Source: an uncultured Chryseobacterium sp. (GTDB taxonomy: Bacteria; Bacteroidota; Bacteroidia; Palsa-965). Taken from it: a stretch of DNA of 46,693 nucleotides. The notes below the pieces were generated by a model, which had not been told where the DNA came from, did no database searches, and worked only from the letters and a program-made list of their open reading frames with translations. The position numbers were made by a program, and so were the translations under genes. The DNA lies in the NCBI GenBank assembly GCA_964394965.1, contig CAYMZV010000002.1:1-46693 (forward strand). The letters are read 5' to 3'. This document shows, in pieces, positions 1-46,693 of the stretch; within the stretch, counting starts at the first letter, position 1; the number at the start of each line of letters is the position of its first letter.

Positions 1-1427
1 CCTGTTCCCGTTGCCGTAACAACAAAACTCACTGAATCACCAACACAAACCACGTGATTGGTAGGTTGCGTTGTGATGTTGGGAGCAATTGCGCCACAGC
101 CCGGAGGCATGATTGCAAGAATGGCTGATGTGTTTAAAGCGCCTGTTGTTGTAAGTGCCCTGCCGTTAAGCGTAACATTGGTCAGCAAATCCATTGCTCC
201 GTTATTGCAAATAATTGTTCCGTTGAAAATGGAGTTGTCATTTATGCTGACGGCACCGTTGACTTCCCAAAAAACATTTTTCGCTTGTGTGCCATTGATC
301 AGATTCACTTTTGAAGAAACACTTGTAGAAAGTGCACCGTTGATATGAATCAGGAACACAGCGTTTGCATCACCTTCAGCATTGAGATAAAGCGTATCGG
401 TAAATGTGCAAGCCGAATTCATGATGTAAGTGTGCGGTGTAAGAACCAAGTTGTGTCCGAATTGTGCGGGATACAACAGTTCTATATCATAAGGAATTGC
501 ATTGAGATAATTGTAGACGGTGGTCAAATCGGTTGCACAAATGGCTGTTGAACCATCGGGAATCGGATGAATCATTCCGGTAACGAACAAAGGATTGTAA
601 CCTGTTGTCAACCCATTGTTGCTGCCCACATCACCCGTGACATGTGTAACTCCAACATTTGTAACCGGGCCGATGGAAGAAAATAAGGTGTAGCAAGCGG
701 TCGATAAAAGATTCGGTGCAAGCGGTCCGGTCAACAAAAGACTTCCGCAACCGATCGGTGTATATGCCAACACGCCGTCAACAGTGACAGCGCCCGCAGT
801 GGAGAGTGCACGTCCTTCGAGTGTGTCGCCTGTGCTCATGTTGATTGCTGCGTTGTTTGCAATGACAGTTCCGCGCATTGTTGTTCCGGTAGCCATGCTT
901 ACCAAACCTTCAATTTTCCAAAATACATTACATGCCAACGCTCCGTTGATCAACGTGACTTTTGAATTTGCATTTGCTGAAAAAGGCGCTTGGATCTGAA
1001 AAATGAAAACCGCATTCGGATTGTTCTGTCCATCAAGAATGAGATTCAGGTTCAGTGTGGTTGCACTTGAAATGGAATACACCCCTGCATTGAGAATTTG
1101 TCCGTTGCCCAATAAATTTGCCGGAAAGAAAGTCGGGACAGTGGCATTGAGTTGGTTGTACGCGATCAACAAATCGGCAGCACATTGCGCACTTGCCCCA
1201 TCATTGTCGTGCATCACACCATCCACATTTCCGAAGCCCGTGCTCGATCCGCTGTTCGTTCCCACATTTCCCGTAAGGTGCGAAAGTCCTGTATTGCTCA
1301 CTGCACCGACAGTTGTAAACAGAACAAAATCAGCCGCAGTTCCGAGTGGCGGAGCCTGCGCGAAAGCCAATGTTGAGAGCGATAACAGTGCAGCGGTTGT
1401 TATCTTATGTAATAATTTGTTTTTCAT
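1..1427 (-). CDS. Ice-binding-like protein with two tandem DUF3494 domains followed by Ig-like repeats; partial, 3' end runs off the left edge
   Basis: Absent from the ORF track because it leaves the window. Hand translation of the reverse strand from ATG 1427 stays open to base 1. It reads MKNKLLHKITTAALLSLSTLAFAQAPPLGTAADFVLFTTVGAVSNTGLSHLTGNVGTNSGSSTGF...NVFWKIEG...GRALSTAGAVTV. A second unit follows: TACYTLFSSIGPVTNVGVTHVTGDVGSNNGLTTGY...NVFWEVNG...GRALTTTGALN. Then comes APNITTQPTNHVVCVGDSVSFVVTATGTG. A signal peptide is present. Both units align with the paralog at 2397..3509. Confidence 0.8.
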   Translation of the reverse strand, partial: MKNKLLHKITTAALLSLSTLAFAQAPPLGTAADFVLFTTVGAVSNTGLSHLTGNVGTNSGSSTGFGNVDGVMHDNDGASAQCAADLLIAYNQLNATVPTFFPANLLGNGQILNAGVYSISSATTLNLNLILDGQNNPNAVFIFQIQAPFSANANSKVTLINGALACNVFWKIEGLVSMATGTTMRGTVIANNAAINMSTGDTLEGRALSTAGAVTVDGVLAYTPIGCGSLLLTGPLAPNLLSTACYTLFSSIGPVTNVGVTHVTGDVGSNNGLTTGYNPLFVTGMIHPIPDGSTAICATDLTTVYNYLNAIPYDIELLYPAQFGHNLVLTPHTYIMNSACTFTDTLYLNAEGDANAVFLIHINGALSTSVSSKVNLINGTQAKNVFWEVNGAVSINDNSIFNGTIICNNGAMDLLTNVTLNGRALTTTGALNTSAILAIMPPGCGAIAPNITTQPTNHVVCVGDSVSFVVTATGT

Positions 1428-1464
1428 TTTGCTTGATGTTAGTGTGATTTTATTTTTCACTGCT

Positions 1465-1533
1465 CAAAGGTGAGCCGCCGGTCATCCCAAACTGTTACAG
1501 AACTCTTGCGATTAGTTACATCATTCACACATT
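1465..1533 (-). promoter_or_regulatory. Composite stress-regulon promoter element, copy a (drives the gene at 1..1427)
   Basis: In gene orientation: AATGTGTGAATGATGTAACTAATCGCAAGAGTTCTGTAACA, 20 nt, CACCTTTG. The box lies 38 nt from the ATG at 1427. Confidence 0.65.
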
Positions 1534-1621
1534 AGGCTTTCAATGAAAAAGCATTTCCATACCCAAATGAAAACGCTTTTGTCCGATCCGGAATATCGGG
1601 TTGTCTTACAAACCAACCTCC

Positions 1622-2383
1622 TTATTGTGCCAAAAATCCCCCATCGATTTCCATTGCGGTTCCTGTCATGAACGAACTGTCATCGCAAGCGAGAAAAATA
1701 AATGCTGCTGCAATCTCTTCCGATTTGCCCAAACGTTTCATCGGATGCATTGCAACAATCTGCTGCTTGACATCCGCATGAACGTCAAAACCACCCTTGG
1801 TAAGCAAGGGCGTGTCGATGAATGCCGGACAAATTGCATTGATGCGTATCCCGTCGGCAGCGTATTCCAACGCAGCCGTTTGTGTGAGTCCGATCACGCC
1901 GTGTTTTGCCGCAACGTAATGCGATGAAGTGGCGAATCCCACTTTACCCAAAATGGAAGACATATTTATGATCACTCCCCTTTTCTGTTTCAGCATCTGT
2001 GTCAACTCATGTTTCATGCCATTGAATACACCGTTCAAGTTCACACCAATCACTTTCAGCCACGCCTGTTCGCCCATATCACCCACTTTATCGGGTTCGC
2101 CTCCAATGCCGGCATTGTTAAGTGCTACATCAAGCGTTCCGAATGCACTTACCGTTTTTTGAATTGCATTTTCCACTTGTGCAAAAACAGACACGTCGCA
2201 TTCCAAAAAAATCGCGTTCGGGTTTTCATTGCGTATTTCCTGCATTGCCTGATCGACAGTATCGGATTTCATATCTGCTACTGCAACATTGGCTCCTTCT
2301 TTTGCCGCTGCCATTGCACATGCCTTGCCAATACCCGACAATCCTCCAGTGATAAACACCGTTTTGTTTTCCAGCTTTTTCAT
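1622..2383 (-). CDS. Short-chain dehydrogenase/reductase (SDR) family oxidoreductase
   Basis: Track ORF 1622..2434 trimmed to the Met at 2383 just before the Rossmann motif KTVFITGGLSGIGKA. NNAG and the catalytic YVAAKHG (YxxxK) are present. Trimming removes the overlap with the upstream stop at 2397. Confidence 0.85.
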   Translation of the reverse strand: MKKLENKTVFITGGLSGIGKACAMAAAKEGANVAVADMKSDTVDQAMQEIRNENPNAIFLECDVSVFAQVENAIQKTVSAFGTLDVALNNAGIGGEPDKVGDMGEQAWLKVIGVNLNGVFNGMKHELTQMLKQKRGVIINMSSILGKVGFATSSHYVAAKHGVIGLTQTAALEYAADGIRINAICPAFIDTPLLTKGGFDVHADVKQQIVAMHPMKRLGKSEEIAAAFIFLACDDSSFMTGTAMEIDGGFLAQ

Positions 2384-2396
2384 TTTGTGTCGATTT

Positions 2397-3509
2397 TCAT
2401 TTTTGAAAAATTCCATTTCCTGATTTTTCTTCAACAGTCCCGTCCTTGTAATAAATAAATCTCAAGCCTTCATAATCCGCACTCACTTCCTGACCCAACG
2501 CATTTGTCACTCGCACCATTTGCCGAACAACAATCGTATTGTCAATGACAATGATGTCGAATGTGTGGGATTGTCCATTATAATCGGTTTGTTTCAATCG
2601 GTAATAATTCACTGTTTTGTCAAAACCATAATCTGCGAAGGAATAATCATTCGGTTGCGAACTCGTTCCCGCTCCGTTGACTCTTGCGACCTGCGTGAAA
2701 TTTTCCCCGTCGGTTGCTCTTTCCAAGGTGAAATAATCATTATTCGTTTCGGTGGCAGTGGACCACGACAATAGATTGTAAGCATGTTTATCCGATCCAT
2801 TGAAAAACAATAATTCAATCGGTAAAACAATTTGGGAAGGTGAACAGGATAACGAGGCTGTCATTGTAGAAATGTTTATGGCCCCTCCAATGGAAAGTCC
2901 CCTTCCTTCAAGTGTTGAGCCATCCAATAAGTTGAGTGCGCCATTGGCAATTACCGTTCCCTGGAAAACAGAACTGTCGCCCAAATCGAATTCCCCATTC
3001 ACTTGCCAATACACATTGCACATGGAAGCGGAATTGATCAGGATCACATTCGACAATGAGTTTGCAGCCAAAGCGCCGTTGATCTTGAAAATGAATAACG
3101 CATTGGGATCACCTTGGGCATCCAATGTCAAATCGCCATTCAATGATGAAGCTCCCATGCAATAAACATTGGGAGAAAGGATCTGGTTGTTTCCCAATAC
3201 AACTCCTATAACGGTATCACAAGTGATTGCATTCATAAAACTGTAAGCGGAATCCGCATCCGATGCCGCTTGCAATGAAACGGAATCCGTCAAATGGGTT
3301 TGTCCGTTTATTGTTCCGGGAGGAAATCCGGTGAATGCCCCTGCATTTGTACCGATATCACCTGTGGCAACTGTCGCTCCAACATTCGTGAATGCACCGA
3401 CTGCCGTAAACAGGACAAAAGACGATGCCGCCCCCAAATTGGGCGACTGTCCGAAATTCATTTTGGGGAAGAGAACAAATACGAGAATAAATAGCGACTT
3501 ACCTTTCAC
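2397..3509 (-). CDS. Ice-binding-like protein (single DUF3494 domain) with a C-terminal beta-sandwich domain
   Basis: LGAASSFVLFTAVGAFTNVGATVATGDIGTNAGAFTGFPPGTINGQTH, NVYWQVNG and GRGLSIGGAINI match the DUF3494 ice-binding fold signature. The C-terminus carries LPIELLFFNG...NNDYFTLERATDGENF...YYRLKQTDYNGQ. The track start ATG 3548 is only 3 nt from the -7-like box (3551..3558), so it lies upstream of the expected TSS. GTG 3509 gives a signal peptide MKGKSLFILVFVLFPKMNFGQ. The start is inferred. Confidence 0.75.
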   Translation of the reverse strand: MKGKSLFILVFVLFPKMNFGQSPNLGAASSFVLFTAVGAFTNVGATVATGDIGTNAGAFTGFPPGTINGQTHLTDSVSLQAASDADSAYSFMNAITCDTVIGVVLGNNQILSPNVYCMGASSLNGDLTLDAQGDPNALFIFKINGALAANSLSNVILINSASMCNVYWQVNGEFDLGDSSVFQGTVIANGALNLLDGSTLEGRGLSIGGAINISTMTASLSCSPSQIVLPIELLFFNGSDKHAYNLLSWSTATETNNDYFTLERATDGENFTQVARVNGAGTSSQPNDYSFADYGFDKTVNYYRLKQTDYNGQSHTFDIIVIDNTIVVRQMVRVTNALGQEVSADYEGLRFIYYKDGTVEEKSGNGIFQK

Positions 3510-3550
3510 TCCCGTACAATTTATATTGCGAATGAATATCCACAACACAA

Positions 3551-3618
3551 CAAAGGTGAGTCCTTAAGAATGGCAATTGTTACAGAACTCTTTCAATTAC
3601 TTACATCATTCACACATT
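3551..3618 (-). promoter_or_regulatory. Composite stress-regulon promoter element, copy b (drives 2397..3509 plus the SDR)
   Basis: AATGTGTGAATGATGTAAGTAATTGAAAGAGTTCTGTAACA, 19 nt, CACCTTTG. Confidence 0.65.
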
Positions 3619-3690
3619 CGGCGTTCAATGAAAAAGCATTTCCATTCTGGATGAGCATGCTTTTGAAATGATGCCAATGAAGCCATTATT

Positions 3691-4083
3691 TCAGCCAGGA
3701 ACTGTTTGTATTTCCTTTTCCGGTGTTATACATTTCTTCATCATTTCCAACAATGTATCCAATTCAAAAGGTTTGGTGATGTAATCGGCAGCACCCGACT
3801 TCAAAGCATTCGCCTTATCATTCTTTTCGGAAAGTGAACTGCTGAAAATAAAAGGTATGGAGGAAATCTTGGCTGTGTGCAAGAGCAACTGCAACACTTC
3901 ATGACCATCCATCTCACGCATTATTATATCACATATTATCAGGTCAGGCATAAATTCAGTGGCGAGTTCAATTCCCTTTTTCCCGTTATCGGTTGCAAGA
4001 ATCCTATAGCCTTCCATTTCAAGGTACTCGGTCAGGTTATCGAGAATTTCAGGATTGTCCTCGATCAATAAAATTGTTTCCAT
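3691..4083 (-). CDS. Stand-alone response-regulator receiver (CheY-like)
   Basis: ILLIEDNPE, DLIICDIIMREMDG (acceptor Asp) and ADYITKPF are present. There is no output domain. It is the last gene of the long operon that starts at 10573. Confidence 0.85.
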   Translation of the reverse strand: METILLIEDNPEILDNLTEYLEMEGYRILATDNGKKGIELATEFMPDLIICDIIMREMDGHEVLQLLLHTAKISSIPFIFSSSLSEKNDKANALKSGAADYITKPFELDTLLEMMKKCITPEKEIQTVPG

Positions 4084-4130
4084 TATTCATCCTTCCTTTT
4101 AAAGCAGTAATGAAAATATACCCTGAACGA

Positions 4131-5618
4131 TTATTTAACATGCACCATTGCCTTTTCGTCAATATCAATTCCCAATCCCTTTGCAACCGCCATTCCCAAC
4201 TGAACATCAACACGGAAAAAATGGCACAATTGCCTATTGATGATTTCATTTTTTTTCTCACCGCCAATCCCACCCATCGCATTCACAATATTGCTTGCCA
4301 GATTTTTCCTGTCTTGTGCATTCATCGCATCCCGATACAACGCTCCGGGCTGTGAGTAATGATCGTTGTCATTTTCATTGCGGTCAAACCAATCGGCTGT
4401 CACCGATTCCAATTGCATGGGTGATTCCCTATAATTCTCGTCCACAACAATATCATCAAAACTGTTCGGACGGTAATTCACAGTCGATTCCCCATTATCA
4501 CCCACCTGCATGAATCCGTCACGCTGGTAATTTGCAACTGCGTATGGGCACCTGTTCACAGGAATGTTTTCATAATTCACACCCAATCGATAACGGTGTG
4601 CATCGGGATAGGAAAGCAAACGTCCCTGCAACATCTTATCCGGTGAATAACCGATGCCATCAACAACTGCTGCCGGAGCGAAAGCGGATTGCTCGACATC
4701 ACGGAAATAATTCTTCGGGATTTCGTTCAGCTCCATGGTGCCAACAGCGATCAATGGAAAATCCTTGTGAGACCAAACCTTGGTAACGTCGAACGGATTC
4801 CACTTGAAATTTTTCGCCTGTTCATCCGTCATCACTTGAATTGACAGTGTCCATTTGGGGAAATCTTTTCTTTCAATCGCTTCCACCATGTCGCGTTGCG
4901 AATGATCGAGATCAACACTTTTCATTTCAATCGCTTCCTTGTCGGTGAAATTTTTCACTCCTTGCAATGTCTTGAAATGGAATTTCATCCATACCCGTTC
5001 ATTGTTTTTATTGTACATGGAAAAAGTGTGACTGCCGAAACCATTCATGTAACGGTAGGAAAACGGGGTTCCGCGGTCACTCATCAAAATCATTACCTGA
5101 TGAAGGCTTTCCGGATTCAAACTGAAAAAATCCCAAACAGCTGTTGGATTCTTACAATTCGTTTTGGGATCACGCTTTTGTGTGTGAATGAAATGGGAGA
5201 ATTTTTTTGCATCCTTGACAAAAAACACGGGTGTATTGTTCCCGACCAAATCCCAATTGCCATCTTCGGTATAGAATTTAAGCGCAAATCCGCGGGGATC
5301 CCTCTCGGAATCGGCGCTTCCCTTTTCGCCCGCCACCAAAGAGAAACGCGCAAACATTCTTGTCTGTTTGCCGATCTCGGAAAACAATTTCGCCTTTGTG
5401 TATTGCGTAATGTCATGCGTCACCGTAAAAGTTCCGAATGCTCCCGTTCCTTTTGCATGAACAACACGTTCAGGAATTCGTTCGCGGTTGAAATGTGCCA
5501 AGTCTTCGTGCAGAAAATAATCCTGCAATAAAATCGGTCCACGATTGCCAACCGTCATTGAGTTTTCGAATTCGCAATAGGGTCTGCCGCTTGCTGTGGT
5601 TAATTTTCTCTTTTTCAT
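4131..5618 (-). CDS. Monofunctional heme catalase (small-subunit type, 495 aa)
   Basis: FNRERIPERVVHAKGTGAFG, RDPRGFALKFYT, VGNNTPVFF and RLLSYPDAHRYRLG are canonical catalase signatures. Confidence 0.95.
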   Translation of the reverse strand: MKKRKLTTASGRPYCEFENSMTVGNRGPILLQDYFLHEDLAHFNRERIPERVVHAKGTGAFGTFTVTHDITQYTKAKLFSEIGKQTRMFARFSLVAGEKGSADSERDPRGFALKFYTEDGNWDLVGNNTPVFFVKDAKKFSHFIHTQKRDPKTNCKNPTAVWDFFSLNPESLHQVMILMSDRGTPFSYRYMNGFGSHTFSMYNKNNERVWMKFHFKTLQGVKNFTDKEAIEMKSVDLDHSQRDMVEAIERKDFPKWTLSIQVMTDEQAKNFKWNPFDVTKVWSHKDFPLIAVGTMELNEIPKNYFRDVEQSAFAPAAVVDGIGYSPDKMLQGRLLSYPDAHRYRLGVNYENIPVNRCPYAVANYQRDGFMQVGDNGESTVNYRPNSFDDIVVDENYRESPMQLESVTADWFDRNENDNDHYSQPGALYRDAMNAQDRKNLASNIVNAMGGIGGEKKNEIINRQLCHFFRVDVQLGMAVAKGLGIDIDEKAMVHVK

Positions 5619-5671
5619 TTTCGGTTTGTCTTATTGGCAAAAACTCATTGCGGATTATCCTTCACCTGTTT

Positions 5672-6022
5672 TCATTCACTTTTATCTTCATCCAAATCGT
5701 TGTGATCATCCCCACCCAAACTGTAACCGTTATTTTCCTCGTCTTCGCTTCCAACATTTTCCTGCTGATCATCCAATTCAGAACCCGGAATATCCAAATC
5801 ACTTCCTGATAGGTCGTCTTTGAAATCCTTCTCGTTGCCTTTCCCTTCCGTATCGGTTTCGTTTGGTGTTTTTGTTTTGGAAATATCTTCCGGGTTCATA
5901 TCCTGTTCCTCCTTGGCATGATTGAAAATATCTTCACCTACAGGATATAACGGATAACCTTTTTTGTTTTCATTGGCACCGTTTTTCCTTGGCAAATCCG
6001 TATTGTCTTTTTCGTTTTTCAT
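5672..6022 (-). CDS. Small highly acidic protein of unknown function
   Basis: 116-aa ORF rich in D/E/N (GSELDDQQENVGSEDEENNGYSLGGDDHNDLDEDKSE). Its start overlaps the upstream stop (ATGA at 6019..6022), so it is translationally coupled. Confidence 0.55.
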   Translation of the reverse strand: MKNEKDNTDLPRKNGANENKKGYPLYPVGEDIFNHAKEEQDMNPEDISKTKTPNETDTEGKGNEKDFKDDLSGSDLDIPGSELDDQQENVGSEDEENNGYSLGGDDHNDLDEDKSE

Positions 6023-6417
6023 TTTGCATTGTAATAATGGTTTGTAAAATGCTCCCTGACAAAAGCGTGTTGCTGATGATCCGTCATTTTATCGGCCTGT
6101 TGGGTGACGATTCTTATTTTTGCGAAATGATGATCGGCTTTCAGGAGATTGGCCAATTCTGCTTTTGCATCGGTCGGTCCAAAAAGAAGCACCTCTTCGT
6201 AATTCTTGATGACTTCACCCAGTTTTTTATAATATTCTGATTGCTGATGCTGTTCCTTGTTGTGCATCAGGTTTTCGCCCTTGCCCAAGCTGTGCTCCTT
6301 TTCTCGGTGCGTGAATTTTGATTCAAGGCTTTTTGTTTCGATGGGATCTATTGTATATTCCATCAAATGAGCGGTCGAATGATCCATCCAAATGCCCAGG
6401 TATTTTGCTGTTGTCAT
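6019..6417 (-). CDS. Hypothetical protein; weak resemblance to host-attachment / bacterial eRF1-like (baeRF) small proteins
   Basis: 132 aa. YEEVLLFGPTDAKAELANLLKAD...IVTQQADKMTDHQ recalls the layout of the Host_attach family. This is recognition by eye only. Confidence 0.5.
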   Translation of the reverse strand: MTTAKYLGIWMDHSTAHLMEYTIDPIETKSLESKFTHREKEHSLGKGENLMHNKEQHQQSEYYKKLGEVIKNYEEVLLFGPTDAKAELANLLKADHHFAKIRIVTQQADKMTDHQQHAFVREHFTNHYYNAK

Positions 6418-6465
6418 TTTGTTTTATTTATTGTGAAACTGTTAAAGAAAAAGTGTCCGCCGATT

Positions 6466-6990
6466 TTATTTAAGCAACGAAGGATTGAGCATTTCAACTA
6501 CAATCACTCCGCCAACAAGCAGGGTGACGCAGACCAGGAATCCGACCGCCATATACTTGTATCTTTTCGCATCTTTCTTCGCTTCCATCATCTTGAACAG
6601 GTTGAACAATGAAAAATTTATTTTCCTGAATTTTGTTTCTGTCTTGACAACATAGTCGGAAGCGCCGTGCTTGAATGATTTCAGTGCAATGTCAATGTTG
6701 TCTTCACTGGTCAGCATGATGACATTGGTATCATGACTTTCCTTTTTGATCAGATCCAAAACCTTGATGCCATTCATCGCATCCGGATTTATACTATTGA
6801 GATTATAGTCAAGGATAACCACTTGGGGCTTGTCTTCCGCATATTTCTTCATGCAACTCTCTCCCGTTTCAAACGAATGGATCTTGATGGGCATTTTTGC
6901 AAAAGCCGTTTCGATATCGGCCTTCAGCGCAAGTTGAAATACCTTATTGTCTTCAACAATGAAAATATTTATCTGGTTCTTCGAGTTCAT
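6466..6990 (-). CDS. Receiver domain protein with a C-terminal transmembrane anchor
   Basis: IFIVEDNKVF, VVILDYNLNS (acceptor Asp), MLTSEDN and GASDYVVK form a REC domain. A hydrophobic helix YMAVGFLVCVTLLVGGVIVVEML follows at the C-terminus. Confidence 0.8.
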   Translation of the reverse strand: MNSKNQINIFIVEDNKVFQLALKADIETAFAKMPIKIHSFETGESCMKKYAEDKPQVVILDYNLNSINPDAMNGIKVLDLIKKESHDTNVIMLTSEDNIDIALKSFKHGASDYVVKTETKFRKINFSLFNLFKMMEAKKDAKRYKYMAVGFLVCVTLLVGGVIVVEMLNPSLLK

Positions 6991-7032
6991 GATTTTTGTT
7001 TTTTTGTTTTACATTCCAATATGGAATGCATT

Positions 7033-7503
7033 TCATTCGAGTAAATTCATTGTATTGATGTATTGCTCCACTTTACTGAAGGCCTGTTCATCCTTTCGCA
7101 AATAGGTGCAACCATATTCCGCAAGCGCCTTTACAAAAACATTCAATTCGGTTTGGGCGCTCAGCAAAATGATATTCGTATTGGCTTTCATCGACTTTAT
7201 TTTTTTTATGATCGACAATCCGGTAGCGGCATCACCTAGGTTCGTATTCAACAAATGATCCATGATGATGACAATCGGATTCCGGTGCAATTCCATCAAG
7301 CAGGTTTCCCCAACGGAAAATATCTTTATTTCAACCCGCGGAAAACGAATGCTCAAAAAACCTTTCAAGGACTTTGCATATACTTCATTGTCTTCCACAA
7401 TAAATATTATTTTTTTAGGTGACGCGATATTCTTGAAAAATCGGGTGAGCATATTCACTTTCCTGACAGGGTTTTGAAACTTAGGCACAGTTGAGTTTTT
7501 CAT
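7033..7503 (-). CDS. Stand-alone receiver domain protein
   Basis: KIIFIVEDNEVYAKSL, VIIMDHLL and ILLSAQTE are present. The start is uncertain: ATG 7503 overlaps the Hpt gene by 23 nt, while Met 7452 is the alternative. Confidence 0.7.
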   Translation of the reverse strand: MKNSTVPKFQNPVRKVNMLTRFFKNIASPKKIIFIVEDNEVYAKSLKGFLSIRFPRVEIKIFSVGETCLMELHRNPIVIIMDHLLNTNLGDAATGLSIIKKIKSMKANTNIILLSAQTELNVFVKALAEYGCTYLRKDEQAFSKVEQYINTMNLLE

Positions 7504-7849
7504 TTTCTATTTCCCGGACAGCCTGCTTGCATATCAAAACAAGTTGCCCGTTCAGTTCCTTTATCTTTTCAATGTTTACCCCTGCGGTTCCAAGATTTTC
7601 CATTTCCTGCAAAATGGGAGTGAGCACGGAAATACCCATAATGGAAACGGATGACCGCATGGTGTGGGAAAATTTCTTGATGATCAAAAAATCCGTCCTT
7701 TCTATCGCATCCTTGATGGATTTGAGTTCTTCCTGGATCTGTTCGAGGAAAGCATCCATGATTTCCCTGATCAACAGTTTTTTTCCGCCCATCATCTCGT
7801 TGAGATAATTCAGGTCACACACATTTTGAATATTATTTTCGATTGGCAT
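7481..7849 (-). CDS. Hpt (histidine phosphotransfer) domain protein
   Basis: 122-aa helical protein with an Hpt-type motif FSHTMRSSVSIMGI, lying between a hybrid kinase and receivers. Confidence 0.75.
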   Translation of the reverse strand: MPIENNIQNVCDLNYLNEMMGGKKLLIREIMDAFLEQIQEELKSIKDAIERTDFLIIKKFSHTMRSSVSIMGISVLTPILQEMENLGTAGVNIEKIKELNGQLVLICKQAVREIENEKLNCA

Positions 7850-7853
7850 TTTA

Positions 7854-9335
7854 TCAGCAGTTAAGGGTTAAATCATATATTTTTTCAAAAAGCAGATTTG
7901 CATTGATGGGTTTTGAAATGTAATCGTTCATTCCCAAGCTCAGGCAACGTTCCTTTTCACCCGCCATGGCATGGGCGGTCATTGCGATGATCGGAATATT
8001 GTTTTTCATTTCATGGCGGATAATGGTCGCGGCTTCGTATCCATTCATCACCGGCATTTCCATATCCATGAGGATGATGTCAAAATTATTTTCGCGGATT
8101 TTTTCGATTCCCACACTTCCATTTTCCGCCACTTGCAATTTCATGCTGTTCTCCGAGAACAAACTTAAAATCAGTTTCACATTCAACTGGTTGTCTTCAA
8201 CCAACAGGATATTCAACCGGCTGAGTTTTTCGAGATTGTATTTTTCTCCCGTGACCTCTGCAATCGGCAAAATTTCAGCTGATCTTTTGTAGGGAATGCA
8301 AAATGAAAATGTCGAGCCTACCTTGATTTCACTTTTAACCGACAACGTTCCACCTTGAAGTTCGACCAATTGTTTTGCAATGCTCAACCCCAATCCGGTG
8401 CCGCCGTATTTCCTTGTTGTATGGGATTCCGCTTGACGAAACCGTTCGAAGATATGTTCGAGTTTATCCGGGGTTATTCCAATTCCGGTATCCTGCACTG
8501 AAAATTCCAACAGCGTAATTCCATCTCCACGAAGATGTTGAGACTGGCACGAATTATCCTTTAAGACTTTTACGCGAACATTTATTTTTCCCTTTTGGGT
8601 GAACTTGATCGCATTTCCTGCGAGGTTGAGAATAATCTGCGTAAGACGTGTGGGATCGCCAAGCAGACGATCGGGAACATTATCCTCACACTTGAATACG
8701 AATTCAAGGTTTTTTTCTTTTGCCTTTTCCCCCAACATGATATTAAGGGACGCAAAAATTTCCTTGACACTGAAAGTATGTTCTTCAAAAGCCATCATTC
8801 CGGCTTCAATTTTTGAAATGTCAAGTATGTCGTTGATGATTGTCAGCAGGTTTTCTCCAGCCGTTTTAATTGTCTTGACATATTCCCTTTCTTTTTCTTC
8901 CAGATTTCCCTTCGACAGAATATCCGAAAAGCCAATGATGGCATTCATCGGTGTACGGATTTCATGGCTCATGTTGGCAAGAAACGCCTCTTTCAATTTG
9001 GTCGACTCTTCCGCTTTTTCTTTCGCTTCACTGTAATCTTCGAGAATATTGAGAACGGCACGCTGTGTATTTTCCAAATGGATTTTTTCTTCGCTGTAAT
9101 CATCCAGGATATTCAGCAGGGCGCGTTGACTGTCTTCGGAATGGTATTTCTCTTCGGAATAATCATCCAGAATATTCAGCAATGCCTTTTCGGTATCCTG
9201 CAAATCGATTTTCTCTTCGGAAATGGTTTCCTCAGTGTTTTCCGGATTTCTTTTGGATTTCCAGGCTTCGATGTCGATTCCGCTGTTCGGTGATGAAGAC
9301 ATTTGTATTTTATTTTTTCGGGTTGATGAAATCAT
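7854..9335 (-). CDS. Soluble hybrid sensor histidine kinase (coiled coil, HisKA, HATPase, REC)
   Basis: The N-terminus repeats ALLNILDDYSEEK three times. FLANMSHEIRTPMNAIIGF (H-box), GGTGLGLSIAKQLVELQGG (G2), and REC ILLVEDNQLN...DIILMDMEMPVMNG are present. I saw no TM segment or sensor domain. Confidence 0.9.
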   Translation of the reverse strand: MISSTRKNKIQMSSSPNSGIDIEAWKSKRNPENTEETISEEKIDLQDTEKALLNILDDYSEEKYHSEDSQRALLNILDDYSEEKIHLENTQRAVLNILEDYSEAKEKAEESTKLKEAFLANMSHEIRTPMNAIIGFSDILSKGNLEEKEREYVKTIKTAGENLLTIINDILDISKIEAGMMAFEEHTFSVKEIFASLNIMLGEKAKEKNLEFVFKCEDNVPDRLLGDPTRLTQIILNLAGNAIKFTQKGKINVRVKVLKDNSCQSQHLRGDGITLLEFSVQDTGIGITPDKLEHIFERFRQAESHTTRKYGGTGLGLSIAKQLVELQGGTLSVKSEIKVGSTFSFCIPYKRSAEILPIAEVTGEKYNLEKLSRLNILLVEDNQLNVKLILSLFSENSMKLQVAENGSVGIEKIRENNFDIILMDMEMPVMNGYEAATIIRHEMKNNIPIIAMTAHAMAGEKERCLSLGMNDYISKPINANLLFEKIYDLTLNC

Positions 9336-9346
9336 TTCAGCAAAAA

Positions 9347-10573
9347 CTAACTCTTGCCTTTCAATTCTTCAATCTCCTTTTTCAATTCTATCATTTTCAA
9401 CTCTCTTCCCACTGTCAGTTTCCTGAATCTTTCCAACTCCTCCATTCGCATCAATTCCTTTTCACGTCCTGCAATTTCCCTTTCGGCCAATTGCTTTTGT
9501 GCAGTGATATCCCTGGCTACAATTACAACGCCCAATACATTTCCGCGATCATCCTTGTAAACCGAACCGTTGAACAATACATCGGTGAACTTTCCATTCT
9601 TGTGGCGCAACGTAAGTGGGGAATCGATAACGAATCCCTTGGCAAAAACTTCCTGATAAACATCACGTGCCTTTTGCGGTTCGGTGAAATAATCGAAGAA
9701 ATCGGAACCGATCAGTTTTTCGCGTTCTATTCCTGTAATTTTCACTGTCGCATCATTCATGTCGGTGATTTTCCCTTCGGTGCTGATGGTTACCAATGGA
9801 TCCAGACTCGCTTCAATCAAACTCAATGAATATTTGGAAAGCAATTTTTGCGCTGTCACATCACGTGCAACAATTACAACGCCCAATACATTTCCACGAT
9901 CATCCTTGTAAACCGATCCGTTGAACAGAACATCGGTCAGCTTGCCATTTTTATGGCGGAGCGTAAGCGGTGAATCGGCAACGGAACCTTTGGCAAAAAC
10001 TTCCTGATACACTTCACGGGCCTTTTGCGGCTCAGTGAAATAATCGAAGAAATCGGAACCGATCAGTTTTTCGCGTTCTATTCCTGTAATTTTCACTGTC
10101 GCATCATTCATGTCGGTGATTTTCCCTTCGGTGCTGATGGTTACCAATGGATCCAGACTCGCTTCAATCAAACTCAATGAATATTTGGAAAGCAATTTTT
10201 GCGCTGTCACATCACGTGCAACAATTACAACGCCCAATACATTTCCACGATCATCCTTGTAAACCGATCCGTTGAACAGAACATCGGTCAGCTTGCCATT
10301 TTTATGGCGGAGCGTAAGCGGTGAATCGGCAACGGAACCTTTTGCAAAAACTTCCTGATACACTTCGCGCGCTTTTTGCGGTTCGGTGAAATAATCGAAA
10401 AAGTCGGTACCCGTAAGTTTCTCGCGTGTGACTCCCGTAATGTTTGCCGTAGCTTCATTCATATCCGTGATCTTGCCTTCGGTGCTGATGGTAACCAATG
10501 GATCCAAACTCGCTTCGATCAAACTTCTTGCATATTGGGATTCCTGTGTTTTTGCCGTTTTGAATGTTTCCAT
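9347..10573 (-). CDS. Triple-PAS protein with a C-terminal coiled coil and no output domain
   Basis: Three 117-aa units of the form SLIEASLDPLVTISTEGKITDMN...FFDYFTEPQKAREVYQEVFAKG...LRHKNGKLTDVLFNGSVYKDDRGNVLGVVIVARDVT, followed by REIAGREKELMRMEELERFRKLTVGRELKMIELKKEIEELK. Confidence 0.85.
   Translation of the reverse strand: METFKTAKTQESQYARSLIEASLDPLVTISTEGKITDMNEATANITGVTREKLTGTDFFDYFTEPQKAREVYQEVFAKGSVADSPLTLRHKNGKLTDVLFNGSVYKDDRGNVLGVVIVARDVTAQKLLSKYSLSLIEASLDPLVTISTEGKITDMNDATVKITGIEREKLIGSDFFDYFTEPQKAREVYQEVFAKGSVADSPLTLRHKNGKLTDVLFNGSVYKDDRGNVLGVVIVARDVTAQKLLSKYSLSLIEASLDPLVTISTEGKITDMNDATVKITGIEREKLIGSDFFDYFTEPQKARDVYQEVFAKGFVIDSPLTLRHKNGKFTDVLFNGSVYKDDRGNVLGVVIVARDITAQKQLAEREIAGREKELMRMEELERFRKLTVGRELKMIELKKEIEELKGKS
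9479..10531. repeat. Three in-frame tandem repeats of 351 bp (PAS units)
   Basis: About 9683..9990 and 10034..10341 are identical by eye (about 308 bp at a 351-bp offset). The third copy is more diverged. Confidence 0.85.
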
Positions 10574-10636
10574 TGTATTTATTTCATATCACTGTTAAAA
10601 GCCGGTTTCACCTTCGATTGTATTGGCGGGAAAAGA

Positions 10637-10705
10637 CAAATGTGAGTCGTTTCGCTACTGCAAGTATTACACAACTATGGAAATGAGTTGCATAATTCAC
10701 ACATT
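10637..10705 (-). promoter_or_regulatory. Composite stress-regulon promoter element, copy c (drives the operon 10573 down to 3691)
   Basis: AATGTGTGAATTATGCAACTCATTTCCATAGTTGTGTAATA, 20 nt, CACATTTG. Confidence 0.65.
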
Positions 10706-10747
10706 GGGATTCGGTGCTGCATTTCGGCGCTAATTGGATTGCATTTA

Positions 10748-10781
10748 AAAGGAGCGTTGTAATTTAATACAACGCTCCTTT
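10748..10781 (-). terminator. Intrinsic terminator-like hairpin after the DUF1003 gene
   Basis: Perfect 14-bp stem AAAGGAGCGTTGTA / TACAACGCTCCTTT with a 6-nt loop. A T/A-rich tail follows on the minus strand. It sits between the stop at 10854 and promoter copy c. Confidence 0.5.
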
Positions 10782-10853
10782 ACCTACTACCAACCTACAC
10801 TTACTTCCATATAACCGTCTTAAGCGAAAGCACGGTTGTCATTTCAATATTTT

Positions 10854-11423
10854 TCATCCGGCAGAAGACTTGTCCAGCTTACGGCTTATTTCCTTCAGCA
10901 GGATGAATTGTTTTTCCTGTGTTTCAAAAAGCGTCTCGATCTGCTCTTCCAATAACAAATCCATTTTTTGGTGCATGCTGCGGATTTGCATTTCCGCTTT
11001 CAGGTTTATCATGTAATCATTTTCACTTCTCATCCTGTCTTTTTCCTCTTTCCGGTTTTGGCTCATCATGATGATCGGAGCCTGTAAAGCCGCAATGCAG
11101 GAAAGCACAAGATTCATGAGGATGAAAGGATAAGGATCGAATTCATAATGGGTGAGAACAATGACATTGAAAAGAATCCAGATTGTCAATATGACTCCGA
11201 ACATGATGATGAATTTCCAACTTCCCCCGAATCGCGCCACCTTATCGGAAATCTTTTGTCCCTGCGTGAGTGTTTCCATGGGAGGATGCAAAAGGTTGTG
11301 AATGATGAGTTCTTCCGCCTTGATGGTATCATTGACAATCTGATGCAACTTGTTGAGATGCCGGTGTTCGTTGGATATCAACTGGTCAATTTCATTGTTA
11401 CTCATCGGGGAAGTTGTTGTCAT
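10854..11423 (-). CDS. DUF1003 family membrane protein
   Basis: FGGSWKFIIMFGVILTIWILFNVI...FDPYPFILMNLVLSCIAALQAPIIMMSQNR is the typical DUF1003 core. The start overlaps the upstream stop (11420..11423). Confidence 0.8.
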   Translation of the reverse strand: MTTTSPMSNNEIDQLISNEHRHLNKLHQIVNDTIKAEELIIHNLLHPPMETLTQGQKISDKVARFGGSWKFIIMFGVILTIWILFNVIVLTHYEFDPYPFILMNLVLSCIAALQAPIIMMSQNRKEEKDRMRSENDYMINLKAEMQIRSMHQKMDLLLEEQIETLFETQEKQFILLKEISRKLDKSSAG

Positions 11424-12031
11424 GACGCATTTTTATTTTTCCCTTTTCGTTCCAACTCACCCATGAATACAGTGAGCTCTTTTATGAAATCATCCTGTTT
11501 CAGTGTGGATTGTTTTATATAGCCTATCATTTTCTTCAACTCATCGGGAGAATTCATTGCTTTCTCGAGTAAACTCGAAATACCCAAAATGTGGGCAATG
11601 GATTGTCGAACCTTATGCGAAGTCATGAACATCATTTCCTCCATGCCCTCAATATATTTTTTCAGATAGTCGTCCGTTTGCCGGAGTTCATCATAAGTGA
11701 TATTCAATTCAATTGTCTGCTTTTCATTTTCCTCATTTTGAAATACAAGTTCCTTGTTGGCAACAATCAATTCCGCTTCGCGATTTTGCTTCTCCCGATT
11801 TTGAAAAACAAGTTCCTTATTGGCGATGATCAACTCGGCTTCGCGTTTTCCTTTTTCTTCATTGCTGGAATGAAGCTCCTTGTTTGCCGAATCCAACTCC
11901 GCCACGACTTTTTCATTCACATCGTTTTGAATGGCCAACTCAATCTTGGTAGAAATCAACTCATCTTCACACTTCTCACCCGTTTCAATTGCTGGAACGG
12001 ATTCCTCGTGGATCAAGCCTTCTGTCTTCAT
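11420..12031 (-). CDS. Coiled-coil (21-aa repeat) protein ending in a DHp-like (HisKA-like) domain, with no ATPase domain
   Basis: Repeats of the form REAELIIANKELVFQNREKQN are followed by MFMTSHKVRQSIAHILGISSLLEKA (H-box-like). The track start 12094 lies inside the promoter motif. Met 12031 lies 5 nt past the -7-like box, which suggests a leaderless mRNA. It is a paralog of 26937..27734. Confidence 0.65.
   Translation of the reverse strand: MKTEGLIHEESVPAIETGEKCEDELISTKIELAIQNDVNEKVVAELDSANKELHSSNEEKGKREAELIIANKELVFQNREKQNREAELIVANKELVFQNEENEKQTIELNITYDELRQTDDYLKKYIEGMEEMMFMTSHKVRQSIAHILGISSLLEKAMNSPDELKKMIGYIKQSTLKQDDFIKELTVFMGELERKGKNKNAS
11681..11962. repeat. Degenerate 63-bp (21-aa) coding repeats
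   Basis: AELxxANKELxFQNxExxxR periodicity within the CDS 11420..12031. Confidence 0.7.
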
Positions 12032-12035
12032 GCTC

Positions 12036-12104
12036 CAAATTTGCGAGCCTTTCATCATGCAAGTGTTACACAACTTTGGGAATAAGTTATACAATTCACA
12101 CCTC
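12036..12104 (-). promoter_or_regulatory. Composite stress-regulon promoter element, copy d
   Basis: GAGGTGTGAATTGTATAACTTATTCCCAAAGTTGTGTAACA, 20 nt, CAAATTTG. Confidence 0.6.
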
Positions 12105-12119
12105 CAATATCAAAACAAG

Positions 12120-12149
12120 AAACACCTTCATAATAAAATGAAGGTGTTT
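12120..12149 (-). terminator. Intrinsic terminator-like hairpin after the His-rich small gene
   Basis: Perfect 12-bp stem AAACACCTTCAT / ATGAAGGTGTTT with a 6-nt loop, followed on the minus strand by CTTGTTTTG. Confidence 0.55.
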
Positions 12150-12195
12150 TAAATTTCGTCCCGACAATTATCGGTAAAAAATCAAATTGCAGTGA

Positions 12196-12450
12196 TTAAC
12201 TATTCATTGCATGATGTTTGGCATCTTCTTTCTGACACTCATTGGCAAGACATTGCTGTCCGTGAGCCTTGATTGTACTTTCAGAAGCTTTTTCGTGATT
12301 GCCCGCTTCATGGTGCTTCGCTGCATCCTGGTGATGTTGCGCTGCAGCTTCAAAATGGCTTGCTGCCTTTTTGTGGTTTTCAATCCCTTTTTTATTGTCT
12401 TCAGCGGTAACAGGAGATTGCTTTTTGATTGGTGTTGTCGTATTTGTCAT
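12196..12450 (-). CDS. Small histidine-rich helical protein (84 aa), function unknown
   Basis: AASHFEAAAQHHQDAAKHHEAGNHEKASESTIKAHG. It is monocistronic, with its own motif copy upstream and a hairpin downstream. Confidence 0.6.
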   Translation of the reverse strand: MTNTTTPIKKQSPVTAEDNKKGIENHKKAASHFEAAAQHHQDAAKHHEAGNHEKASESTIKAHGQQCLANECQKEDAKHHAMNS

Positions 12451-12491
12451 TTTGTTTATTTTTTTATTGTGAATGAATTTTCACAACGTAA

Positions 12492-12560
12492 CAAAGGTCT
12501 GTAATGACAAATATTCAAGTGTTATAGAACTTTGGGAAAGAGTTGTATAATTCACATGTC
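12492..12560 (-). promoter_or_regulatory. Composite stress-regulon promoter element, copy e
   Basis: GACATGTGAATTATACAACTCTTTCCCAAAGTTCTATAACA, 20 nt, GACCTTTG. Confidence 0.65.
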
Positions 12561-12601
12561 AGAACGGGGCTTGAAAAATGAAAGGGAAAAAGCAGAAATG
12601 A

Positions 12602-13501
12602 TTATTGGGGTTTGTCGGAAGCCACTGGCTTGGCAATTTGCGCAGGGGCAATTTTTCCGGAATGCATTTTTGCATAAGTCGCGGTAAACTCGGCGCCAAA
12701 AAACAGGATGATGGATGAATACGAAACCCACAACAGAATCAAAATGACTGAGCCGGCAGCACCATAAACAGACGCGGGCTGGGCTTTACCGAAATAAAAT
12801 GCCAGTGATATTTTTCCCATTTCAAACAACAAGCCGGTAACAATTGAACCCAACCAAACATGCTTACATTCTATTTTCGCATCGGGCAGAATCTTGAACA
12901 TCAATGCAAAAAGGAAAGATATCACCGCAAATGAAAAAATGAAGTTCAGAACATTGAAAAAAACAACACGCAAATGGGAATCGTCACCCTGCATCCAATT
13001 GCTCATCGAAGCCAGTGTCGTTGAAACTACCAATGAAATCAAAAGCAGAAAAGCGATTGCCAAAAGCAATCCGAAAGAGAAAAGCCTTGCCTTCAGTATT
13101 GGCCAAAGTCCCTTCCGAGGCACCACCTTCACTTGCCAGATTGCATTCAGGGTTTTTTGCAATTCAACAAATACGCCCGTAGCGCCAACGAGTAAAATCA
13201 CAATGCCGATAATGGAACCCAGAACGGTGGCTTTCGATTTACCGACATTGACCAGTATCGCTCCGATTTGTTTTGCCGTTTCAGCACCGAGAGTCTTTGA
13301 GACTTGCCCCAAAATATTCTGATCAACCACTTCCTTTCCGAAAAAGTATCCCGCTATGGAAAGTACCAGAATCAACAATCCCGGAATACCGAAAATGGCA
13401 TAATAGGCGATGACGGCACTTTGCCTGAATGGGTCTTTGTCATTCCATTCCTTGAAAGTTGTCTTGAATAATTCACCCAATGTTTTTATCCGATGCTGCA
13501 T
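12602..13501 (-). CDS. YihY/BrkB family membrane protein
   Basis: FKEWNDKDPFRQSAVIAYYAIFGIPGLLIL plus multiple TM helices. The track start 13537 falls inside the -7-like box (13535..13542). Met 13501 (MQHRIKTLGELF) is the first start downstream of the predicted TSS. Confidence 0.8.
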   Translation of the reverse strand: MQHRIKTLGELFKTTFKEWNDKDPFRQSAVIAYYAIFGIPGLLILVLSIAGYFFGKEVVDQNILGQVSKTLGAETAKQIGAILVNVGKSKATVLGSIIGIVILLVGATGVFVELQKTLNAIWQVKVVPRKGLWPILKARLFSFGLLLAIAFLLLISLVVSTTLASMSNWMQGDDSHLRVVFFNVLNFIFSFAVISFLFALMFKILPDAKIECKHVWLGSIVTGLLFEMGKISLAFYFGKAQPASVYGAAGSVILILLWVSYSSIILFFGAEFTATYAKMHSGKIAPAQIAKPVASDKPQ

Positions 13502-13534
13502 GGGTTGTTCCGAATTAAGTGAATGGTCATTTCG

Positions 13535-13603
13535 CAAAACTGCACATCTCAGAGCACTCCCATGTTACATAACTTTTGAAAAACATTGTATCATTCACAC
13601 CTT
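13535..13603 (-). promoter_or_regulatory. Composite stress-regulon promoter element, copy f (divergent partner of copy g)
   Basis: AAGGTGTGAATGATACAATGTTTTTCAAAAGTTATGTAACA, 20 nt, CAGTTTTG. Confidence 0.6.
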
Positions 13604-13613
13604 CCCGATTGGA

Positions 13614-13682
13614 ACAATGTGAATTATACAACTCTTTGCAGGAATTGTGTAACACCGCACTATTGTGGGTTACGCAACTTTA
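13614..13682 (+). promoter_or_regulatory. Composite stress-regulon promoter element, copy g (the only plus-strand copy)
   Basis: ACAATGTGAATTATACAACTCTTTGCAGGAATTGTGTAACA, 20 nt, CAACTTTA. The box lies 29 nt from the ATG at 13711. Confidence 0.6.
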
Positions 13683-13710
13683 GTATTCCATAAAATCAAA
13701 AACATAAAAC

Positions 13711-14175
13711 ATGAAAACCGAAAAAATAAAAATTTTCCTCGTTGATGACGATGCACTTTTTCTAAAATCACTGGAAATCGATTTTCTCCAACATGCAGAT
13801 TTTACCATTGAGACTTTTGCAACCGGTGAGCTTTGCATGAAGAGCCTGTCACACTCCCCCGATGTAATCATTCTCGATTACCATCTTGATGGCATTGTGA
13901 AAAATGCGATGAATGGCATTGAAGCGTTGGACAGGATAAAAAAATTCAATCCCGATATTCCGGTGGTGATGTTATCTTCCCAGTACAAGGTCGAGCTACA
14001 TGAAAACTGCATGCAACACCAGGCTTTTGTTTATGCGATAAAGGATGAAACCACATTCATGCAGCTGCAAAAAATCATTTCATCCATTTTCCCGAACAAA
14101 AAAAACGGGAAAGAAATCGAACTGGTGTATGGCGAGGATGCCATTCCCTTTCAACTGTCGATCATCCGGTGCTGA
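13711..14175 (+). CDS. Stand-alone receiver domain protein (paralog of 27827..28258)
   Basis: KIFLVDDDALFLKSLEIDF, VIILDYHLDG (acceptor Asp) and VVMLSSQ are present. The two paralogs are co-linear for about the first 125 residues by eye. The C-terminal tail diverges after an A8 run near 14088. Confidence 0.8.
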   Translation: MKTEKIKIFLVDDDALFLKSLEIDFLQHADFTIETFATGELCMKSLSHSPDVIILDYHLDGIVKNAMNGIEALDRIKKFNPDIPVVMLSSQYKVELHENCMQHQAFVYAIKDETTFMQLQKIISSIFPNKKNGKEIELVYGEDAIPFQLSIIRC

Positions 14176-14177
14176 TT

Positions 14178-15044
14178 TCATTTGCGGATGATTCCTTCAA
14201 GGAATTTTCTCTCTTTCAATAAATAGCAACTGCCTTCCGCAAGAATGCTCACGCTCAGGTTTTCCATCACGATTGCGGTGGAATCATTCACCACATCAAT
14301 GTTGGTTGTGCTTATTTTGTTTCCATCGATCAGGATAACCATTCCTGATCCAATACATTCGGCACGATTTCCTTCGGAAATAATCAACGCAGTGTCTTCA
14401 CCCAATCCGATGCCCAAGCACGAACGGTTCAACACAACCGCATGCGCCAATCTCGCAAAACGTCCGCGCTTGATGAAATGCGTATCAACAACAACACCAT
14501 TGATCAAGCCGAAACCCTTCGCAATTTCAATATCACCCTTGTAAAGCGCCTCACGGATCAAACCACCTCCAATGATGGTTTCGGGTATGGCCATTGCTCC
14601 GGCACTTGTTCCGCCAACAATAAAATTCTTATCGGAATAATATTTGCGTGAAATGGTTTTCAATAATTCCGTTTCTCCGATCAGTGAAACAAGTTTGTTC
14701 TGATCGCCGCCTGTAAAAAAAACAGCGTGTGCCCCCTGTATACGTTTGATTGCAATGGGATCGTGTGCATCTTCCCTGTTTTCCACTTTTATGATTCCTA
14801 CCTGCGTAAAACCTTCGCGTTTGTAGGAATCAATATAAAGCGCTTCCATTTCTTTCGGTATGGAAGAAGCCGAAGCTATAATTTCTATGATGTGATGCGT
14901 TCGTGGAATTTCCGATATGAGCGTACCCAAGATTTCGAAGTGGGTTTGAGATTCTTTCTTCCTATGGATGGTAAGATTTTCTCCGGCGATTTCACCTTTA
15001 TACTCATGCCCACCGATGATCAATAATTTTCCTTGAGGTATCAT
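14178..15044 (-). CDS. Cyanophycinase-like peptidase (family S51)
   Basis: LLIIGGHEYKGE, FFTGGDQNKL, GGTSAGAMA (nucleophile Ser) and VVDTHFIKRGRFARL match cyanophycinase motifs. Confidence 0.85.
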   Translation of the reverse strand: MIPQGKLLIIGGHEYKGEIAGENLTIHRKKESQTHFEILGTLISEIPRTHHIIEIIASASSIPKEMEALYIDSYKREGFTQVGIIKVENREDAHDPIAIKRIQGAHAVFFTGGDQNKLVSLIGETELLKTISRKYYSDKNFIVGGTSAGAMAIPETIIGGGLIREALYKGDIEIAKGFGLINGVVVDTHFIKRGRFARLAHAVVLNRSCLGIGLGEDTALIISEGNRAECIGSGMVILIDGNKISTTNIDVVNDSTAIVMENLSVSILAEGSCYLLKERKFLEGIIRK

Positions 15045-15045
15045 G

Positions 15046-16308
15046 TCATGAATGCGATTTGATTAATTCCGTAATCTTTTCAAGTCCCATTTTTATGTTT
15101 CCCTCTTCAGGCCCAAATGAAAAACGAACATGGCGATTGAATGCCGAAGCCTTTTTCGGTTGGCCGGGGTGAATGTCGAACATATAACCAGGCACACAAA
15201 TCACTTTTCGTTGCAGCGCTTCCTTGAAAAAACGGTCCGCATCATTTAATCCTGAAGGCAGTTGACTGATATCGGCCCAGATATAAAATGTGCTGTTGGC
15301 ATCGGAAGAACAAATCACCCCGTTTTTCCGAAGGGAATTCAGCATGATATTCTTTTTCCGGCTGAAAACTTTCCGCAGTGCGTGGGACTCCTTATCCACC
15401 CTTTCCGCTTCAAACAATTGCAGTGCCGCCCTTTGAATGGGCAAACTCGGTCCGCCATCAATTCCGCTTGCCACCCTTCCCAAATCATCAATGATATTTT
15501 TCGGTCCAATAACCCAAGCCAATCGCCAACCCGGATAACGAAAGGATTTCGTCAAGCCATCCACAATCAGCACCTGATCGGAATTCACATCGTCAATGAA
15601 TTCCGCAGAAGATACGGGCGCGTTTGCCGGATTCCCGTTCTCATAAATGAAGTGCGAATAAACCTCATCGACAATAAGTGTGCAGTTGTGTTTTTTCACA
15701 ACCTTCACATATTCATCCAATTCATCTCCCTTGATTACATGGCCAGTCGGATTGCAGGGATTGCTCAATAAAAAAGCATCGAGGTTGGATTTTTCAATCG
15801 CCTCGGCAAATTCGGTTGGACGCAATGAATAATTGTTTTCCCATTTTGTGGGAATGCAAACGGGAATGATGCGTTCCAATTGATAGTTGATCAGGTCTTC
15901 ATACGCCGGATATTCGGGAACCTTGTAACCCAACCGTATCGATCCGACAATTGAAAAAATCCGCGTGAGTGCAAGACGACCGCCCATGGCAATGCTTACA
16001 TTCTCGAAAGTGTATTTTGAAATTTTATTTTTGCGGTAAAGCCGGTTGTAATGGTCTGCAATTGTTTTTCTCAACAGTTCCATGCCATTCAACGGACCAT
16101 ACCTGTCATCGTCGGGTTCGATTGTAAATTCCTTTATTCTGGCCGGAGCGCCTTCCATTTCTCCCACCTCGGGTTCGCCTTGTCCCAAGTTCGCCCATTC
16201 CGGATTACCAGCATGAAAGCCGAGCTTGGCGGCTTCGTCCATCACCCAAATGACTCCAATGTCGCGCATTTCATTGAACACATTTTTTGTTTTCATTTCC
16301 TGTTTCAT
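15046..16308 (-). CDS. PLP-dependent aminotransferase, class I/II
   Basis: LSNPCNPTG, DEVYSHF and GLTKSFRYPGWRLAW (Schiff-base Lys) are present. The start overlaps the upstream stop (ATGA at 16305..16308). Confidence 0.85.
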   Translation of the reverse strand: MKQEMKTKNVFNEMRDIGVIWVMDEAAKLGFHAGNPEWANLGQGEPEVGEMEGAPARIKEFTIEPDDDRYGPLNGMELLRKTIADHYNRLYRKNKISKYTFENVSIAMGGRLALTRIFSIVGSIRLGYKVPEYPAYEDLINYQLERIIPVCIPTKWENNYSLRPTEFAEAIEKSNLDAFLLSNPCNPTGHVIKGDELDEYVKVVKKHNCTLIVDEVYSHFIYENGNPANAPVSSAEFIDDVNSDQVLIVDGLTKSFRYPGWRLAWVIGPKNIIDDLGRVASGIDGGPSLPIQRAALQLFEAERVDKESHALRKVFSRKKNIMLNSLRKNGVICSSDANSTFYIWADISQLPSGLNDADRFFKEALQRKVICVPGYMFDIHPGQPKKASAFNRHVRFSFGPEEGNIKMGLEKITELIKSHS

Positions 16309-16766
16309 TTCGATCCTGTGTTATCATTCCGTTTTTTCATCTCATATCCAAGTATTACCAAAAAATAAAAAGTGACATCACCTGTAATTTTTCCAATCAG
16401 AATGCCAAGCGTGAAATTTTTCAGAAGGAGGGGAAACAGATACATGAAAAAAGGCCGAACCAATAAACCGTCAATGATTCCGGCAGGACCGAATTCCAAA
16501 ACAATATTCCTGATGATTCCGAAAAAATCGGAAAAGGAAAAAACCTGTTTGCCGGTTTTCTTTTTTTCAACCGCAACCGATATGTTTTGAAAAAAAATGG
16601 TCGAATAAAAACCGATTGCCTCTCCAAGTGAACCTGCATAAGCCACCAGGATCGGGTTGCCGGAAAAAAAATGGGTTACGCTTGCCACGCCAATTGCCGT
16701 TATTGTTCCAACAATTTCCGCAGGCAAATACCGTTTCAGCCATTCCTTTCCTTTTTGTTTTATCAT
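16305..16766 (-). CDS. Small polytopic membrane protein, function unknown
   Basis: About four hydrophobic segments (IVGTITAIGVASVTHFF, FFMYLFPLLL, VTFYFLVILGY). Trimmed to Met 16766, which removes the overlap with the PSD-like gene. Confidence 0.55.
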   Translation of the reverse strand: MIKQKGKEWLKRYLPAEIVGTITAIGVASVTHFFSGNPILVAYAGSLGEAIGFYSTIFFQNISVAVEKKKTGKQVFSFSDFFGIIRNIVLEFGPAGIIDGLLVRPFFMYLFPLLLKNFTLGILIGKITGDVTFYFLVILGYEMKKRNDNTGSK

Positions 16767-16782
16767 TCTTGTTTCACCTTGT

Positions 16783-17928
16783 CTAAATAACAGGATAGGC
16801 TTGCGCAATCTTCGTTCCCATTTTATAATGCAATGTCCGTTGCGCCGTAAAACTCACGTTGCTTGACGCTTCAAACAGCACAATGATATCGGAACCGCCG
16901 AATTGAAAATAAGACAACTCTTCCCCTTTGCGAACCGTAACACCCACTTCAGCCGTAATGACAACGGAAGATACCTGACACATTCCTATCGGGAGAACCG
17001 CCACCAAACCGATTGGCGTATCCAACACAATCAATCCGCGGCTTTGTGCAAATTGGTAACCCGCAACATCCAACGAATCGAAATTCCTTTTCAGTTTCAG
17101 GGAATGTTTTCCGGATTTTTCTTTATCGGGCACAGCTTCCACTTCCAAATAAACCTGTCCCTGAATTGTCCTGGCTTCCAAAACCTTTCCACCAACCGGT
17201 GCATGTTGACGATGATAATCGGTAGGGCCGAGATAGGAATGCATGAACATTCCATTTTCAAAACGGTTTTTATATGGACTTCCCTCGAGCAATTCACTCA
17301 CTTTCCAATTCAGGTTTTTAACCGTTACATGAGAATCCGCACGTATTTCCCATTGCCCTCCGAATGTGGAATCGGCGGGCATGACGATGACCGATTGATC
17401 GGCAATTGCTGCAACAGGACGAAATCCGGGTTTGAAATGTCTTGCAAAAATCTGATTGAAAGTTCTCCATCCACCGTGAGGGCGCGTATATTCTTTCATA
17501 TTGTAATTCGGCGAATCGTAAAAAGTCTGTTCCGATTCTTTTGTCAATGATGCAGGTGTATCGAGAAAATCTCCAATCACATTTGCATATTTCACGAGCC
17601 ACTTTGAAAACGGTGTAAGTGGCAGCGCGTTGTTGTGTGGAATGATCTTATTCTGCAATGAAAAAACAGGTTCCTGATCGGCGATGAAATAAAATGCGCT
17701 GAGATGATCATTTACATTCTGTCCGGAAGAAAATTCCGTCGGCACCCAAAAAATGAATTCATTGATCCAATCCAAATACTGATCAAGGTTTTTTACGTCC
17801 GACAAAAACGGGACATTTTTAGCGTGTGCCTTCCTGATTGACTTTTCAAATTTATCTTTCCAATTGTTCGACTTGATCATCTTGATCAATTCTTCGACAA
17901 TGGGATGGTAAGTGTTTTTGGTGGACAT
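16783..17928 (-). CDS. Phosphatidylserine-decarboxylase-family (pyruvoyl-type) protein, long form with an N-terminal PSDC-like domain
   Basis: The C-terminal FQFGGSDIIVLFE matches the PSD self-cleavage GGS/LGST region. The N-terminal HPIVEELIKMIKSNNWKDKFE...LDQYLDWINEF resembles the PSD-associated domain. Confidence 0.75.
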   Translation of the reverse strand: MSTKNTYHPIVEELIKMIKSNNWKDKFEKSIRKAHAKNVPFLSDVKNLDQYLDWINEFIFWVPTEFSSGQNVNDHLSAFYFIADQEPVFSLQNKIIPHNNALPLTPFSKWLVKYANVIGDFLDTPASLTKESEQTFYDSPNYNMKEYTRPHGGWRTFNQIFARHFKPGFRPVAAIADQSVIVMPADSTFGGQWEIRADSHVTVKNLNWKVSELLEGSPYKNRFENGMFMHSYLGPTDYHRQHAPVGGKVLEARTIQGQVYLEVEAVPDKEKSGKHSLKLKRNFDSLDVAGYQFAQSRGLIVLDTPIGLVAVLPIGMCQVSSVVITAEVGVTVRKGEELSYFQFGGSDIIVLFEASSNVSFTAQRTLHYKMGTKIAQAYPVI

Positions 17929-17988
17929 ATTGGATGGGGGTTAGTTTTATTTGATTCCATGCAGCTAAGTCGATAGAAGCCTTGTTCA

Positions 17989-18057
17989 TAAAGTTTCACA
18001 CTTCCATTGATGGGAATGTTATACAACTTTGGAAATAAGTTACATGATTCACATGTC
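17989..18057 (-). promoter_or_regulatory. Composite stress-regulon promoter element, copy h (drives 17928 down to 14178)
   Basis: GACATGTGAATCATGTAACTTATTTCCAAAGTTGTATAACA, 20 nt, AAACTTTA. Confidence 0.6.
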
Positions 18058-18160
18058 CAAAGTGGGTTTGCCTGGAATGGAATTGGCAATTGCCATGGAC
18101 AAGATTTGAAATCCCGCCATTCAACCATTTCACGCATTCATGGCAACGAACAATTATTTA

Positions 18161-18835
18161 TCACTTATTCCTGGAAGAATTCTTGATATGGCCTTTCAAC
18201 AAAAAACTTTTTCCTGCAGCATCCATGTTTTGCTTGAAACCACCCGCCCCTGCCTTGATATTTTCCACCGCTCCTGCGAGATTTTTTGAAAAAGTTGTAT
18301 CCATCAGCAACATCCCGATTGTTCCTTTTCCCTCACGCACGTTGTTGCTGATCGCGGATAAATTCCCGGTAATGTTGGCTGAATTGTCGCTGGTGATTTT
18401 CAGCTTGAGGAGAATGTCATCCATGTTGATCGGAACCGCCGTTTGGATCAAGTCATTGTTTGCAATTTCCATTTTGCTTGCCGCTCCGGGAGAAATCACG
18501 ATTATCTTGTTTCCCATCAACCCATCCGAACCCACAATCGCCTTTGCATCTTTTTTTATGAACTTGCGTGAATTTGCATCAATCAACATATCCACTTGAA
18601 CGGAAGTATCGTTGAGTTGCGAAATATTTTCAACGATGCCAACCGTTATACCGGAGAATCGCACATTGTTCCCCACCTGCAATCCACTGATGTCCTTGAA
18701 GATTCCACGGATCGTGAAAGTGCTTCCGAATAACTGTTGACGCGAACCGATGAAATAAATCCCGGTGATCAACAGGAACAAACTCGTGGATACGAATATT
18801 CCCAATCGAATATTATTCCGTGCATTTTTTTTCAT
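18161..18835 (-). CDS. mlaD: MlaD-like MCE-domain protein
   Basis: N-terminal TM helix followed by an MCE domain (FKDISGLQVGNNVRFSGITVGIVENI). It follows the MlaE and MlaF genes. Confidence 0.8.
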   Translation of the reverse strand: MKKNARNNIRLGIFVSTSLFLLITGIYFIGSRQQLFGSTFTIRGIFKDISGLQVGNNVRFSGITVGIVENISQLNDTSVQVDMLIDANSRKFIKKDAKAIVGSDGLMGNKIIVISPGAASKMEIANNDLIQTAVPINMDDILLKLKITSDNSANITGNLSAISNNVREGKGTIGMLLMDTTFSKNLAGAVENIKAGAGGFKQNMDAAGKSFLLKGHIKNSSRNK

Positions 18836-18853
18836 GGTTTGATTTTTAAAAGA

Positions 18854-19582
18854 TTATTCGAAAAATGAGCGCACCCATTTGTCTTCCGATTTTACCAATT
18901 CCTGGAAAGTCCCCTCGGCAACGAATTTCCCTTCGTGAATGATGATGATGCGATTCGCGGTGATGCGCGCACATTCCACATCGTGCGTAATGATGATGGA
19001 GGATGTATTGTATTTTTTCTGTACATCCAGAATCAATCGGCTGATTTCCTTTGAGGTGATCGGATCCAATCCGGTTGTCGGTTCATCGTACAACATGATT
19101 TCCGGTTTTAAAATCAATGTCCGCGCCAAGCCTATTCTTTTTCTCATTCCGCCTGAAAGTTCGGAAGGCATTTTATCGATTGCATTTTCAAGTCCCACAT
19201 TCTTCAATTCCTCCATGACCAATGCATCCATTTCCACCCGTGTCATTTTTTTGTCGCCCCTCAATGGGAATTCAAGATTTTCCCTCACCGTCATCGAATC
19301 ATACAAAGCGGCACTTTGAAAAAGGAAACCGATTTTTTTCCGCACTGCATTCAATTCACCGGAATTCAAATCGGAAATGTTTTTCCCCAACACCGTCAAT
19401 TTCCCTTCGTCGGGATCAATCAATCCGACAAGACATTTTATCAAGACGGATTTTCCGCTTCCCGATTTTCCCAGGACAACCAGGTTTTCCCCCTTGTGCA
19501 TTTTCAAGTTGATATCGCGCAGCACCTGATTCCTGCCGAATGATTTTTTCAAATGTTCTATATCGACCACAACTTCTTCCAT
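18854..19582 (-). CDS. mlaF: ABC transporter ATP-binding protein, MlaF-like
   Basis: Walker A GKSGSGKS, signature LSGGMRKR and Walker B IMLYDEP are present. Trimmed to Met 19582, 1 nt after the MlaE stop. Confidence 0.9.
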   Translation of the reverse strand: MEEVVVDIEHLKKSFGRNQVLRDINLKMHKGENLVVLGKSGSGKSVLIKCLVGLIDPDEGKLTVLGKNISDLNSGELNAVRKKIGFLFQSAALYDSMTVRENLEFPLRGDKKMTRVEMDALVMEELKNVGLENAIDKMPSELSGGMRKRIGLARTLILKPEIMLYDEPTTGLDPITSKEISRLILDVQKKYNTSSIIITHDVECARITANRIIIIHEGKFVAEGTFQELVKSEDKWVRSFFE

Positions 19583-19583
19583 T

Positions 19584-20420
19584 TCATTTCCCGAATAAGC
19601 TCGTGAGTTGGACCGCAACCATATCGATTATGAAAACCAATAATGAGGCGATGACAACCGCAGCATTTGCCGCCTTGCCCACACCTTCTGTTCCCTTGTT
19701 TGAATTGTAGCCTTTGTAACAACCGATCAATCCGATTGCGAATCCGAAGAAAAAAGTTTTGGTGATGGCGGGAAATAAATCCTTGAAATTCAATGCCGCG
19801 AAAACCTGTGAAAAGAACAAATGAAAACTCACATCGCCTTTCAGGTTCACACCGACATAAGAACCGTACAATGAAATTGCATCGGAAACAATTGCCAAGG
19901 CGGGAATCATCAATGTCGCCGCAGCAACCCGTGTGACAATGATATATTTGACCGGATTGATTCCGGAAACTTCCATCGCGTCGATTTGTTCGGTCACTTT
20001 CATCGATGCCAATTCCGCACCGATTCCCGAACCCACTTTGCCCGCGCAAATCAATGCCGTAATCACCGGACCGATTTCCCTGACGATGGAAACCGCAACC
20101 ATTGCCGGCAGCCACGACTCAGCGCCGAATTGCGCAAGTGTTGGCCGCGATTGAATCGTCAATACCAAACCCATGATGAATCCGGTGATTGCCACCAATG
20201 GAAATGATTTGTAACCGATCAAATAGCATTGCTTCAACAGTTCCCTGAATTCATAAGGGGGCTTGACCGCTTCCCTGAAAAACCGTGCGGTAAAGATGGA
20301 GATCGCTGCGACTTCCATAAAAAAGGATTTGAGTGCAGACATAAAATAATTGTCCACAATTTCTTCCGGATCATCTTCAATCCTATCCTTTTTTGAATCC
20401 GCTGCGCTTTCCATTTCCAA
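19584..20420 (-). CDS. mlaE: MlaE-family ABC permease
   Basis: FFREAVKPPYEFRELLKQCYLIGYKSFPLVAITGFIMGLVLTIQ is a typical MlaE N-terminal region. Multiple TM helices follow. Confidence 0.85.
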   Translation of the reverse strand: MEMESAADSKKDRIEDDPEEIVDNYFMSALKSFFMEVAAISIFTARFFREAVKPPYEFRELLKQCYLIGYKSFPLVAITGFIMGLVLTIQSRPTLAQFGAESWLPAMVAVSIVREIGPVITALICAGKVGSGIGAELASMKVTEQIDAMEVSGINPVKYIIVTRVAAATLMIPALAIVSDAISLYGSYVGVNLKGDVSFHLFFSQVFAALNFKDLFPAITKTFFFGFAIGLIGCYKGYNSNKGTEGVGKAANAAVVIASLLVFIIDMVAVQLTSLFGK

Positions 20421-20429
20421 TAATTAAAA

Positions 20430-20903
20430 TCAGTTCAGGTATCTTCTCAGAATCCACGAAATCGTTTCGTGTTGTTCCATGAGTCCGGTAAGGAAATCCG
20501 CAGTTCCCGCATCGTTGAACTTTGTAGAACATGTTTCAATGTCTTTTCTCAGTTCGGTGATTATGGTTTCGTGATCTGCCAGGAGTTCCTTGATCATGTC
20601 TTTCGAGGAAAGATACTTTCCGGGCGATTCTTTCAGTGATGATAATTTTGAAAATTCCTGCATGGTTGCGATCGTCTTGCCACCCAATTTCCCAATGCGT
20701 TCGGCAACCTCATCAATCGATATTTCCAATTGTGAATATTGACCTTCAAACAATTTGTGGAGTTCCATGAAACTTTCACCGGTTACATTCCAATGCGATT
20801 TTCTTGTCTTGATGTACAATACCATTTCATTGGCCAATACAGTTGAAAGGAGAGTGATGCCATGTTTCAGGTTTTTTTCTGCAATACCGATGTTCGGTTT
20901 CAT
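20430..20903 (-). CDS. dps: Dps family DNA-protection / ferritin-like protein
   Basis: LLSTVLANEMVLYIKTRKSHWNVTGESFMELHKLFEGQY and DEVAERIGKLGG are present. Confidence 0.9.
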   Translation of the reverse strand: MKPNIGIAEKNLKHGITLLSTVLANEMVLYIKTRKSHWNVTGESFMELHKLFEGQYSQLEISIDEVAERIGKLGGKTIATMQEFSKLSSLKESPGKYLSSKDMIKELLADHETIITELRKDIETCSTKFNDAGTADFLTGLMEQHETISWILRRYLN

Positions 20904-20921
20904 ATTGATTGTGTTTGTCGG

Positions 20922-21221
20922 TTAATTTATTTTACTTGATTGGTTCCCTGTGAATGTCAATTTTTCATTTGCCGGTTTTTCATAATCCAGCTTGCCCCAT
21001 TTTATCCTGTCCCAGATCCTCTCATGGAAAAAATAACCGACCGTCGTATAGACATTGCTGACCAACATAAAACCCAATGCGATTTTCAATTGTCCCGTGA
21101 ATAAATAAATCGACGTGAAATCGAGTAGCAGGATAATCGTCCTGTAACTGACGGTTTTTACAATGGATCTGCGAAACGTTTCATCGCCATGGTGTTTGCG
21201 GGGAATGAATTGCTCGATCAT
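20922..21221 (-). CDS. DUF2061 family membrane protein
   Basis: ETFRRSIVKTVSYRTIILLLDF...YFFHERIWDRIKWG. Trimmed to Met 21221, which overlaps the upstream stop (ATGA). Confidence 0.75.
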   Translation of the reverse strand: MIEQFIPRKHHGDETFRRSIVKTVSYRTIILLLDFTSIYLFTGQLKIALGFMLVSNVYTTVGYFFHERIWDRIKWGKLDYEKPANEKLTFTGNQSSKIN

Positions 21222-22303
21222 TTTTTTTGTTTGATAAAGGAAAACCTTGAAGTGGTGGGAACAATATTTCCCAATAGGAATCCCCACGGTTTCAATGAAT
21301 CAATGTGATCGAAAATAACCTTGATGATGGCAGTCAGCGGAATGGACAGGAACATTCCCGGAATTCCCCACAATGCGCCACCGACAAAAACGACGACGAT
21401 TGAAATGAGAGCATTCAATTGCACCCTTTTTGCAACCACATGCGGAATGATGAAATGATTGTCGATGAACTGGATGAATAAATAGACAGCAAGAACGAGT
21501 AGCGGATAAGTGGATGAATCCTTTGTGACAAATGCAATGATCATCGGCAAGGCGATTGCAATGATTCCACCGATATAAGGAACGATATTCAATATGGCTC
21601 CAGTAATTCCGAGAATGATTGCATATTGGATACCGAGCAATAAAAGGCCGACAGAATTCAAGACAGCCATGATCAGCATTTCAAAAAAGAGTCCGACGAG
21701 ATAACTCTGGATAATTGTTTTGGTACTCGTGAGCACTTCCACAACAACTGCATGATGTTCGCTCTTGAAAAGTTTTCGGACGAATTCCAGCAAAAGTGTT
21801 TTATAAAATAAAATCATGAATATGTATACCGGAAGCAGCATTCCAACGAGAAGTATCCTTCCCGCTTCAGAAATTTTTTCCCCGATGCCGATATTCCCAA
21901 TCGCATCCATCTGGCTTTCCTTTATCCAAGTTGTGATCTTGATTGGGCGGATGTTGAATTTATCGGAAGCCCACTGGGTCAGGTTATCGCTTGTCAAATC
22001 GAATTTCTCTTTCAGTTGGGGATACGTTTCGCTGAACATGGTCACTTGCGAAGAGATAATGTAGAAGATGAAAAGGATAACAACGAGCGCCAGAAAAACC
22101 GCGAGTGAAATGGCAATGACCTTGTTTATCTTTTTCGAAACCAAGAAATTCACGATCGGATTGAGGAGGATGGCGACAATGGTTGCGTAAAGAATGGGAA
22201 CAATGATTTTCTGACCGATATACAATGTGTATACAAATGCAAACAGTCCAACAAATATCAAGGCAACCTTTGCATAAAACGGTATTTTGGCTTGAGTTTC
22301 CAT
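21218..22303 (-). CDS. AI-2E family transporter (PerM/UPF0118)
   Basis: 361-aa polytopic protein with NIVPYIGGIIA and IIPHVVAKRVQLNALISIVVVFVGGALWGIPGMFLSIPL. Confidence 0.85.
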   Translation of the reverse strand: METQAKIPFYAKVALIFVGLFAFVYTLYIGQKIIVPILYATIVAILLNPIVNFLVSKKINKVIAISLAVFLALVVILFIFYIISSQVTMFSETYPQLKEKFDLTSDNLTQWASDKFNIRPIKITTWIKESQMDAIGNIGIGEKISEAGRILLVGMLLPVYIFMILFYKTLLLEFVRKLFKSEHHAVVVEVLTSTKTIIQSYLVGLFFEMLIMAVLNSVGLLLLGIQYAIILGITGAILNIVPYIGGIIAIALPMIIAFVTKDSSTYPLLVLAVYLFIQFIDNHFIIPHVVAKRVQLNALISIVVVFVGGALWGIPGMFLSIPLTAIIKVIFDHIDSLKPWGFLLGNIVPTTSRFSFIKQKK

Positions 22304-22325
22304 TCTTTCTTTTCAGGATTATTTT

Positions 22326-22904
22326 CTAGAAGTGAACAGCCAAACCGAAAGTGGAAATGCCTGTTGAGAGATCAAGGAACAATCCCACTTTTTGATTCAA
22401 GTGATATTCGGTTCCGATGTGACCGTCGAGATACAATCCGCTTGAACTGTGATCGACAACGGTTGTCTCTCCATAATAACCGGTTTCCCAGGTTGTCCTG
22501 TGAATTGCAAATCCCAATGAAGCGGCGAGATAAAAATCCCATTTCGAACCGGCGTGCAACAGTTGATCAAAATAATAGGAACCTTTCACTCCAACGGGAA
22601 CGACCGTTTCGCGATAGGAATAATTCCTGTATGGATAATTCGGATTTCCCCAGTAATAATAATCCTGATAGGAATAAATGGTGACGAATGGCGCAAGTGT
22701 AAAATTCCGTGCAACATTGAATTCATAATCGGCATGAATGACAGGAATGGAATGTCCGACATATCCATAATAACCGATTCCCAATCCGATGTTCAACGTA
22801 TTTCCGTATGATTCGGAAGCTGCAGGTGTTTTTGTATCCTGAGCGGAAACCGAAATGCTGAAAACAGCGAAAGAGATGAATGAAGCAAGCAATAATTTTT
22901 TCAT
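22326..22904 (-). CDS. Small outer-membrane beta-barrel (porin-family) protein
   Basis: Signal peptide MKKLLLASFISFAVFSISVSAQD, alternating aromatic/Gly strands, and a C-terminal ...FGLAVHF. Confidence 0.7.
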   Translation of the reverse strand: MKKLLLASFISFAVFSISVSAQDTKTPAASESYGNTLNIGLGIGYYGYVGHSIPVIHADYEFNVARNFTLAPFVTIYSYQDYYYWGNPNYPYRNYSYRETVVPVGVKGSYYFDQLLHAGSKWDFYLAASLGFAIHRTTWETGYYGETTVVDHSSSGLYLDGHIGTEYHLNQKVGLFLDLSTGISTFGLAVHF

Positions 22905-22987
22905 GGGACGTTTTTATTTATTTAATGATTCGGCCTTGAATGATATTTTCATGACCCGATTTTTTCAGTGAATGAATTTTCACAGGC

Positions 22988-23056
22988 CAAAGGTGAATCG
23001 AACCGTTCGCGTGCCTGTTACACAACTTTGTCAATATGTTACAACATTCACACATT
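22988..23056 (-). promoter_or_regulatory. Composite stress-regulon promoter element, copy i (drives 22904 down to 18161)
   Basis: AATGTGTGAATGTTGTAACATATTGACAAAGTTGTGTAACA, 20 nt, CACCTTTG. Confidence 0.65.
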
Positions 23057-23084
23057 GCATGCTGTTGCATCAAAACAAAATCAA

Positions 23085-24230
23085 CTAATGCGGTTTTGAC
23101 CCATGCGATTGTGATCGCGGCTGCGGTGATTGTTTGGGTTGCGATTGTGGTCTTGATTGCGGCTGCGACTGCGGCGGTTGTTGTGCTGGTTGTTGTGGAG
23201 TTGGTTCTTGTTTAGGTTGTGGTTGTTGCTGCGGTTGCGCTGATGGCTGTTGCTTTGGTTTAGGTTGTTGTGGAGTTGGTTGCTGTTTAGGTTGCGGTTG
23301 TGGATTTTTCTGCTGAGGCTGGCTGACCGGAACAGGTTCCTTTTTCTGTTGTGTCTGTGGTTTATTCTGTTGTGGCGATTGTGCCGGTGGATTTGCCTTG
23401 TTCGCTTGCGGTTTGGCGGTTTGATTGGGCGCTTCCGCTTTTTTCTGTTCAACGGTTTTCACATCTTTCGCATCGACCACTTTTGCCGGTGCCGGCTTCG
23501 TTCCAGCTGCATCATTTTTTTGAACTTGCGGTTTGTATATTTCAAGTTGGTTATTGTTCATTTTCTGTTCATGCGTGGCGCTTTCCTTGACGACAACAGG
23601 TGTGATCGTTTTTCCCATGTGTTTTTCCACTTCTGTTTTATCGGGACCGCCATTATAATTTACATGTGTTGAATTGTCCGTGCGTGGATTATTGATAACC
23701 GTTGATTTGTTAATGATCGTTGTATTGGTCGTCGTATTGACATAATAATTATTGATGGTCGTACTTCCAAAATGATTGTTGTCCACAAATCTCCAATCCT
23801 CGTCGCGATGATGATACGAACCCGGTCCCATTGCACACCATCCATAATATCCATCCGAAACTCTCCAATCCACCCAGCCCGGTCCCCACTCATTGTCGGG
23901 AACCCAAATCGGTCCATACATTGCATCGTAGTACCATCTTCCATAATGGAAAGGCGCCCATCCCCATGCATAATCGGAAACCCACGTCCATCCGTAATCG
24001 GTATAGACCCAATAACCGTTTGTTGCATAAGGTGAAAATCCGGGACCTGCATCCGGGACCCAAACATATCCGTAAGTTGGATTGTTCATCCACGTACCAT
24101 AGGGACTCAAGTCATCATAGAAAACCTGAAAACTCACTGACCCTCCCTGTGCTCTCGCTTGAGGCGGCGCCATCCATGAAAAGAAATCGATGATCATGAA
24201 TAGGGCAACTATTTTAGCTGGGATTTTCAT
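23085..24230 (-). CDS. Secreted W/Y/G-rich repeat protein (YxWGxW-type) with a long P/Q-rich tail
   Basis: Signal peptide, then YGYVWVPDAGPGFSPYATNGYWVYTDYGWTWVSDYAWGWAPFHYGRWYYD. The C-terminal ~130 aa are low complexity (PQQNKPQTQQKKEP...PQPKQQPTPQQPKPKQQ). Confidence 0.7.
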   Translation of the reverse strand: MKIPAKIVALFMIIDFFSWMAPPQARAQGGSVSFQVFYDDLSPYGTWMNNPTYGYVWVPDAGPGFSPYATNGYWVYTDYGWTWVSDYAWGWAPFHYGRWYYDAMYGPIWVPDNEWGPGWVDWRVSDGYYGWCAMGPGSYHHRDEDWRFVDNNHFGSTTINNYYVNTTTNTTIINKSTVINNPRTDNSTHVNYNGGPDKTEVEKHMGKTITPVVVKESATHEQKMNNNQLEIYKPQVQKNDAAGTKPAPAKVVDAKDVKTVEQKKAEAPNQTAKPQANKANPPAQSPQQNKPQTQQKKEPVPVSQPQQKNPQPQPKQQPTPQQPKPKQQPSAQPQQQPQPKQEPTPQQPAQQPPQSQPQSRPQSQPKQSPQPRSQSHGSKPH

Positions 24231-24483
24231 TGCGGTGTTTTGGAATTGAATAAACTTGTCTATGTTGTTTTGGCACTGCCGGATGTTCCATTATATAATT
24301 GTTCAACATCAGTTTCAACGAATCGTAATATGACTTCAAATTCGCGAGTGTTATCTCGGGATTTTTTTCATCCGGAATAGTCACACTCATCTCCTCGAGA
24401 TACTTCGACAACTCAGGATACTTATCCTTTATTATCATTGTGATTTTCAGGATTTGTGCGTTCAAGTCGCTTTCGGTTTCCAT
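24214..24483 (-). CDS. Hypothetical protein (89 aa)
   Basis: ORF in an operon-like series with no recognisable motif. Confidence 0.45.
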   Translation of the reverse strand: METESDLNAQILKITMIIKDKYPELSKYLEEMSVTIPDEKNPEITLANLKSYYDSLKLMLNNYIMEHPAVPKQHRQVYSIPKHRNENPS

Positions 24484-24493
24484 AACGTTTTCC

Positions 24494-24805
24494 TTAAAGG
24501 AAAATGATCAGCAACAAAATGATGATGATGAGTGCACCCACTGAAATGTAAATGCCTCCCGGACCATTGTGTGTCTGTTTATCCGTCGAACGGATTTCAT
24601 TGCGCATGGCACTTTTTTCCGCGCGGCTCAATGAGGAATGCTCGATTGCCTTGATTTCGTTTGACCCCGTCAACAGAATTGTTTTCGATGAAGCCGAGTT
24701 CGTCGGCAATTCGGTTTGGTTGATTGCATCTGTTGCTTTTGCTGCATTCGGAATGAATGCAAAGGCAAGCAGGCTTGTGAATGAACACAGGATTACTTTT
24801 TTCAT
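24494..24805 (-). CDS. Hypothetical protein with a signal peptide and a C-terminal TM anchor
   Basis: MKKVILCSFTSLLAFAFIPNAAKA ... GGIYISVGALIIIILLLIIFL. Confidence 0.55.
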   Translation of the reverse strand: MKKVILCSFTSLLAFAFIPNAAKATDAINQTELPTNSASSKTILLTGSNEIKAIEHSSLSRAEKSAMRNEIRSTDKQTHNGPGGIYISVGALIIIILLLIIFL

Positions 24806-24827
24806 AATATTGATTTTTATTTTTTCG

Positions 24828-24983
24828 TTAAACGATTTTGTCTCCCCTGATCAGGCGAAGCAATACTGCAACCAAGGCAAGGACAAGAAGGATATGAATC
24901 AATCCCCCTGCATTATAACCCAAGTATCCGATCGCCCACAGAATCACCAGGATTACTGCGAACACATAAAGTAGATTTCCCAT
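24828..24983 (-). CDS. lmo0937-family mini membrane protein (51 aa), copy 1
   Basis: Not in the ORF track (too short). The reverse strand reads MGNLLYVFAVILVILWAIGYLGYNAGGLIHILLVLALVAVLLRLIRGDKIV, the characteristic two-helix lmo0937-type sequence. Confidence 0.75.
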   Translation of the reverse strand: MGNLLYVFAVILVILWAIGYLGYNAGGLIHILLVLALVAVLLRLIRGDKIV

Positions 24984-25034
24984 GGTTTTTGTTTTTAGGT
25001 TAGGTGAACCTGTTCATTCGGCACTGCATTTTTT

Positions 25035-25109
25035 TCAGCGCGGATCAGGGATGAAAACGGATGCAAATGCAACCAGGATTGTGAATGAACGCAGGATTGT
25101 TTTTTCCAT
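25035..25109 (-). pseudogene. Truncated duplicate of the 5' end of 24494..24805
   Basis: MEKTILRSFTILVAFASVFIPDPR then a stop, compared with MKKVILCSFTSLLAFAFIPNAAKA. The DNA similarity includes the shared string GTGAATGAAC(A/G)CAGGATT. Confidence 0.55.
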
Positions 25110-25279
25110 AACGTTGCTTTTATTTTTCTGTCAAATGATTTTACCTCCGCTGATCAATCTCAGTCAACGCTCAATTCAAATTTAAAACAGGAGAGAACCG
25201 GTCGATTGCATTATTCGTTACCATGACACATTCTGTCGTTTGCCTGATGAAAAATCCGGATATCTTGAATTGAATTGCG

Positions 25280-25435
25280 TTAGACTGTTTTGTCTCCACG
25301 GATCAGGCGAAACAATACGGCTATCAAGGCAATGACGAGAAGGATGTGAATCAATCCTCCGGCGTTATAACCCAAGTATCCGATGGCCCACAGAATCACC
25401 AGGATTACTGCAACCAAATAAAGTAGATTTCCCAT
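25280..25435 (-). CDS. lmo0937-family mini membrane protein (51 aa), copy 2
   Basis: MGNLLYLVAVILVILWAIGYLGYNAGGLIHILLVIALIAVLFRLIRGDKTV. Hand translated. Confidence 0.75.
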   Translation of the reverse strand: MGNLLYLVAVILVILWAIGYLGYNAGGLIHILLVIALIAVLFRLIRGDKTV

Positions 25436-25485
25436 TGTGTTTATTTTTTAACTCGTTAGTGATATTTTACTGATTTCGATGTTGT

Positions 25486-25926
25486 TTATTTCGCCAAGGA
25501 TTTTCCCAATTCATTTATCTCATTATTGAAATCATCCCTTTGCTTGAAGAATTCGGTTTTGAAAATGTTCCAGCTTTCAAGCGTTGCAACTTCGTACCCG
25601 TTCACTGACGCTTTCATGTCTGCATTCATTTTTTCAAGTTTTTCAAGACGTTCCTCATCCTTTTTCGCGTCGGCTGTCTTTTCTTTTGCGATTTTGAGTT
25701 TGTAGTTCATCAATTGTCGTTCGTTTTCCTCGATCATGCTCTCATATTCTGCTCTTGCCTGCTTGTGTGCTGCAATGGAATCTTCTTTGGCTTTTTCCAG
25801 GTTGTCTTGTGCAACAGCCAGATTGTCTTTTGCATCTTCCACTTTTTTTGCCGGCGATTCACAACTTGCGAAAATCGTTATGGCTGCCATGGCTATTATT
25901 GCGAATGGTGAAAATATTTTTTTCAT
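25486..25926 (-). CDS. Lipoprotein with coiled-coil character, function unknown
   Basis: Lipobox ITIFASC, then a K/E-rich helical sequence. Confidence 0.6.
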   Translation of the reverse strand: MKKIFSPFAIIAMAAITIFASCESPAKKVEDAKDNLAVAQDNLEKAKEDSIAAHKQARAEYESMIEENERQLMNYKLKIAKEKTADAKKDEERLEKLEKMNADMKASVNGYEVATLESWNIFKTEFFKQRDDFNNEINELGKSLAK

Positions 25927-25975
25927 TGTCTTTGATTTTAATCCCGAATGGTCGGGCGTTGATGGATTGTTTGAT

Positions 25976-26013
25976 ATAAAAAATACTGTCCGATCCGTTC
26001 AACCGGACAGTAT
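25976..26013 (-). terminator. Intrinsic terminator after the CsbD-like gene
   Basis: 10-bp stem ATACTGTCCG / CGGACAGTAT with an 11-nt loop, followed on the minus strand by TTTTTTAT. Confidence 0.65.
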
Positions 26014-26031
26014 GGTTAACCGCAATGAAAA

Positions 26032-26217
26032 TCAGAGTGCTGCAATGATTGCGAGCAATTCCTCTTTTGTCTTGCCAAGTTTAATTTGGATTTTAGCGAG
26101 CATTTCCTCTTTCTTGCCTTCGGCAAATAAAAGATCATTGTCGGTGAGGAATGCGAATTTTTGTTTCAACTTTCCTTTCGCCTCATTCCAGCTTCCTTTC
26201 AATTCATTCGTGTTCAT
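26032..26217 (-). CDS. CsbD-family general stress protein
   Basis: ELKGSWNEAKGKLKQKFAFLTDNDLLFAEGKKEEMLAKIQIKLGKTKEE is the typical CsbD sequence. Confidence 0.85.
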   Translation of the reverse strand: MNTNELKGSWNEAKGKLKQKFAFLTDNDLLFAEGKKEEMLAKIQIKLGKTKEELLAIIAAL

Positions 26218-26254
26218 GTTGTTTGGGTTTTAAACTTTACTGACTCTTTCTTGG

Positions 26255-26323
26255 CAAAGATGACCTACTGAAGCCTGGAATGTGTTACATGATTTATTGA
26301 TTCTGTTACATCATTCACACATT
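26255..26323 (-). promoter_or_regulatory. Composite stress-regulon promoter element, copy j
   Basis: AATGTGTGAATGATGTAACAGAATCAATAAATCATGTAACA, 20 nt, CATCTTTG. Confidence 0.6.
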
Positions 26324-26749
26324 CTATTTTTGCGAAATCAATTTGCCCGATTGGATTGTTTTATGGTTGCTGATGATGGCATAGAAATAAATACCTGAAG
26401 GAAGGCTTCCTGTTTCTATCGGTGTTGTCGTGTTGAGCAAGGCAATGGCCATCAGCTCTTCGCCCAACAGGTTGTAAATTTTCAATTGCGAATTGGTATT
26501 CAGCAGACCCGCATCATTTATTCTGATGGAGACAATCGATTCGAATGGGTTCGGGTAAATTGTAGCGGCGACCCCATCGATGGCGATGTTTTCAATTGGA
26601 TTTGAAATCCCAACGTTGTTTATTGTCCTGTTGAACTGGAAAGGGGAAATATCCGATATGCTTTCGAGTGTTGGAGCCTGTGCAAAATCCAATCTCGGGA
26701 ACATGAAAAATGTCATTACGGCAAAAGTCAATTTCAATTCCCTTTTCAT
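26324..26749 (-). CDS. Small secreted protein with a T9SS type-A C-terminal sorting domain
   Basis: Signal peptide, then ATIYPNPFESIVSIRIND...LKIYNLLGEELM...LPSGIYFYAIISNHKTIQSGKLISQK. Confidence 0.75.
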   Translation of the reverse strand: MKRELKLTFAVMTFFMFPRLDFAQAPTLESISDISPFQFNRTINNVGISNPIENIAIDGVAATIYPNPFESIVSIRINDAGLLNTNSQLKIYNLLGEELMAIALLNTTTPIETGSLPSGIYFYAIISNHKTIQSGKLISQK

Positions 26750-26788
26750 CGTGTTTCAATTCGATTGCGAATTCGTTTCCGCAACAGC

Positions 26789-26857
26789 CAAAGGTGGCCA
26801 GACTTGAAAAGGGAATTGTTACACCATTCCGGGAATCAGTTGCATGATTCACACTTG
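26789..26857 (-). promoter_or_regulatory. Composite stress-regulon promoter element, copy k
   Basis: CAAGTGTGAATCATGCAACTGATTCCCGGAATGGTGTAACA, 20 nt, CACCTTTG. Confidence 0.6.
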
Positions 26858-26882
26858 TTGTTTTCGGCTTTTCCGTGAACAT

Positions 26883-26910
26883 AAAAAAAACGCTACCGGA
26901 TAAGTAACGC
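26883..26910 (-). terminator. Probable intrinsic terminator after 26937..27734
   Basis: On the minus strand: GCGTTAC TTATCCG GTAGCGT followed by T8. The 7-bp stem includes G-U pairs. Confidence 0.45.
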
Positions 26911-26936
26911 CTTTGTCATTCCACAGGTATCGGTTG

Positions 26937-27734
26937 TCAATCCTGATGCTTCTGTTTTTTTGGGGTTTCATTGTTTCCCTCATTCGTCTCGAAATTGCAA
27001 ATGAATGTTGTCAATTCCTTTGTCAGTGTATCGAGTGCTATTGCAGATTGTTTTATATAATCCGTCAGCTTTTTCAGTTTTTCCGGAGAGTCGATTGCCT
27101 GTTCCATCAGATTCGACAAGCCTAAAATATGGGTAATCGGTTGCCTTACGCGATGTGAGATCATGAACAGCATTTTTTCCAATCCCTGAACATGTTCATC
27201 CAAAAACATTTTTGTTTTTTGCAACTCGTCATTGGAAACGATCAACTCTGCAGCACGTTTTTCTTTCTCCCTGTTTTGAAAAACCAATTCTTCATTGGCA
27301 ATGACCAATTCGGCTGCGCGTTTTTCCTTCTCCCCATTTTGAAATAAAAGTTCACTGTTGGCAACGATCAATTCAGCGGCGCGTTTTTCCTTTTCTTCAT
27401 TCTGAAATACGAGCTCCCTGTTGGCAACGATCAATTCGGCTGCGCGTTTTTCCTTCTCCCCGTTTTGAAACGCAAGCTCTTCGTTGGCAATGACCAATTC
27501 CGCTGCACGTTTTTCCTTCTCCGTGTTTTGAAACGCAAGTTCCTCGTTGGCAATGGCCAATTCCGCGGCACGTTTTTCCTTCTCCCCGTTTTGAAAAGAA
27601 AGTTTCTTGTAGGCTATGACCAATTCAGCAGCACGTTCCTCATTCTCCTTGTTCTGAAAAAAAAGCGCCCTTACGGCAGCGATTAATTCTTCTGATCGGT
27701 GAATATTATTATCGGCAATAGGCGGAGTTTGCAT
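26937..27734 (-). CDS. Coiled-coil (seven 21-aa repeats) protein ending in a DHp-like domain, with no ATPase domain
   Basis: AAELVIANEELAFQNGEKEKR repeats are followed by LFMISHRVRQPITHILGLSNLMEQA. ATG 27734 lies 4 nt from the weak -7-like box, suggesting a leaderless mRNA like its paralog. Confidence 0.75.
   Translation of the reverse strand: MQTPPIADNNIHRSEELIAAVRALFFQNKENEERAAELVIAYKKLSFQNGEKEKRAAELAIANEELAFQNTEKEKRAAELVIANEELAFQNGEKEKRAAELIVANRELVFQNEEKEKRAAELIVANSELLFQNGEKEKRAAELVIANEELVFQNREKEKRAAELIVSNDELQKTKMFLDEHVQGLEKMLFMISHRVRQPITHILGLSNLMEQAIDSPEKLKKLTDYIKQSAIALDTLTKELTTFICNFETNEGNNETPKKQKHQD
27219..27695. repeat. About 7.5 tandem 63-bp (21-aa) coding repeats
   Basis: AAELxxANxELxFQNxEKEKR periodicity, equal to three heptads. 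Confidence 0.85.
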
Positions 27735-27737
27735 ACT

Positions 27738-27806
27738 GTAAGTTTACTCACTTTAAACATTCAATTGATACATAATTCGTGAGATAACTTGCATAATTCA
27801 CACATT
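27738..27806 (-). promoter_or_regulatory. Composite stress-regulon promoter element, copy l (weak -7 box)
   Basis: AATGTGTGAATTATGCAAGTTATCTCACGAATTATGTATCA, 20 nt, AAACTTAC. Confidence 0.5.
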
Positions 27807-27826
27807 GGGAATTCCAGTGGGCACTT

Positions 27827-28258
27827 TTACATCCTATCCATATACCAACTCAATTCCTTTTCCATTCTTTTATAGCGGAAAATGGTGGTGACGATTTTTT
27901 GCAGCCGCATGAAAGCGGTTTCGCTTTTCACGACATAATCAAATGCACGATGATGCATGCAATTGATCGCAACATCGATTTTATCCTGCGAGGATAACAT
28001 GACAACCGGAATATCGGGGTTGAATGCCTTTATCTTATCCAATGTTTCCATTCCATTCATCGCATTCTTATCCATTCCATCGAGATGATAATCCAGAATG
28101 ATGACATCGGGATTGTGCGACAGATCCTTCATGCAAAGTTCGCCGGTTGCAAAAGTCTCAATTATAAAATCCGCATGTTCGAGAAATTCAATCTCCAATG
28201 ATTTTAAAAACACAGCATCATCGTCCACCAAAAAAAGCCTTATTTTCTCGTTTTTCAT
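27827..28258 (-). CDS. Stand-alone receiver domain protein
   Basis: RLFLVDDDAVFLKSLEIEF, VIILDYHLDG, VVMLSSQDK and FDYVVK are present. The start overlaps the kinase stop. Confidence 0.85.
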   Translation of the reverse strand: MKNEKIRLFLVDDDAVFLKSLEIEFLEHADFIIETFATGELCMKDLSHNPDVIILDYHLDGMDKNAMNGMETLDKIKAFNPDIPVVMLSSQDKIDVAINCMHHRAFDYVVKSETAFMRLQKIVTTIFRYKRMEKELSWYMDRM

Positions 28259-30606
28259 TGCTTCGTATTTTTAATCCGTTGAAACTCTTCTTCCAATTCT
28301 TCGCAGGCCTGTACACAGATATTTTCAAGTTGTACAATCAAGTCATTCATTCCACCGGCCTCCTGCTGCGCACTTGCAAATTGCTGGACTTTTTTTGCCA
28401 TGCTCTCATAATCCGAACTGATGCCCATGATTGAAAAGGAAGGAATCATTTTGTGTATGGTGGTGTGCAATGAATCCCAATCCTTATTGTGAAAACTCTG
28501 CTTCATCGAAAGGATCAATGGAGGAGTCTGCTCGAGATAACAGGAAATCATTTCCATCATCAATGCCGGATTTGATTTTGTGCGTTGAATCAAATAACTC
28601 AAATCAACGCTTCTTGATTTTTTATCCGGAAGATTTCCAATCACGTTGTCATTGTACTTTATCGATACGGGTTTCTTCACCAACCCGACAATCTTATTGT
28701 ACAGAACTTTTTCGTCGACAGGTTTCGCGATATAATCATTCATGCCAACCGATCTGCATTTTGCCAGATCGACGGTGGTGACATCAGCTGTCAATGCAAT
28801 GATTGGGATTTTCGAATTCATTGTATTGCGGATATATTGCGTCGCCTCGAATCCATTCATCTCCGGCATTTGCAAATCCATCAGGATGATATCGTACGAT
28901 TTCATTTGCAGTTTTTCTATGGCAATTTTCCCATTGGCGGCAATGTCGCGTTCAAATCCGAAATCGTCGAGCAGTGTTTTCATCAGCAATTGGTTGAGCG
29001 CAATGTCTTCCACCACCAACACCTTGATATTCTTCATTTCAGTATCGGCTTCGGCGGTTTCCGTCTCAAACTCCGCTTTCACTTTTGTCTTTTGAAAAGT
29101 CAATATGAAACTGAATGTGGATCCCTCGTTGATTTTGCTTTGCACCTGAACATTTCCGCCTTGCGATTCAACCAATTGTTTTACAATGGCAAGTCCCAGT
29201 CCCGTTCCACCATACAGGCGTGATGTGCCACTGGTAGCCTGCTGGAAATTCTCAAAGATGTTTTCGATTTTACTTTCACTGATGCCGATTCCGGTATCCG
29301 TAACGGCAAATTCTATTATCACCTTGTCCTCTTCTTCCTCCAACAAACGGACACTTACGGTAATTTTCCCTTCCGTTGTGAATTTCACGGCGTTGCTTAC
29401 CAAATTCAGGATGATTTGATGCAAGCGCACCGGATCACCCACCAACACATCCGGAATCCTGTTGTCATATTCCTTGACGAGTACCAGGTTTTTTTCCTGG
29501 ATTTTCGTTTCAAACAGATGAAGCATCGACGATATGGACGCTGACATCTTGAATGGTGTTTGTTCAAATGTCATCTTTCCGGCATCCACTTTTGCCAAAT
29601 CGAGAATGTCGTTGATCAATACGATCAATGCATCACCGCTCATTTTTATGGCGGTCAAATATTCCTTTTGTTTCGCCGACAATTCCGTTTTCAAAACCAC
29701 TTTTGTAAATCCGATGATCGCATTCATTGGCGTCCGGATTTCATGGCTCATGTTGGAAAGGAATTGTTGTTTTGCCTTTACGGCATCTTCAGCAATGCGT
29801 GTTGCACTTTCCGCTTTTATTTTTGCCTCTTCGGCGATTGCAGTCGCCAATTCCGCAAACACTTTTGCTTCCGTCAATTCCTTTTCATTCCTTTTCTGTT
29901 CGGTGATGTCCCTTGCAACAACCACAACTCCCAGCACATTTCCCTGTTCATCCTTGTAAACCGAACCGTTGAATAAAACATCGGTCAATTTATGATCCCT
30001 TATTGTCAACGGATAATCCGTAACAAATCCTTTTGCAAAAGCTTCCTGATAACCTTTCCGCGCTTTTTCCGGCTCGGTGAAATAATCGAAAAAATCCGTA
30101 CCGATTGATTTTTCGCGCGCCACACCGGTTATGTTTACGGACGCATTATTCATGTCCGTTATTTTTCCTGCAGGATTGATTGTGAAAAGCGGATCAAGAC
30201 TTGCCTCAATAAGACTGCGCGCATAATTGGCAACCCTCAACTCCGCCGCGCGTTTTTGCTTTTCATTGTTTTGAAACGCAAGTTCCTTGTTGGCAATGAT
30301 CAATTCGGCTGCACGTTTTCCCTTTTCCTCATTTTGAAATAAAAGTTCCTTGTTCGCAATCACCAATTCATCGGCACGTTTTTCCTTCTCCTCATTTTGA
30401 AATAAAAGTTCCTTGTTCGCAATCACCAACTCATCGGCGCGTTTTCCCTTTTCCACATTCTGGAATGCGAGTTCCTTGTTGGCAATGATCAATTCGGCCG
30501 CACGCTTTTCCTTCTCTTCGTTTTGAAAAGCAAGTTCCTTGTTGGCATCATCCAACTCATTTGATTTTTTCCTTTTAGCCATTTTCGGTTGTGATGCTGT
30601 TTTCAT
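28255..30606 (-). CDS. Hybrid sensor histidine kinase (21-aa coiled-coil repeats, PAS, HisKA, HATPase, REC, Hpt)
   Basis: About five ANKELAFQNEEKEKRAAELII repeats are followed by PAS LIEASLDPLFTINPAGKITDMN. Also present are FLSNMSHEIRTPMNAIIGF, GGTGLGLAIVKQLVESQGG, REC VLVVEDIALN...DIILMDLQMPEMNG and an Hpt-like HKMIPSFSIMGI. Confidence 0.9.
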   Translation of the reverse strand: MKTASQPKMAKRKKSNELDDANKELAFQNEEKEKRAAELIIANKELAFQNVEKGKRADELVIANKELLFQNEEKEKRADELVIANKELLFQNEEKGKRAAELIIANKELAFQNNEKQKRAAELRVANYARSLIEASLDPLFTINPAGKITDMNNASVNITGVAREKSIGTDFFDYFTEPEKARKGYQEAFAKGFVTDYPLTIRDHKLTDVLFNGSVYKDEQGNVLGVVVVARDITEQKRNEKELTEAKVFAELATAIAEEAKIKAESATRIAEDAVKAKQQFLSNMSHEIRTPMNAIIGFTKVVLKTELSAKQKEYLTAIKMSGDALIVLINDILDLAKVDAGKMTFEQTPFKMSASISSMLHLFETKIQEKNLVLVKEYDNRIPDVLVGDPVRLHQIILNLVSNAVKFTTEGKITVSVRLLEEEEDKVIIEFAVTDTGIGISESKIENIFENFQQATSGTSRLYGGTGLGLAIVKQLVESQGGNVQVQSKINEGSTFSFILTFQKTKVKAEFETETAEADTEMKNIKVLVVEDIALNQLLMKTLLDDFGFERDIAANGKIAIEKLQMKSYDIILMDLQMPEMNGFEATQYIRNTMNSKIPIIALTADVTTVDLAKCRSVGMNDYIAKPVDEKVLYNKIVGLVKKPVSIKYNDNVIGNLPDKKSRSVDLSYLIQRTKSNPALMMEMISCYLEQTPPLILSMKQSFHNKDWDSLHTTIHKMIPSFSIMGISSDYESMAKKVQQFASAQQEAGGMNDLIVQLENICVQACEELEEEFQRIKNTKQ
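30226..30561. repeat. Five tandem 63-bp (21-aa) coding repeats
   Basis: Same repeat family as 27219..27695 and 11681..11962. Confidence 0.85.
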
Positions 30607-30614
30607 TTTGCCAT

Positions 30615-31181
30615 TTAATTTCCCACTTCCTCGATGGGGCTTCTCCTCTTGTCTTTCAATTGCTTGAAATGCGAAGGTGAAAGTCCGGTCACTTTCTTGA
30701 ATTGATTCGATAAATGTGCGACGCTGCTGTAATTCATTTTCCAGGCGATTTCGGTAATGTTCAATTCGCCGTAAATGATCAATTCCTTTATGCGTTCGAT
30801 TTTATGGGAGATGATGAATTGTTCAATGGTGGTTCCCTGCACTTCGGAAAACAGATTCGCGAGATAGGTGTAATCGTGATTCATTTTTTCACTGAGGAAA
30901 TCGGAAAAATTCATTTTGATCATTTCATCGCTGTGATGCACCATTTGCACGATCACATTTTTTATTTTTTCAATCAGCATGGCCCTTTTGTCGTCCATCA
31001 ATTCAAGACCCGCTTCCAACAGACCCGCTTTCACCTGTTCGCGCTGTTCGGCTGAAATGTTTTCCATGATTTCAACTTCACCCAAATCCACCACCATGAA
31101 ATGAAGTCCGAGTTCTTTCAACACTTCTTTCACCACAATTTTGCAGCGGGCGCTCACCATGTATTTGATGTATAATTTCAA
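30615..31181 (-). CDS. AraC-family transcriptional regulator with a small N-terminal domain
   Basis: The C-terminus has two HTH units (YTYLANLFSEVQGTTIEQFIISHKIERIKELI and ITEIAWKMNYSSVAHLSNQFKKVTG). The track start 31313 would run through the promoter motif. TTG 31181 (MKLYIKYMVSARCKIVV) or ATG 31160 are the plausible starts. Confidence 0.75.
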   Translation of the reverse strand: MKLYIKYMVSARCKIVVKEVLKELGLHFMVVDLGEVEIMENISAEQREQVKAGLLEAGLELMDDKRAMLIEKIKNVIVQMVHHSDEMIKMNFSDFLSEKMNHDYTYLANLFSEVQGTTIEQFIISHKIERIKELIIYGELNITEIAWKMNYSSVAHLSNQFKKVTGLSPSHFKQLKDKRRSPIEEVGN

Positions 31182-31204
31182 ATGCTTTTTTTTGACAGGA
31201 TTGA

Positions 31205-31273
31205 TAAAGGTGATTCTATTCGGATCGATAAACGTTACACAACTCTTGAAAAGAGTTACACAATTCACACTTT
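31205..31273 (-). promoter_or_regulatory. Composite stress-regulon promoter element, copy m (drives the AraC, kinase and receiver genes)
   Basis: AAAGTGTGAATTGTGTAACTCTTTTCAAGAGTTGTGTAACG, 20 nt, CACCTTTA. Confidence 0.6.
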
Positions 31274-31674
31274 TCGGATTGTGCAGGGCAATACAATTCC
31301 AAGGGAAACCCAATTGCAGGGCTTGTTGGTACAGGAAACTATCTTGAAATGCTTAAGAATAACCGCAGGGAGGAAACCTTGTTGCTGTAAGGTAACACAT
31401 TAAAGGCAGATTGCAACATTAACCGATTGGTTCGTTGTCGGTCAGTTGAACGGTTGGAAAGTTCTTAATGTCCCCGCAGCAATCAATAGCAAGAAACATT
31501 TCTTGATTTCCCTTTGACACAAGGGCTCGGGAAAAAAGAATGAACTCCATGGCCTACAGTTGAAGTCGAGAATGAAATCGGGAAATCGGGTTCATTCCCA
31601 TTATCCCTGATGTTGTATTAAAAAACAACCTTCCGTTCACGTAAAATCCGGGTTGCTTCAGGAAGGGAAAAATA

Positions 31675-32742
31675 TCAGTTGAAAAAACTCTTGTTCTTGT
31701 TGTTGCCGGTATTGGTCATCATGAACCGCAACGAAACTTCAAATCCTCCGCGCGATTGGCTGGCGACGGTCAATCCGGATAAGTTGACATCATAACTCAA
31801 ACCGATTCGCAGTGAGTTGAGTTCATAAGCGGTAACAATATTGAATGCATCGCCGAAACGGTAATATCCTCCGAGAACAAAAGCGGCAGGATTTTTTCTT
31901 CCCGTATAATGTGAAGCTTCCTGCATGATGTATTTGACCAGCATGCCGGCATTTATTTCATGCGCACCGCCTTGAATCATCACAATGTAGCCGGGCTCGA
32001 GAACGAGACTGTAATTTTTTATTCCGATGTCGGCACTTCCATGTGCAACCATTTTCATTGGCAAACGCATGTCCGTATTACCATAAAAACTATATACGGG
32101 TTGGTTGATGTGTTGCACGGAAAATCCTGCTGTCATGCTCATCCCGTCATTTGAACTGATGGTGGCGTGTCCTTTTCCAAAAAACCACGCGACCCCCGCT
32201 CCCATATCTGCATAAGTGCGATTGGGATAAGCTGTCGGTTCCAGTGAAGGTGCGGAAGGATCGAGGTAACCACCGATGTATTGATTGTCCCAATTCAATT
32301 TATCATAAGCGATACTGCGCTGACCGAACCCGCCATAAATTCCAGCGGAAATCAAATTGTTATCGTTCACCGCAAGCACTCCCGACAAATGTATTTGTCC
32401 GGTGGTTGTTCCCATTGAACCATCACCCGCCTTGTCGGAAAAAAAATCCAATCCGATGCCCATGTGATTTCCATTCTGCTTTTTCATGAATGCCATATCA
32501 CCACACACATTAAAAGTCTTGAATGGATTATTGGTAACACTTTTCCATTGGTCCTTGTAATTGATGATGGCCATGAAGTCGTGCGACAAAGCGGTTTCCG
32601 CCGGATTCAACAGCAATGGGGTTTCGGTTAATTGCGTGAAGTGAATGTCCTGACCGAAAGAAAAAAGCGGCAACAGAAAAAATGCAGCGGCGGAAAAAAA
32701 GCGGCAGTGGGCCGGGGAAAAAAGTTTTTTCATTTTGTCCAT
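31675..32742 (-). CDS. PorP/SprF-family type IX secretion system membrane protein
   Basis: QDIHFTQLTETPLLLNPAETA near the N-terminus, and beta-barrel character. It sits directly downstream of a type-B CTD cargo gene. Confidence 0.85.
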   Translation of the reverse strand: MDKMKKLFSPAHCRFFSAAAFFLLPLFSFGQDIHFTQLTETPLLLNPAETALSHDFMAIINYKDQWKSVTNNPFKTFNVCGDMAFMKKQNGNHMGIGLDFFSDKAGDGSMGTTTGQIHLSGVLAVNDNNLISAGIYGGFGQRSIAYDKLNWDNQYIGGYLDPSAPSLEPTAYPNRTYADMGAGVAWFFGKGHATISSNDGMSMTAGFSVQHINQPVYSFYGNTDMRLPMKMVAHGSADIGIKNYSLVLEPGYIVMIQGGAHEINAGMLVKYIMQEASHYTGRKNPAAFVLGGYYRFGDAFNIVTAYELNSLRIGLSYDVNLSGLTVASQSRGGFEVSLRFMMTNTGNNKNKSFFN

Positions 32743-32846
32743 TTGTTGGAAGTTGAAAAGCTGGAAAGTTTCAAGGTTGGAAAGTTGTTTTCGTCATTTC
32801 AACTTTTCAACCGTTCAACTTTCCAACCCCTTTTATTTAAAGCTGT

Positions 32847-35800
32847 TTATTTTATCAAAGAGACATTTCCTTTTTTATCTATTTGTGTTCCATCCAGCAA
32901 CGTTCCCTTCAAGACATACGTGAACACTGCATTTTCACACGGAACACCACGCCATACCCCATTCCAACCGATAGTCGGATCGGTGGTATGGAAAACCTGT
33001 TCTCCCCAACGATTGTAGATGGAGAAATCCATGTACTTGATGCAAGCGCCCCTGACATACAGAATATCATTCTGATTGTCGCCATTCGGTGAGAATGCAT
33101 TCGGTACGAAAACCTGTCCGCAAAGAATGTCAACATTAACTGTTACCGTATCCGTTGCAGTACATCCAAGTGAATCGGTAACAGTCATCGTATAAGTTGT
33201 AGTGACAGTTGGCGATGCAATTGGATTCTGGCAATTGTTGCAACTCAATCCCACAGATGGTGACCAACTATAAGTGACCACGCCTGTACTTGTTCCACTC
33301 AATTGCGTGGATTGTCCTTGCGTAATTGTCACATACGGCCCGGCATCCGGATTCAGTGAACTCAATCCTGTAACCACAATCGGTGATGCTATCGAACATC
33401 CATGAGCATCGGTGATGGTACATGTATAACTTCCCGGTGCGAGAGCTACTGCGGTTTGTGTTGTTTGTCCATTGCTCCAACTGAAACTGTACGGTGCGGT
33501 TCCACCGGTTGGCGTAACTGTCGCCGTTCCATCATTGACATTACATCCTGCCTGAGTGGAAGCGATCGTATCGGTCAAATTGCTCACGATAACGGTAACG
33601 GTGTCATGGCTTATACATCCTCCCACTACGGAAACGGCAACCACATAAGTAGTCGTAACCGTCGGCGAGACAACTAAGGTATTCGAGGTTCCGACAACAG
33701 TTGTTCCACTTGTCCACGAATAAGTATACCCCGTTCCCGTAGGCGTACTGAGCGTTACAAGACTATTGCTGCAAATGACAGTATCATTTCCTGCATTGGC
33801 GGTAGGATAGGGTTTTACCGTTACGCTGAAAGTAAAGGACGCCGAAGCGCATGCATTGATCGCATTCAGGTGAAGCTGATAGGTTCCCGCATTCGGGAAT
33901 GACATATCAATTACATTGTTTGACGTATCCACAATATTGCCGCCGGTTGCTGTCCAGTTATAATAAGTGTTGTTGTTGAATGTAGTGGAGAATGTATTCG
34001 TGTCTCCCTGACAAACGATGTGTGGACCTGTTACCACCACATTCGGGTTTCCAAGAACAACAATTGTATCGTACGGTGACCAAGGTCCGGCACAACCGTA
34101 ACTGGTTTCCTGTACACGGAAGATGAGGACACCTGCGGCATTCAGGTTTACAAAAAGTGAATTCGAATTTGCACCCGATGGTGATACAAAAGGATTTCCG
34201 CCGTTTATTCCATTGCATTGCCACATGTAAGTTGAATTGTCGGAATAATTGTATGGCGAGAAGAACAACGCTACAATGTCTCCGATACAGAAAGTATCGC
34301 GTGGTGCAAATGTGGTGTAATCGTAAGAGGTGATTACTTCTGCGCCTGAGCGTGGTGCACCAATAGTCAATCGGATAAGGCTTCCGAGTGAATTGTCGGG
34401 AACGCTGGAGTTGGTTGCAATGACACGCAGGTAATTCATGCCAACCGGTACACCGATGATGGCCAAGCTGTCTTTACATGGAATATGGATATCCAATGTC
34501 GTATCACCCGTTGCAGCAACAGATCCCAGAATTCCATTCGGGCCGATCTGCGAAAAATTCAGGCTGCTCAACAATTGGGTCTCGAATAAATTTCCAGGAT
34601 TGTAAACCGCAGTGTTGTTGTACGTATTGACATTGATATCAATGATCGAATCTGCACCTGCAGGATTTATTGCACAATCCGTAACACAGAAATTAAGATC
34701 GTGCGAATTGTTTGTGGTTATATCACAATCACCAATACAGAAAGGTCCCCAAGGCGAACCGATCACAGACGGATTGGAAGAAACAACACGGATATAATAA
34801 CCGCATCCCGGAGGAACATTCGGTACCAATCCGGATACAGATCCCGGAGGTGAACCCAATGAAGGATCATAAGTGGCGGTGCTTGGATAAGTTCCAACAA
34901 CGGGAGGCGAACTTGCAAACACACCATTGGAATCGGAAAGTTGTGCGGTGTAAACATTGCCCGGATTAAAAACTCCCGTTGAATAGAATGGAATGTCAAT
35001 GGCACTACTCACGCAGACAGCATTGGTATCCATTGTGACAACAGGTTGTAAAGTGGTGATGACGTTCGGACACGCGACAATTGAAAAACACCCTGAGGCG
35101 ACTCCTATGAATACCGGAGGCGGCGACGTTCGCCTTATCCTCACCTTGTAACAACTACCCGCTCCCGAGGAACTCGGAAGAAGAATGGCAAATGCCCCAC
35201 TCATCTGTGGATAAAAAATACTCGTCACCCAGGTATTCGCCGTGTTGAAATTCCCAAATGCATCCGACAAATCGATCGCGTATGTTCCATCACACAACGT
35301 ATCGGTGAGATGCCAATAAATGAAAAGCAATCCACCCTGACAAACAGGATTCGGTGAAACGCTATCGACAACAATGGAAGCTGTCGCATTGTTGGTTGCA
35401 ACAATATTGATGTCATCAATTGCCAATGCAACGGAATCGGGAGATGCGCCACTGTTATTCTGCCACCTGAAACCGAAGCGGAGATTGTTCACATTACTGA
35501 AAGCGGGATCGGTAATGTCTTCGTATTTCCATTTGTATTTATTGTTGTACTGACTCAAACCGATTTGCACCCATGGTCCGTTATTGGCACTGTAATAAAC
35601 CTCACCATAAGCGGTGGGTGATCCCTGACAGAGATAGAAAAAACTGAAGTGAACGGAATCCATACCCATGGTACAGATACCGCTGGTCATGTTCGCAAAA
35701 CGGTCGGAAGCATTGGATGGATTGAAATTGCAATTGGTAATTCCCGATGGAACATCGTAGATGTGAAGATTTTGACTGTATGGTGCAAAGCTGATCGTTC

Positions 35801-36035
35801 CACTATAAGTGCTGTCTTGACTCATCGTATTCTGGTAAGTCGGAGCGCCCGTATATTGATTGTTGACAATCCATTCATTGGTACCGGTGTTTGATCCGGG
35901 GCCATTGCCGTTCAATGTGAAAGTGCCTCCGCCGTTTTGGAAATTTTCCGAGAAGAGCAGTACGTTTTGTGCGCGCAATAAGAAACCGCCTACAAAACAA
36001 AAACTGAGAATGAAAAGTAAAAGTGATTTTTTCAT
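32847..36035 (-). CDS. Large cell-surface protein with a SprB-type repeat and a T9SS type-B (gliding-motility-associated) C-terminal domain
   Basis: The C-terminus reads VFVPNAFSPNGDNQNDILYVRG...FSIYNRWGEQVF...GWNGVWRG. A SprB-like repeat GCNVNDGTATVTPTGGTAPYSFSWSNGQT is present. Trimmed to Met 36035 (MKKSLLLFILSFCF). Confidence 0.85.
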   Translation of the reverse strand: MKKSLLLFILSFCFVGGFLLRAQNVLLFSENFQNGGGTFTLNGNGPGSNTGTNEWIVNNQYTGAPTYQNTMSQDSTYSGTISFAPYSQNLHIYDVPSGITNCNFNPSNASDRFANMTSGICTMGMDSVHFSFFYLCQGSPTAYGEVYYSANNGPWVQIGLSQYNNKYKWKYEDITDPAFSNVNNLRFGFRWQNNSGASPDSVALAIDDINIVATNNATASIVVDSVSPNPVCQGGLLFIYWHLTDTLCDGTYAIDLSDAFGNFNTANTWVTSIFYPQMSGAFAILLPSSSGAGSCYKVRIRRTSPPPVFIGVASGCFSIVACPNVITTLQPVVTMDTNAVCVSSAIDIPFYSTGVFNPGNVYTAQLSDSNGVFASSPPVVGTYPSTATYDPSLGSPPGSVSGLVPNVPPGCGYYIRVVSSNPSVIGSPWGPFCIGDCDITTNNSHDLNFCVTDCAINPAGADSIIDINVNTYNNTAVYNPGNLFETQLLSSLNFSQIGPNGILGSVAATGDTTLDIHIPCKDSLAIIGVPVGMNYLRVIATNSSVPDNSLGSLIRLTIGAPRSGAEVITSYDYTTFAPRDTFCIGDIVALFFSPYNYSDNSTYMWQCNGINGGNPFVSPSGANSNSLFVNLNAAGVLIFRVQETSYGCAGPWSPYDTIVVLGNPNVVVTGPHIVCQGDTNTFSTTFNNNTYYNWTATGGNIVDTSNNVIDMSFPNAGTYQLHLNAINACASASFTFSVTVKPYPTANAGNDTVICSNSLVTLSTPTGTGYTYSWTSGTTVVGTSNTLVVSPTVTTTYVVAVSVVGGCISHDTVTVIVSNLTDTIASTQAGCNVNDGTATVTPTGGTAPYSFSWSNGQTTQTAVALAPGSYTCTITDAHGCSIASPIVVTGLSSLNPDAGPYVTITQGQSTQLSGTSTGVVTYSWSPSVGLSCNNCQNPIASPTVTTTYTMTVTDSLGCTATDTVTVNVDILCGQVFVPNAFSPNGDNQNDILYVRGACIKYMDFSIYNRWGEQVFHTTDPTIGWNGVWRGVPCENAVFTYVLKGTLLDGTQIDKKGNVSLIK

Positions 36036-36608
36036 TGTGCTTTTTTTATGTGGCCTTTGTCCGAAATGTTTGCCGCATTTGGACAAGGCTTGAATGGGTT
36101 ATGGGAATTTTAACATGTGAATATAAAACATTGTTGCTTACAAACCGACCAAACAATCGAAAAATCAAGGGAGTATGCCAATTTCATTTCCCGGCATTTC
36201 ACCACACTTCCGCGTCCCTATGATAATTGGGGAATTATGGTCTAGCACATCCTCAGGCGAGCCTTCATTCGGTCATTACAGACTATCATGAAATTATTGA
36301 AAATATCCTATGCACTTCGTTGTATAGACATATATTTTCCCGAGAGAACCCAAATGGATAGAAATGCAGCCATCAAATGGAAATTATAGTTTCAAAAGAA
36401 AACAAGATAGTCTCAGCACTCCTTGCATATGCTGCCTTTCCATGAACATAGATCCTCTCCCGGGAATTATGGCTCAAGGGGAATATTGTATTAAAACACA
36501 ACCTATTTCATACTTTCCATCCCTCAAGACCATTGTAAATCCAACCGATGCATTTCTCAACATTCAAATAATGGAATTCTTTTAACTTTATTCCCTACCG
36601 ACACTTTT

Positions 36609-36968
36609 ATGAAAGCCTATAAATTAATCAACATCAACGGAACGGATTGTTCCTTTCAGGAGGGAACACTATCGGAATTGAAACACATCGACCTCAAGCA
36701 TTTTTTCGTGCAGACACATATCGATGCCTATGAGATGGTCCCCCATCCCGCTCCGCGGTATCAATTTGTAATTACGCTGAAAGGGAAATTAAGATTCACA
36801 GTGACCAACGGCGACACCTTCATCATTGAACCGGGCGTTGCACTTATTGCCGCCGATCTGCTGGGTAAAGGCCATACCTGGGAAATCATTGAGGGAAATG
36901 AGTGGCAACGGATTTACCTGGTTCCCCATTCCGACAAGGATGATTATTTTACGCCATCGGGTAATTGA
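36609..36968 (+). CDS. Small cupin-like protein, function unknown
   Basis: 119-aa ORF with beta-rich sequence FVITLKGKLRFTVTNGDTFIIEPGVALIA. The assignment is weak. Confidence 0.5.
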   Translation: MKAYKLININGTDCSFQEGTLSELKHIDLKHFFVQTHIDAYEMVPHPAPRYQFVITLKGKLRFTVTNGDTFIIEPGVALIAADLLGKGHTWEIIEGNEWQRIYLVPHSDKDDYFTPSGN

Positions 36969-37029
36969 AAAAATCAACCGTGCAGGGTTATATTAAAACA
37001 CAACCCTTTCCTCACGTGTGATTTCAAAA

Positions 37030-37072
37030 ATAAAAAAGGGACTGCCTCGACGAGACAGTCCCTTTCAATTTT
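37030..37072. terminator. Bidirectional terminator between convergent genes
   Basis: 9-bp stem AAGGGACTG / CAGTCCCTT, flanked by an A-run upstream and a T-run downstream. Confidence 0.6.
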
Positions 37073-37085
37073 GCGGACAAACAGT

Positions 37086-38711
37086 TTATTTCACGACCGA
37101 AATCCTGCTTACCTGTTTCTTGTCTTTTTCATTGACAACAACCGTATACAATCCGTTGGCAAGGAAACCCATATCCATTGTGAAAAGCTCTTCCCCATTT
37201 CCGGGCTTAGTCTTATAAATCATTTCACCCATTGCATTGTAAATTTCAATATCGCTTACGCTGCTTGCGTTTGTTCCGAAGTTGAAATTCAGGGAGCCTG
37301 AAGTCGGGTTAGGGTAAATTTTCACTGTAGACAATTCATTTTCTGCAATCGATGTGGTGAGGCACATTGAATTGAAGACGGGAGTATTGGTTCCTGTGTT
37401 GATGTTCGGTCCTGCATTCCTGTTGATCAATGTAATCGGTGCCGACACAAAATCGGTTGTCGGAGCTGTAGGAGGCGAAATCAAAGTTGCAGCTGCAGTC
37501 GAGGTGAGCAATGCTGCATTGTTTTCATTGCATCCTGTTGCACCGGTGCTGCTCATTTCGAGAAGCCACATGTCATTGTTCGTTGATGGTGATGAATTGG
37601 TATAACCCAAAACAAAATAACCACCGTTTCCATTGCTGATGATATTCTGAAAGGCGTCATTGCCTGTTCCACCATAATTCTTGGACCATAAAATGGCTCC
37701 ATTGGAATCCATTCCAAAAGCAAGTGCATCTCCACCGCTTCCGAAAGATGTTGTAATTCCTGTAATCACAAGTCCGCCATTGCCATCGACAACTGCAGAA
37801 GTAACGGCATCTTCACCAGCACCACCATAAGTGTTGAACCAATCCAATGTTGGGAATCCGGTGCTTACATCAAAACGCGCTACGAAAATATCGCCAAGTC
37901 CCGCTCCGAATGAACGGGTATTTCCCAAAAGGAAAAATTTGTTTGAAGGGCCATCCATGATCAATCGTGCATCGTCATCGCCTGTTCCACCCAACAAAAA
38001 TGTTCCCTGCATCGCGCCATTGTCATCCAACTTCGAAAACATCGCTTCATTCAATCCGATCGTATTCACTCCGGAATATCCTGCAACGAGGTATCCATTT
38101 CCTGTGCCCAACGATTTCACATCATAAATCGCTTCATTCGCATACGGCGTACCGATATTTTGCGACCATAAAACGTTTCCGTTGGTGGCATCCATCTTCA
38201 CAAGAAGTCCATCCAATTTTCCACCCGTATTGTTTTTCACTCTTCCAGCGACAACAATATTTCCGTCGTTCGCCGCCTTGACTGCACTTGCATAATCAAC
38301 ACTGTCTGTTCCAAGCACCGAAAGGAAAATCGGATTGCCGGATGCATTCAACCGCACAACCATAAGATCTTCAAGTCCTGCAGGCGAAGTTGAAAAACTG
38401 GTTGAACGTCCAGCAATTGTTTGTTCTCCTGTTGCAGACATATAAGAAGCAGTACCATATTCCGTTAAAAGTCCGCCGGCATGTATGTTGCCTGTTGTAT
38501 TTCCCAAAAGGTCTGTTTGCATTACAAGTGCATCATATCCTGCCCCTGCAGTGGCATCGGTTGTTCCGGTAATGTTCAACACACCACCGTAAAGCTCCAT
38601 CATGTTTCCAAATTCATTTCCGGAAAGATCGGTTGTATTCTGGAAAGTGGTCTGTGAATGCGCAGCGAAGAAAGCGCCCGATAAAAGTATTGACGTAAGG
38701 GTTTTTTTCAT
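37086..38711 (-). CDS. Secreted repeat (propeller-like) protein with a T9SS type-A C-terminal sorting domain
   Basis: Signal peptide MKKTLTSILLSGAFFAAHSQ, and G/D/N-rich repeats. The C-terminus reads KIYPNPTSGSLNFNF...IEIYNAMGEMIY...LANGLYTVVVNEKDKKQVSRISVVK. Confidence 0.8.
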   Translation of the reverse strand: MKKTLTSILLSGAFFAAHSQTTFQNTTDLSGNEFGNMMELYGGVLNITGTTDATAGAGYDALVMQTDLLGNTTGNIHAGGLLTEYGTASYMSATGEQTIAGRSTSFSTSPAGLEDLMVVRLNASGNPIFLSVLGTDSVDYASAVKAANDGNIVVAGRVKNNTGGKLDGLLVKMDATNGNVLWSQNIGTPYANEAIYDVKSLGTGNGYLVAGYSGVNTIGLNEAMFSKLDDNGAMQGTFLLGGTGDDDARLIMDGPSNKFFLLGNTRSFGAGLGDIFVARFDVSTGFPTLDWFNTYGGAGEDAVTSAVVDGNGGLVITGITTSFGSGGDALAFGMDSNGAILWSKNYGGTGNDAFQNIISNGNGGYFVLGYTNSSPSTNNDMWLLEMSSTGATGCNENNAALLTSTAAATLISPPTAPTTDFVSAPITLINRNAGPNINTGTNTPVFNSMCLTTSIAENELSTVKIYPNPTSGSLNFNFGTNASSVSDIEIYNAMGEMIYKTKPGNGEELFTMDMGFLANGLYTVVVNEKDKKQVSRISVVK

Positions 38712-39016
38712 TTTGTTGGGTTTGATTTGTTTTAAATTTTTGCGAAAGTAGTGTTATTAAAGATGATATTGGTTTTATACATTTTTTAAAGGCTACCGTT
38801 AAATCAACAAAACGACCATTCACACCCTTTGGTCATTCGCTAAATTTTATTTTTTGAATGATAATGAGACATCTATAAATTTTATATTTCCCCATTCATC
38901 ATTATAAAAATATTTTTCTGTTTAAATGCTTTTGATGATTAGATAAGTATTAGAAAAAAAACAAAACAGTTATGTTATGGGATTATTAAGAGTACTTTTG
39001 TCACCTAGAATTTTTT

Positions 39017-41650
39017 ATGTTTAAACGCCCCGTACCCCTCCTTCTTGTTTTCTTATTTTTCATCAATAGAATCGACGCCCAACAACCGAATTGGCATTTC
39101 ACCGGCTATGGTCCGCATTTCCGTGACTTCAATGCTGTCCAGATCCTAAATACAGGAAGAATAATTGCGGCCGGTGGAAATTTCTACAACGATGCCATCA
39201 CTTCTTTTTTTGTATCGGACGACTCAGCCGCATCTTGGGGAATCGAAGTCGACTCGATCAATGCAGAGATGAATGACATGCACTTCCCAGCAGACAATGC
39301 CGGTTATGCAGTGGGAAACGCGGGAATGTTTTACAAGACAATCGATCAGGGAACCAGTTGGCATCAAATCGCATTGAATGCACCACTGAATTCAAGAAGT
39401 TATTATGGCGTTCATTTTACAAATGCTACAACCGGCGTTGCAGTGGGAGGATACGATACGACACAAACCATCATGCGGACAATTGACGGAGGAGTGAACT
39501 GGACGACGATTGTTGATGCACCCGGACAAATTTTGCGCGATGTCATGTTTACCGATTCGCTCATCGGTTTTGCAGTTGGCGACAGTGGCACAGCATTGAA
39601 AACACACGACGGTGGAATTTCATGGTCAACGTTGACTGTTCCCGCATCGATGAATGTTAGGAATTTCCAATCGGTTTATTTTATCGATTCGCTGATCGGA
39701 TTCATTGCCGGAGGAAATCCATCGAGTGCACACCGCACACTTTTGAAAACCATCGACGGTGGAGTTACATGGAATACGGTTATCGACGTTGTAGGTCCGA
39801 TGGCAAATGTGGTTTATTTTCTCTCTGACAGTGCAGGTTATATAGGAGGGGAAAATGGTTTGTTGCTCTATACTGCCGATCAAGGTTCCACTTGGACTTC
39901 TTTCACGGTCACAGGAAATGATGTGAATCCGATCAACGACATCAACTTTTTGAATGCGAGTTTTGGAATCGCTTCCGGCGTTTATGGTAAAACACTTATT
40001 TATAGGGACACACTCATTCAACCGCCATCGGCAGTCATAAATACAATGCCCATAATCATCAATGCAAACAGTGTAATGATTGATGGCGTTGTAAGTGGGC
40101 ACAATCGACCGACAACAGTTGAGTTCGAATACGGTTTGACGCCATCGTTCGGAACTACACTTGCAATGACACCATCGCTCACGTCGAATAACAATCAGCA
40201 CGATTCTGTTCTGGTAACAGGATTGTTGTTGTCGAATGTTTATTACGGCAGAATCAAAGTCACCAACTCACTTGGATTTGCCTACAGCGGTACGATTCAA
40301 TTCCACACCGATTCGGTGACAGGTCCGAATTTTGATTTTGAAAACTGGAATGATTACAGCAATGAATATCCGCTCAATTGGTTTATTACCGGACCCGTTC
40401 AAAAAGTCCTTTCTTATGATGGAAGTTTTGCAACGAGAATAATTGCCCAAACTACCAATGCACCGGGTGCGTTGTATCGTGCAAATGATACCGGACATGG
40501 CCCTCCGTTTTCCGGGCTTCCGTTTTCCGGCGGCAGACCCGACACCTTGATGTTTTATGCCAAGTACGATGTTGTCCCGAATGATTCCGCTTTGGCTTGG
40601 TTTTTCCTGAGCAGCAATGGAATCAATATTGTCGATACGATCGTGAAGATTCCGGGTTCGAGCGGAGGCTTGTTCCAATTGTTCAAGATCCCGATTCATT
40701 ATACCAGCTTGAATATTCCGGATTCCCTCGGATTGTTATTCGCCAGCTCAGATATTTTCACCGGAAATATTTCCACTGTAAGTGAGATCACAATCGACAA
40801 CATCCAGTTGCACGGATCGAGTACACAACTTCCGAATAGCGACATGGAATCATGGGGTGTTTCAACAAGGAATCATGCGGTTTCATGGTATTCGAATGAT
40901 GACAGCAATTTCAACCCCGAAGATTCTGCCATGGTGAAAAGAAGTACAAATGCATTTTCAGGAAACTATGCATTGATGCTGAGAACCTTTGCAAACACCA
41001 ATCAGCAATACAACAGTGCAAGCATGAAATCGGGACCGAACATTTACGCTCCCGGCCCCGACTTCGCCGTTTTCGCGCGACACACAACATTGAATGGAAT
41101 GTATGAATTGAATACATCCACCAACGACACATTTACGGTAATGGTATCGATGTATAAATTGGGCGTTCAGGTTGGCGGATCTTATGTGAATTTCACCAAT
41201 CACTTTTCCAATTACAGTTTATTCACCGCTCCGATCAATTATTACACCAGTGATGTTCCCGACAGTTGCGCCATCCAGTTTTTCCTCGGAAAAAGGGATA
41301 CGACACAATTCGCCGGCAACTCATGGGTGCTGATCGACGATCTTGGTTTTGACGGAGTATTGACATCGATTGATTCATCAACCATTAAAAGCCCTGTCGT
41401 TGAGATGAACCTTTTCCCGAATCCCGCACAGGACCATGTCAACATCCAGCTTCCCGATGCTTTTGCAAAACAAACGGGAGAAATAAAGATTACCGTTTTC
41501 GACATGAGCGGAAAAGAATGCCTTTCCAAAACGGAAACCAATAGGAATCAAATCCTGTTGGACGTAAGCGGCCTGAATGATCAACTGTATTTTATGGAAA
41601 TCAAAAACGAAAACCAATCCCTCTACTCCAAATTAATAATTTCACGATGA
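39017..41650 (+). CDS. BNR/Asp-box beta-propeller protein with a T9SS type-A C-terminal sorting domain
   Basis: Five Asp-box repeats (DQGTSWHQ, DGGVNWTT, DGGISWST, DGGVTWNT, DQGSTWTS). The C-terminus reads NLFPNPAQDHVNIQLP...ITVFDMSGKEC...DQLYFMEIKNENQSLYSKLIISR. Confidence 0.8.
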   Translation: MFKRPVPLLLVFLFFINRIDAQQPNWHFTGYGPHFRDFNAVQILNTGRIIAAGGNFYNDAITSFFVSDDSAASWGIEVDSINAEMNDMHFPADNAGYAVGNAGMFYKTIDQGTSWHQIALNAPLNSRSYYGVHFTNATTGVAVGGYDTTQTIMRTIDGGVNWTTIVDAPGQILRDVMFTDSLIGFAVGDSGTALKTHDGGISWSTLTVPASMNVRNFQSVYFIDSLIGFIAGGNPSSAHRTLLKTIDGGVTWNTVIDVVGPMANVVYFLSDSAGYIGGENGLLLYTADQGSTWTSFTVTGNDVNPINDINFLNASFGIASGVYGKTLIYRDTLIQPPSAVINTMPIIINANSVMIDGVVSGHNRPTTVEFEYGLTPSFGTTLAMTPSLTSNNNQHDSVLVTGLLLSNVYYGRIKVTNSLGFAYSGTIQFHTDSVTGPNFDFENWNDYSNEYPLNWFITGPVQKVLSYDGSFATRIIAQTTNAPGALYRANDTGHGPPFSGLPFSGGRPDTLMFYAKYDVVPNDSALAWFFLSSNGINIVDTIVKIPGSSGGLFQLFKIPIHYTSLNIPDSLGLLFASSDIFTGNISTVSEITIDNIQLHGSSTQLPNSDMESWGVSTRNHAVSWYSNDDSNFNPEDSAMVKRSTNAFSGNYALMLRTFANTNQQYNSASMKSGPNIYAPGPDFAVFARHTTLNGMYELNTSTNDTFTVMVSMYKLGVQVGGSYVNFTNHFSNYSLFTAPINYYTSDVPDSCAIQFFLGKRDTTQFAGNSWVLIDDLGFDGVLTSIDSSTIKSPVVEMNLFPNPAQDHVNIQLPDAFAKQTGEIKITVFDMSGKECLSKTETNRNQILLDVSGLNDQLYFMEIKNENQSLYSKLIISR

Positions 41651-44600
41651 AAACCCCAATGAAAAAATTACTACTGCTTGCATTCGTTTTTTCAGCATTT
41701 ATCGGTAATGCCCAAACTGCATCCAGCGGTCCTTCGGGTGTGACCGTTACTTCCAATCCAACGGATTCAAGAGCCCTCGGATGGGCGGGTGGAAAAACAA
41801 ACTCGTATACCAATCCCTCATGGCCCGCTTACAATTCGCCATGTTATGTTTATGGATTCAGGGATACATTGTATCAAGCGATCAATGGAAATAATAACCA
41901 GCCGCCGAATCTGGGTTGCGGTTCAATGTCCAATCTCGTTTACAATGCTGCACAATCGAATCTTGCAGGAGGAATCCTCGTTTACTTGGGAACAACGAAT
42001 TATTCCTATGTACCGAATTGGATGGGCGGATATGAGGTTACAACACTGAACGTCCGTGCAACCATCACGATCACCAATGGCGCTGCTGCTCCAATTCCGA
42101 TTCTCAGTATCGGTACAGCAAAGTTGATCAGGGCAAATCAGAATTTCAATGTAAAATTCCTGATGGAAACATTCAGCCCGGGAGATGGAACCTATTTTGC
42201 CGATGGTCCAAACCAATGGGTTCCTTCCATTACACTTTACGATGATCTTCATACCGATCCAAGCACTTCCATTTGCACCTCATTCGCTTATGGTTCGTAT
42301 TATACTTTTTCTGTCAATGCAACAGCGACAAATACCGGTCCCTATTGTCAGGGTGCTACCATCAGTCTTGCAAGTACAGGCGTTGCACAAACCGGTGGAC
42401 CTGTAACCTATGCTTGGAGCGGTCCTTCCTATTCGAATGCAACACAAAACCCTACAATTTCAAATTCCACTACAGCAATGACGGGTACCTATACAGTTCA
42501 GGTAACCGATAATATCGGATGCGTTGGATCTGCAAGTACTACGGTAACTGTAAATCCATTGCCAACCGTAACTGCCAATTCAACTGCAGTTGCTGTTTGT
42601 GCCGGTAACAGTGTAACACTCACAGGTGGTGGTGCAACTTCTTACACTTGGTCAGGAGGTGTAACAAATGGAGTTCCGTTTGTTCCCGTTTCAACTGCAA
42701 CTTATACAGTAACGGGAACGAGTGCGGCCGGTTGTACAAACACTGCAATGACAACTGTAACTGTAAATCCTGTGCCAACCGTAACGGCCACTTCAACTGC
42801 TGCCGCTGTTTGTGCAGGTAACAGTGTAACACTCACAGGTGGTGGTGCAACTTCTTACACTTGGTCGGGCGGTGTAACGGATGGAAATGCTTTCGTTCCA
42901 CTTTCAACTCAGACTTATACAGTAACAGGGACAGGTGCCAACGGTTGCACAAATACTGCAATGACAACTGTAACTGTAAATCCATTACCGACTGTAACGG
43001 CCACTTCAACCGCCACTGCAGTTTGTACCGGCGGCAGTGTAACACTCACAGGTGGCGGTGCAACTTCTTACTCCTGGTCAGGCGGTGTAACGGACGGAAA
43101 TTCTTTTGTTCCACTTTCAACACAAACTTATACTGTGACAGGAACAGGTGCCAATGGTTGCACAAATACTGCAATGATAATGGTAACTGTAAATCCGCTT
43201 CCTACTGTAACCGCGACTTCAACAGCAGCTGCTGTTTGTGCCGGTAACAGCGTAACACTCACAGGTGGCGGTGCAACTTCTTACTCTTGGTCCGGTGGTG
43301 TAACGGATGGAAATGCTTTCGTTCCACTTACAACACAGACTTACACAGTGACAGGAACTGACGGAAACAATTGTTCAAACACGGCAATGACAACCGTAAC
43401 GGTAAATCCACTTCCAACTGTAACGGCAACTTCAACCGCCGCTGCTGTTTGTGCAGGCAACAGTGTAACACTCACAGGTGGTGGTGCAACTTCTTATTCT
43501 TGGTCGGGTGGTGTAACGGATGGAAATTCTTTTGTCCCGGTTTCAACTCAGACTTACACAGTGACAGGAACTGACGGAAACAATTGTTCCAACACGGCAA
43601 TGACAACGGTTACTGTAAATCCGCTTCCTACTGTAACGGCAACTTCAACCGCTGCCGCTGTTTGTGCAGGTAACAGCGTAACACTCACAGGTGGTGGTGC
43701 AACTTCTTATTCTTGGTCGGGTGGTGTGACGGATGGAAATTCTTTTGTTCCACTTACAACCCAGACTTACACAGTGACAGGGACAGACGGAAACAATTGT
43801 TCCAACACTGCAATGACAACCGTTACTGTAAATCCATTGCCAACTGTAACTGCAACTTCAACCGCTTCTGCTGTTTGTGCAGGTAACAGTGTAACACTCA
43901 CAGGTGGTGGTGCAACTTCTTACTCTTGGTCGGGTGGTGTAACGGATGGAAATGCTTTTGTTCCACTTTCAACACAGACATACACAGTGACAGGAACAGA
44001 CGGAAATTCCTGTTCAAATACAGCAATGATAACGGTAACGGTAAATCCTTTACCAGCTGTAACCGCAACTTCAACCGCTGCCGCTGTTTGCGCCGGTAAC
44101 AGCGTAACACTCACAGGCGGTGGTGCAACTTCCTACTCTTGGTCGGGTGGTGTAACGGATGGAAATTCTTTTGTTCCACTTGCAACTCAGACTTACACAG
44201 TGACAGGAACTGACGGAAACAATTGTTCCAACACTGCAATGACAACAGTTACTGTAAATCCATTGCCAACTGTAACGGCAACATCAACCGCCGCTGCTGT
44301 TTGTGCCGGTAACAGCGTAACACTCACAGGTGGCGGTGCAACTTCTTACTCTTGGTCCGGTGGTGTAACGGATGGAAATGCTTTCGTTCCACTTACAACA
44401 CAGACTTACACAGTGACAGGAACTGACGGAAACAATTGTTCAAACACGGCAATGACAACCGTAACGGTAAATCCACTTCCAACTGTAACGGCAACTTCAA
44501 CCGCCGCTGCTGTTTGTGCAGGCAACAGTGTAACACTCACAGGTGGTGGTGCAACTTCTTATTCTTGGTCGGGTGGTGTAACGGATGGAAATTCTTTTGT

Positions 44601-46693
44601 CCCGGTTTCAACTCAGACTTACACAGTGACAGGAACTGACGGAAACAATTGTTCCAACACGGCAATGACAACGGTTACTGTAAATCCGCTTCCTACTGTA
44701 ACGGCAACTTCAACCGCTGCCGCTGTTTGTGCAGGTAACAGCGTAACACTCACAGGTGGTGGTGCAACTTCTTATTCTTGGTCGGGTGGTGTGACGGATG
44801 GAAATTCTTTTGTTCCACTTACAACCCAGACTTACACAGTGACAGGGACAGACGGAAACAATTGTTCCAACACTGCAATGACAACCGTTACTGTAAATCC
44901 ATTGCCAACTGTAACTGCAACTTCAACCGCTTCTGCTGTTTGTGCAGGTAACAGTGTAACACTCACAGGTGGTGGTGCAACTTCTTACTCTTGGTCGGGT
45001 GGTGTAACGGATGGAAATGCTTTTGTTCCACTTTCAACACAGACATACACAGTGACAGGAACAGACGGAAATTCCTGTTCAAATACAGCAATGATAACGG
45101 TAACGGTAAATCCTTTACCAGCTGTAACCGCAACTTCAACCGCTGCCGCTGTTTGCGCCGGTAACAGCGTAACACTCACAGGCGGTGGTGCAACTTCCTA
45201 CTCTTGGTCGGGTGGTGTAACGGATGGAAATTCTTTTGTTCCACTTGCAACTCAGACTTACACAGTGACAGGAACTGACGGAAACAATTGTTCCAACACT
45301 GCAATGACAACAGTAACTGTAAATCCATTGCCAACTGTAACGGCAACAGCAACTGCGGCTGCAGTTTGTGAAGGAAACAGTGTAACACTCACGGGCGGTG
45401 GTGCTACTTCCTATTCTTGGACAGGTGGCGTAATAGATGCTGTATCATTCATTCCACCAGCGACACAGACTTATACGGTAACCGGAACAGATGGAAACAA
45501 TTGCACAAACACGGCAACAATAACCGTTACTGTAAATCCATTGCCAACTGTAACTGCAACTTCAACTGCCGCCGCTGTTTGCGCCGGTAACAGTGTAACA
45601 CTCACGGGCGGCGGTGCAACTTCCTATTCCTGGTCGGGTGGTGTAACTGACGGAAATTCTTTTGTTCCACTTACAACTCAGACATATACAGTGACAGGAA
45701 CAGACGGAAATAATTGTTCAAACACTGCAATGACAACTGTAACTGTAAATCCATTGCCAACTGTAACTGCAACTTCAACTGCCGCCGCTGTTTGTGCCGG
45801 TAACAGCGTTACACTCACGGGTGGTGGTGCAACTTCCTATTCCTGGTCGGGTGGAGTAATAGATGCTGTATCATTCATTCCAGCCTCGACACTGACTTAT
45901 ACAGTGACAGGAACAGATGCAAACGGTTGCACGAATACTGCAATGACAACAGTAACTGTCAATCCGAATCCGATTGTAAACGTCGGTCCGGATCAAGCCA
46001 TTTGCAGCGGAACGATCCTGTTGGATGCGGGCAATGTAGGTGACACCTATGCATGGAACGATGCAAGCACTGGACAAACACTTACAGCTGCGTCTTCCGG
46101 TATTTATTGGGTGGATGTAACGAATGCTTCCGGATGTACAACACGTGATAGCGCAACGATTACCATTAATGCAAATCCTGTTGTCAATCTTGGTTTGGAT
46201 ATCACCCAGTGCGGTGGAACCGTAACACTTGACGCAGGCAATGCAGGTGCAACTTATACATGGAGCGATGGCAGCACATCACAAATGCTTACCGTTTCTT
46301 CAAGCGGTACTTATTTTGTCACCGATACTTTGGCAGGCGGATGTTATGCTTCCGATACCATAGTTGTAGTCATCAACAGCGTTCCAAGTGTTGATCTGGG
46401 ATTGGATGTGACACAATGCGGTGGATCAGTAACACTTAATGCCGGTAATGCGGGATCAACTTATCTCTGGAGCAATGGCGCAACTACACAGTCAACTACC
46501 GTTTCCACTTCAGCAACTTATTATGTTGATGTAACAAACGCCAGTGGTTGTACCGGAAGCGATACTGTTTCAGTAACCATCAATACACTTCCTACAGTAA
46601 CAGCCACTGCCACAAGCACAGTAGTTTGTGTTGACGATGCGTCAGTTGCATTGACAGGAACACCAGCGGGTGGAACCTGGAGTGGTGCAGGCG
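41647..46693 (+). CDS. Giant repeat adhesin-like surface protein; partial, runs off the right edge
   Basis: Not in the ORF track. ATG 41647 overlaps the upstream stop (ATGA). The signal peptide is MKTPMKKLLLLAFVFSAFIGNAQ. Sixteen 71-aa Ig-like units follow (NPLPTVTATSTAAAVCAGNSVTLTGGGATSYSWSGGVTDGNSFVPLTTQTYTVTGTDGNNCSNTAMTTVTV). A second repeat type comes after them (CGGTVTLDAGNAGATYTWSDGST). Confidence 0.8.
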   Translation, partial: MKTPMKKLLLLAFVFSAFIGNAQTASSGPSGVTVTSNPTDSRALGWAGGKTNSYTNPSWPAYNSPCYVYGFRDTLYQAINGNNNQPPNLGCGSMSNLVYNAAQSNLAGGILVYLGTTNYSYVPNWMGGYEVTTLNVRATITITNGAAAPIPILSIGTAKLIRANQNFNVKFLMETFSPGDGTYFADGPNQWVPSITLYDDLHTDPSTSICTSFAYGSYYTFSVNATATNTGPYCQGATISLASTGVAQTGGPVTYAWSGPSYSNATQNPTISNSTTAMTGTYTVQVTDNIGCVGSASTTVTVNPLPTVTANSTAVAVCAGNSVTLTGGGATSYTWSGGVTNGVPFVPVSTATYTVTGTSAAGCTNTAMTTVTVNPVPTVTATSTAAAVCAGNSVTLTGGGATSYTWSGGVTDGNAFVPLSTQTYTVTGTGANGCTNTAMTTVTVNPLPTVTATSTATAVCTGGSVTLTGGGATSYSWSGGVTDGNSFVPLSTQTYTVTGTGANGCTNTAMIMVTVNPLPTVTATSTAAAVCAGNSVTLTGGGATSYSWSGGVTDGNAFVPLTTQTYTVTGTDGNNCSNTAMTTVTVNPLPTVTATSTAAAVCAGNSVTLTGGGATSYSWSGGVTDGNSFVPVSTQTYTVTGTDGNNCSNTAMTTVTVNPLPTVTATSTAAAVCAGNSVTLTGGGATSYSWSGGVTDGNSFVPLTTQTYTVTGTDGNNCSNTAMTTVTVNPLPTVTATSTASAVCAGNSVTLTGGGATSYSWSGGVTDGNAFVPLSTQTYTVTGTDGNSCSNTAMITVTVNPLPAVTATSTAAAVCAGNSVTLTGGGATSYSWSGGVTDGNSFVPLATQTYTVTGTDGNNCSNTAMTTVTVNPLPTVTATSTAAAVCAGNSVTLTGGGATSYSWSGGVTDGNAFVPLTTQTYTVTGTDGNNCSNTAMTTVTVNPLPTVTATSTAAAVCAGNSVTLTGGGATSYSWSGGVTDGNSFVPVSTQTYTVTGTDGNNCSNTAMTTVTVNPLPTVTATSTAAAVCAGNSVTLTGGGATSYSWSGGVTDGNSFVPLTTQTYTVTGTDGNNCSNTAMTTVTVNPLPTVTATSTASAVCAGNSVTLTGGGATSYSWSGGVTDGNAFVPLSTQTYTVTGTDGNSCSNTAMITVTVNPLPAVTATSTAAAVCAGNSVTLTGGGATSYSWSGGVTDGNSFVPLATQTYTVTGTDGNNCSNTAMTTVTVNPLPTVTATATAAAVCEGNSVTLTGGGATSYSWTGGVIDAVSFIPPATQTYTVTGTDGNNCTNTATITVTVNPLPTVTATSTAAAVCAGNSVTLTGGGATSYSWSGGVTDGNSFVPLTTQTYTVTGTDGNNCSNTAMTTVTVNPLPTVTATSTAAAVCAGNSVTLTGGGATSYSWSGGVIDAVSFIPASTLTYTVTGTDANGCTNTAMTTVTVNPNPIVNVGPDQAICSGTILLDAGNVGDTYAWNDASTGQTLTAASSGIYWVDVTNASGCTTRDSATITINANPVVNLGLDITQCGGTVTLDAGNAGATYTWSDGSTSQMLTVSSSGTYFVTDTLAGGCYASDTIVVVINSVPSVDLGLDVTQCGGSVTLNAGNAGSTYLWSNGATTQSTTVSTSATYYVDVTNASGCTGSDTVSVTINTLPTVTATATSTVVCVDDASVALTGTPAGGTWSGAG
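42551..45958 (+). repeat. Sixteen in-frame tandem repeats of 213 bp
   Basis: The unit boundary string GTAAATCC recurs every 213 bp from 42551 to 45959. Confidence 0.9.
43228..45314 (+). repeat. Perfect higher-order duplication of five repeat units, 1022 identical bp at a 1065-bp offset
   Basis: 43228..44249 equals 44293..45314 by spot checks. Three pairs of track ORFs have identical translations: 43371..43574 with 44436..44639, 43898..44110 with 44963..45175, and 43920..44114 with 44985..45179. The first mismatches are at 43227 and 44250. Confidence 0.85.

What the first reader, a model, noticed from the sequence alone, without database searches (positions are those of the whole stretch)
1..3645. 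Two adjacent ice-binding-like (DUF3494) genes, one a two-domain form, both under the regulon motif
Gene 1..1427 encodes two complete DUF3494 units in tandem followed by Ig-like repeats. Gene 2397..3509 encodes one unit plus a beta-sandwich domain. DUF3494 is the fold of bacterial and algal ice-binding proteins, and multi-domain versions are known from polar Flavobacteriaceae.

The two promoters share the 41-bp motif. They also share an extra exact 22-mer 5 nt upstream of it. On the plus strand it reads TTCAATGAAAAAGCATTTCCAT, at 1539..1560 and 3624..3645. This points to duplication of gene plus promoter, or to an additional control site specific to the ice-binding genes.

Co-regulation of ice-binding proteins with catalase, Dps and CsbD would link freeze protection to a general stress programme.
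Basis: partly seen in the sequence, partly recalled or inferred. Interest (0 to 1): 0.62.

Follow-up and report, generated by a model that had tools for sequence, protein, structure and literature searches.

The report
Antifreeze-type genes wired into stress regulon
Two secreted ice-binding-family genes of an uncultured Bacteroidia bacterium each sit behind a long promoter motif that marks a stress-gene island and recurs upstream of such genes across the class, which gives a first testable lead on how bacteria switch antifreeze genes on; the extra shared 22-mer is most likely part of a terminator hairpin.

Summary
Gene 1 (1427 to the contig end, minus strand) has two DUF3494 domains and aligns without gaps, at 59% identity over 427 residues, with IBPv, the crystallised two-domain antifreeze of Vostok-ice isolate 3519-10. 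It most likely continues on contig C407 with Ig-like repeats, a type-B T9SS tail and a PorP/SprF partner gene. Gene 2 (3509..2397) is one DUF3494 domain, an FN3-like sandwich and a short tail, and forms an operon with an SDR gene.

Both genes carry the 38-41-bp motif 65-68 nt before the start codon. The exact 22-mer is real but occurs only in this species. It is missing from the third DUF3494 paralogue (C361) and from 26 congeners. Its first 14 nt form the 3' arm of a terminator-like hairpin that ends the upstream unit. It is therefore probably not an ice-gene operator, and the genes are too diverged (43% protein identity) for a recent duplication of gene plus promoter.

The new result is the link between motif and ice-binding genes. 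The motif precedes IBPv-like genes in 41 of 80 loci from diverse Bacteroidota. Motif, DUF3494 genes and an AraC-type regulator co-occur within the genus and the class. Ice binding and the inducing signal remain untested.

The parts
1..1427 (-). Gene 1, the 5' part of an IBPv-like two-domain DUF3494 gene, cut by the contig end. Signal peptide 1359-1427, domain A about 747-1358, domain B about 96-719, start of the first Ig-like repeat 3-80.
   Evidence: PF11999 at 3.3e-74 with 2 stretches. Gapless alignment of residues 24-450 to PDB 5UYT, E 7e-149, 59% identity. The window is the start of contig C2.
1444..1472 (-). Gene 1 core promoter and leader: -7-type box CACCTTTG (1465-1472) and leader inverted repeat GTGAAAAATAAAATCAC (1444-1460).
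   Evidence: Read directly from the sequence. TTTG/TTTA lies 23-24 nt after the motif end in all 78 related promoters examined.
1493..1533 (-). Regulon motif upstream of gene 1. The 38-nt core GTGTGAATGATGTAACTAATCGCAAGAGTTCTGTAACA is at 1493-1530. It contains TGTAAC direct repeats 21 bp apart.
   Evidence: PWM score 54.9 bits. It is one of 23 sites in the genome, 13 of them in this window.
1539..1560 (-). 22-mer copy 1. In gene sense it reads ATGGAAATGCTTTTTCATTGAA.
   Evidence: Exact match.
1547..1580 (-). Terminator-like hairpin after the SDR gene: AAAAGCGUUUUCAU, loop UUGGGU, AUGGAAAUGCUUUU, then UCAUU.
   Evidence: 14-bp stem including 2 G-U pairs. The 70-nt context folds at -19.6 kcal/mol, z -2.4. 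The hairpin starts 41 nt after the SDR stop codon.
1622..2389 (-). Short-chain dehydrogenase/reductase gene. It starts 7 nt after the gene 2 stop codon, so it is probably co-transcribed with gene 2.
   Evidence: PF13561 at 1e-63 and PF00106 at 2.8e-56. The spacing is read from the sequence.
2397..3509 (-). Gene 2. Signal peptide, DUF3494 domain (about 2844-3446), FN3-like beta-sandwich (about 2541-2813), and a short three-strand C-terminal tail (about 2421-2519).
   Evidence: PF11999 at 3.7e-41. AlphaFold model with pLDDT 86. Foldseek gives 5UYT at E 6.5e-17 and 7BWY with TM 0.96. More than 2,600 homologues, of about 368 aa or about 411 aa; the longer ones carry Por_Secre_tail.
3528..3558 (-). 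Gene 2 core promoter and leader: CACCTTTG (3551-3558) and leader inverted repeat GTGGATATTCATTCGC (3528-3543). The repeat pairs fully as RNA with two G-U pairs.
   Evidence: Read directly from the sequence.
3578..3618 (-). Regulon motif upstream of gene 2 (38-nt core at 3578-3615).
   Evidence: PWM score 53.0 bits. 35 of 38 positions match the gene 1 copy.
3624..3645 (-). 22-mer copy 2.
   Evidence: Exact match.
3632..3664 (-). Hairpin after the receiver gene (3691..4083), the last gene of the catalase operon: AAAAGCAUGCUCAU, loop CCAGA, AUGGAAAUGCUUUU. The stem is 8+4 bp with a 2x2 internal loop.
   Evidence: Fold. This copy is weaker than the first: z -1.4 for 70 nt and -0.7 for 85 nt.

Best explanation
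The region holds two separately transcribed, secreted ice-binding-family genes.

Gene 1 is an IBPv-type tandem DUF3494 protein. By inference it continues on contig C407 with at least 6 Ig-like repeats and a type-B (CHU_C) T9SS sorting domain, next to a PorP/SprF gene. That would be a cell-surface-anchored protein that holds two antifreeze-type domains away from the cell, resembling an ice adhesin.

Gene 2 is a single DUF3494 domain with an FN3-like domain and a truncated sorting tail. It is co-transcribed with an SDR gene.

Each unit starts from a weak sigma-A-type promoter. The -7 box is CAnnTTTG and there is no -33 TTTG. Where the -33 element would be, there is a 38-bp site with TGTAAC direct repeats 21 bp apart. 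I infer that this site is bound by the island's autoregulated AraC-type activator (30615..31181). The same promoter type drives the catalase/phosphorelay operon, Dps, CsbD and others, so the ice-binding genes are switched together with a stress cassette. This wiring is conserved in many Bacteroidia.

The shared 22-mer is not a separate ice-gene operator. It is the 3' arm and U-rich tail of a terminator-like hairpin that closes the upstream unit (the SDR gene in one case, the last gene of the catalase operon in the other). A tract of about 68 nt (hairpin arm, spacer, motif) has been copied or homogenised between the two promoters, which lie 2,085 bp apart, within this species.

Shown: domain content, homology, the repeats, the predicted hairpins, and conservation and co-occurrence of the motif. 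Inferred: the join to C407, activator identity, terminator function, ice binding and the inducing signal.
For: Proteins:
- Pfam hits.
- Gene 1 against 5UYT: E 7e-149, 59% identity, no gaps. All four disulfide cysteines are conserved. Eight of ten first-row ice-binding-site residues are kept or stay small, including A364, A391 and A410, whose mutation cuts thermal hysteresis in IBPv.
- The gene 2 model matches ice-binding protein structures.

Continuation of gene 1:
- Orthologues at 72-79% identity are 1081-1085 aa, with 2 DUF3494 domains, Ig_3/I-set repeats and CHU_C, followed by a PorP/SprF gene.
- C407 starts in mid-repeat, is 63% identical to that C-terminal part, and encodes CHU_C and then PorP/SprF.

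Promoter:
- 23 PWM sites in the genome.
- The motif lies upstream of 22 of 25 complete DUF3494 genes (score 15 bits or more) fetched from 11 congeners and 2 other families.
- It lies upstream of 41 of 80 IBPv-like loci at 20 bits or more. In most it sits 62-69 nt from the start of the protein match, and all 41 have the TTTG/TTTA box.
- It lies upstream of 3 of 3 gene 2-like loci.

Co-occurrence:
- Genus: all 12 congeners with DUF3494 have 4-18 motif hits. Of the 14 without it, 11 have 0-1 and three have 3-5 weaker hits.
- Genus: an AraC orthologue of at least 68% identity is found in 11 of 12 against 0 of 14, often on the contig that holds the ice-binding genes.
- Class sample of 200: at least 2 motif hits in 18 of 31 genomes with DUF3494 against 9 of 169 without.
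- All 11 genomes with at least 6 motif hits have an AraC orthologue of at least 68% identity.

22-mer:
- Hairpins.
- Absent from the C361 paralogue promoter, from 26 congeners and from metagenomes, apart from one contig of the same species.
- In related promoters, T-runs or hairpins directly upstream of the motif are common (21 of 41), while the sequence there is not conserved.
- Identity is 63 of 68 in the tract, 37 of 71 in the core promoter and leader, and 56% in coding DNA.
Against: - The simple terminator scan did not flag either hairpin. The stems are A/U-rich and the U-run is partly inside the stem.
- The gene 2 copy folds no better than many shuffles (z -0.7 to -1.4).
- The right arm is identical in both copies while the left arms differ. 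A DNA site under selection would also give this pattern.
- There is no sequence overlap that joins C2 to C407.
- The AraC assignment rests on co-occurrence among related genomes. Homologues of this AraC type are widespread (83 of 201 genomes).
- Nine genomes have the motif without DUF3494, and eight have DUF3494 without the motif.
- The scaffold that encodes IBPv and the Kaistella jeonii and Flavobacterium endophyticum loci lack the motif.
- Two first-row ice-binding positions are Pro in gene 1, and the position equivalent to L174/A391 is Glu in gene 2.
Confidence: 0.68

Rival explanations
1. The 22-mer is a second protein-binding site, an upstream operator or activator site at about -76 to -97, that gives these two genes an extra layer of control.
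For: - It is exact over 22 nt in both copies, while the complementary left arms of the hairpins differ.
- It lies at the same 5-nt distance from the motif in both copies.
- The pair is an outlier among 253 promoter pairs for upstream identity: 35 of 55 against a mean of 19, sd 2.8.
Against: - It is absent from the third DUF3494 gene's motif promoter in the same genome.
- It is absent from all 26 congeners at up to 2 mismatches.
- In the metagenome collection it is found only in one contig of the same species.
- The sequence directly upstream of the motif is not conserved among 41 related promoters of ice-binding genes.
- With about 84% identity over 90 nt, an exact run of 22 nt is not surprising.
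Confidence: 0.12
2. Gene 1 and gene 2 arose by a recent tandem duplication of gene plus promoter, and the 22-mer is simply what is left of it.
For: - They are neighbouring paralogues in the same orientation, each with the motif.
- Clusters of DUF3494 genes, each with its own motif, are common in relatives.
Against: - The proteins are 41-43% identical and the coding DNA 56%.
- The core promoter and 5'UTR agree at only 37 of 71 positions. Only the 68-nt tract is near-identical.
- Gene 1 is much closer to the C361 paralogue (74%) and to IBPv (59%) than to gene 2.
- An old duplication followed by a recent local copy or conversion of the upstream tract fits better.
Confidence: 0.06
3. The proteins do not act on ice. 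DUF3494 here is a beta-helix surface or adhesin module with another ligand, and the regulon is a general stress or envelope programme unrelated to freezing.
For: - Both score far below the NCBIfam equivalog cut-off for ice-binding protein (101.6 and 48.5 bits against 400).
- IBPv homologues occur in species not tied to ice, such as Flavobacterium endophyticum and Kaistella daneshvariae.
- Gene 1 is fused to adhesin-type Ig repeats and a type-B tail of the SprB kind.
- Gene 2 has Glu at a first-row position of the ice-binding site.
- The regulon's other cargo is oxidative and general stress genes.
Against: - 59% gapless identity to a protein with measured thermal hysteresis. The disulfides and three of the four domain-B first-row residues shown by mutagenesis to matter are conserved, and the fourth changes from G to A.
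- Every solved structure similar to the gene 2 model at E up to 1e-8 is an ice-binding or antifreeze protein.
- By record title, many related loci come from seasonally or permanently cold sites: boreal and subarctic lakes, a palsa and a bin labelled MDV, which I read as McMurdo Dry Valleys. Sampling bias is not excluded.
Confidence: 0.2
4. The 38-bp motif is read by an alternative (ECF-type) sigma factor, with TGTAACA as its -35 element, and not by an AraC-type activator that helps sigma-A.
For: - GTAAC-like -35 elements are typical of ECF sigma factors (own knowledge).
- General stress regulons with catalase, Dps and CsbD are sigma-controlled in Bacillus (sigma-B) and Alphaproteobacteria (EcfG) (own knowledge).
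Against: - The downstream element CAnnTTTG resembles the Bacteroidota sigma-A -7 box TAnnTTTG (own knowledge). It lies 20 nt from TGTAACA, which is longer than ECF spacers.
- Conservation extends about 30 nt upstream of the -35 position as phased direct repeats, as expected for a bound activator.
- An AraC-type gene that carries the motif upstream of itself co-occurs with the motif in the genus and the class, and is often linked to it.
Confidence: 0.12

Closest known systems
IBPv, the two-domain antifreeze of Flavobacteriaceae isolate 3519-10 from the Vostok ice core (PDB 5UYT; PMC5673226, PMC3245957)
   Same: Gene 1 has the same tandem DUF3494 architecture. It aligns without gaps at 59% identity over 427 residues. 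Both intradomain disulfides and most of the small-residue row of the ice-binding site are conserved, and it has an N-terminal signal peptide. The C361 paralogue also shares IBPv's type-A T9SS tail.
   Different: Gene 1 most likely carries Ig-like repeats and a type-B (CHU_C) tail with a PorP/SprF partner, where IBPv has the short type-A tail. That implies surface anchoring and not release. Two first-row positions are Pro. A scaffold encoding a protein that matches the 427 crystallised IBPv residues has no regulon motif, and IBPv was reported to be constitutive at 4-25 C.
SfIBP_1 of Shewanella frigidimarina (PDB 6BG8), a DUF3494 domain on tandem Ig-like domains, proposed to be an ice adhesin (role recalled from own knowledge)
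   Same: A DUF3494 ice-binding module joined to a stalk of Ig-like beta-sandwich repeats that would tether it to the cell surface. 6BG8 is a significant sequence and structure match.
   Different: The domain order and anchor differ. Here the DUF3494 domains are N-terminal and the anchor is a C-terminal T9SS type-B domain. There are two ice-binding domains and not one. Sequence identity is only about 27%.
Double-domain DUF3494 proteins of sea-ice Flavobacteriales, from metagenomes (PMC9957290)
   Same: That survey reports double-domain ice-binding proteins as the second most abundant architecture, mostly from Flavobacteriales and often with signal peptides.
   Different: The survey looked at neighbouring genes but did not report a shared promoter motif or a regulator. 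The present genome belongs to an uncultured Bacteroidia genus whose relatives' record titles point to lakes, soil and ice-affected sites.
AraC/XylS-type class II activation (own knowledge), and general stress regulons with catalase, Dps and CsbD (sigma-B of Bacillus, EcfG of Alphaproteobacteria; own knowledge)
   Same: Phased direct repeats 21 bp apart that overlap the -35 position of a weak promoter. The regulator gene carries the site upstream of itself. The cargo of catalase, Dps, CsbD and an SDR is typical of general stress regulons.
   Different: Binding has not been shown. The regulator would be an activator and not a sigma factor. The regulon is an accessory island, present in about half of the genus, and it includes secreted ice-binding-family proteins, which are not known cargo of those regulons.

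Membership tests
DUF3494 / Ice_binding (PF11999) | Profile match above Pfam's gathering score | tested here: met
   Gene 1 scores 249.5 bits (2 domains) and gene 2 scores 141.5 bits, against a cut-off of 28.7.
DUF3494 / Ice_binding (PF11999) | Irregular right-handed beta-helix with one long alpha-helix alongside | tested here: met
   The gene 2 AlphaFold model (pLDDT 86) has helix 76-94 and beta-helix strands. Foldseek gives 7BWY with TM 0.96 and rmsd 1.2, and 5UYT with rmsd 2.0. Gene 1 was not modelled. It is 59% identical, without gaps, to the 5UYT crystal sequence.
IBPv-type two-domain antifreeze | Two tandem DUF3494 domains, each with its intradomain disulfide (C165-C226, C244-C443) | tested here: met
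   All four Cys are conserved at the aligned positions in gene 1.
IBPv-type two-domain antifreeze | Row of small residues (Ala/Gly) on the flat ice-binding face. A364, A391, A410 and G429 are needed for thermal hysteresis. | tested here: inconclusive
   Gene 1 keeps A364, A391 and A410, and G429 becomes A. A253 and A147 become Pro, and S431 becomes N. Domain A keeps L174 and T214 (residues). Flatness could not be measured because the tool returns no coordinates.
IBPv-type two-domain antifreeze | Measured ice activity (thermal hysteresis, recrystallisation inhibition) | not testable with these tools
   This needs recombinant protein and ice assays.
NCBIfam NF045625 IBP_CFB (equivalog 'ice-binding protein') | Score at or above the curated equivalog cut-off of 400 bits | tested here: not met
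   101.6 and 48.5 bits. These genes are not members of that equivalog. Some congeners carry a separate single-domain type of about 245-260 aa that scores about 220 bits on Pfam, and this genome lacks it.
T9SS type-B cargo with PorP/SprF partner | C-terminal CHU_C domain and an adjacent PorP/SprF gene | tested here: inconclusive
   Met on contig C407 (CHU_C 3.6e-27, PorP_SprF 1.6e-84) and in the contiguous orthologues L035 and L044. The join of C407 to gene 1 is inferred, because there is no overlapping sequence.
T9SS type-A cargo (gene 2) | Por_Secre_tail domain of about 75 residues | tested here: not met
   Gene 2 has no PF18962 hit. The model shows only three strands after the sandwich. The relatives of about 411 aa do carry PF18962. 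Export of gene 2 beyond the periplasm is therefore uncertain.
Intrinsic (rho-independent) terminator | Stable stem-loop followed directly by a U-run, just after a stop codon | tested here: inconclusive
   Copy 1 has a 14-bp stem, z -2.4, then UCAUU, and starts 41 nt after the SDR stop. Copy 2 is interrupted, z -0.7 to -1.4, and starts 26 nt after the receiver gene stop. The consensus scan did not list either. No 3'-end data are available.
AraC/XylS-activated class II promoter | Direct-repeat half-sites about 21 bp apart that overlap -35, bound by an AraC-family protein | tested here: inconclusive
   The repeats and their position are shown. The AraC-type gene co-occurs with the motif and carries it upstream of itself. 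Binding is not testable here.

The most novel reading that the evidence does not exclude
Ice-binding genes of the IBPv and related types are core cargo of an accessory island. The island is gained and lost as a unit in Bacteroidia and carries its own AraC-type activator, a phosphorelay and a fixed promoter module about 100 bp long. The module consists of a 38-bp activator site, the CAnnTTTG box and a 5'-terminal leader hairpin GUGAA-N6-UUCAC. The hairpin is only marginally stable and could act as a cold-favoured mRNA element. This would be the first transcriptional circuit described for bacterial antifreeze proteins. It would tie secretion of ice-binding proteins to oxidative and general stress defence as one freeze-survival programme.
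Probability: 0.35. Interest if true: 0.72.

Novelty: new variant of a known kind. Interest (0 to 1): 0.5.

Why it matters
Bacterial DUF3494 ice-binding proteins are well studied as structures and for applications. My searches of the open-access paper library found nothing on how bacteria control them. The one expression study of the closest characterised protein says that what is known about regulation comes mainly from fish.

Three things found here together turn 'when and why do bacteria make antifreeze?' into an ordinary genetics experiment:
- a conserved promoter module at a fixed distance from the start codon;
- a candidate activator that co-occurs with it;
- cultured carriers, for example Flavobacterium psychrotolerans RB1R5, whose IBPv-like gene has a motif copy of 26 bits (locus L095).

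The result also gives a search handle for the rest of the freeze/stress cassette. It suggests that some ice-binding proteins are tethered to the cell by T9SS type-B anchors and are not released.

The 22-mer is of little consequence.

Tried and rejected
- Mini-ORF reading of the 22-mer. In gene sense it reads ATG GAA ATG CTT TTT CAT TGA (MEMLFH*). It lies upstream of the promoter, in the 3' tail of the preceding unit. On the other strand the ORFs differ between the two copies (8 codons against about 45). I rejected this as chance.
- Repeat or mobile-element family. Genome-wide, only these two copies fall within 2 mismatches; the 3-4-mismatch hits look random.
- Known RNA family. Rfam gives nothing at E up to 1 for 1380-3760.
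- First regex scan for the motif. The pattern was too strict and missed the real sites, so I replaced it with a PWM.
- Overlap between the C2 end and C407. No shared k-mer of 15 nt or more.
- Link to the characterised IBPv gene. I found a metagenome scaffold whose protein matches the 427 crystallised IBPv residues, and it has no motif.
- Published Bacteroidota general stress regulon or regulator of ice-binding genes. Four library searches found nothing. One 2026 paper on a cold-induced Flavobacterium protein concerns a protein that is not a DUF3494 protein.

Full report
**1. What is there**

The window is the first 46,693 bases of contig C2 of a 4.54-Mb assembly in 491 contigs, 97.5% complete, 43.7% G+C. 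All genes of the finding are on the minus strand.

- Gene 1 starts at ATG 1427 and runs off the contig end. Its 475 residues have two PF11999 (Ice_binding/DUF3494) domains (3.3e-74), a Sec-type signal peptide, and at the very end about 26 residues of an Ig-like repeat.
- An SDR gene (1622..2389) starts 7 nt after the stop codon of gene 2.
- Gene 2 runs 3509..2397. The GTG start is supported by alignment of its signal peptide with the paralogues. It has one PF11999 domain (3.7e-41).
- An AlphaFold model of gene 2 built from 38 homologues (mean pLDDT 86) shows three parts. These are the DUF3494 beta-helix with its long helix, a beta-sandwich at 233-323 with weak FN3 matches, and three more strands. 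All 31 PDB matches at E up to 1e-8 are ice-binding or antifreeze proteins.
- The 22-mer is exact at 1539-1560 and 3624-3645, with 0.01 matches expected by chance. Each copy lies 5 nt from the 41-bp motif.

The one limit is that only the beginning of the Ig repeats lies in the window.

**2. What the proteins are**

Gene 1 aligns from residue 24 to 450, without a single gap, to PDB 5UYT (E 7e-149; 59% identity). 5UYT is IBPv, the two-domain antifreeze of Flavobacteriaceae isolate 3519-10 from Vostok ice. Its thermal hysteresis and ice-binding face were mapped by mutagenesis (PMC5673226).

Mapped onto gene 1:
- All four disulfide cysteines are conserved.
- In the more active domain B, A364, A391 and A410 are identical and G429 is Ala.
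- The end positions A253 and A147 are Pro.
- Domain A keeps L174 and T214.

Ice binding is thus a well-founded inference for gene 1, but it is not shown. In gene 2 the position equivalent to L174/A391 is Glu, so weak activity would not surprise. Neither protein reaches the NCBIfam equivalog cut-off.

The genome has a third DUF3494 gene on contig C361 (1712..3331). It has two domains plus a type-A Por_Secre_tail and is 74% identical to gene 1.

**3. The missing end of gene 1**

The closest orthologues (72-79% identity) are 1081-1085 residues long. They have two DUF3494 domains, four to five Ig_3/I-set repeats and a CHU_C type-B T9SS domain, and are followed directly by a PorP/SprF gene.

In this genome, contig C407 (3,528 bp) begins in mid-repeat (TYQWRKG...). 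It carries about six and a half such repeats and CHU_C, then a PorP/SprF gene. It is 63% identical to the orthologue's C-terminal part.

Gene 1 ends ...VTATGT(G), which is exactly where the repeat unit continues LTYQWRKG. No sequence overlaps. A metagenome contig of the same species breaks at the same place. I take C407 as the continuation (inference).

PMC9143113 reports in its title that type-B cargo associates with PorP-like proteins for cell-surface anchorage (listed; I did not read the paper). The product would then be a tethered protein with two antifreeze-type domains on an Ig stalk. In topology this resembles the proposed ice adhesin SfIBP_1 (6BG8), though the parts are arranged differently.

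**4. The promoters**

In gene sense, both upstream regions contain these elements in order:
- the 38-nt core GTGTGAAT-NN-TGTAAC-N15-TGTAACA, in which the TGTAAC repeats are 21 bp apart;
- 19-20 nt of spacer;
- CACCTTTG;
- an inverted repeat;
- the start codon, 65 nt (gene 1) or 68 nt (gene 2) after the motif.

A PWM scan finds 23 sites in the genome, 13 of them in this window. All lie in front of genes. Those genes include the nine-gene operon that ends with catalase and the receiver gene, the unit with Dps, two CsbD genes, response regulators, kinase-like proteins, and an AraC-type gene (30615..31181).

From own knowledge, CAnnTTTG resembles the Bacteroidota sigma-A -7 box TAnnTTTG, while the -33 TTTG is replaced by TGTAACA. 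A weak core promoter with phased direct repeats over -35 is the classic layout for an AraC/XylS-type activator.

**5. The link between motif and ice-binding genes is conserved**

Motif upstream of ice-binding genes:
- Among DUF3494 genes fetched from 11 congeners and 2 other families, 22 of 25 with a complete 5' end carry the motif at 15 bits or more, 32-85 nt (mostly 58-71 nt) before the start.
- Among 80 IBPv-like loci from diverse Bacteroidota, 41 have it at 20 bits or more. These include MAGs labelled Bacteroidales, Chitinophagaceae, Flavobacteriales and Sphingobacteriaceae, and the cultured Flavobacterium psychrotolerans. In most the motif lies 62-69 nt from the match, and all 41 have the TTTG box.
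- In 78 related promoters, the TTTG starts 24 nt after the motif in 72 and 23 nt after it in 6.
- Three gene 2-like loci from unrelated samples also have the motif. One of them is flanked by CsbD and a Dps-type ferritin.

Co-occurrence within the genus:
- The 12 congeners with DUF3494 genes have 4-18 motif hits.
- Of the 14 without DUF3494 genes, 11 have 0-1 hits and three have 3-5 weak hits.
- An AraC orthologue of at least 68% identity is present in 11 of the 12 and in none of the 14. It is often on the contig that holds the ice-binding genes.

Co-occurrence in a sample of 200 genomes of the class (each at least 90% complete):

| Group | Genomes with at least 2 motif hits |
|---|---|
| With DUF3494 (31) | 18 |
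| Without DUF3494 (169) | 9 |

- The odds ratio is 24.6. Related genomes are not independent, so the p-value overstates the case.
- All 11 genomes with at least 6 motif hits have an AraC orthologue of at least 68% identity.
- In several families the motif lies directly upstream of that gene.
- Motif sites cluster on single contigs together with the ice-binding genes.

The picture is an accessory island with its own regulator, in which ice-binding genes are regular cargo. The regulon can exist without ice-binding genes (9 genomes). Ice-binding genes can exist without it (8 genomes, some with giant adhesin-like proteins).

**6. The 22-mer**

Three tests speak against an operator specific to ice-binding genes:
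- The C361 paralogue has a motif that agrees at 36 of 38 positions with gene 2's, but unrelated sequence upstream of it.
- No congener has the 22-mer within 2 mismatches.
- An exact search of the metagenome collection finds only one contig, from the same species.

Plain duplication of gene plus promoter does not fit either:

| Segment compared | Identity |
|---|---|
| Proteins | 41-43% |
| Coding DNA | 56% |
| Core promoter and leader | 37 of 71 |
| 22-mer + spacer + motif | 63 of 68 |

Folding shows what the sequence is. The first 14 nt of the 22-mer (AUGGAAAUGCUUUU) pair with AAAAGCGUUUUCAU upstream of gene 1, giving a 14-bp stem with a 6-nt loop. Upstream of gene 2 they pair with AAAAGCAUGCUCAU, giving 8+4 bp. 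A U-rich tail follows in both.

These hairpins start 41 nt after the SDR stop codon and 26 nt after the stop codon of the last gene of the catalase operon. Terminator-like hairpins or T-runs directly upstream of the motif are common elsewhere: in this genome (for example before 12064) and in relatives (21 of 41; clear hairpins in L056, L063 and L069).

I conclude that the 22-mer is a terminator arm plus tail. The tract made of arm, spacer and motif was copied or homogenised between two promoters 2,085 bp apart. One possible route is integration of the gene 2-SDR segment by a single crossover at the motif, which would leave such flanking direct repeats. That route is speculation.

Caveats:
- The simple terminator scan did not list either hairpin.
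- The second hairpin is weak.
- The asymmetry (identical right arms, diverged left arms) leaves some room for a DNA-level function.

**7. Meaning and limits**

The signal is unknown.

IBPv in isolate 3519-10 was detected at all temperatures from 4 to 25 C by end-point RT-PCR (PMC3245957). A scaffold that encodes a protein matching the 427 crystallised IBPv residues has no motif. That fits, but it says nothing about motif-bearing genes.

By their titles, many related records come from boreal and subarctic lakes, a palsa and groundwater, and one bin is labelled MDV, which I read as McMurdo Dry Valleys. This is suggestive and may reflect sampling. No transcript data could be obtained. My searches of the paper library found no described regulator of bacterial DUF3494 genes and no such Bacteroidota regulon.

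**8. Verdict**

- The genes are new members of a known protein family.
- The 22-mer is ordinary.
- The conserved promoter module and its co-occurrence with an AraC-type regulator are a new variant: known parts in a combination not described before. It is directly testable in cultured carriers.
- This scan had already noted the regulon motif and the AraC candidate on this same window (e1-4332704, e1-4332713). What this report adds is conservation across genomes and co-occurrence with ice-binding genes.

Noticed in passing
window 1444-1460, 3528-3543, 12470-12490 and 22950-22975 (approximate); loci L035-L117: An inverted repeat GTGAA-N6-TTCAC starts 4 nt after the CAnnTTTG box in 35 of the 46 promoters that carry it, out of 84 regulon promoters examined. 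That places it at or near the transcript's 5' end. Mismatches between the arms are mostly G-U type on the sense strand (13) and rarely A-C type (2). One case is fully compensated (GTGGA/TCCAC). This hints at an RNA hairpin and not a protein palindrome, but many cases are the same variant and the sequences are related.
   Followed up: partly
L119 1-316 (ENA metagenome scaffold encoding a protein that matches the 427 crystallised IBPv residues): The upstream region of this IBPv-encoding gene has no regulon motif (no PWM score of 8 bits or more anywhere in the locus). This is consistent with the constitutive expression reported for isolate 3519-10.
   Followed up: yes
L120 4991-7602 (Kaistella jeonii, GCA_000812865.1): An AraC-type gene 53.5% identical to the window's AraC gene lies directly upstream of an IBPv orthologue (76% identical to IBPv). 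The canonical motif is absent. Only a loose GTGTGAAA...TATAAC resemblance lies about 100 nt before the -7 box.
   Followed up: partly
L116 2511-5069 (JGI metagenome contig, 254 kb): A gene 2-like DUF3494 gene with the motif is flanked by a divergent CsbD gene, which has its own weaker motif plus box plus leader palindrome, and by a Dps-type ferritin. This is the same company as in the window, in an unrelated sample.
   Followed up: partly
G000 contig C296 2657-3776: A 343-aa secreted protein sits behind a weak motif copy (27.8 bits). It carries the same FN3-like module as gene 2 (LPIKLLFF...YYRLKQTD) followed by a full T9SS tail (IYPNP...). The module is therefore shared among regulon cargo.
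   Followed up: no
G189:C56 73-148 kb; G031:C54 and C71; G113:C145; G114:C121; G047:C88: In other families of the class, motif copies cluster by the dozen on single contigs together with DUF3494 genes and the AraC orthologue. The island organisation is therefore general.
   Followed up: partly
G035:C45:21109-21672; G213:C9:479878-480444; G044:C15:40911-41453: AraC orthologues (65-78% identity) with one internal stop codon occur in three genomes. G035 has no motif hit at all, G044 has 2 and G213 has 6. This may be decay of the regulon.
   Followed up: no
L118 (JGI contig Ga0265334_10020356, 2,718 bp): A metagenome contig of the same species covers the end of gene 2, the SDR gene and gene 1, with 1 substitution in the 261 bases read around the promoter. 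It breaks in the same Ig repeat as contig C2.
   Followed up: yes

What the first reader, a model, noticed from the sequence alone, without database searches (positions are those of the whole stretch)
1465..31273. Thirteen copies of a 69-bp composite promoter element tie most of the window into one candidate stress regulon
**Motif.** In gene orientation each copy reads nnnr-TGTGAAT-NN-TRYAAC-N10-AGTT-NN-GTAACA. The TGTGAAT heptamer is invariant in 13 of 13 copies.

**Spacing.** In 12 copies an 8-mer of the form CAnnTTTG follows after exactly 20 nt, or 19 nt in copy b. CACCTTTG occurs four times; the others are CACATTTG, CAAATTTG, CAGTTTTG, CATCTTTG, GACCTTTG, CACCTTTA, CAACTTTA and AAACTTTA.

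**Positions.** The copies lie at 1465..1533, 3551..3618, 10637..10705, 12036..12104, 12492..12560, 13535..13603, 13614..13682 (plus strand), 17989..18057, 22988..23056, 26255..26323, 26789..26857, 27738..27806 and 31205..31273. Every copy is intergenic. Every copy points at the adjacent gene, and the single plus-strand copy precedes the single plus-strand gene of the region.

**Relation to known promoters.** The 8-mer resembles the Bacteroidota -7 element TAnnTTTG, but C consistently replaces the first T. A -33 TTG is often missing. The motif therefore occupies roughly -33 to -73. That fits either a class II activator site or an alternative sigma factor.

**Internal structure.** It contains a direct repeat TGTAAC-N15-TGTAAC (two helical turns) and a central dyad AACT-N10-AGTT.

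**Downstream genes.** They are two ice-binding-like proteins, the PAS/kinase/catalase operon, CsbD, the Dps/Mla/AI-2E operon, YihY, DUF1003, a His-rich mini-protein, the PSD/aminotransferase/cyanophycinase operon, receivers, and the AraC/kinase operon. I know of no described general stress regulon with this architecture in Bacteroidota.
Basis: partly seen in the sequence, partly recalled or inferred. Interest (0 to 1): 0.88.

Follow-up and report, generated by a model that had tools for sequence, protein, structure and literature searches.

The report
Phylum-wide activator-dependent stress promoter module
The 13 repeats are real: each is the upstream half of a promoter that occurs in almost the same form across the whole phylum Bacteroidota, sits in front of envelope and stress-protection genes, and is probably switched on by one unusually conserved AraC-type regulator, a control circuit I could not find described anywhere.

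Summary
The window holds exactly 13 copies of AATG-TGTGAAT-nA-TGTAAC-N10-ARTT-nT-GTAACA. Each is followed 20 nt later by a sigma-A "-7 box" (yAnCTTTG). All are intergenic and point at the next gene.

The element is not local. A strict 37-nt pattern hit at least 120 genome loci (about 0.3 expected by chance). All are in Bacteroidota, Ignavibacteria or Chlorobiales. In these loci the -7 box, which the pattern did not select, keeps the same spacing (T61 in 135 of 137). Start codons lie a median of 105 nt from the motif start.

The first downstream genes recur: ice-binding-like, OmpA, CsbD, glycine-zipper, MlaE, BON, DUF6600 and receiver proteins. One 188-aa AraC-family gene also recurs.

That AraC protein is 82-93% identical across orders. 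It has an HMA-like N-domain and invariant recognition helices. It usually heads an AraC / hybrid kinase / receiver operon. It often carries the motif at its own promoter, and paralogs end inside the motif.

The site is two ~15-bp direct repeats 21 bp apart that abut the missing -33 element. This is the geometry predicted for AraC-type domains in Bacteroides.

Best reading: class II activator-dependent promoters of a phylum-wide protective regulon. The regulator's identity and the inducing signal are inferred, not shown. I found no prior description.

The parts
1465..1533 (-). Copy a: upstream motif plus -7 box CACCTTTG. Drives ice-binding-like protein 1 (3..1427, runs off the window).
   Evidence: 57.2 bits
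3551..3618 (-). Copy b: motif plus CACCTTTG at 19-nt spacing. Drives ice-binding-like protein 2 (2397..~3509) and a short-chain dehydrogenase (1622..2434).
10637..10705 (-). Copy c. Drives a 9-gene operon: PASx3 (9347..10573), hybrid kinase (7854..9335), Hpt (7481..7849), receivers (7033..7503, 6466..6990), two unknowns, catalase (4131..5618) and a receiver (3691..4083).
12036..12104 (-). Copy d. The ATG at 12031 lies 5 nt after the box, so the mRNA is predicted to be leaderless. Drives a 203-aa coiled-coil repeat protein (11420..12031) and DUF1003 (10854..11423).
12492..12560 (-). Copy e. Drives an 84-aa His-rich protein (12196..12450).
13535..13603 (-). Copy f. Drives a YihY/BrkB membrane protein (12602..13501). 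It stands back-to-back with copy g.
13614..13682 (+). Copy g, the only plus-strand copy. Drives a single-domain receiver (13711..14175), a paralog of the receiver at 27827..28258.
17989..18057 (-). Copy h. Drives PS decarboxylase (16783..17928), an unknown protein, an aminotransferase and an S51 peptidase (14178..15044).
22988..23056 (-). Copy i. Drives a 192-aa exported protein, an AI-2E permease, DUF2061, Dps, MlaE, MlaF and MlaD (18161..22904).
26255..26323 (-). Copy j. Drives CsbD (26032..26217) and possibly the small genes down to DUF6600 (23085..24230).
26789..26857 (-). Copy k. Drives a 141-aa protein with a T9SS C-terminal sorting domain (26324..26749).
27738..27806 (-). Copy l, the weakest copy: TGCAAG, GTATCA and a poor box AAACTTAC. 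The ATG lies 4 nt after the box position. Drives a 265-aa protein with 22-aa repeats and a HisKA domain only (26937..27734).
   Evidence: (48.5 bits)
31205..31273 (-). Copy m. Drives the AraC / hybrid kinase / receiver operon, a candidate positive autoregulation loop.
30615..31181 (-). Candidate activator: a 188-aa protein with an HMA-like N-domain (residues 1-62) and an AraC/XylS DNA-binding domain (residues ~73-176). It has a conserved TTG start.
28255..30606 (-). Hybrid PAS-HisKA-HATPase-receiver kinase. It is co-operonic with the AraC gene in 23 of 29 related loci that have enough downstream sequence.
27827..28258 (-). 143-aa single-domain receiver, 70-89% identical across the phylum. It is the last gene of the conserved operon.
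12469..12484 (-). +1 element GTGAAAATTCATTCAC, a 5-bp stem with a 6-nt loop at the predicted 5' end of the transcript. Further copies lie at 22968..22983, 3528..3543, 26765..26784 and 1444..1460.

Best explanation
Each copy is the upstream half of an activator-dependent sigma-A promoter.

**Layout.**
- The housekeeping sigma factor of Bacteroidota reads the -7 box (yAnCTTTG, here at -12 to -5).
- The usual -33 TTG is missing.
- In its place, from about -74 to -34, lies a bipartite site made of two ~15-bp units in direct repeat, 21 bp (two helical turns) apart. The distal unit is TGTGAAT-nA-TGTAAC and the proximal unit is a-ARTT-nT-GTAACA. The proximal unit abuts the -33 position.

**Proposed mechanism (inferred).**
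- Two head-to-tail protomers of an AraC/XylS-type activator bind this site and recruit RNA polymerase in the class II manner. The weak core promoter (C instead of T at the first box position, no -33) keeps the genes off without the activator.
- The activator is most likely the 188-aa HMA-fold/AraC protein at 30615..31181. In some lineages a close paralog may take part.
- This protein often activates its own operon, which also encodes a PAS hybrid histidine kinase and a single-domain receiver.
- I infer that this phosphorelay sets the regulator's activity, perhaps by the receiver binding the HMA-like domain.

**Output.** The regulon is a protective, mostly envelope-directed set conserved across Bacteroidota: ice-binding-like secreted proteins, OmpA-like proteins, CsbD, glycine-zipper and BON proteins, the Mla lipid transporter, Dps and catalase, and YihY. 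It also includes many of its own signalling proteins.

**Status of each step.**
- Shown here: the existence, architecture, orientation, conservation and gene associations of the element.
- Inferred: the transcription start, the activation mode, the regulator's identity and the signal.
For: **The element is sharply defined and phylum-wide.**
- The window has 13 sites at 44-57 bits and nothing else above 12 bits.
I estimate about 0.3 by chance from information content and a 596-Gb collection. All are in Bacteroidota orders, Ignavibacteria or Chlorobiales.

**It is a promoter.**
- Unselected positions are conserved in 137 instances: AATG at -4..-1, CTT at 37-39 and nAnCTTTG at 57-64, with T61 in 135 of 137 and T62 in 136 of 137.
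- A second set of 131 sites, ascertained through the AraC protein, shows T61 in 130 of 131.
- In the F. psychrophilum TSS map the sigma-A box spans -12 to -5 (PMC9723704).
- All 4 long ORFs that start within 12 nt of the box start exactly 5 nt after it, which fits leaderless mRNAs.
- Orientation and intergenic location are as described above.

**It defines a regulon.** Among 150 first downstream genes, the recurrent families are Ice_binding 13, OmpA 12, AraC 6, MlaE 5, CsbD 5, Gly-zipper 5, receiver 4, DUF5670 4, PAS 3 and BON 2.

**AraC is the candidate regulator.**
- It is the only DNA-binding family among the recurrent downstream genes.
- All 120 homologs listed (the best of 8,000 scored) are 82-93% identical, and they include Flavobacterium and Ferruginibacter proteins. 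Both recognition helices are invariant in the 32 sequences aligned.
- 39 of 73 orthologs found through the protein alone carry a strong motif 85-105 nt upstream (two at 197 nt). Several more carry degenerate copies.
- Those loci hold 127 motifs in 636 kb, 117 of them co-oriented with the AraC gene.
- In 8 motif-ascertained loci a 45-71% identical paralog ends ...(E/D)NV-TGA, with its stop codon inside TGTGAAT.
- The AraC/kinase/receiver operon is conserved in 23 of 29 loci.

**The geometry fits AraC-type domains.** Comparative genomics predicts that AraC-type domains of Bacteroides hybrid two-component systems bind direct repeats with a mean spacing of 21 bp (PMC3878776).

**The protein's structure.** The model shows a beta-alpha-beta-beta-alpha-beta N-domain (pLDDT 86-92). 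It resembles Atx1, GolB and HAH1 with TM 0.64-0.71 (Foldseek E-values only 0.1-0.3). The C-terminal domain resembles the AraC, SoxS and MarA DNA-binding domains.
Against: - No binding, expression or TSS data exist for this element. Every functional step is inferred.
- 34 of 73 AraC orthologs lack a strong motif at their own promoter. Autoregulation is therefore common but not universal.
- Any conserved regulon member could show the same adjacency.
- The two half-sites share only the 3' part (ARTnnTGTAAC). The distal TGTGAAT has no proximal counterpart, so a second protein may be involved.
- LytTR-type regulators, which I recall as abundant in this phylum, also use direct repeats with a ~21-bp period next to the -35.
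- The AraC protein has no receiver domain, so its link to the phosphorelay is guesswork.
- I could not test whether genomes that have the motif always have the AraC gene.
- The look-alike locus in F. psychrophilum was silent under classical stresses. This argues against a classical general stress trigger, although I did not verify orthology or motif presence there.
Confidence: 0.6

Rival explanations
1. The site belongs to a different transcription factor encoded elsewhere. Candidates are a LytTR-type response regulator (9-bp direct repeats with a ~21-bp period next to the -35) or a Crp/Fnr-type protein (TGTGA half-site). On this view the AraC gene is only a conserved regulon member.
For: - The 21-bp direct-repeat geometry next to the -35 also fits LytTR regulators such as AgrA and ComE (my own knowledge).
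- TGTGA resembles a CRP half-site.
- 34 of 73 AraC orthologs lack a strong motif upstream.
- The window encodes many receivers whose outputs are unknown.
Against: - No LytTR or Crp gene was detected among the window proteins scanned or among the recurrent downstream genes.
- The known Bacteroides Crp-like regulator BT4338 binds a different palindrome, TATGTTnTAnAACATA (PMC6989115).
- The motif is not a palindrome.
- AraC-subfamily genes abut the motif in at least 15 of 120 motif-ascertained loci.
- Conservation of the AraC protein parallels that of the site.
Confidence: 0.2
2. The motif is the promoter of an alternative (ECF-like) sigma factor. TGTAAC would act as a -35 element, as in the B. 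subtilis sigma-X/sigma-M consensus, and the downstream TGTAACA or the CAnCTTTG box would act as the -10.
For: - TGTAAC and TGCAAC match ECF -35 consensus sequences (my own knowledge).
- TGTAAC-N15-TGTAAC is close to ECF spacing.
- The first box base is often C, unlike the canonical TAnnTTTG.
Against: - Position 30 is T in 130 of 131 sites and C in only one, so no CGT-type -10 is present.
- The most conserved downstream element is a sigma-A-type nAnnTTTG at sigma-A spacing.
- The leaderless ATGs and the +1 element are phased to that box, not to the TGTAACA.
- No sigma factor gene occurs in the window's motif-linked operons or among the 25 most frequent downstream families, although ECF sigmas usually autoregulate.
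Confidence: 0.07
3. The site is an operator for a repressor rather than an activator site. The genes would be expressed by default and shut off by the bound protein.
For: - AraC-family proteins and others can repress.
- The look-alike locus in F. psychrophilum is silent in all tested conditions.
- A second TGTGAA-containing inverted repeat overlaps +1 in about 15% of promoters.
Against: - The site lies upstream of and abutting the -33 position, not over the -7 box or +1.
- The core promoter lacks a -33 TTG and has a suboptimal first box base. This is typical of promoters that need activation.
Confidence: 0.05
4. The copies are a dispersed mobile or REP/MITE-like repeat with no promoter function.
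For: There are many near-identical copies within a 30-kb stretch.
Against: - Only 5 of 109 copies lie inside ORFs of at least 120 aa, although 82% of bases do.
- The orientation bias is strict: 91 of 96 point at a gene start, against 21 of 96 in the mirrored direction.
- Distance to the start codon is fixed.
- There are no terminal inverted repeats or target duplications.
- Only functional positions are conserved, while the spacers vary.
- Rfam gives no match.
Confidence: 0.01

Closest known systems
XylS/AraC/RhaS-type class II activation (Pm, araBAD, rhaBAD promoters)
   Same: - Two ~15-17-bp direct-repeat half-sites with a 21-bp period.
- The proximal half-site abuts or overlaps the -35 region, and the core promoter is weak.
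- The candidate regulator has the two-HTH AraC domain.
- The regulator is often autoregulated.
   Different: - The N-terminal domain is a 62-aa HMA-like fold, not a cupin or ligand-binding dimerisation domain.
- The promoter is of the Bacteroidota -33/-7 type.
- The target is a large protective regulon rather than a catabolic operon.
- The gene is coupled to a phosphorelay operon.
- Binding has not been demonstrated.
Bacteroides hybrid two-component systems (HTCS) with AraC-type output domains
   Same: - Same phylum.
- The predicted sites are direct repeats with a mean 21-bp spacing, bound by two protomers on one face of the DNA (PMC3878776).
- Kinase, receiver and AraC HTH act together.
   Different: - Here the kinase, the receiver and the AraC protein are three separate cytoplasmic proteins.
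- There is no periplasmic sugar sensor.
- The targets are not polysaccharide utilisation loci.
- The regulator is about 85% identical across orders, whereas HTCS diversify as paralogs.
MarA/SoxS/Rob stress regulons
   Same: - Small AraC-family activators.
- Asymmetric, orientation-dependent sites at class I or class II positions.
- They control a multi-operon stress regulon.
   Different: - The marbox is a single 20-bp site bound by a monomer. Here the site is a 41-bp bipartite repeat.
- The control logic differs: SoxR and MarR in those systems, a phosphorelay here.
General stress responses run by alternative sigma factors (sigma-B, sigma-S, EcfG-NepR-PhyR)
   Same: - The output overlaps: CsbD, Dps, catalase, BON/OsmY-like and glycine-zipper proteins.
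- As in the alphaproteobacterial PhyR system, PAS kinases and receivers sit at the top and are themselves in the regulon.
   Different: - No alternative sigma factor is involved. The housekeeping sigma factor plus an activator is proposed instead.
- The inducing conditions are unknown, and may not be the classical ones.
LytTR (AgrA/ComE-type) promoters
   Same: Direct repeats with a ~21-bp period immediately upstream of the -35, and strong positive autoregulation.
   Different: - No LytTR gene is associated with the motif.
- The repeat units here are longer and differ in sequence.

Membership tests
Bacteroidota sigma-A (-33/-7) promoter | A -7 box TAnnTTTG at a fixed place upstream of the transcription start | tested here: met
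   nAnCTTTG occupies positions 57-64 in 137 and in 131 independent sites. A58, T61 and T62 are nearly invariant. The first base is C > T, so this is a variant box.
Bacteroidota sigma-A (-33/-7) promoter | A -33 TTG about 19 nt upstream of the -7 box | tested here: not met
   Positions 35-37 read C-A-C as part of GTAACA. Only a weak CTT follows at 37-39. This fits a promoter that depends on an activator.
Bacteroidota sigma-A (-33/-7) promoter | Transcription starts about 5 nt after the box | not testable with these tools
   Indirect support only. All 4 of 4 immediate ATG-ORFs start exactly 5 nt after the box. The +1 stem-loop starts there in 31 of 44 cases. The F. psychrophilum TSS map reports only two low-confidence 5' ends in about 50 kb around the look-alike locus.
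AraC/XylS-family transcription factor (protein 30615..31181) | A C-terminal ~100-aa domain with two helix-turn-helix motifs | tested here: met
   Pfam HTH_18 at 4e-16 and HTH_AraC. PDB hits to AraC-type domains. The model has seven helices and resembles AraC, SoxS and MarA.
AraC/XylS-type binding site | Two direct-repeat half-sites with a ~21-bp period, the proximal one next to the -35 region | tested here: met
   TGTAAC occurs at +9 and +30, and ART at +4..6 and +25..27. The same geometry is predicted for Bacteroides AraC-type domains.
AraC/XylS-type binding site | The site is physically bound by the AraC protein | not testable with these tools
   Needs EMSA, DAP-seq or ChIP-seq.
HMA (heavy-metal-associated) domain | A beta-alpha-beta-beta-alpha-beta fold | tested here: met
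   The model gives E2-6, H11-23, E28-32, E35-38, H44-56 and a short strand at 60-61, with pLDDT 86-92. Atx1, GolB and HAH1 match with TM 0.64-0.71 and rmsd 2.4-2.7 A, but with weak E-values of 0.1-0.3.
HMA (heavy-metal-associated) domain | The metal-binding MxCxxC loop | tested here: not met
   The loop reads M-V-S-x-R-C. Ser is invariant in place of the first Cys in 32 sequences. The protein is therefore not filed as a metal-binding HMA domain.
ECF sigma promoter | A -35 element containing AAC and a -10 element of CGT type, 16-17 nt apart | tested here: not met
   GTAAC is present, but the base at the expected C of the -10 is T in 130 of 131 sites. No sigma gene occurs in the window's motif-linked operons or among the 25 most frequent downstream families.
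REP/MITE-type dispersed repeat | Copies in both orientations, inside genes at background rate, with terminal repeats | tested here: not met
   5 of 109 copies lie inside ORFs against 82% coverage. 91 of 96 point at a gene start, against 21 of 96 mirrored.
Known RNA family (Rfam 15) | A match at the gathering threshold | tested here: not met
   0 matches in the window.
Crp-like BT4338/Cur regulon of Bacteroides | The 22-bp palindrome wwwTATGTTnTAnAACATAwww | tested here: not met
   The motif is a direct repeat with a different sequence.

The most novel reading that the evidence does not exclude
This may be the master switch of a protective or dormancy programme shared by Bacteroidota, Ignavibacteriota and Chlorobiota. 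These lineages are not known (to me) to have a sigma-S, sigma-B or EcfG-type general stress sigma factor.

On this reading:
- A near-invariant HMA-fold AraC activator takes the role that alternative sigma factors play elsewhere.
- It is controlled by a PAS hybrid kinase and a single-domain receiver, possibly by partner binding to the HMA-like domain.
- It is bistable through positive autoregulation.
- It responds to a non-classical cue such as freezing, desiccation or light.
- A second tier, a 5'-terminal mRNA stem-loop, marks the effector genes.
Probability: 0.3. Interest if true: 0.9.

Novelty: new variant of a known kind. Interest (0 to 1): 0.78.

Why it matters
Bacteroidota are major members of soil, water, marine and gut communities. 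How they mount a global protective response is, to my knowledge, unknown, and the classical stress sigma factors have not been reported for them.

This finding supplies three concrete things:
- a 41-bp cis-element that predicts regulon membership in any genome of the phylum;
- a single candidate regulator, with its kinase and receiver, to knock out;
- cultured hosts in which to do it (F. sandaracinum; F. limicola, F. urumqiense and F. xinjiangense).

It would assign a shared regulatory context to many proteins of unknown function: DUF6600, DUF5670, DUF1003, the secreted ice-binding-like proteins and the His-rich mini-proteins.

It may also explain why a ~50-kb block of F. psychrophilum stayed silent in 64 transcriptome samples.

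Finally, it offers a tight, inducible promoter/regulator pair for a phylum with few genetic tools.

Tried and rejected
- **Rfam, whole window at gathering threshold:** no match. The element is not a known RNA.
- **Literature:** ten full-text searches covered the motif strings, general stress response in Bacteroidetes/Bacteroidota, AraC with hybrid kinase, and CsbD with Flavobacterium. None described this element or regulon. One hit with TGTAAC was a set of CRISPR repeats.
- **Crp-like BT4338/Cur as the factor:** rejected, because its site is a different palindrome.
- **NCBIfam:** no equivalog for the AraC protein, the receiver or the unknown proteins.
- **Co-variation of regulator and site:** AraC clades that lack a strong motif at their own promoter still have identical recognition helices. 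Two of the seven loci of the one such clade I rescanned hold strong copies about 1 kb upstream, and one holds weaker copies. The test was therefore uninformative.
- **Experimental TSS evidence from F. psychrophilum:** the supplementary TSS table reports only two low-confidence 5' ends in about 50 kb around the look-alike locus. It gave expression context but no TSS.
- **Tandem AraC paralogs as a general rule:** rejected. Only 2 of 54 protein-ascertained loci have a paralog just upstream, although 8 motif-ascertained loci have one ending inside the motif.
- **The +1 element as a strong RNA structure:** the fold is modest, -4.2 kcal/mol with z = -3 for one copy and weaker for the others. RNA hairpin versus DNA operator remains open.

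Full report
**1.

The core TGTGAATNNTRYAAC occurs 10 times in the window against 0.01 expected. Reading all TGTGAAT sites in gene orientation recovers the 13 copies at the reported coordinates.

A weight matrix built from the 13 sites (positions -4 to +36 relative to the T of TGTGAAT) scores them 44-57 bits. No other position in 46.7 kb exceeds 12 bits, and shuffled sequence reaches at most 5.5 bits. The set is therefore discrete, not the tail of a distribution. All copies lie within 1465..31273. None lies in the T9SS/adhesin part of the window beyond 31.3 kb.

The 8-mer follows after 20 nt in 11 copies and after 19 nt in copy b. Copy l has only a degenerate box.

PorP/SprF, SprB and CHU_C domains place the organism in Bacteroidota.

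**2. The element is conserved across a phylum**

A strict 37-nt pattern, which matches only 6 of the 13 window copies, was scanned against one genome per species. From its information content (about 42 bits) and 596 Gb of sequence, I expect about 0.3 hits by chance.

Every listed hit is from Bacteroidales, Chitinophagales, Flavobacteriales, Cytophagales, Sphingobacteriales, Saprospirales, Ignavibacteria or a Chlorobiales MAG.

In the 137 instances with enough flank, positions the pattern did not fix are conserved:
- AATG immediately upstream;
- T15, T18, A23 and T30;
- CTT at 37-39;
- a box nAnCTTTG at 57-64, with A58 in 121, T61 in 135, T62 in 136 and G64 in 92 of 137.

The first box base is C 60, T 42, G 22, A 13.

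A second, independent set came from 80 metagenome loci retrieved through the AraC protein alone. It comprises 131 distinct sites scored only on positions -4 to +36, and it shows the same box (T61 in 130 of 131; first base C 61, T 26, A 24, G 20).

**3. It is a promoter, not a mobile repeat**

- 171 of 181 instances are followed by a same-strand ORF. The start codon lies a median of 105 nt from the motif start (IQR 96-137).
- In the protein-ascertained loci, ORFs of at least 120 aa cover 82% of bases, yet only 5 of 109 motif centres lie inside one.
- In the same loci, 91 of 96 motifs have a gene start 66-330 nt downstream, against 21 of 96 in the mirrored direction.
- The TSS map of Flavobacterium psychrophilum places the sigma-A box TAnnTTTG at -12 to -5 (PMC9723704). 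Transferred here, transcription would start at about position 69, and the motif would span about -74 to -34.
- Two observations fit that phase. All four long ORFs whose ATG lies within 12 nt of the box start exactly 5 nt after it, as expected for leaderless mRNAs; window copy d is one of them. The +1 element of section 6 also starts there.
- A canonical -33 TTG would fall at positions 35-37, which are occupied by the invariant ...ACA of GTAACA.
- The core promoter is therefore incomplete, which is the usual signature of dependence on an activator.

**4. It defines a conserved regulon**

Pfam scans of 150 first downstream genes from other genomes give: Ice_binding 13, OmpA 12, Por_Secre_tail 7, AraC HTH 6, OMP beta-barrel 6, MlaE 5, CsbD 5, glycine-zipper 5, receiver 4, DUF5670 4, PAS 3, BON 2, DUF6600 2, Band_7 2 and patatin 2.

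tblastn with the window's proteins finds the same families next to motifs elsewhere.

The content overlaps the sigma-B, sigma-S and EcfG regulons of other phyla (CsbD, Dps, catalase, BON/OsmY-like; my own knowledge). It has a strong envelope and secreted component.

**5. The most likely regulator**

*Anatomy of the site.* There are two units in direct repeat. TGTAAC occurs at +9 and +30, and A-R-T at +4..6 and +25..27. The period is thus 21 bp, and the proximal unit ends where the -33 element should be.

This is the arrangement known for XylS, AraC and related class II activators (my own knowledge). It is also the arrangement predicted by comparative genomics for the AraC-type domains of Bacteroides hybrid two-component systems, described as direct repeats with an average distance of 21 bp and monomers on the same side of the DNA (PMC3878776).

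*Evidence pointing at the protein at 30615..31181.*
- It is the only DNA-binding protein found in the motif-linked operons of the window and the only DNA-binding family among the recurrent downstream genes.
- Its conservation is exceptional for a transcription factor. All 120 homologs listed (the best of 8,000 scored) are 82-93% identical over the full length, and they include Flavobacterium and Ferruginibacter proteins. Both predicted recognition helices (HDYTYLANLFSE and YSSVAHLSNQFKK) are invariant in the 32 sequences aligned. This parallels the near-invariance of the DNA site.
- Of 73 orthologs retrieved through the protein alone, 39 carry a strong motif 85-105 nt upstream of the start (two at 197 nt). 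Several others carry degenerate copies or a copy one gene further up.
- Those loci hold 127 motif copies in 636 kb, 117 of them on the AraC strand.
- In 8 motif-ascertained loci a 45-71% identical paralog with near-identical second recognition helices ends ...(E/D)-N-V-stop, with its TGA inside TGTGAAT.
- Counting the 7 loci where the motif precedes the ortholog, at least 15 of 120 motif-ascertained 8-kb loci have a member of this subfamily directly touching a motif.

*The protein itself.* It has a 62-residue beta-alpha-beta-beta-alpha-beta N-domain (pLDDT 86-92). This domain superposes on the copper chaperones Atx1, GolB and HAH1 (TM 0.64-0.71), though with weak Foldseek E-values of 0.1-0.3. 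Its metal loop is degenerate: MVSxRC, with an invariant Ser in place of the first Cys. A standard AraC DNA-binding domain follows. NCBIfam has no specific model for the protein.

*The operon.* In 23 of 29 loci with enough downstream sequence, the gene is followed by a PAS hybrid histidine kinase (about 72% identity) and a 143-aa single-domain receiver (about 78% identity). I infer that this phosphorelay controls the activator. How it does so is unknown, because the AraC protein has no receiver domain. Binding of the receiver to the HMA-like domain is a guess.

**6. A second, unreported layer**

In 44 of 230 distinct promoters, GTG starts 4-8 nt after the box, and in 31 of those exactly 4 nt after it. 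In 33 of the 44, the next bases form a perfect 5-bp inverted repeat, against 3.7 expected from shuffles. The loop is 6 nt in 31 of these 33. The consensus is GTGAA-AATnnn-TTCAC.

Variant arms include GTGAT/ATCAC (a compensatory change) and GTGGA/TTCAC (pairing only as G.U). These hint at an RNA stem at the exact 5' end of the transcript. The numbers are small, and the fold is weak (-4.2 kcal/mol).

The element occurs on effector genes (ice-binding-like, CsbD, DUF6600). In the instances listed, it does not occur on the regulatory genes. Its right arm is the reverse complement of TGTGAA, the start of the distal heptamer, so a DNA operator for the same or another protein is equally possible.

**7. 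The 'stress' label**

Gene content supports a protective function. The only expression data I could link are indirect.

F. psychrophilum has an AraC gene of 179 aa, a hybrid kinase and a 144-aa receiver in the same order (THC0290_1150, _1152 and _1153). They are surrounded by genes annotated as ribonuclease BN (an old annotation for the YihY family, from my own knowledge), a transporting permease, an ABC permease/ATPase/membrane-protein trio that I read as Mla-like, UspA and a peptidoglycan-binding protein.

All of these fall in the bottom expression quartile in all 64 samples of 32 conditions (Table S4). The conditions included growth phases, freshwater, peroxide, hypoxia, metal limitation, high osmolarity, mucus, plasma and blood.

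The TSS table lists only two low-confidence 5' ends in about 50 kb there.

I could not retrieve that genome, so orthology and motif presence are unverified. If they hold:
- the regulon is co-silent under classical stresses;
- its trigger lies elsewhere;
- the silence would explain why this promoter class escaped a careful TSS-based motif search.

**8. Rivals**

- *A different factor with the same geometry.* A LytTR regulator cannot be excluded without binding data.
- *Crp-like BT4338.* It binds a different palindrome.
- *An ECF-type sigma.* This is unlikely for three reasons. The expected C of a CGT -10 is a T in 130 of 131 sites. The conserved downstream box is of sigma-A type, and the leaderless starts are phased to it. 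No sigma gene occurs in the window's motif-linked operons or among the 25 most frequent downstream families.
- *A repressor operator.* This is disfavoured by the position of the site and the incomplete core promoter.
- *REP/MITE behaviour.* This is refuted.

**9. Novelty**

Ten full-text searches and the papers read found no description of the motif, the regulon or this AraC subfamily.

Mechanistically this is a familiar kind of thing, an AraC-type class II activator site. The scale (phylum-wide and near-invariant), the regulator architecture (HMA-like fold plus AraC, with a separate phosphorelay) and the role (a protective regulon run through the housekeeping sigma factor) make it a new variant of that kind.

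Noticed in passing
window 12469..12484, 22968..22983, 3528..3543, 26765..26784, 1444..1460 (minus strand): A second conserved element, GTGAA-AATnnn-TTCAC, starts at the predicted +1. It is present in about 15% of these promoters across the phylum and mostly on effector genes. It could be a 5'-terminal mRNA stem-loop or an operator that shares the TGTGAA half-site with the upstream motif.
   Followed up: partly
L005, L019, L020, L026, L054, L063, L073, L085: Paralogs of the AraC regulator (45-71% identity, near-identical second recognition helix) end ...(E/D)NV-stop, with the TGA stop codon inside the TGTGAAT heptamer of a motif that drives the next gene. In L019, L063 and L073 the next gene is the AraC ortholog itself.
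   Followed up: partly
window 30615..31181: The AraC gene uses a TTG start (TTGAAATTATACATC...) that recurs in the orthologs of L024, L063, L073, L079 and L103, while some metagenome orthologs use ATG or GTG. Several database entries and the F. psychrophilum annotation appear to start at the internal ATG 7 codons downstream.
   Followed up: partly
window 26937..27734 and 11420..12031: Two paralogous proteins carry tandem 22-aa repeats (EKEKRAAELVIANEELAFQN) followed by a HisKA-like dimerisation domain without an ATPase domain. Both have start codons at the predicted +1 (leaderless). They may be phosphotransfer or kinase-modulating proteins.
   Followed up: no
window 13535..13682; L014 6271..6347: Two motif copies stand back-to-back and drive divergent genes, with the TGTGAAT heptamers 19 nt apart in the window and almost abutting in L014. 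The divergent arrangement is therefore recurrent.
   Followed up: no
F. psychrophilum LT670843.1, about 1.333-1.392 Mb (PMC9723704 Tables S2 and S4): A block of about 50-60 kb around an AraC / hybrid kinase / receiver operon is in the bottom expression quartile in all 64 samples and has almost no mapped transcription starts. Its annotated gene content resembles the window's regulon.
   Followed up: partly
window 42530..45965: A tandem array of 16 copies of a 213-bp unit (86% matches). Matching 70-aa reading frames on the minus strand suggest a large repetitive surface or adhesin-like gene. It carries no motif.
   Followed up: no
window 27827..28258 and 13711..14175: The conserved 143-aa receiver has a paralog in the window (154 aa) whose first ~120 residues are similar. 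The paralog is driven by its own motif copy on the opposite strand.
   Followed up: no
L154, L159, L169, L172, L174, L195, L198: One AraC clade shares a different conserved upstream sequence (TTTGATGAATTATCTTCnTnAGAGTCAT) instead of the motif at its own promoter. Two of these loci (L169, L174) have strong motif copies about 1 kb upstream, and L159 has weaker ones.
   Followed up: partly

What the first reader, a model, noticed from the sequence alone, without database searches (positions are those of the whole stretch)
3691..10705. A 7-kb, nine-gene operon encodes a soluble multi-step phosphorelay with catalase and no DNA-binding output
Behind motif copy c, nine tightly spaced minus-strand genes follow with gaps of 0 to 53 nt. 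In order they are:
1. a triple-PAS protein without an output domain;
2. a hybrid kinase without any sensor domain;
3. an Hpt protein;
4. a receiver;
5. a receiver with a C-terminal membrane anchor;
6. a possible baeRF or host-attachment-like protein;
7. a very acidic protein;
8. catalase;
9. a final CheY-like receiver.

Sensor (PAS) and transmitter are split into separate polypeptides. Three single-domain receivers compete for one Hpt, and none carries an effector domain. The output must therefore work through protein-protein interaction, in a partner-switching-like or chemotaxis-like manner. Having catalase embedded in a signalling operon is unusual. It hints at redox or peroxide sensing by the PAS modules.
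Basis: partly seen in the sequence, partly recalled or inferred. Interest (0 to 1): 0.68.

Follow-up and report, generated by a model that had tools for sequence, protein, structure and literature searches.

The report
Split-sensor stress phosphorelay operon with catalase cargo
This is a real nine-gene operon from an uncultured soil or cold-habitat Bacteroidota bacterium, combining a complete multi-step phosphorelay whose sensor and kinase are separate proteins with a stress-protection cassette (catalase and others), all inside a co-regulated ice-binding/stress gene island.

Summary
Nine co-oriented minus-strand genes (3691-10573) sit behind one promoter motif with no internal motif or terminator. 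Domain calls hold: a triple-PAS protein, a sensor-less hybrid kinase, an Hpt, three single-domain receivers (one tail-anchored), an eRF1-M/Pelota-fold protein, an acidic protein and a catalase. All catalytic His/Asp residues are present.

The PAS/kinase split is conserved in more than 85 homologue clusters. It also belongs to a wider pattern. Sensor-only proteins ending in "…LTVGRELKMIELKKEI…" are followed by kinases that begin with 21-residue "QRAvLNILED" repeats. This held in 64 of 74 metagenomic loci fetched by the sensor tail alone, and the two parts were never fused.

In relatives the same relay usually ends in a receiver-PP2C (SpoIIE) phosphatase. That supports a partner-switching-like output, but this contig has no PP2C, STAS or sigma gene.

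The catalase is not evidence for peroxide sensing. In other genomes genes 6-9 lie outside the kinase operon, in motif-marked stress islands. The promoter motif (13 copies in the window, none in a shuffle) also precedes ice-binding, CsbD, Usp and BON genes, and the relay operon itself, in eight genomes.

Verdict: a new variant of a known kind, moderately high interest.

The parts
10748..10781 (-). Intrinsic terminator hairpin of the upstream DUF1003 gene. It insulates the operon from upstream transcription.
   Evidence: -26.2 kcal/mol, z = -6.05, followed by UUUU. The sequence is shown.
10635..10707 (-). Promoter motif (copy c): GTGTGAAT-n-ATGcAAC, then N10, AGTTgTGTAAt, N19-21, and cTCACaTTTG (a Bacteroidota -7-like box). 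It ends about 60 nt upstream of the g1 ATG.
   Evidence: 13 co-oriented copies in the window and 0 in a shuffle. The same motif lies upstream of the PAS/kinase operon in 8 genomes.
9347..10573 (-). g1: soluble triple-PAS protein with no output domain. The three 117-aa PAS repeats are 86-93% identical. The protein has no Cys.
   Evidence: Orthologues are 93-94% identical in L001, L006 and L013.
9519..10525 (-). 351-bp tandem repeat (2.9 copies, 91% matches) encoding the PAS repeats. PAS-only orthologues range from 333 to 710 aa, consistent with a variable repeat number.
9359..9457 (-). C-terminal helix of g1 (residues 373-405), ELMRMEELERFRKLTVGRELKMIELKKEIEELK. It is the proposed docking module.
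   Evidence: this module always lies 10-25 aa before the stop codon (80 of 80 metagenome loci). It also terminates HAMP-only sensors and single-PAS sensors in other phyla.
7854..9335 (-). g2: sensor-less hybrid histidine kinase (HisKA-HATPase_c-REC), with H124 and D424.
   Evidence: The first 86 homologue clusters (70-84% identical) all lack a sensor domain and are 435-624 aa long.
9009..9197 (-). Three 21-residue repeats (xxQRALLNILDDYSEEKxxxE) at the N-terminus of g2, in place of a sensor domain. They are the proposed partner of the g1 helix.
   Evidence: The same repeats (2-9 copies) start the gene after the sensor in 79 pairs.
7481..7849 (-). g3: stand-alone Hpt, with H62 in SHTMRSS.
   Evidence: It is fused to the kinase in some relatives (P0017, P0028, P0066, L013, L017).
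7033..7503 (-). g4: single-domain receiver (D82). Orthologues are 45-67% identical in relatives.
6466..6990 (-). g5: receiver (D61) with a C-terminal membrane anchor (residues 144-173). It is a paralogue of the receiver of the REC-SpoIIE proteins of relatives.
6019..6417 (-). g6: 132-aa protein from a large unnamed family. The predicted fold resembles the eRF1 M domain and the Pelota central domain. An invariant loop reads H-N-K-E-Q (52-56) and there is no GGQ.
   Evidence: No Pfam baeRF or eRF1 match was found.
5672..6022 (-). g7: acidic 116-aa protein (pI 4.1) with no family match. Its start overlaps the g6 stop (ATGA).
   Evidence: A 68% homologue follows the g6 homologue in L092.
4131..5618 (-). 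g8: monofunctional haem catalase with no signal peptide.
   Evidence: Catalase 621.6 bits, Catalase-rel 61.8 bits. It is 83-85% identical to the catalases of L001, L005 and L013.
3691..4083 (-). g9: CheY-like single-domain receiver (D52) of a different lineage from g4 and g5.
   Evidence: Orthologues of 58-72% identity lie outside the kinase operon near stress genes in L011, L091 and L092.

Best explanation
The locus is one motif-driven transcription unit made of two modules.

Module 1 (g1-g5) is a cytoplasmic multi-step phosphorelay.
- The multi-PAS protein g1 has no transmitter, and the hybrid kinase g2 has no sensor.
- I propose that g1 controls g2 in trans. The C-terminal helix of g1 (…LTVGRELKMIELKKEI…) would dock on the 21-residue LNILDD repeats that lead into the kinase's dimerisation helix.
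- Phosphoryl groups would then pass from H124 to D424 (g2), to H62 (Hpt g3), and on to the receivers g4 and tail-anchored g5.
- In most relatives they also reach a REC-PP2C phosphatase, which is the likely enzymatic output. That gene is not on this 46.7-kb contig.

Module 2 (g6-g9) is stress cargo carried on the same transcript.
- It comprises a ribosome-factor-like protein, an acidic protein, a catalase and a regulon-encoded receiver that may act as a feedback element or phosphate sink.

The operon is one member of a stress/freeze island (ice-binding proteins, CsbD, Dps, BrkB and others) that shares a single promoter architecture, so the relay is itself under that regulon's control.

Shown: gene content, intact catalytic residues, conservation of the split and of the two terminal modules, synteny, and motif distribution.

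Inferred: co-transcription, docking, direction of phosphotransfer, PP2C as output, and any link between the relay and the factor that reads the motif.

Single transcription unit:
- Gaps are at most 53 nt.
- There is no internal motif (nothing scoring >=6, against >=22 for the 13 true copies).
- There is no internal terminator, and a strong terminator lies just upstream.

The split is conserved:
- The first 86 kinase homologue clusters listed (70-84% identical) all lack a sensor domain.
- A PAS-only gene sits directly upstream in L001-L003, L006-L010 and L013.

Docking modules:
- Relatives with PAS fused to the kinase lack both modules.
- In every locus held that had both genes, a helix-ending sensor is followed by a repeat-starting kinase (13 of 13).
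- This includes three loci chosen only through a match to the sensor tail. One is from a Deltaproteobacteria MAG and one has a HAMP-only sensor.
- Among 80 metagenome loci fetched with the sensor tail alone, 58 (strict pattern) plus 6 (by eye) of the 74 with enough downstream DNA carry the repeat kinase as the next gene. None are fused.
- The 79 pairs include both HisKA-type and HisKA_2/HWE-type kinases.

PP2C output in relatives:
- It is present in L001-L003, L008, L009, L011-L013 and L015, and in a paralogous system in L005.
- Its receiver is 51-66% identical to g5.

Regulon:
Against: - There is no transcript or biochemical evidence of any kind.
- The helix and the repeats could each be ordinary coiled-coil extensions that do not touch each other.
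- About 10 of the 74 tail-bearing sensors have no such kinase downstream.
- The metagenome loci were retrieved by exact peptide words from the tail, so the tail's apparent conservation is inflated.
- No PP2C, STAS, anti-sigma or sigma gene is present in the window, and no STAS was seen near the PP2C genes of relatives. The partner-switch target is therefore unknown.
- A modest hairpin between g4 and g5 (-9.8 kcal/mol, z = -3.7, no U tract) could modulate read-through.
- An unrecognised internal promoter ahead of g6 or the catalase cannot be excluded.
Confidence: 0.68

Rival explanations
1. One reading: the embedded catalase marks the system as a peroxide or redox sensor. The PAS modules would carry a haem or flavin and detect oxidative stress, and the three receivers would compete for the Hpt as outputs.
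For: - Catalase lies in the same operon.
- In L005 a g6-x-x-catalase block sits 15 nt upstream of another PAS kinase, REC and REC-SpoIIE set.
- In L001 and L013 a catalase lies 4-5 genes downstream of the relay.
Against: - The PAS repeats have no Cys and no Trp, and only one His each.
- The nearest solved relatives are the cofactor-free PAS domains of plant phytochrome A, at only E = 1.6e-5.
- The same PAS type heads stand-alone sensors in other phyla with no catalase nearby.
- The catalase's position varies. It shares the island with ice-binding, CsbD, Dps and YceI genes, which fits a regulon output rather than a clue to the input.
Confidence: 0.12
2. Adjacent but independent units: g1-g5 is the signalling operon, while g6-g7, the catalase and g9 are separately transcribed stress genes that merely abut it. 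On this reading there is no functional nine-gene unit.
For: In other genomes g6, g7, catalase and g9 are not in the kinase operon, and some follow their own motif promoter (L011, L091, L092, L004-L006).
Against: - The gaps are 42-53 nt.
- No motif copy, Bacteroidota -7 box or terminator is detectable between g5 and g9.
- The next motif copy starts only after g9, at 3548-3620.
Confidence: 0.15
3. [quoted passage not shown] Its receivers or PP2C would control the factor that reads the GTGTGAAT/TGTAAC motif, for which the small AraC-type protein at 30615-31163 is a candidate.
For: - The relay, the motif and the ice-binding/stress genes co-localise in about 20 genomes.
- The motif precedes both relay operons and the AraC gene.
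- The two TGTAAC boxes are 21 bp apart, abutting the -33 position. From general knowledge, this is typical of class II AraC/XylS-type activator sites.
- AraC homologues recur in the islands (L004, L011, L018, L019, L021, L091).
Against: - There is no physical or genetic link.
- The AraC protein has no detected receiver domain.
- The relay could equally be just a target of the regulon.
- No sigma or anti-sigma genes were seen.
Confidence: 0.35

Closest known systems
HptB-HsbR-HsbA pathway of Pseudomonas aeruginosa, and RsbK-RsbY-sigmaB of Bacillus cereus (hybrid kinase, with or without an Hpt, feeding a REC-PP2C that drives a partner switch)
   Same: - An orphan hybrid kinase and a stand-alone Hpt.
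- In at least 10 related loci, a receiver-PP2C as the terminal acceptor.
- Association with a general-stress gene set that includes catalase.
   Different: - This contig has no PP2C.
- No STAS antagonist, anti-sigma kinase or alternative sigma factor was found in the window, and none of the families listed for the neighbours in L001-L006 is one of these.
- There are extra single-domain receivers, one of them membrane-anchored.
- The sensor is a separate protein.
Stand-alone sensors acting on kinases in trans (H-NOX/HnoK; the Caulobacter single-domain PAS protein MopJ, PMC4432633 and PMC4620464)
   Same: - A sensor domain encoded as its own polypeptide next to a kinase that lacks a sensor.
- One related locus (L088) even carries an HNOB gene between the two.
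   Different: - Here both partners carry dedicated terminal modules: a nearly invariant C-terminal helix and N-terminal 21-residue repeats.
- These modules recur with PAS or HAMP sensors and with HisKA or HisKA_2/HWE kinases across phyla.
- I found no description of these modules.
Canonical multi-step phosphorelays (ArcB, TorS, BarA, LuxQ-LuxU-LuxO, Sln1-Ypd1-Ssk1)
   Same: - His-Asp-His-Asp chemistry is inferred from intact motifs.
- The best NCBIfam similarities of g2 are to BarA, LuxQ and TorS, all below their family cut-offs.
   Different: - No membrane sensor.
- No DNA-binding terminal regulator.
- Several output-less receivers.
baeRF-1 clade, core-only families (Burroughs and Aravind 2019, PMC6514570), and the hibernation factor Balon (PMC10901736)
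   Same: - g6 is predicted to fold like the central RNase-H-like domain of eRF1, Pelota and Balon.
- It sits among stress genes.
- That paper reports three baeRF-1 families that keep only this core domain.
   Different: - There is no significant sequence match to any Pfam baeRF, eRF1 or Host_attach model.
- There is no GGQ. The loop instead carries an invariant HNKEQ.
- The function is untested.

Membership tests
Multi-step His-Asp-His-Asp phosphorelay | Hybrid kinase with an H-box His, N/G1/G2 ATP-binding boxes and an intact C-terminal receiver | tested here: met
   - Pfam scores: HisKA 81 bits, HATPase_c 105 bits, Response_reg 96.5 bits.
- Motifs: SH124EIRTP, NLAGNAIKF, DTGIGI, GGTGLGL, D424, T453, K475.
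Multi-step His-Asp-His-Asp phosphorelay | Hpt domain with the conserved phospho-accepting His | tested here: met
   - Pfam Hpt scores 28.1 bits against a cut-off of 24.6.
- H62 lies in SHTMRSS.
- The domain is fused to the kinase in some relatives.
Multi-step His-Asp-His-Asp phosphorelay | Terminal receivers with an acidic pocket, acceptor Asp, Thr/Ser and Lys | tested here: met
   - g4: E37, D38, D82, S115, K137.
- g5: E13, D14, D61, T94, K116.
- g9: E8, D9, D52, S81 to S83, K104.
- Source.
Multi-step His-Asp-His-Asp phosphorelay | Demonstrated phosphotransfer among these proteins | not testable with these tools
   Needs in vitro phosphotransfer profiling.
Partner-switching system (RsbU/V/W, HsbR/HsbA type) | PP2C/SpoIIE phosphatase input module | tested here: not met
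   - No SpoIIE hit was found in any ORF scanned in the window.
- It is present next to the same relay in L001-L003, L008, L009, L011-L013 and L015.
Partner-switching system (RsbU/V/W, HsbR/HsbA type) | STAS antagonist, anti-sigma Ser kinase and target sigma factor | tested here: not met
   - None was found among the window ORFs scanned with Pfam.
- None appears in the precomputed Pfam lists for L001-L006.
- The rest of the genome is unknown.
Chemotaxis-like pathway | CheA, CheW and an MCP-type receptor | tested here: not met
   No such domains were found in the window.
aeRF1/baeRF-1 superfamily (gene 6) | Sequence match to eRF1_2, baeRF or Host_attach profiles | tested here: not met
   - Pfam at E <= 10 returns only RMP1 and mSLOG noise.
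- Of 36 diverse family members, one hits baeRF_family5 at E = 0.023 and one hits eRF1_2 at E = 0.045.
- NCBIfam pelota scores E = 0.018, far below its cut-off.
aeRF1/baeRF-1 superfamily (gene 6) | Central RNase-H-like fold of eRF1 M / Pelota | tested here: inconclusive
   - AF2 model: pLDDT 74, pTM 0.65.
- The best Foldseek matches are eRF1, Pelota, aRF1 and Balon (23 matches at E <= 0.001). E-values run from 1.7e-5 to 7e-4, and TM-scores normalised to the query from 0.47 to 0.63.
- The loop at residues 38-56 is modelled with low confidence.
aeRF1/baeRF-1 superfamily (gene 6) | Catalytic GGQ loop | tested here: not met
   There is no GGQ. The loop instead carries an invariant H52-N-K-E-Q56.
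Monofunctional haem catalase (gene 8) | Catalase core plus catalase-related C-terminal domain | tested here: met
   PF00199 scores 621.6 bits over profile positions 1-382 of 383, and PF06628 scores 61.8 bits.
Cofactor-binding redox or light PAS sensors (LOV, FixL/DOS haem, NifL/Aer flavin) | LOV adduct Cys, or recognised haem or flavin ligands | tested here: inconclusive
   - g1 has no Cys at all, so it is not a LOV domain.
- No close solved homologue with a ligand was found.
- Haem or flavin binding cannot be excluded from sequence alone.
Two-polypeptide sensor kinase with helix/repeat docking modules (class proposed here) | Sensor-only protein ending in …LTVGRELKMIELKKEI…, directly followed by a kinase starting with at least two 21-residue LNILED repeats | tested here: met
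   - Window g1/g2.
- The same arrangement occurs in 79 pairs, including 64 of 74 independently fetched metagenome loci.
- Physical interaction is not testable with these tools.

The most novel reading that the evidence does not exclude
The g1 tail helix and the g2 21-residue repeats may form a portable docking interface that defines an undescribed, obligately two-polypeptide class of sensor kinases. This would let output-less PAS or HAMP sensors plug into sensor-less HisKA or HWE kinases across several phyla. In this uncultured Bacteroidota lineage, such a kinase would head the phosphorelay (with REC-PP2C in relatives) that governs a general-stress/freeze regulon marked by the GTGTGAAT/TGTAAC promoter. 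That would be a first handle on how Bacteroidota organise a general stress response.
Probability: 0.4. Interest if true: 0.78.

Novelty: new variant of a known kind. Interest (0 to 1): 0.62.

Why it matters
- To my knowledge, Bacteroidota have no characterised general stress response. Two full-text searches turned up no paper on one or on the regulation of ice-binding genes.
- This locus, together with about 20 related ones, gives a concrete candidate circuit: a shared promoter motif, two phosphorelays, a PP2C response regulator, an AraC-type regulator, and a defined cargo of ice-binding proteins, catalase, Dps and CsbD.
- The conserved helix/repeat pairing suggests a simple, testable rule for matching orphan sensors to orphan kinases in metagenomes. 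It might also be usable as a modular connector for engineered two-component systems.
- Gene 6 adds a large unnamed family with a release-factor-like fold to the list of stress-induced candidates for ribosome protection.

Tried and rejected
- **Frameshift or assembly artefact at the g1/g2 junction.** Rejected. The two frames differ and the gap is 11 nt. The split is conserved in more than 85 homologue clusters.
- **Simple fission of a PAS-kinase fusion.** Rejected. Fused relatives join PAS to the DHp through a different linker (RFENELIEAK…) and lack both terminal modules.
- **A single protein carrying both modules.** None was found among 393 hits to a chimeric query, where coverage never exceeded 68%. 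None was found in about 95 loci.
- **Rfam scan of the window.** No RNA family was found, so there is no rRNA for taxonomy.
- **Pfam and NCBIfam on g6 and g7.** No family was found. A profile search of the PDB with the g6 family gave nothing.
- **g7 homologues in the loci held.** tblastn without filters found none. One 68% homologue appeared later in L092.
- **Literature searches.** Searches for regulation of ice-binding genes in Bacteroidota, for a Bacteroidota general stress response, and for the motif strings returned nothing relevant.
- **Sigma-70 consensus scan.** Uninformative, as expected for Bacteroidota promoters.
- **AlphaFold on a g1-tail/g2-repeat fusion.** Not attempted.

Full report

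Yes. Nine minus-strand ORFs occupy 3691-10573. Spacing in operon order is 11 nt, 4 nt, a 23-nt overlap (or a 28-nt gap from the second Met of g4), 42 nt, 48 nt, a 4-nt overlap, 53 nt and 47 nt.

- g1 has three PAS domains and nothing else.
- g2 is HisKA-HATPase_c-REC with no sensor domain.
- g3 is an Hpt (28.1 bits, cut-off 24.6).
- g4, g5 and g9 are receiver-only proteins.
- g8 is a catalase (621 bits) with the catalase-related tail.
- g6 and g7 match no family.

A hydropathy scan finds a single C-terminal membrane segment in g5 (residues 144-173) and none in the other eight proteins. "Soluble" is therefore right except for g5. g7 is strongly acidic (pI 4.1).

All residues needed for His-Asp-His-Asp chemistry are present: H124 and D424 in g2, H62 in g3, D82 in g4, D61 in g5 and D52 in g9.

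The three PAS repeats are 86-93% identical. They are encoded by a 351-bp tandem repeat.

**2. Is it one transcription unit?**

- The upstream DUF1003 gene ends in a strong terminator hairpin at 10748-10781 (-26 kcal/mol, z = -6).
- A weight matrix built from the window's copies finds 13 sites scoring >=22 in the window, none in a shuffled window, and nothing scoring even >=6 between 3621 and 10634.
- The next copy starts right after g9, at 3548-3620, and drives an ice-binding gene.
- No intergenic gap inside the operon folds into a terminator. Only the g4/g5 gap has a modest hairpin without a U tract.
- Co-transcription is therefore the best inference, but it is not shown.

**3. Where does the contig come from, and is the arrangement conserved?**

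The window is a whole 46.7-kb contig. The kinase has many homologues at 70-84% identity, all from uncultured Bacteroidota or Bacteroidia MAGs from permafrost mire, groundwater and soil. The first 86 homologue clusters listed are all sensor-less, at 435-501 aa or about 600-624 aa when fused to the Hpt. The split is therefore not an artefact.

Neighbourhoods in about 20 loci show a conserved core. It consists of a PAS-only protein (or, in a sister group, PAS fused to the kinase), the hybrid kinase, the Hpt, and a variable number of g4-type and g5-type receivers. In at least 10 loci a REC-SpoIIE (PP2C) protein follows. Its receiver is the closest paralogue of g5 (51-66% identity).

Ice-binding (PF11999) genes flank the relay almost everywhere. 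CsbD, YceI, catalase, Dps, BrkB, Usp, BON and AI-2E-transporter genes recur nearby.

**4. What are genes 6-9?**

They are not part of the conserved signalling core.
- g6 homologues (more than 2800 proteins and about 800 clusters at 50% identity) sit next to CsbD, Band_7, BrkB, NDH-2 or catalase in other genomes.
- A g7 homologue (68%) follows g6 in L092.
- g9 orthologues (58-72%) lie away from the kinase operon near stress genes:
  - L091 has His-rich protein, g6, NDH-2, then REC.
  - L092 has bestrophin-like, a 157-aa protein, then REC.
  - L011 has the receiver alone, behind its own motif.
  - Sources.
- The catalase lies 4-5 genes downstream of the relay in L001 and L013. In L005 it lies directly upstream of a different PAS kinase, REC and REC-SpoIIE set.

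The window's nine-gene unit is therefore best read as a five-gene relay joined to a four-gene stress cassette, at the position where relatives carry REC-SpoIIE. No SpoIIE, STAS, anti-sigma or sigma domain was found in any window ORF scanned.

**5. Gene 6.**

An AlphaFold model built from 26 family members (pLDDT 74, pTM 0.65) resembles the M domain of eRF1 and the central domain of Pelota and aRF1. It also resembles the hibernation factor Balon. Foldseek E-values run from 1.7e-5 to 7e-4, and query-normalised TM-scores from 0.47 to 0.63.

Sequence profiles do not place it in any Pfam baeRF, eRF1 or Host_attach family. There is no GGQ; the family has an invariant H-N-K-E-Q loop instead.

Burroughs and Aravind (PMC6514570) describe three baeRF-1 families that retain only this core domain, and they propose roles in translational shutdown.

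**6. The split sensor and kinase: the most interesting result.**

g1 ends in ELMRMEELERFRKLTVGRELKMIELKKEIEELK. g2 begins with three 21-residue repeats (QRALLNILDDYSEEK…) where a sensor would normally be. Relatives with PAS fused to the kinase have neither module. They use a different short linker.

A search with a chimera of the two modules found many short proteins carrying one module or the other, but none covering both. These included single-PAS proteins and a HAMP-only protein that end in the same helix (MAGs labelled Nitrospirae, Deltaproteobacteria and Sediminibacterium). They also included kinases of the HisKA and HisKA_2/HWE types that start with the same repeats.

Three such sensors, chosen only for matching the tail, were looked up in their contigs. 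In two the next gene, and in the third the next but one, is a sensor-less kinase beginning with LNILDD repeats.

I then fetched 80 metagenome loci using the sensor tail alone.
- In all 80 the helix lies 10-25 residues before the stop codon.
- Of the 74 loci with at least 300 nt downstream, 58 by a strict pattern and 6 more by eye have a repeat-bearing kinase as the next gene.
- None are fused.

Across all loci there are 79 pairs with 2-9 repeats. Of these, 66 have a HisKA-type H box and 8 a HisKA_2/HWE-type H box.

Caveat: retrieval used exact peptide words from the tail, so the tail's conservation is overstated. The kinase side was not used for retrieval and is an independent observation.

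The simplest reading is a non-covalent coiled-coil connection between sensor and kinase. This is an inference. I found no paper containing these motif strings. The general idea of trans-acting sensor domains is already known, for example H-NOX/HnoK and Caulobacter MopJ.

**7. The regulon context.**

The motif is GTGTGAAT-n-ATGTAAC, then N10, AGTT-n-TGTAAC, N19-21, and cAcCTTTG. The last box resembles the Bacteroidota -7 element TAnnTTTG (general knowledge). The two TGTAAC boxes are 21 bp apart.

Across the window and 21 related loci, the motif precedes:
- ice-binding genes 22 times;
- CsbD 8 times;
- the PAS/kinase operon in 8 genomes;
- a second relay operon (AraC-type regulator, PAS-kinase-REC-Hpt, REC; window 27827-31163) 7 times;
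- Usp, BON, YceI, BrkB and phosphatidylserine decarboxylase genes.

The relay is therefore itself a member of the regulon. Whether it also controls the regulon, and whether the AraC-type protein reads the motif, remains open.

**8. Mechanism I consider most likely (confidence about 0.7).**

- g1 senses an unknown cytoplasmic cue and modulates g2 through helix/repeat docking.
- Phosphoryl groups flow from g2 to g3, and then to g4, g5 and, in relatives, REC-PP2C.
- The PP2C, or in its absence the single-domain receivers, act through protein-protein or protein-phosphatase steps rather than by binding DNA.
- g6, g7 and the catalase are co-expressed protective cargo.
- g9 is a regulon-encoded receiver that may drain or feed back on the relay.
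- The cue is more likely linked to cold, freezing or general stress than specifically to peroxide. This follows from the regulon content and from the lack of any redox signature in the PAS domains.

**9. Verdict.**

The operon is a new variant of a known kind, the multi-step phosphorelay. It has an unusual, conserved and apparently undescribed two-polypeptide sensor-kinase design, and it sits in a previously uncharacterised Bacteroidota stress/ice-binding regulon. Interest: 0.62.

Noticed in passing
window 1463-1535, 3548-3620, 10635-10707, 12034-12106, 12490-12562, 13533-13605, 13612-13684(+), 17987-18059, 22986-23058, 26253-26325, 26787-26859, 27736-27808, 31203-31275: A 73-bp promoter architecture occurs 13 times, each copy co-oriented with a downstream gene. 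The downstream genes include ice-binding, PAS, BrkB, REC, PS-decarboxylase, CsbD-like, HisKA-only and AraC genes. It is conserved in loci from related MAGs, with up to 10 copies per 21 kb.
   Followed up: partly
window 27827-31163 (-): A second phosphorelay operon sits behind its own motif. It encodes a small AraC-type HTH protein (about 182 aa, no receiver domain detected), a PAS-HisKA-HATPase-REC-Hpt hybrid kinase, and a single-domain receiver. The same trio is conserved in L018 and L091. The AraC protein is the only DNA-binding candidate on the contig.
   Followed up: partly
window 26937-27734 (-) and 11420-12094 (-); also the N-terminus of the kinase at 28255-30606: Two proteins are built from many ~22-residue repeats (ELxIANKELxFQNxEKxKRAAEL) followed by a HisKA-like helix, with no ATPase domain. 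The same repeats form the N-terminus of the second kinase and the linker of the REC-SpoIIE proteins in relatives. Their function is unknown.
   Followed up: no
window 3-1463 (-) and 2397-3548 (-): Two ice-binding (PF11999) genes, the second with a T9SS sorting tail. Each follows a motif copy, and both copies are preceded by the same ~25-nt sequence (ggaaatgctttttcattgaa…).
   Followed up: no
L011 13612-14022: The g9 orthologue in this relative has Glu in place of the phospho-acceptor Asp (LIISEIMM). It may be a pseudo-receiver or a phosphomimic variant.
   Followed up: no
L088 5001-8850: This locus, on a separate MAG contig, has a HAMP-only sensor ending in the same helix, then an H-NOX (HNOB) protein, a repeat-bearing kinase, a REC and a REC-SpoIIE. 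The logic is the same, with different sensors.
   Followed up: partly
window 13711-14175 (+) and 27827-28258 (-): These are two closely similar single-domain receivers, one of them behind its own motif copy. The contig therefore encodes at least five output-less receivers.
   Followed up: no
window 12196-12450 (-): An 84-aa His- and Ala-rich protein sits behind a motif copy. A 55% homologue directly precedes the g6 homologue in L091.
   Followed up: no
window 41581-46692 (+): A very long repetitive ORF (more than 1700 aa, Ig_7/CHU_C-associated, with internal repeats of about 1065 bp) runs off the end of the contig.
   Followed up: no
window 7012-7030 (-), between g4 and g5: A 9-bp-stem hairpin (-9.8 kcal/mol, z = -3.7) with no U tract. 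It may be a processing or attenuation site inside the operon.
   Followed up: no

What the first reader, a model, noticed from the sequence alone, without database searches (positions are those of the whole stretch)
11420..30606. A 21-residue coiled-coil repeat family links one hybrid kinase to two kinase-less DHp proteins
Three proteins carry tandem 63-bp repeats that encode AAELxIANKELxFQNxEKEKR, equal to three heptads. They have about 4 (11681..11962), about 7.5 (27219..27695) and 5 (30226..30561) copies.

In the kinase, the repeats precede PAS-HisKA-HATPase-REC-Hpt. In the two paralogs (11420..12031 and 26937..27734), the repeats lead straight into a DHp-like helix pair with an H-box-like SH(K/R)VRQ(S/P)I(A/T)HILG motif. 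The protein then ends without an ATPase domain.

Each paralog has its own motif copy and appears leaderless. A stand-alone DHp with the same zipper as the kinase could heterodimerise with it. It could then act as an inhibitor, a phosphate shuttle or a scaffold. I do not know of a characterised function for this repeat or for this architecture.
Basis: partly seen in the sequence, partly recalled or inferred. Interest (0 to 1): 0.66.

Follow-up and report, generated by a model that had tools for sequence, protein, structure and literature searches.

The report
Kinase-less histidine-kinase stubs with repeat coils
Two small genes encode the phosphate-accepting helix pair of a bacterial sensor kinase without its ATP-using half, fed by a 21-residue repeated helix; they are complete genes from a large, unstudied Bacteroidota family, and most likely pass on or remove phosphate rather than add it.

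Summary
Three minus-strand ORFs, and no other reading frame in the window, carry in-frame 63-bp repeats encoding AAELxIANKELxFQNxEKEKR. One is a hybrid kinase (coil-PAS-HisKA-HATPase-REC-Hpt). The other two (P1, P2) run from the repeats into a HisKA-like helical hairpin and then stop.

They are not gene fragments. No ATPase remnant exists in the window, and a terminator-like hairpin follows P2. A profile of the C-terminal domain finds 2070 cluster representatives. In all 150 best hits the domain is C-terminal, and none of the 148 hits scanned has HATPase_c. Their inputs are this coil, PAS, CHASE3 or REC.

The His is 98% conserved. The acidic residue that HisKA autokinase activity needs is replaced by Lys/Arg.

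The repeat is a widespread signalling module. It stays in fixed heptad phase with the His, and its copy number varies in 21-residue steps between orthologs.

Best reading: a non-kinase DHp station, either a phosphotransferase or a phosphatase acting on receiver domains, placed in phosphorelay and stress-gene neighbourhoods.

Recurrent co-location with coil kinases favours it. Domain geometry and the repeat's presence in many other proteins count against it.

Verdict: a new variant of the known but uncharacterised 'HisKA, no HATPase' class.

The parts
11420..12031 (-). P1: a coil-plus-DHp-only protein of 203 aa from the ATG at 12031. Alternative starts are at 12055, 12058 and 12094. The predicted phospho-acceptor is His139 (codon 11615-11617).
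   Evidence: Translation. Pfam HisKA 16.3 bits, below threshold. The AF2 model has pLDDT 90.6, with helix 19-158, a turn, and helix 162-202. The His is invariant in the 40-sequence alignment A3.
11717..11905 (-). P1 repeat array: three clean 63-bp (21-aa) units. More degenerate units flank it, out to about 11681-11962.
10854..11423 (-). DUF1003 membrane protein gene. Its start overlaps the P1 stop by 4 bp, so the two are probably co-transcribed.
   Evidence: Pfam DUF1003, E 3e-39. The same pairing of a DHp-only gene followed by DUF1003 (50% identity) occurs in L040.
26937..27734 (-). P2: a coil-plus-DHp-only protein of 265 aa. The predicted phospho-acceptor is His194 (codon 27153-27155).
   Evidence: Translation. 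Pfam HisKA 28.0 bits against a cut-off of 26.9. The identical protein is called on 4 metagenome contigs. It is the ortholog of the Flavobacterium coil-DHp gene in the stress and ice-binding block.
27255..27632 (-). P2 repeat array: six clean units. With the degenerate and half units it spans about 27219-27695.
26886..26914 (-). Terminator-like hairpin (12 pairs plus a T-run) 23 nt after the P2 stop. It probably ends the HK-REC-P2 transcription unit.
   Evidence: This is a consensus scan only.
27827..28258 (-). Single-domain response regulator REC143, lying between the kinase and P2.
   Evidence: Pfam Response_reg. The family is extremely conserved: the top 120 clusters are 87-92% identical. 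The order AraC, coil-HK, REC143 is conserved in L084 and L086.
28255..30606 (-). Hybrid histidine kinase of 783 aa: coil repeats, PAS, HisKA, HATPase_c, REC and an Hpt-like C-terminus.
30250..30564 (-). Kinase repeat array: five clean units. A partial sixth unit extends it to about 30226.
30615..31160 (-). AraC-type regulator of about 181 aa from the ATG. It is orthologous to the regulators next to coil kinases in L006 (83%), L051 (64%) and L039 (64%).
13711..14175 (+). A second single-domain response regulator, 72% identical to REC143, lying 1.7 kb from P1.
6466..10573 (-). Paralogous phosphorelay downstream of P1 and DUF1003: a PASx3 protein (9347-10573), HisKA-HATPase-REC (7854-9335), Hpt (7481-7849), REC (7033-7503) and REC (6466-6990).
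   Evidence: Pfam. Each PAS domain is 71% identical to the PAS of the coil kinase, and the kinase cores are 46% identical.
26032..26217 (-). CsbD-like stress protein gene. It is part of the neighbourhood conserved with the coil-DHp gene in about 30 Flavobacterium genomes.

Best explanation
P1 and P2 are complete members of a large Bacteroidota family of sensor proteins. These proteins end in a histidine-bearing DHp (HisKA-like) helical hairpin and have no ATP-binding domain. I call this domain DHpX.

Shown here:
- The genes are intact.
- The domain is always C-terminal and never comes with HATPase_c.
- The His, Arg(+3), Pro(+5), Ile(+9) and Gly(+11) are nearly invariant.
- The residue next to the His is basic rather than acidic.
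- The 21-residue repeat forms one continuous helix with DHp helix 1, at a fixed heptad and repeat phase.

Inferred:
- The proteins form DHp-type dimers that cannot phosphorylate themselves.
- They act instead on receiver (REC) domains. They could do so as histidine phosphotransferases, which take phosphate from one REC and pass it on as Spo0B, ChpT or PhyT do. Or they could act as REC phosphatases or phosphate sinks.
- This activity is gated by the conformation of the N-terminal coiled-coil array. The array plays the input role that PAS, CHASE3 or REC domains play in other family members.

In this window each paralog sits beside a hybrid-kinase, Hpt and single-domain-REC phosphorelay, inside a stress-gene neighbourhood. 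That relay is the likeliest source or target of the phosphate.
For: Family and integrity:
- The profile search finds 2070 representatives at E<1e-3 and 349 at E<1e-10. In all 150 best hits the domain lies at the C-terminus, in proteins of 70-826 aa.
- Pfam on 148 of them: 0 with HATPase_c, 96 with HisKA, about 30 with PAS, 11 with CHASE3 and 5 with REC.
- The window has no catalytic-domain remnant. A terminator-like hairpin follows P2.

DHp nature:
- The profile hits solved DHp domains: ThkA 3a0r at E 7e-6, and 7z8n/7n0e.
- The AF2 model is a helix-turn-helix hairpin with pLDDT 90.6.

Chemistry:
- Across 192 members, His is 98% conserved. H+1 is K 65%, R 13%, E 7%. H+4 is Q 70%.
- Willett & Kirby 2012 (PMC3510030) showed that the acidic H+1 residue is needed only for kinase activity, and that Thr/Asn at H+4 is needed only for phosphatase activity.
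- Losing the acid while keeping the His fits an acceptor or phosphatase that does not autophosphorylate.

Coil coupling:
- The distance from the last repeat to the His is 48 (+21n) residues in 121 of 127 coil-DHpX proteins. In 125 of 127 it equals 6 mod 7.
- Coil kinases share that heptad phase in 21 of 25 cases.

Context:
- REC, HATPase_c and HisKA are the commonest families among 146 neighbouring genes.
- An HK-REC-[REC-PAS-DHpX] cassette recurs in 5 Flavobacterium loci.
- Both window paralogs adjoin hybrid-kinase relays, and each has a copy of one REC subfamily nearby.

Precedent:
- PhyT transfers phosphate from a single-domain REC to PhyR through a conserved His (PMC5898713).
- Galperin 2018 proposed acceptor, transfer or phosphatase roles for archaeal 'HisKA, no HATPase' proteins (PMC5847659).
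Against: - There is no biochemical evidence. The direction of phosphate flow and the partner are unknown.
- H+4 is not invariant (Q 70%; K, L, H and others occur). A conserved phosphatase residue is therefore not established.
- Most DHpX genes (about 60 of 80 loci) have no two-component gene within two genes.
- Adjacency to REC143 is not conserved. Relatives L084 and L086 carry a CheB/CheR-PAS kinase at that position and no DHpX within 7 kb. Only 1 of 80 DHpX loci has a REC143-type gene within 8 kb.
- The hybrid kinase already has its own Hpt domain, so an extra His station is not obviously needed.
- Foldseek against the PDB gave no significant match (best E 0.25). The top hit was nevertheless the HK853 DHp.
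Confidence: 0.5

Rival explanations
1. The DHp-only proteins pair with the repeat-bearing kinase through the shared coiled-coil repeats. They would then be phosphorylated in trans by its catalytic domain, or would inhibit or scaffold it. RetS does something comparable with GacS (my own knowledge).
For: - Coil kinase and coil-DHpX lie in one neighbourhood in at least five lineages: the window, L039, L051, L006 and L018. An orthologous AraC regulator is found with them in four of these (all but L018).
- The His is in the same heptad phase relative to the repeats in both protein classes.
- In L039 and L051 the kinase coil also runs straight into its DHp, so a parallel heterodimer is geometrically conceivable there.
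- Ile6 and Phe13 are conserved at the outward-facing f positions. This could support higher-order coil-coil packing.
Against: - In the window kinase a PAS domain separates the coil from the DHp.
- The His lies 14 residues further from the last repeat in DHpX than in coil kinases: 48 against 34.
- The DHp sequences are divergent.
- Repeat numbers in co-located pairs are unmatched.
- The repeat is shared by hundreds of proteins with other outputs.
- 35 of 89 DHpX proteins lack the repeat.
- Most DHpX genes have no coil kinase nearby.
Confidence: 0.15
2. The domain has lost phosphoryl chemistry. It serves only as a signal-dependent dimerisation or protein-binding output, for example by sequestering a receiver protein or the AraC-type regulator. 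On this view the conserved His would be structural.
For: - There is no catalytic domain, and no universally conserved two-component neighbour.
- The canonical HisKA catalytic residues at H+1 and H+4 are both replaced.
- Galperin 2018 also raises protein-protein interaction roles for REC-PAS-HisKA proteins.
Against: - 98% conservation of the His, together with the flanking Ser(-1), Arg(+3) and Pro(+5) of the H-box, is far more than a structural helix needs.
- The His sits at a solvent-exposed heptad position (inferred from the register).
Confidence: 0.13
3. The paralogs are 5' remnants of disrupted kinase genes, that is, pseudogenes.
For: One full kinase with a related H-box (SHDVRQP) and a catalytic domain exists (L073, 408 aa). 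The family therefore probably descends from real kinases.
Against: - No catalytic-domain remnant exists anywhere in the window outside the two kinases.
- The downstream genes are DUF1003 and a T9SS-tail protein.
- A terminator-like hairpin follows P2.
- The same C-terminal end is seen in all 150 best family hits and in about 80 genomes.
- Purifying selection acts on the repeats.
Confidence: 0.02

Closest known systems
'HisKA, no HATPase' non-enzymatic HK-like proteins (Galperin et al. 2018, PMC5847659; called 'possible incomplete histidine kinase' in P2CS)
   Same: An N-terminal sensor module is followed by a C-terminal HisKA-like domain with a conserved His and no HATPase_c. REC-PAS-HisKA variants also exist. 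The function is untested in both cases.
   Different: That class was described for Archaeoglobi and Methanomicrobia with PAS or GAF inputs. This one is a Bacteroidota family with its own H-box (S-H-K/R-V-R-Q-P, basic at H+1). Its usual input is a copy-number-variable 21-residue coiled-coil array, and it is often the whole protein at 130-400 aa.
Spo0B / ChpT / PhyT histidine phosphotransferases built on a kinase-like DHp
   Same: A DHp-type helical hairpin with a conserved His and no autokinase activity, placed between receiver domains in a relay. For PhyT the route is kinase, single-domain REC, His protein, then response regulator (PMC5898713).
   Different: Spo0B and ChpT keep a C-terminal pseudo-catalytic alpha/beta domain (my own knowledge). 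PhyT is a membrane HWE/HisKA_2-type protein. P1 and P2 end right after DHp helix 2. No sequence relationship beyond generic HisKA was found, and phosphotransfer has not been demonstrated.
RetS-GacS kinase heterodimerisation (my own knowledge, not checked here)
   Same: One sensor protein modulates a bona fide kinase by direct helix-helix pairing.
   Different: RetS pairs through its DHp and retains its catalytic and receiver domains. Here the proposed contact is an N-terminal repeat array shared by many proteins, and no interaction evidence exists.
Signalling helices and coiled-coil linkers of sensor kinases (S-helix, DesK two-helix coiled coil) and coiled-coil thermosensors such as TlpA (my own knowledge)
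   Same: A continuous helix in heptad register with DHp helix 1. Polar residues in core positions (Asn at two of three a positions, Lys at one d) suggest a marginally stable, switchable coil.
   Different: Those linkers are single short segments. This is a tandem array of near-identical 21-residue units, from about 1.5 to at least 12 here and up to 16 in related kinases. Almost every position is conserved, and copy number varies between orthologs.

Membership tests
HisKA (Pfam PF00512) DHp domain | Score at or above Pfam's gathering threshold (26.9 bits) | tested here: inconclusive
   P2 scores 28.0 bits and passes. P1 scores 16.3 bits and fails. 96 of 148 family representatives hit HisKA at E<=1e-3. 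The family profile hits solved DHp domains (ThkA, E 7e-6).
HisKA (Pfam PF00512) DHp domain | Conserved phospho-acceptor His in an H-box on helix 1 of a helical hairpin | tested here: met
   His is present in 98% of 192 members. The AF2 model shows helix, turn, helix with the His on the first helix.
HisKA (Pfam PF00512) DHp domain | H-E/D-x-x-T/N catalytic motif: the acid is needed for kinase activity and Thr/Asn for phosphatase activity (PMC3510030) | tested here: not met
   H+1 is K 65%, R 13% and E 7%. H+4 is Q 70%. P1 has HKVRQ and P2 has HRVRQ.
Sensor histidine kinase (functional autokinase) | HATPase_c catalytic ATP-binding domain C-terminal to the DHp | tested here: not met
   0 of 148 representatives have it. 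The domain is terminal in all 150 best hits. tblastn finds no remnant in the window.
'HisKA, no HATPase' non-enzymatic HK-like class (Galperin 2018) | N-terminal sensor or input module, a C-terminal HisKA-like domain with a conserved His, and no HATPase | tested here: met
Spo0B/ChpT-type phosphotransferase | DHp four-helix bundle followed by a C-terminal pseudo-catalytic alpha/beta domain | tested here: not met
   P1 and P2 end about 60 residues after the His. The AF2 model shows only two helices.
Spo0B/ChpT-type phosphotransferase | Reversible phosphotransfer between receiver domains through the His | not testable with these tools
   This needs in vitro phosphotransfer assays.
Hpt (PF01627) monomeric phosphotransfer domain | Match to the Hpt profile (four-helix bundle within one chain) | tested here: not met
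   Neither P1 nor P2 hits Hpt at E<=1. The real Hpt modules of the window are at 7481-7849 and at the kinase C-terminus.
Parallel coiled coil (heptad repeat) | Period of 7 with hydrophobic a/d positions, forming a continuous helix | tested here: inconclusive
   The 21-residue unit equals three heptads. AF2 models it as one helix (residues 19-158, pLDDT about 98). The consensus register is a = A1, N8, N15 and d = L4, L11, K18, so half the core positions are polar. Oligomeric state and orientation could not be tested.

The most novel reading that the evidence does not exclude
The repeat array is itself the sensor. It would be a marginally stable coiled coil, with Asn at two of three a positions, Lys at one d position and a fully polar third heptad. 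Its stability, and so its switching point, would be tuned by copy number.

Copy number changes in exact 21-residue steps between orthologs: protein lengths 188 to 377 aa at one Flavobacterium locus, and 5 to 16 copies in the kinase orthologs.

The array would report a physical variable such as temperature, freezing or dehydration to an ATPase-less DHp and to kinases carrying the same array. Together these would form a Bacteroidota cold or general-stress phosphorelay.

The gene neighbourhood fits this idea. It holds ice-binding-protein, CsbD, YtxH, catalase and Dps genes, and many of the genomes come from glacier or polar isolates.
Probability: 0.15. Interest if true: 0.85.

Novelty: new variant of a known kind. 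Interest (0 to 1): 0.58.

Why it matters
Kinase-like proteins that keep the phospho-acceptor helix pair but lack the ATPase are counted in genome censuses. They are usually mis-annotated as kinases and have not been studied.

This family is large: 2070 cluster representatives at E<1e-3 and 349 at E<1e-10, each standing for a 50%-identity cluster. It has a distinctive and informative H-box. Many members are small enough (130-270 aa) to purify. It offers a tractable way to find out what such proteins do.

The 21-residue repeat is a second, uncatalogued signalling module. It is extremely conserved in sequence, phase-locked to the DHp histidine, present in kinases, a CheB/CheR-fusion kinase and proteins with GGDEF or HD-GYP domains, and variable in copy number between close relatives. 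If it proves to be a tunable physical sensor, it would be a new input principle for two-component signalling and a useful engineering part.

If the family turns out to be only a phosphate sink, the finding is still a useful annotation correction for Bacteroidota.

Tried and rejected
- I guessed that the conserved 563-aa and 677-aa genes downstream of the Flavobacterium orthologs were KdpA and KdpB. Pfam shows a Big_5/ice-binding protein and an OmpA-like protein instead.
- Foldseek of the P1 model against the PDB gave nothing significant (best E 0.25). Helical hairpins are not discriminating.
- Literature searches for the motif strings, for 'incomplete histidine kinase'/DHp/Bacteroidetes, and for ice-binding protein with histidine kinase in Flavobacterium found nothing on this family.
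- I tested whether the adjacent REC143 is the conserved partner. The REC143 family is highly conserved and always follows the AraC and coil-kinase pair. The next gene in relatives, however, is a CheB/CheR-PAS kinase rather than DHpX. Only 1 of 80 DHpX loci has a REC143-type gene within 8 kb. The specific pairing is therefore not supported.
- I looked for concerted evolution of repeats within genes. Identity within a gene and between genes is similar (0.77-0.79), so there is no sign of recent homogenisation in the window. Some Flavobacterium orthologs do show near-identical neighbouring units.
- The word-index homolog search with the C-terminal domain alone found only 2 proteins. The exhaustive profile search was needed.
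- I did not attempt a fused-chain 'pseudo-multimer' prediction.

Full report
**1. The observation**

The window has 43% G+C and carries type IX secretion genes, so it comes from a Bacteroidota genome. Three minus-strand ORFs carry 63-bp tandem repeats.

Tandem Repeats Finder reports arrays at 11721-11850, 27232-27665 and 30227-30552. Parsed in register, they give 3, 6 and 5 clean 21-residue units, plus degenerate or partial flanking units.

A six-frame scan finds the motif nowhere else in the window. Identity between units is 0.83 / 0.82 / 0.58 at codon positions 1 / 2 / 3. Selection therefore acts on the peptide, and the copies are old.

The 783-aa protein is a hybrid kinase with coil, PAS, HisKA, HATPase_c and REC. 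Pfam did not call its Hpt domain. Its C-terminus is nonetheless homologous to the stand-alone Hpt protein at 7481-7849 (E 2e-11, histidines aligned).

P1 (11420-12031) and P2 (26937-27734) run from the repeats into SHKVRQSIAHILG and SHRVRQPITHILG respectively. Each ends about 60 residues later. P2 passes Pfam's HisKA threshold and P1 does not.

**2. The paralogs are complete genes, not fragments**

- tblastn with both catalytic domains at E up to 50 finds only the two real kinases.
- The genes downstream are a DUF1003 membrane protein, overlapping P1 by 4 bp, and a T9SS-tail protein.
- A terminator-like hairpin follows P2 by 23 nt. Another lies just upstream of P1.
- I built a profile from the C-terminal domains of P1, P2 and two homologs and scored it against 1.84 billion cluster representatives. 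It finds 2070 proteins at E<1e-3 and 349 at E<1e-10.
- In all 150 best hits the match lies at the extreme C-terminus, in proteins of 70-826 aa.
- Of 148 of these scanned with Pfam, none has HATPase_c. 96 hit HisKA. The N-terminal parts are PAS (about 30), CHASE3 (11), REC (5) or the repeat.

This is therefore a family of sensors that ends in an ATPase-less DHp. I call the domain DHpX.

Eighty genomic loci recovered with the profile are all Bacteroidota: Flavobacterium, Pedobacter, Mucilaginibacter, Ferruginibacter, Cytophaga, Chryseolinea and others. Several genomes hold more than one copy.

**3. What the domain looks like**

The profile matches solved DHp domains: ThkA at E 7e-6, and 7z8n/7n0e. 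AlphaFold2 on P1 with 40 homologs gives pLDDT 90.6. The model has one unbroken helix from residue 19 to 158, running through the repeats and the H-box, then a three-residue turn and helix 162-202. Foldseek gives no significant match, though the top hit is the HK853 DHp.

Conservation across 192 members:

| Position | Residue and frequency |
|---|---|
| His | 98% |
| H+1 | K 65%, R 13%, E 7% |
| H+3 | R 98% |
| H+4 | Q 70% |
| H+5 | P 95% |
| H+9 | I 95% |
| H+11 | G 98% |

In canonical HisKA the acidic H+1 residue is needed only for autophosphorylation, and Thr/Asn at H+4 only for phosphatase activity (Willett & Kirby 2012, PMC3510030). DHpX has kept the His, lost the kinase-specific acid, and carries an amide side chain at the phosphatase position in most members.

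One full kinase with a similar H-box (SHDVRQP) and a catalytic domain exists in L073. The family therefore probably descends from real kinases.

**4. What the repeat is**

It is not private to these three proteins. A search with the kinase's array returned 633 proteins. They include PAS, GGDEF, HD-GYP and HisKA_3 proteins, ordinary kinases, and about 40 coil-plus-DHpX proteins of 130-190 aa. Pfam and NCBIfam have no model for it.

The consensus is A-A-E-L-[IV]-I-A-N-K-E-L-A-F-Q-N-E-E-K-E-K-R, with most positions 90% or more conserved. That is far more conservation than a generic coiled coil needs.

The best heptad register puts A1, N8 and N15 at a positions and L4, L11 and K18 at d positions. 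Half the core is then polar. Ile6 and Phe13 fall at the outward f position. This register is my inference.

The array is phase-locked to the DHp:
- The distance from the last full repeat to the His is 48 (+21n) residues in 121 of 127 coil-DHpX proteins. It equals 6 mod 7 in 125 of 127.
- In coil kinases of the SHDLQEPLR type the distance is 34 (+21n). It also equals 6 mod 7, in 21 of 25.

The array therefore behaves as a rigid extension of DHp helix 1 on its input side, not as a detachable zipper.

Copy number is labile. At one orthologous Flavobacterium locus the protein lengths form the series 188, 209, 230, 272, 293, 315, 336, 357 and 377 aa, in steps of 21. Orthologs of the window kinase carry 5, 10, 13 or 16 copies.

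**5. Context**

*Locus 2.* The gene order is AraC-type regulator, coil kinase, single-domain REC143, P2, terminator, T9SS-tail protein, CsbD.

*Locus 1.* The gene order is P1, DUF1003, PASx3 protein, HisKA-HATPase-REC, Hpt, REC, REC. Two unannotated ORFs (no Pfam match), a catalase, another REC and an ice-binding-like protein lie beyond. A REC 72% identical to REC143 lies 1.7 kb on the other side of P1.

The PAS domains and kinase cores of the two loci are paralogous, at 71% and 46% identity. The window thus holds two related phosphorelay modules, each with its own DHpX protein.

*Elsewhere:*
- About 30 Flavobacterium genomes keep the P2 ortholog in one block: CsbD, a small membrane protein, YtxH, two unknown genes, coil-DHpX, a Big_5/ice-binding protein, an OmpA-like protein, SnoaL and DinB.
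- In L006 the AraC ortholog (83% identity) and the coil kinase lie in that same neighbourhood. In L018 the kinase ortholog (73%) and a REC143 ortholog (70%) do.
- L039 and L051 have AraC, coil-DHpX, coil kinase and, in L051, a REC.
- Five Flavobacterium loci carry the cassette HK, REC, REC-PAS-DHpX.
- Among 146 neighbouring genes from about 45 distinct contexts, the commonest Pfam families are Response_reg (9), HATPase_c (8) and HisKA (8). Most DHpX genes are nevertheless orphans.
- The REC143 family is very highly conserved: the top 120 clusters are 87-92% identical. The trio of AraC, coil kinase and REC143 is conserved in relatives. There, however, the next gene is a giant CheB/CheR-PAS kinase, itself carrying 4-6 repeats, and not DHpX.

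The specific REC143-P2 pairing is therefore a feature of this lineage only.

**6. Mechanism**

*Shown:*
- P1 and P2 are intact.
- The DHp is terminal and has no ATPase.
- The His is retained and the kinase-specific acid is lost.
- The input helix is phase-locked to the DHp.
- Two-component genes are the commonest families among neighbouring genes (no statistical test was run).

*Inferred:*
- The proteins form DHp dimers that cannot autophosphorylate and that act on receiver domains.
- They do so either as a His station that shuttles phosphate between RECs, or as a REC phosphatase or sink. Precedents for the first role are PhyT (PMC5898713) and Spo0B/ChpT (my own knowledge).
- The coil array, or PAS, CHASE3 or REC in other family members, sets the activity.

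I give this model about 0.5. The near-invariant His favours transfer through a phospho-His intermediate. The common Gln at H+4 keeps the phosphatase option open.

Recurrent co-location argues for it. The following argue against it:
- the PAS domain between coil and DHp in this kinase
- a 14-residue offset of the His
- divergent DHp sequences
- unmatched repeat numbers in co-located pairs
- the repeat's presence in many other proteins
- the many DHpX proteins without any repeat

A purely structural, non-phosphoryl role gets about 0.13. The pseudogene reading is effectively excluded.

**7. Comparison with what is known, and novelty**

The general class, 'HisKA, no HATPase', was noted in archaeal censuses and in P2CS. 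It was explicitly described as unstudied, with acceptor, transfer or phosphatase roles suggested (PMC5847659).

This Bacteroidota family fits that class but differs in three ways:
- its own H-box
- frequent minimal architecture, in which the whole protein is coil plus DHp
- an uncatalogued 21-residue repeat input with variable copy number

It fails the defining features of a functional kinase, of Spo0B/ChpT (no pseudo-catalytic domain) and of Hpt. I rate it a new variant of a known kind.

The most novel reading that I cannot exclude is that the repeat array is a copy-number-tunable physical sensor, for example of cold or freezing, in a Bacteroidota stress phosphorelay. The polar core, the copy-number variation, and the ice-binding and stress-gene neighbourhood in many cold-habitat isolates all suggest it. 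None of these tests it, and the habitat signal is confounded by phylogeny.

Noticed in passing
window 9519-10525 (ORF 9347-10573, minus strand): A 351-bp tandem repeat (2.9 copies, 91% identical) encodes three near-identical PAS domains. Each is about 71% identical to the single PAS of the coil kinase. This looks like a recent domain triplication.
   Followed up: partly
window 9335-9349: The PASx3 ORF ends at 9347 in a 'TVGRELKMIELKKEI' motif. The HisKA-HATPase-REC ORF starts at 9335 in another frame. The pair looks like the C-terminal half of the giant CheB/CheR-PAS kinases seen in relatives (L084, L086). It is either a natural split or a frameshift, possibly an assembly error in the repeats.
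   Followed up: partly
window about 9060-9190 (N-terminus of ORF 7854-9335): A second, unrelated 21-residue repeat, ALLNILDDYSEEKxHxExxQR, occurs in three copies just upstream of the HisKA domain of the second kinase. So another three-heptad repeat also feeds a DHp.
   Followed up: no
window 27827-28258; also 13711-14175, 6466-6990, 7033-7503 and 3691-4083: The window holds five single-domain response regulators. The REC143 family is unusually conserved: the top 120 database clusters are 87-92% identical. In relatives it always follows an AraC regulator and a coil-PAS hybrid kinase. This hints at a hub regulator.
   Followed up: partly
Loci L004-L054 (about 30 Flavobacterium genomes), around position 8000: Orthologs of P2 differ in length by exact multiples of 21 aa (188 to 377 aa). 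They sit in a conserved block with CsbD, YtxH, a Big_5/ice-binding protein and an OmpA-like protein. Many of the source strains are glacier or polar isolates.
   Followed up: partly
window 2397-5618, 20430-20903 and 26032-26217: The window has a stress-island flavour. It carries an ice-binding-like protein, a catalase, a Dps/ferritin-like protein, CsbD and an Mla lipid-transport operon near the signalling genes.
   Followed up: no
window 42530-45965: A 213-bp tandem repeat (16 copies, 86% identical), probably 71-aa repeats. It likely belongs to a very large SprB/adhesin-type type IX secretion cargo gene that is not listed as a closed ORF. The reading frame was not resolved.
   Followed up: no
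window 32745-32830: The spacer between the PorP/SprF gene and the 1062-aa (1079 aa from the upstream TTG start) CHU_C/SprB adhesin gene holds short 8-bp repeat runs. These form an inverted repeat: GGTTGGAAAGTTG ... CAACTTTCCAACC.
   Followed up: no
window 10854-11423; L040 8547-9248: A DUF1003 membrane protein gene directly follows a coil-DHp-only gene in two distant lineages. In the window the two overlap by 4 bp.
   Followed up: no
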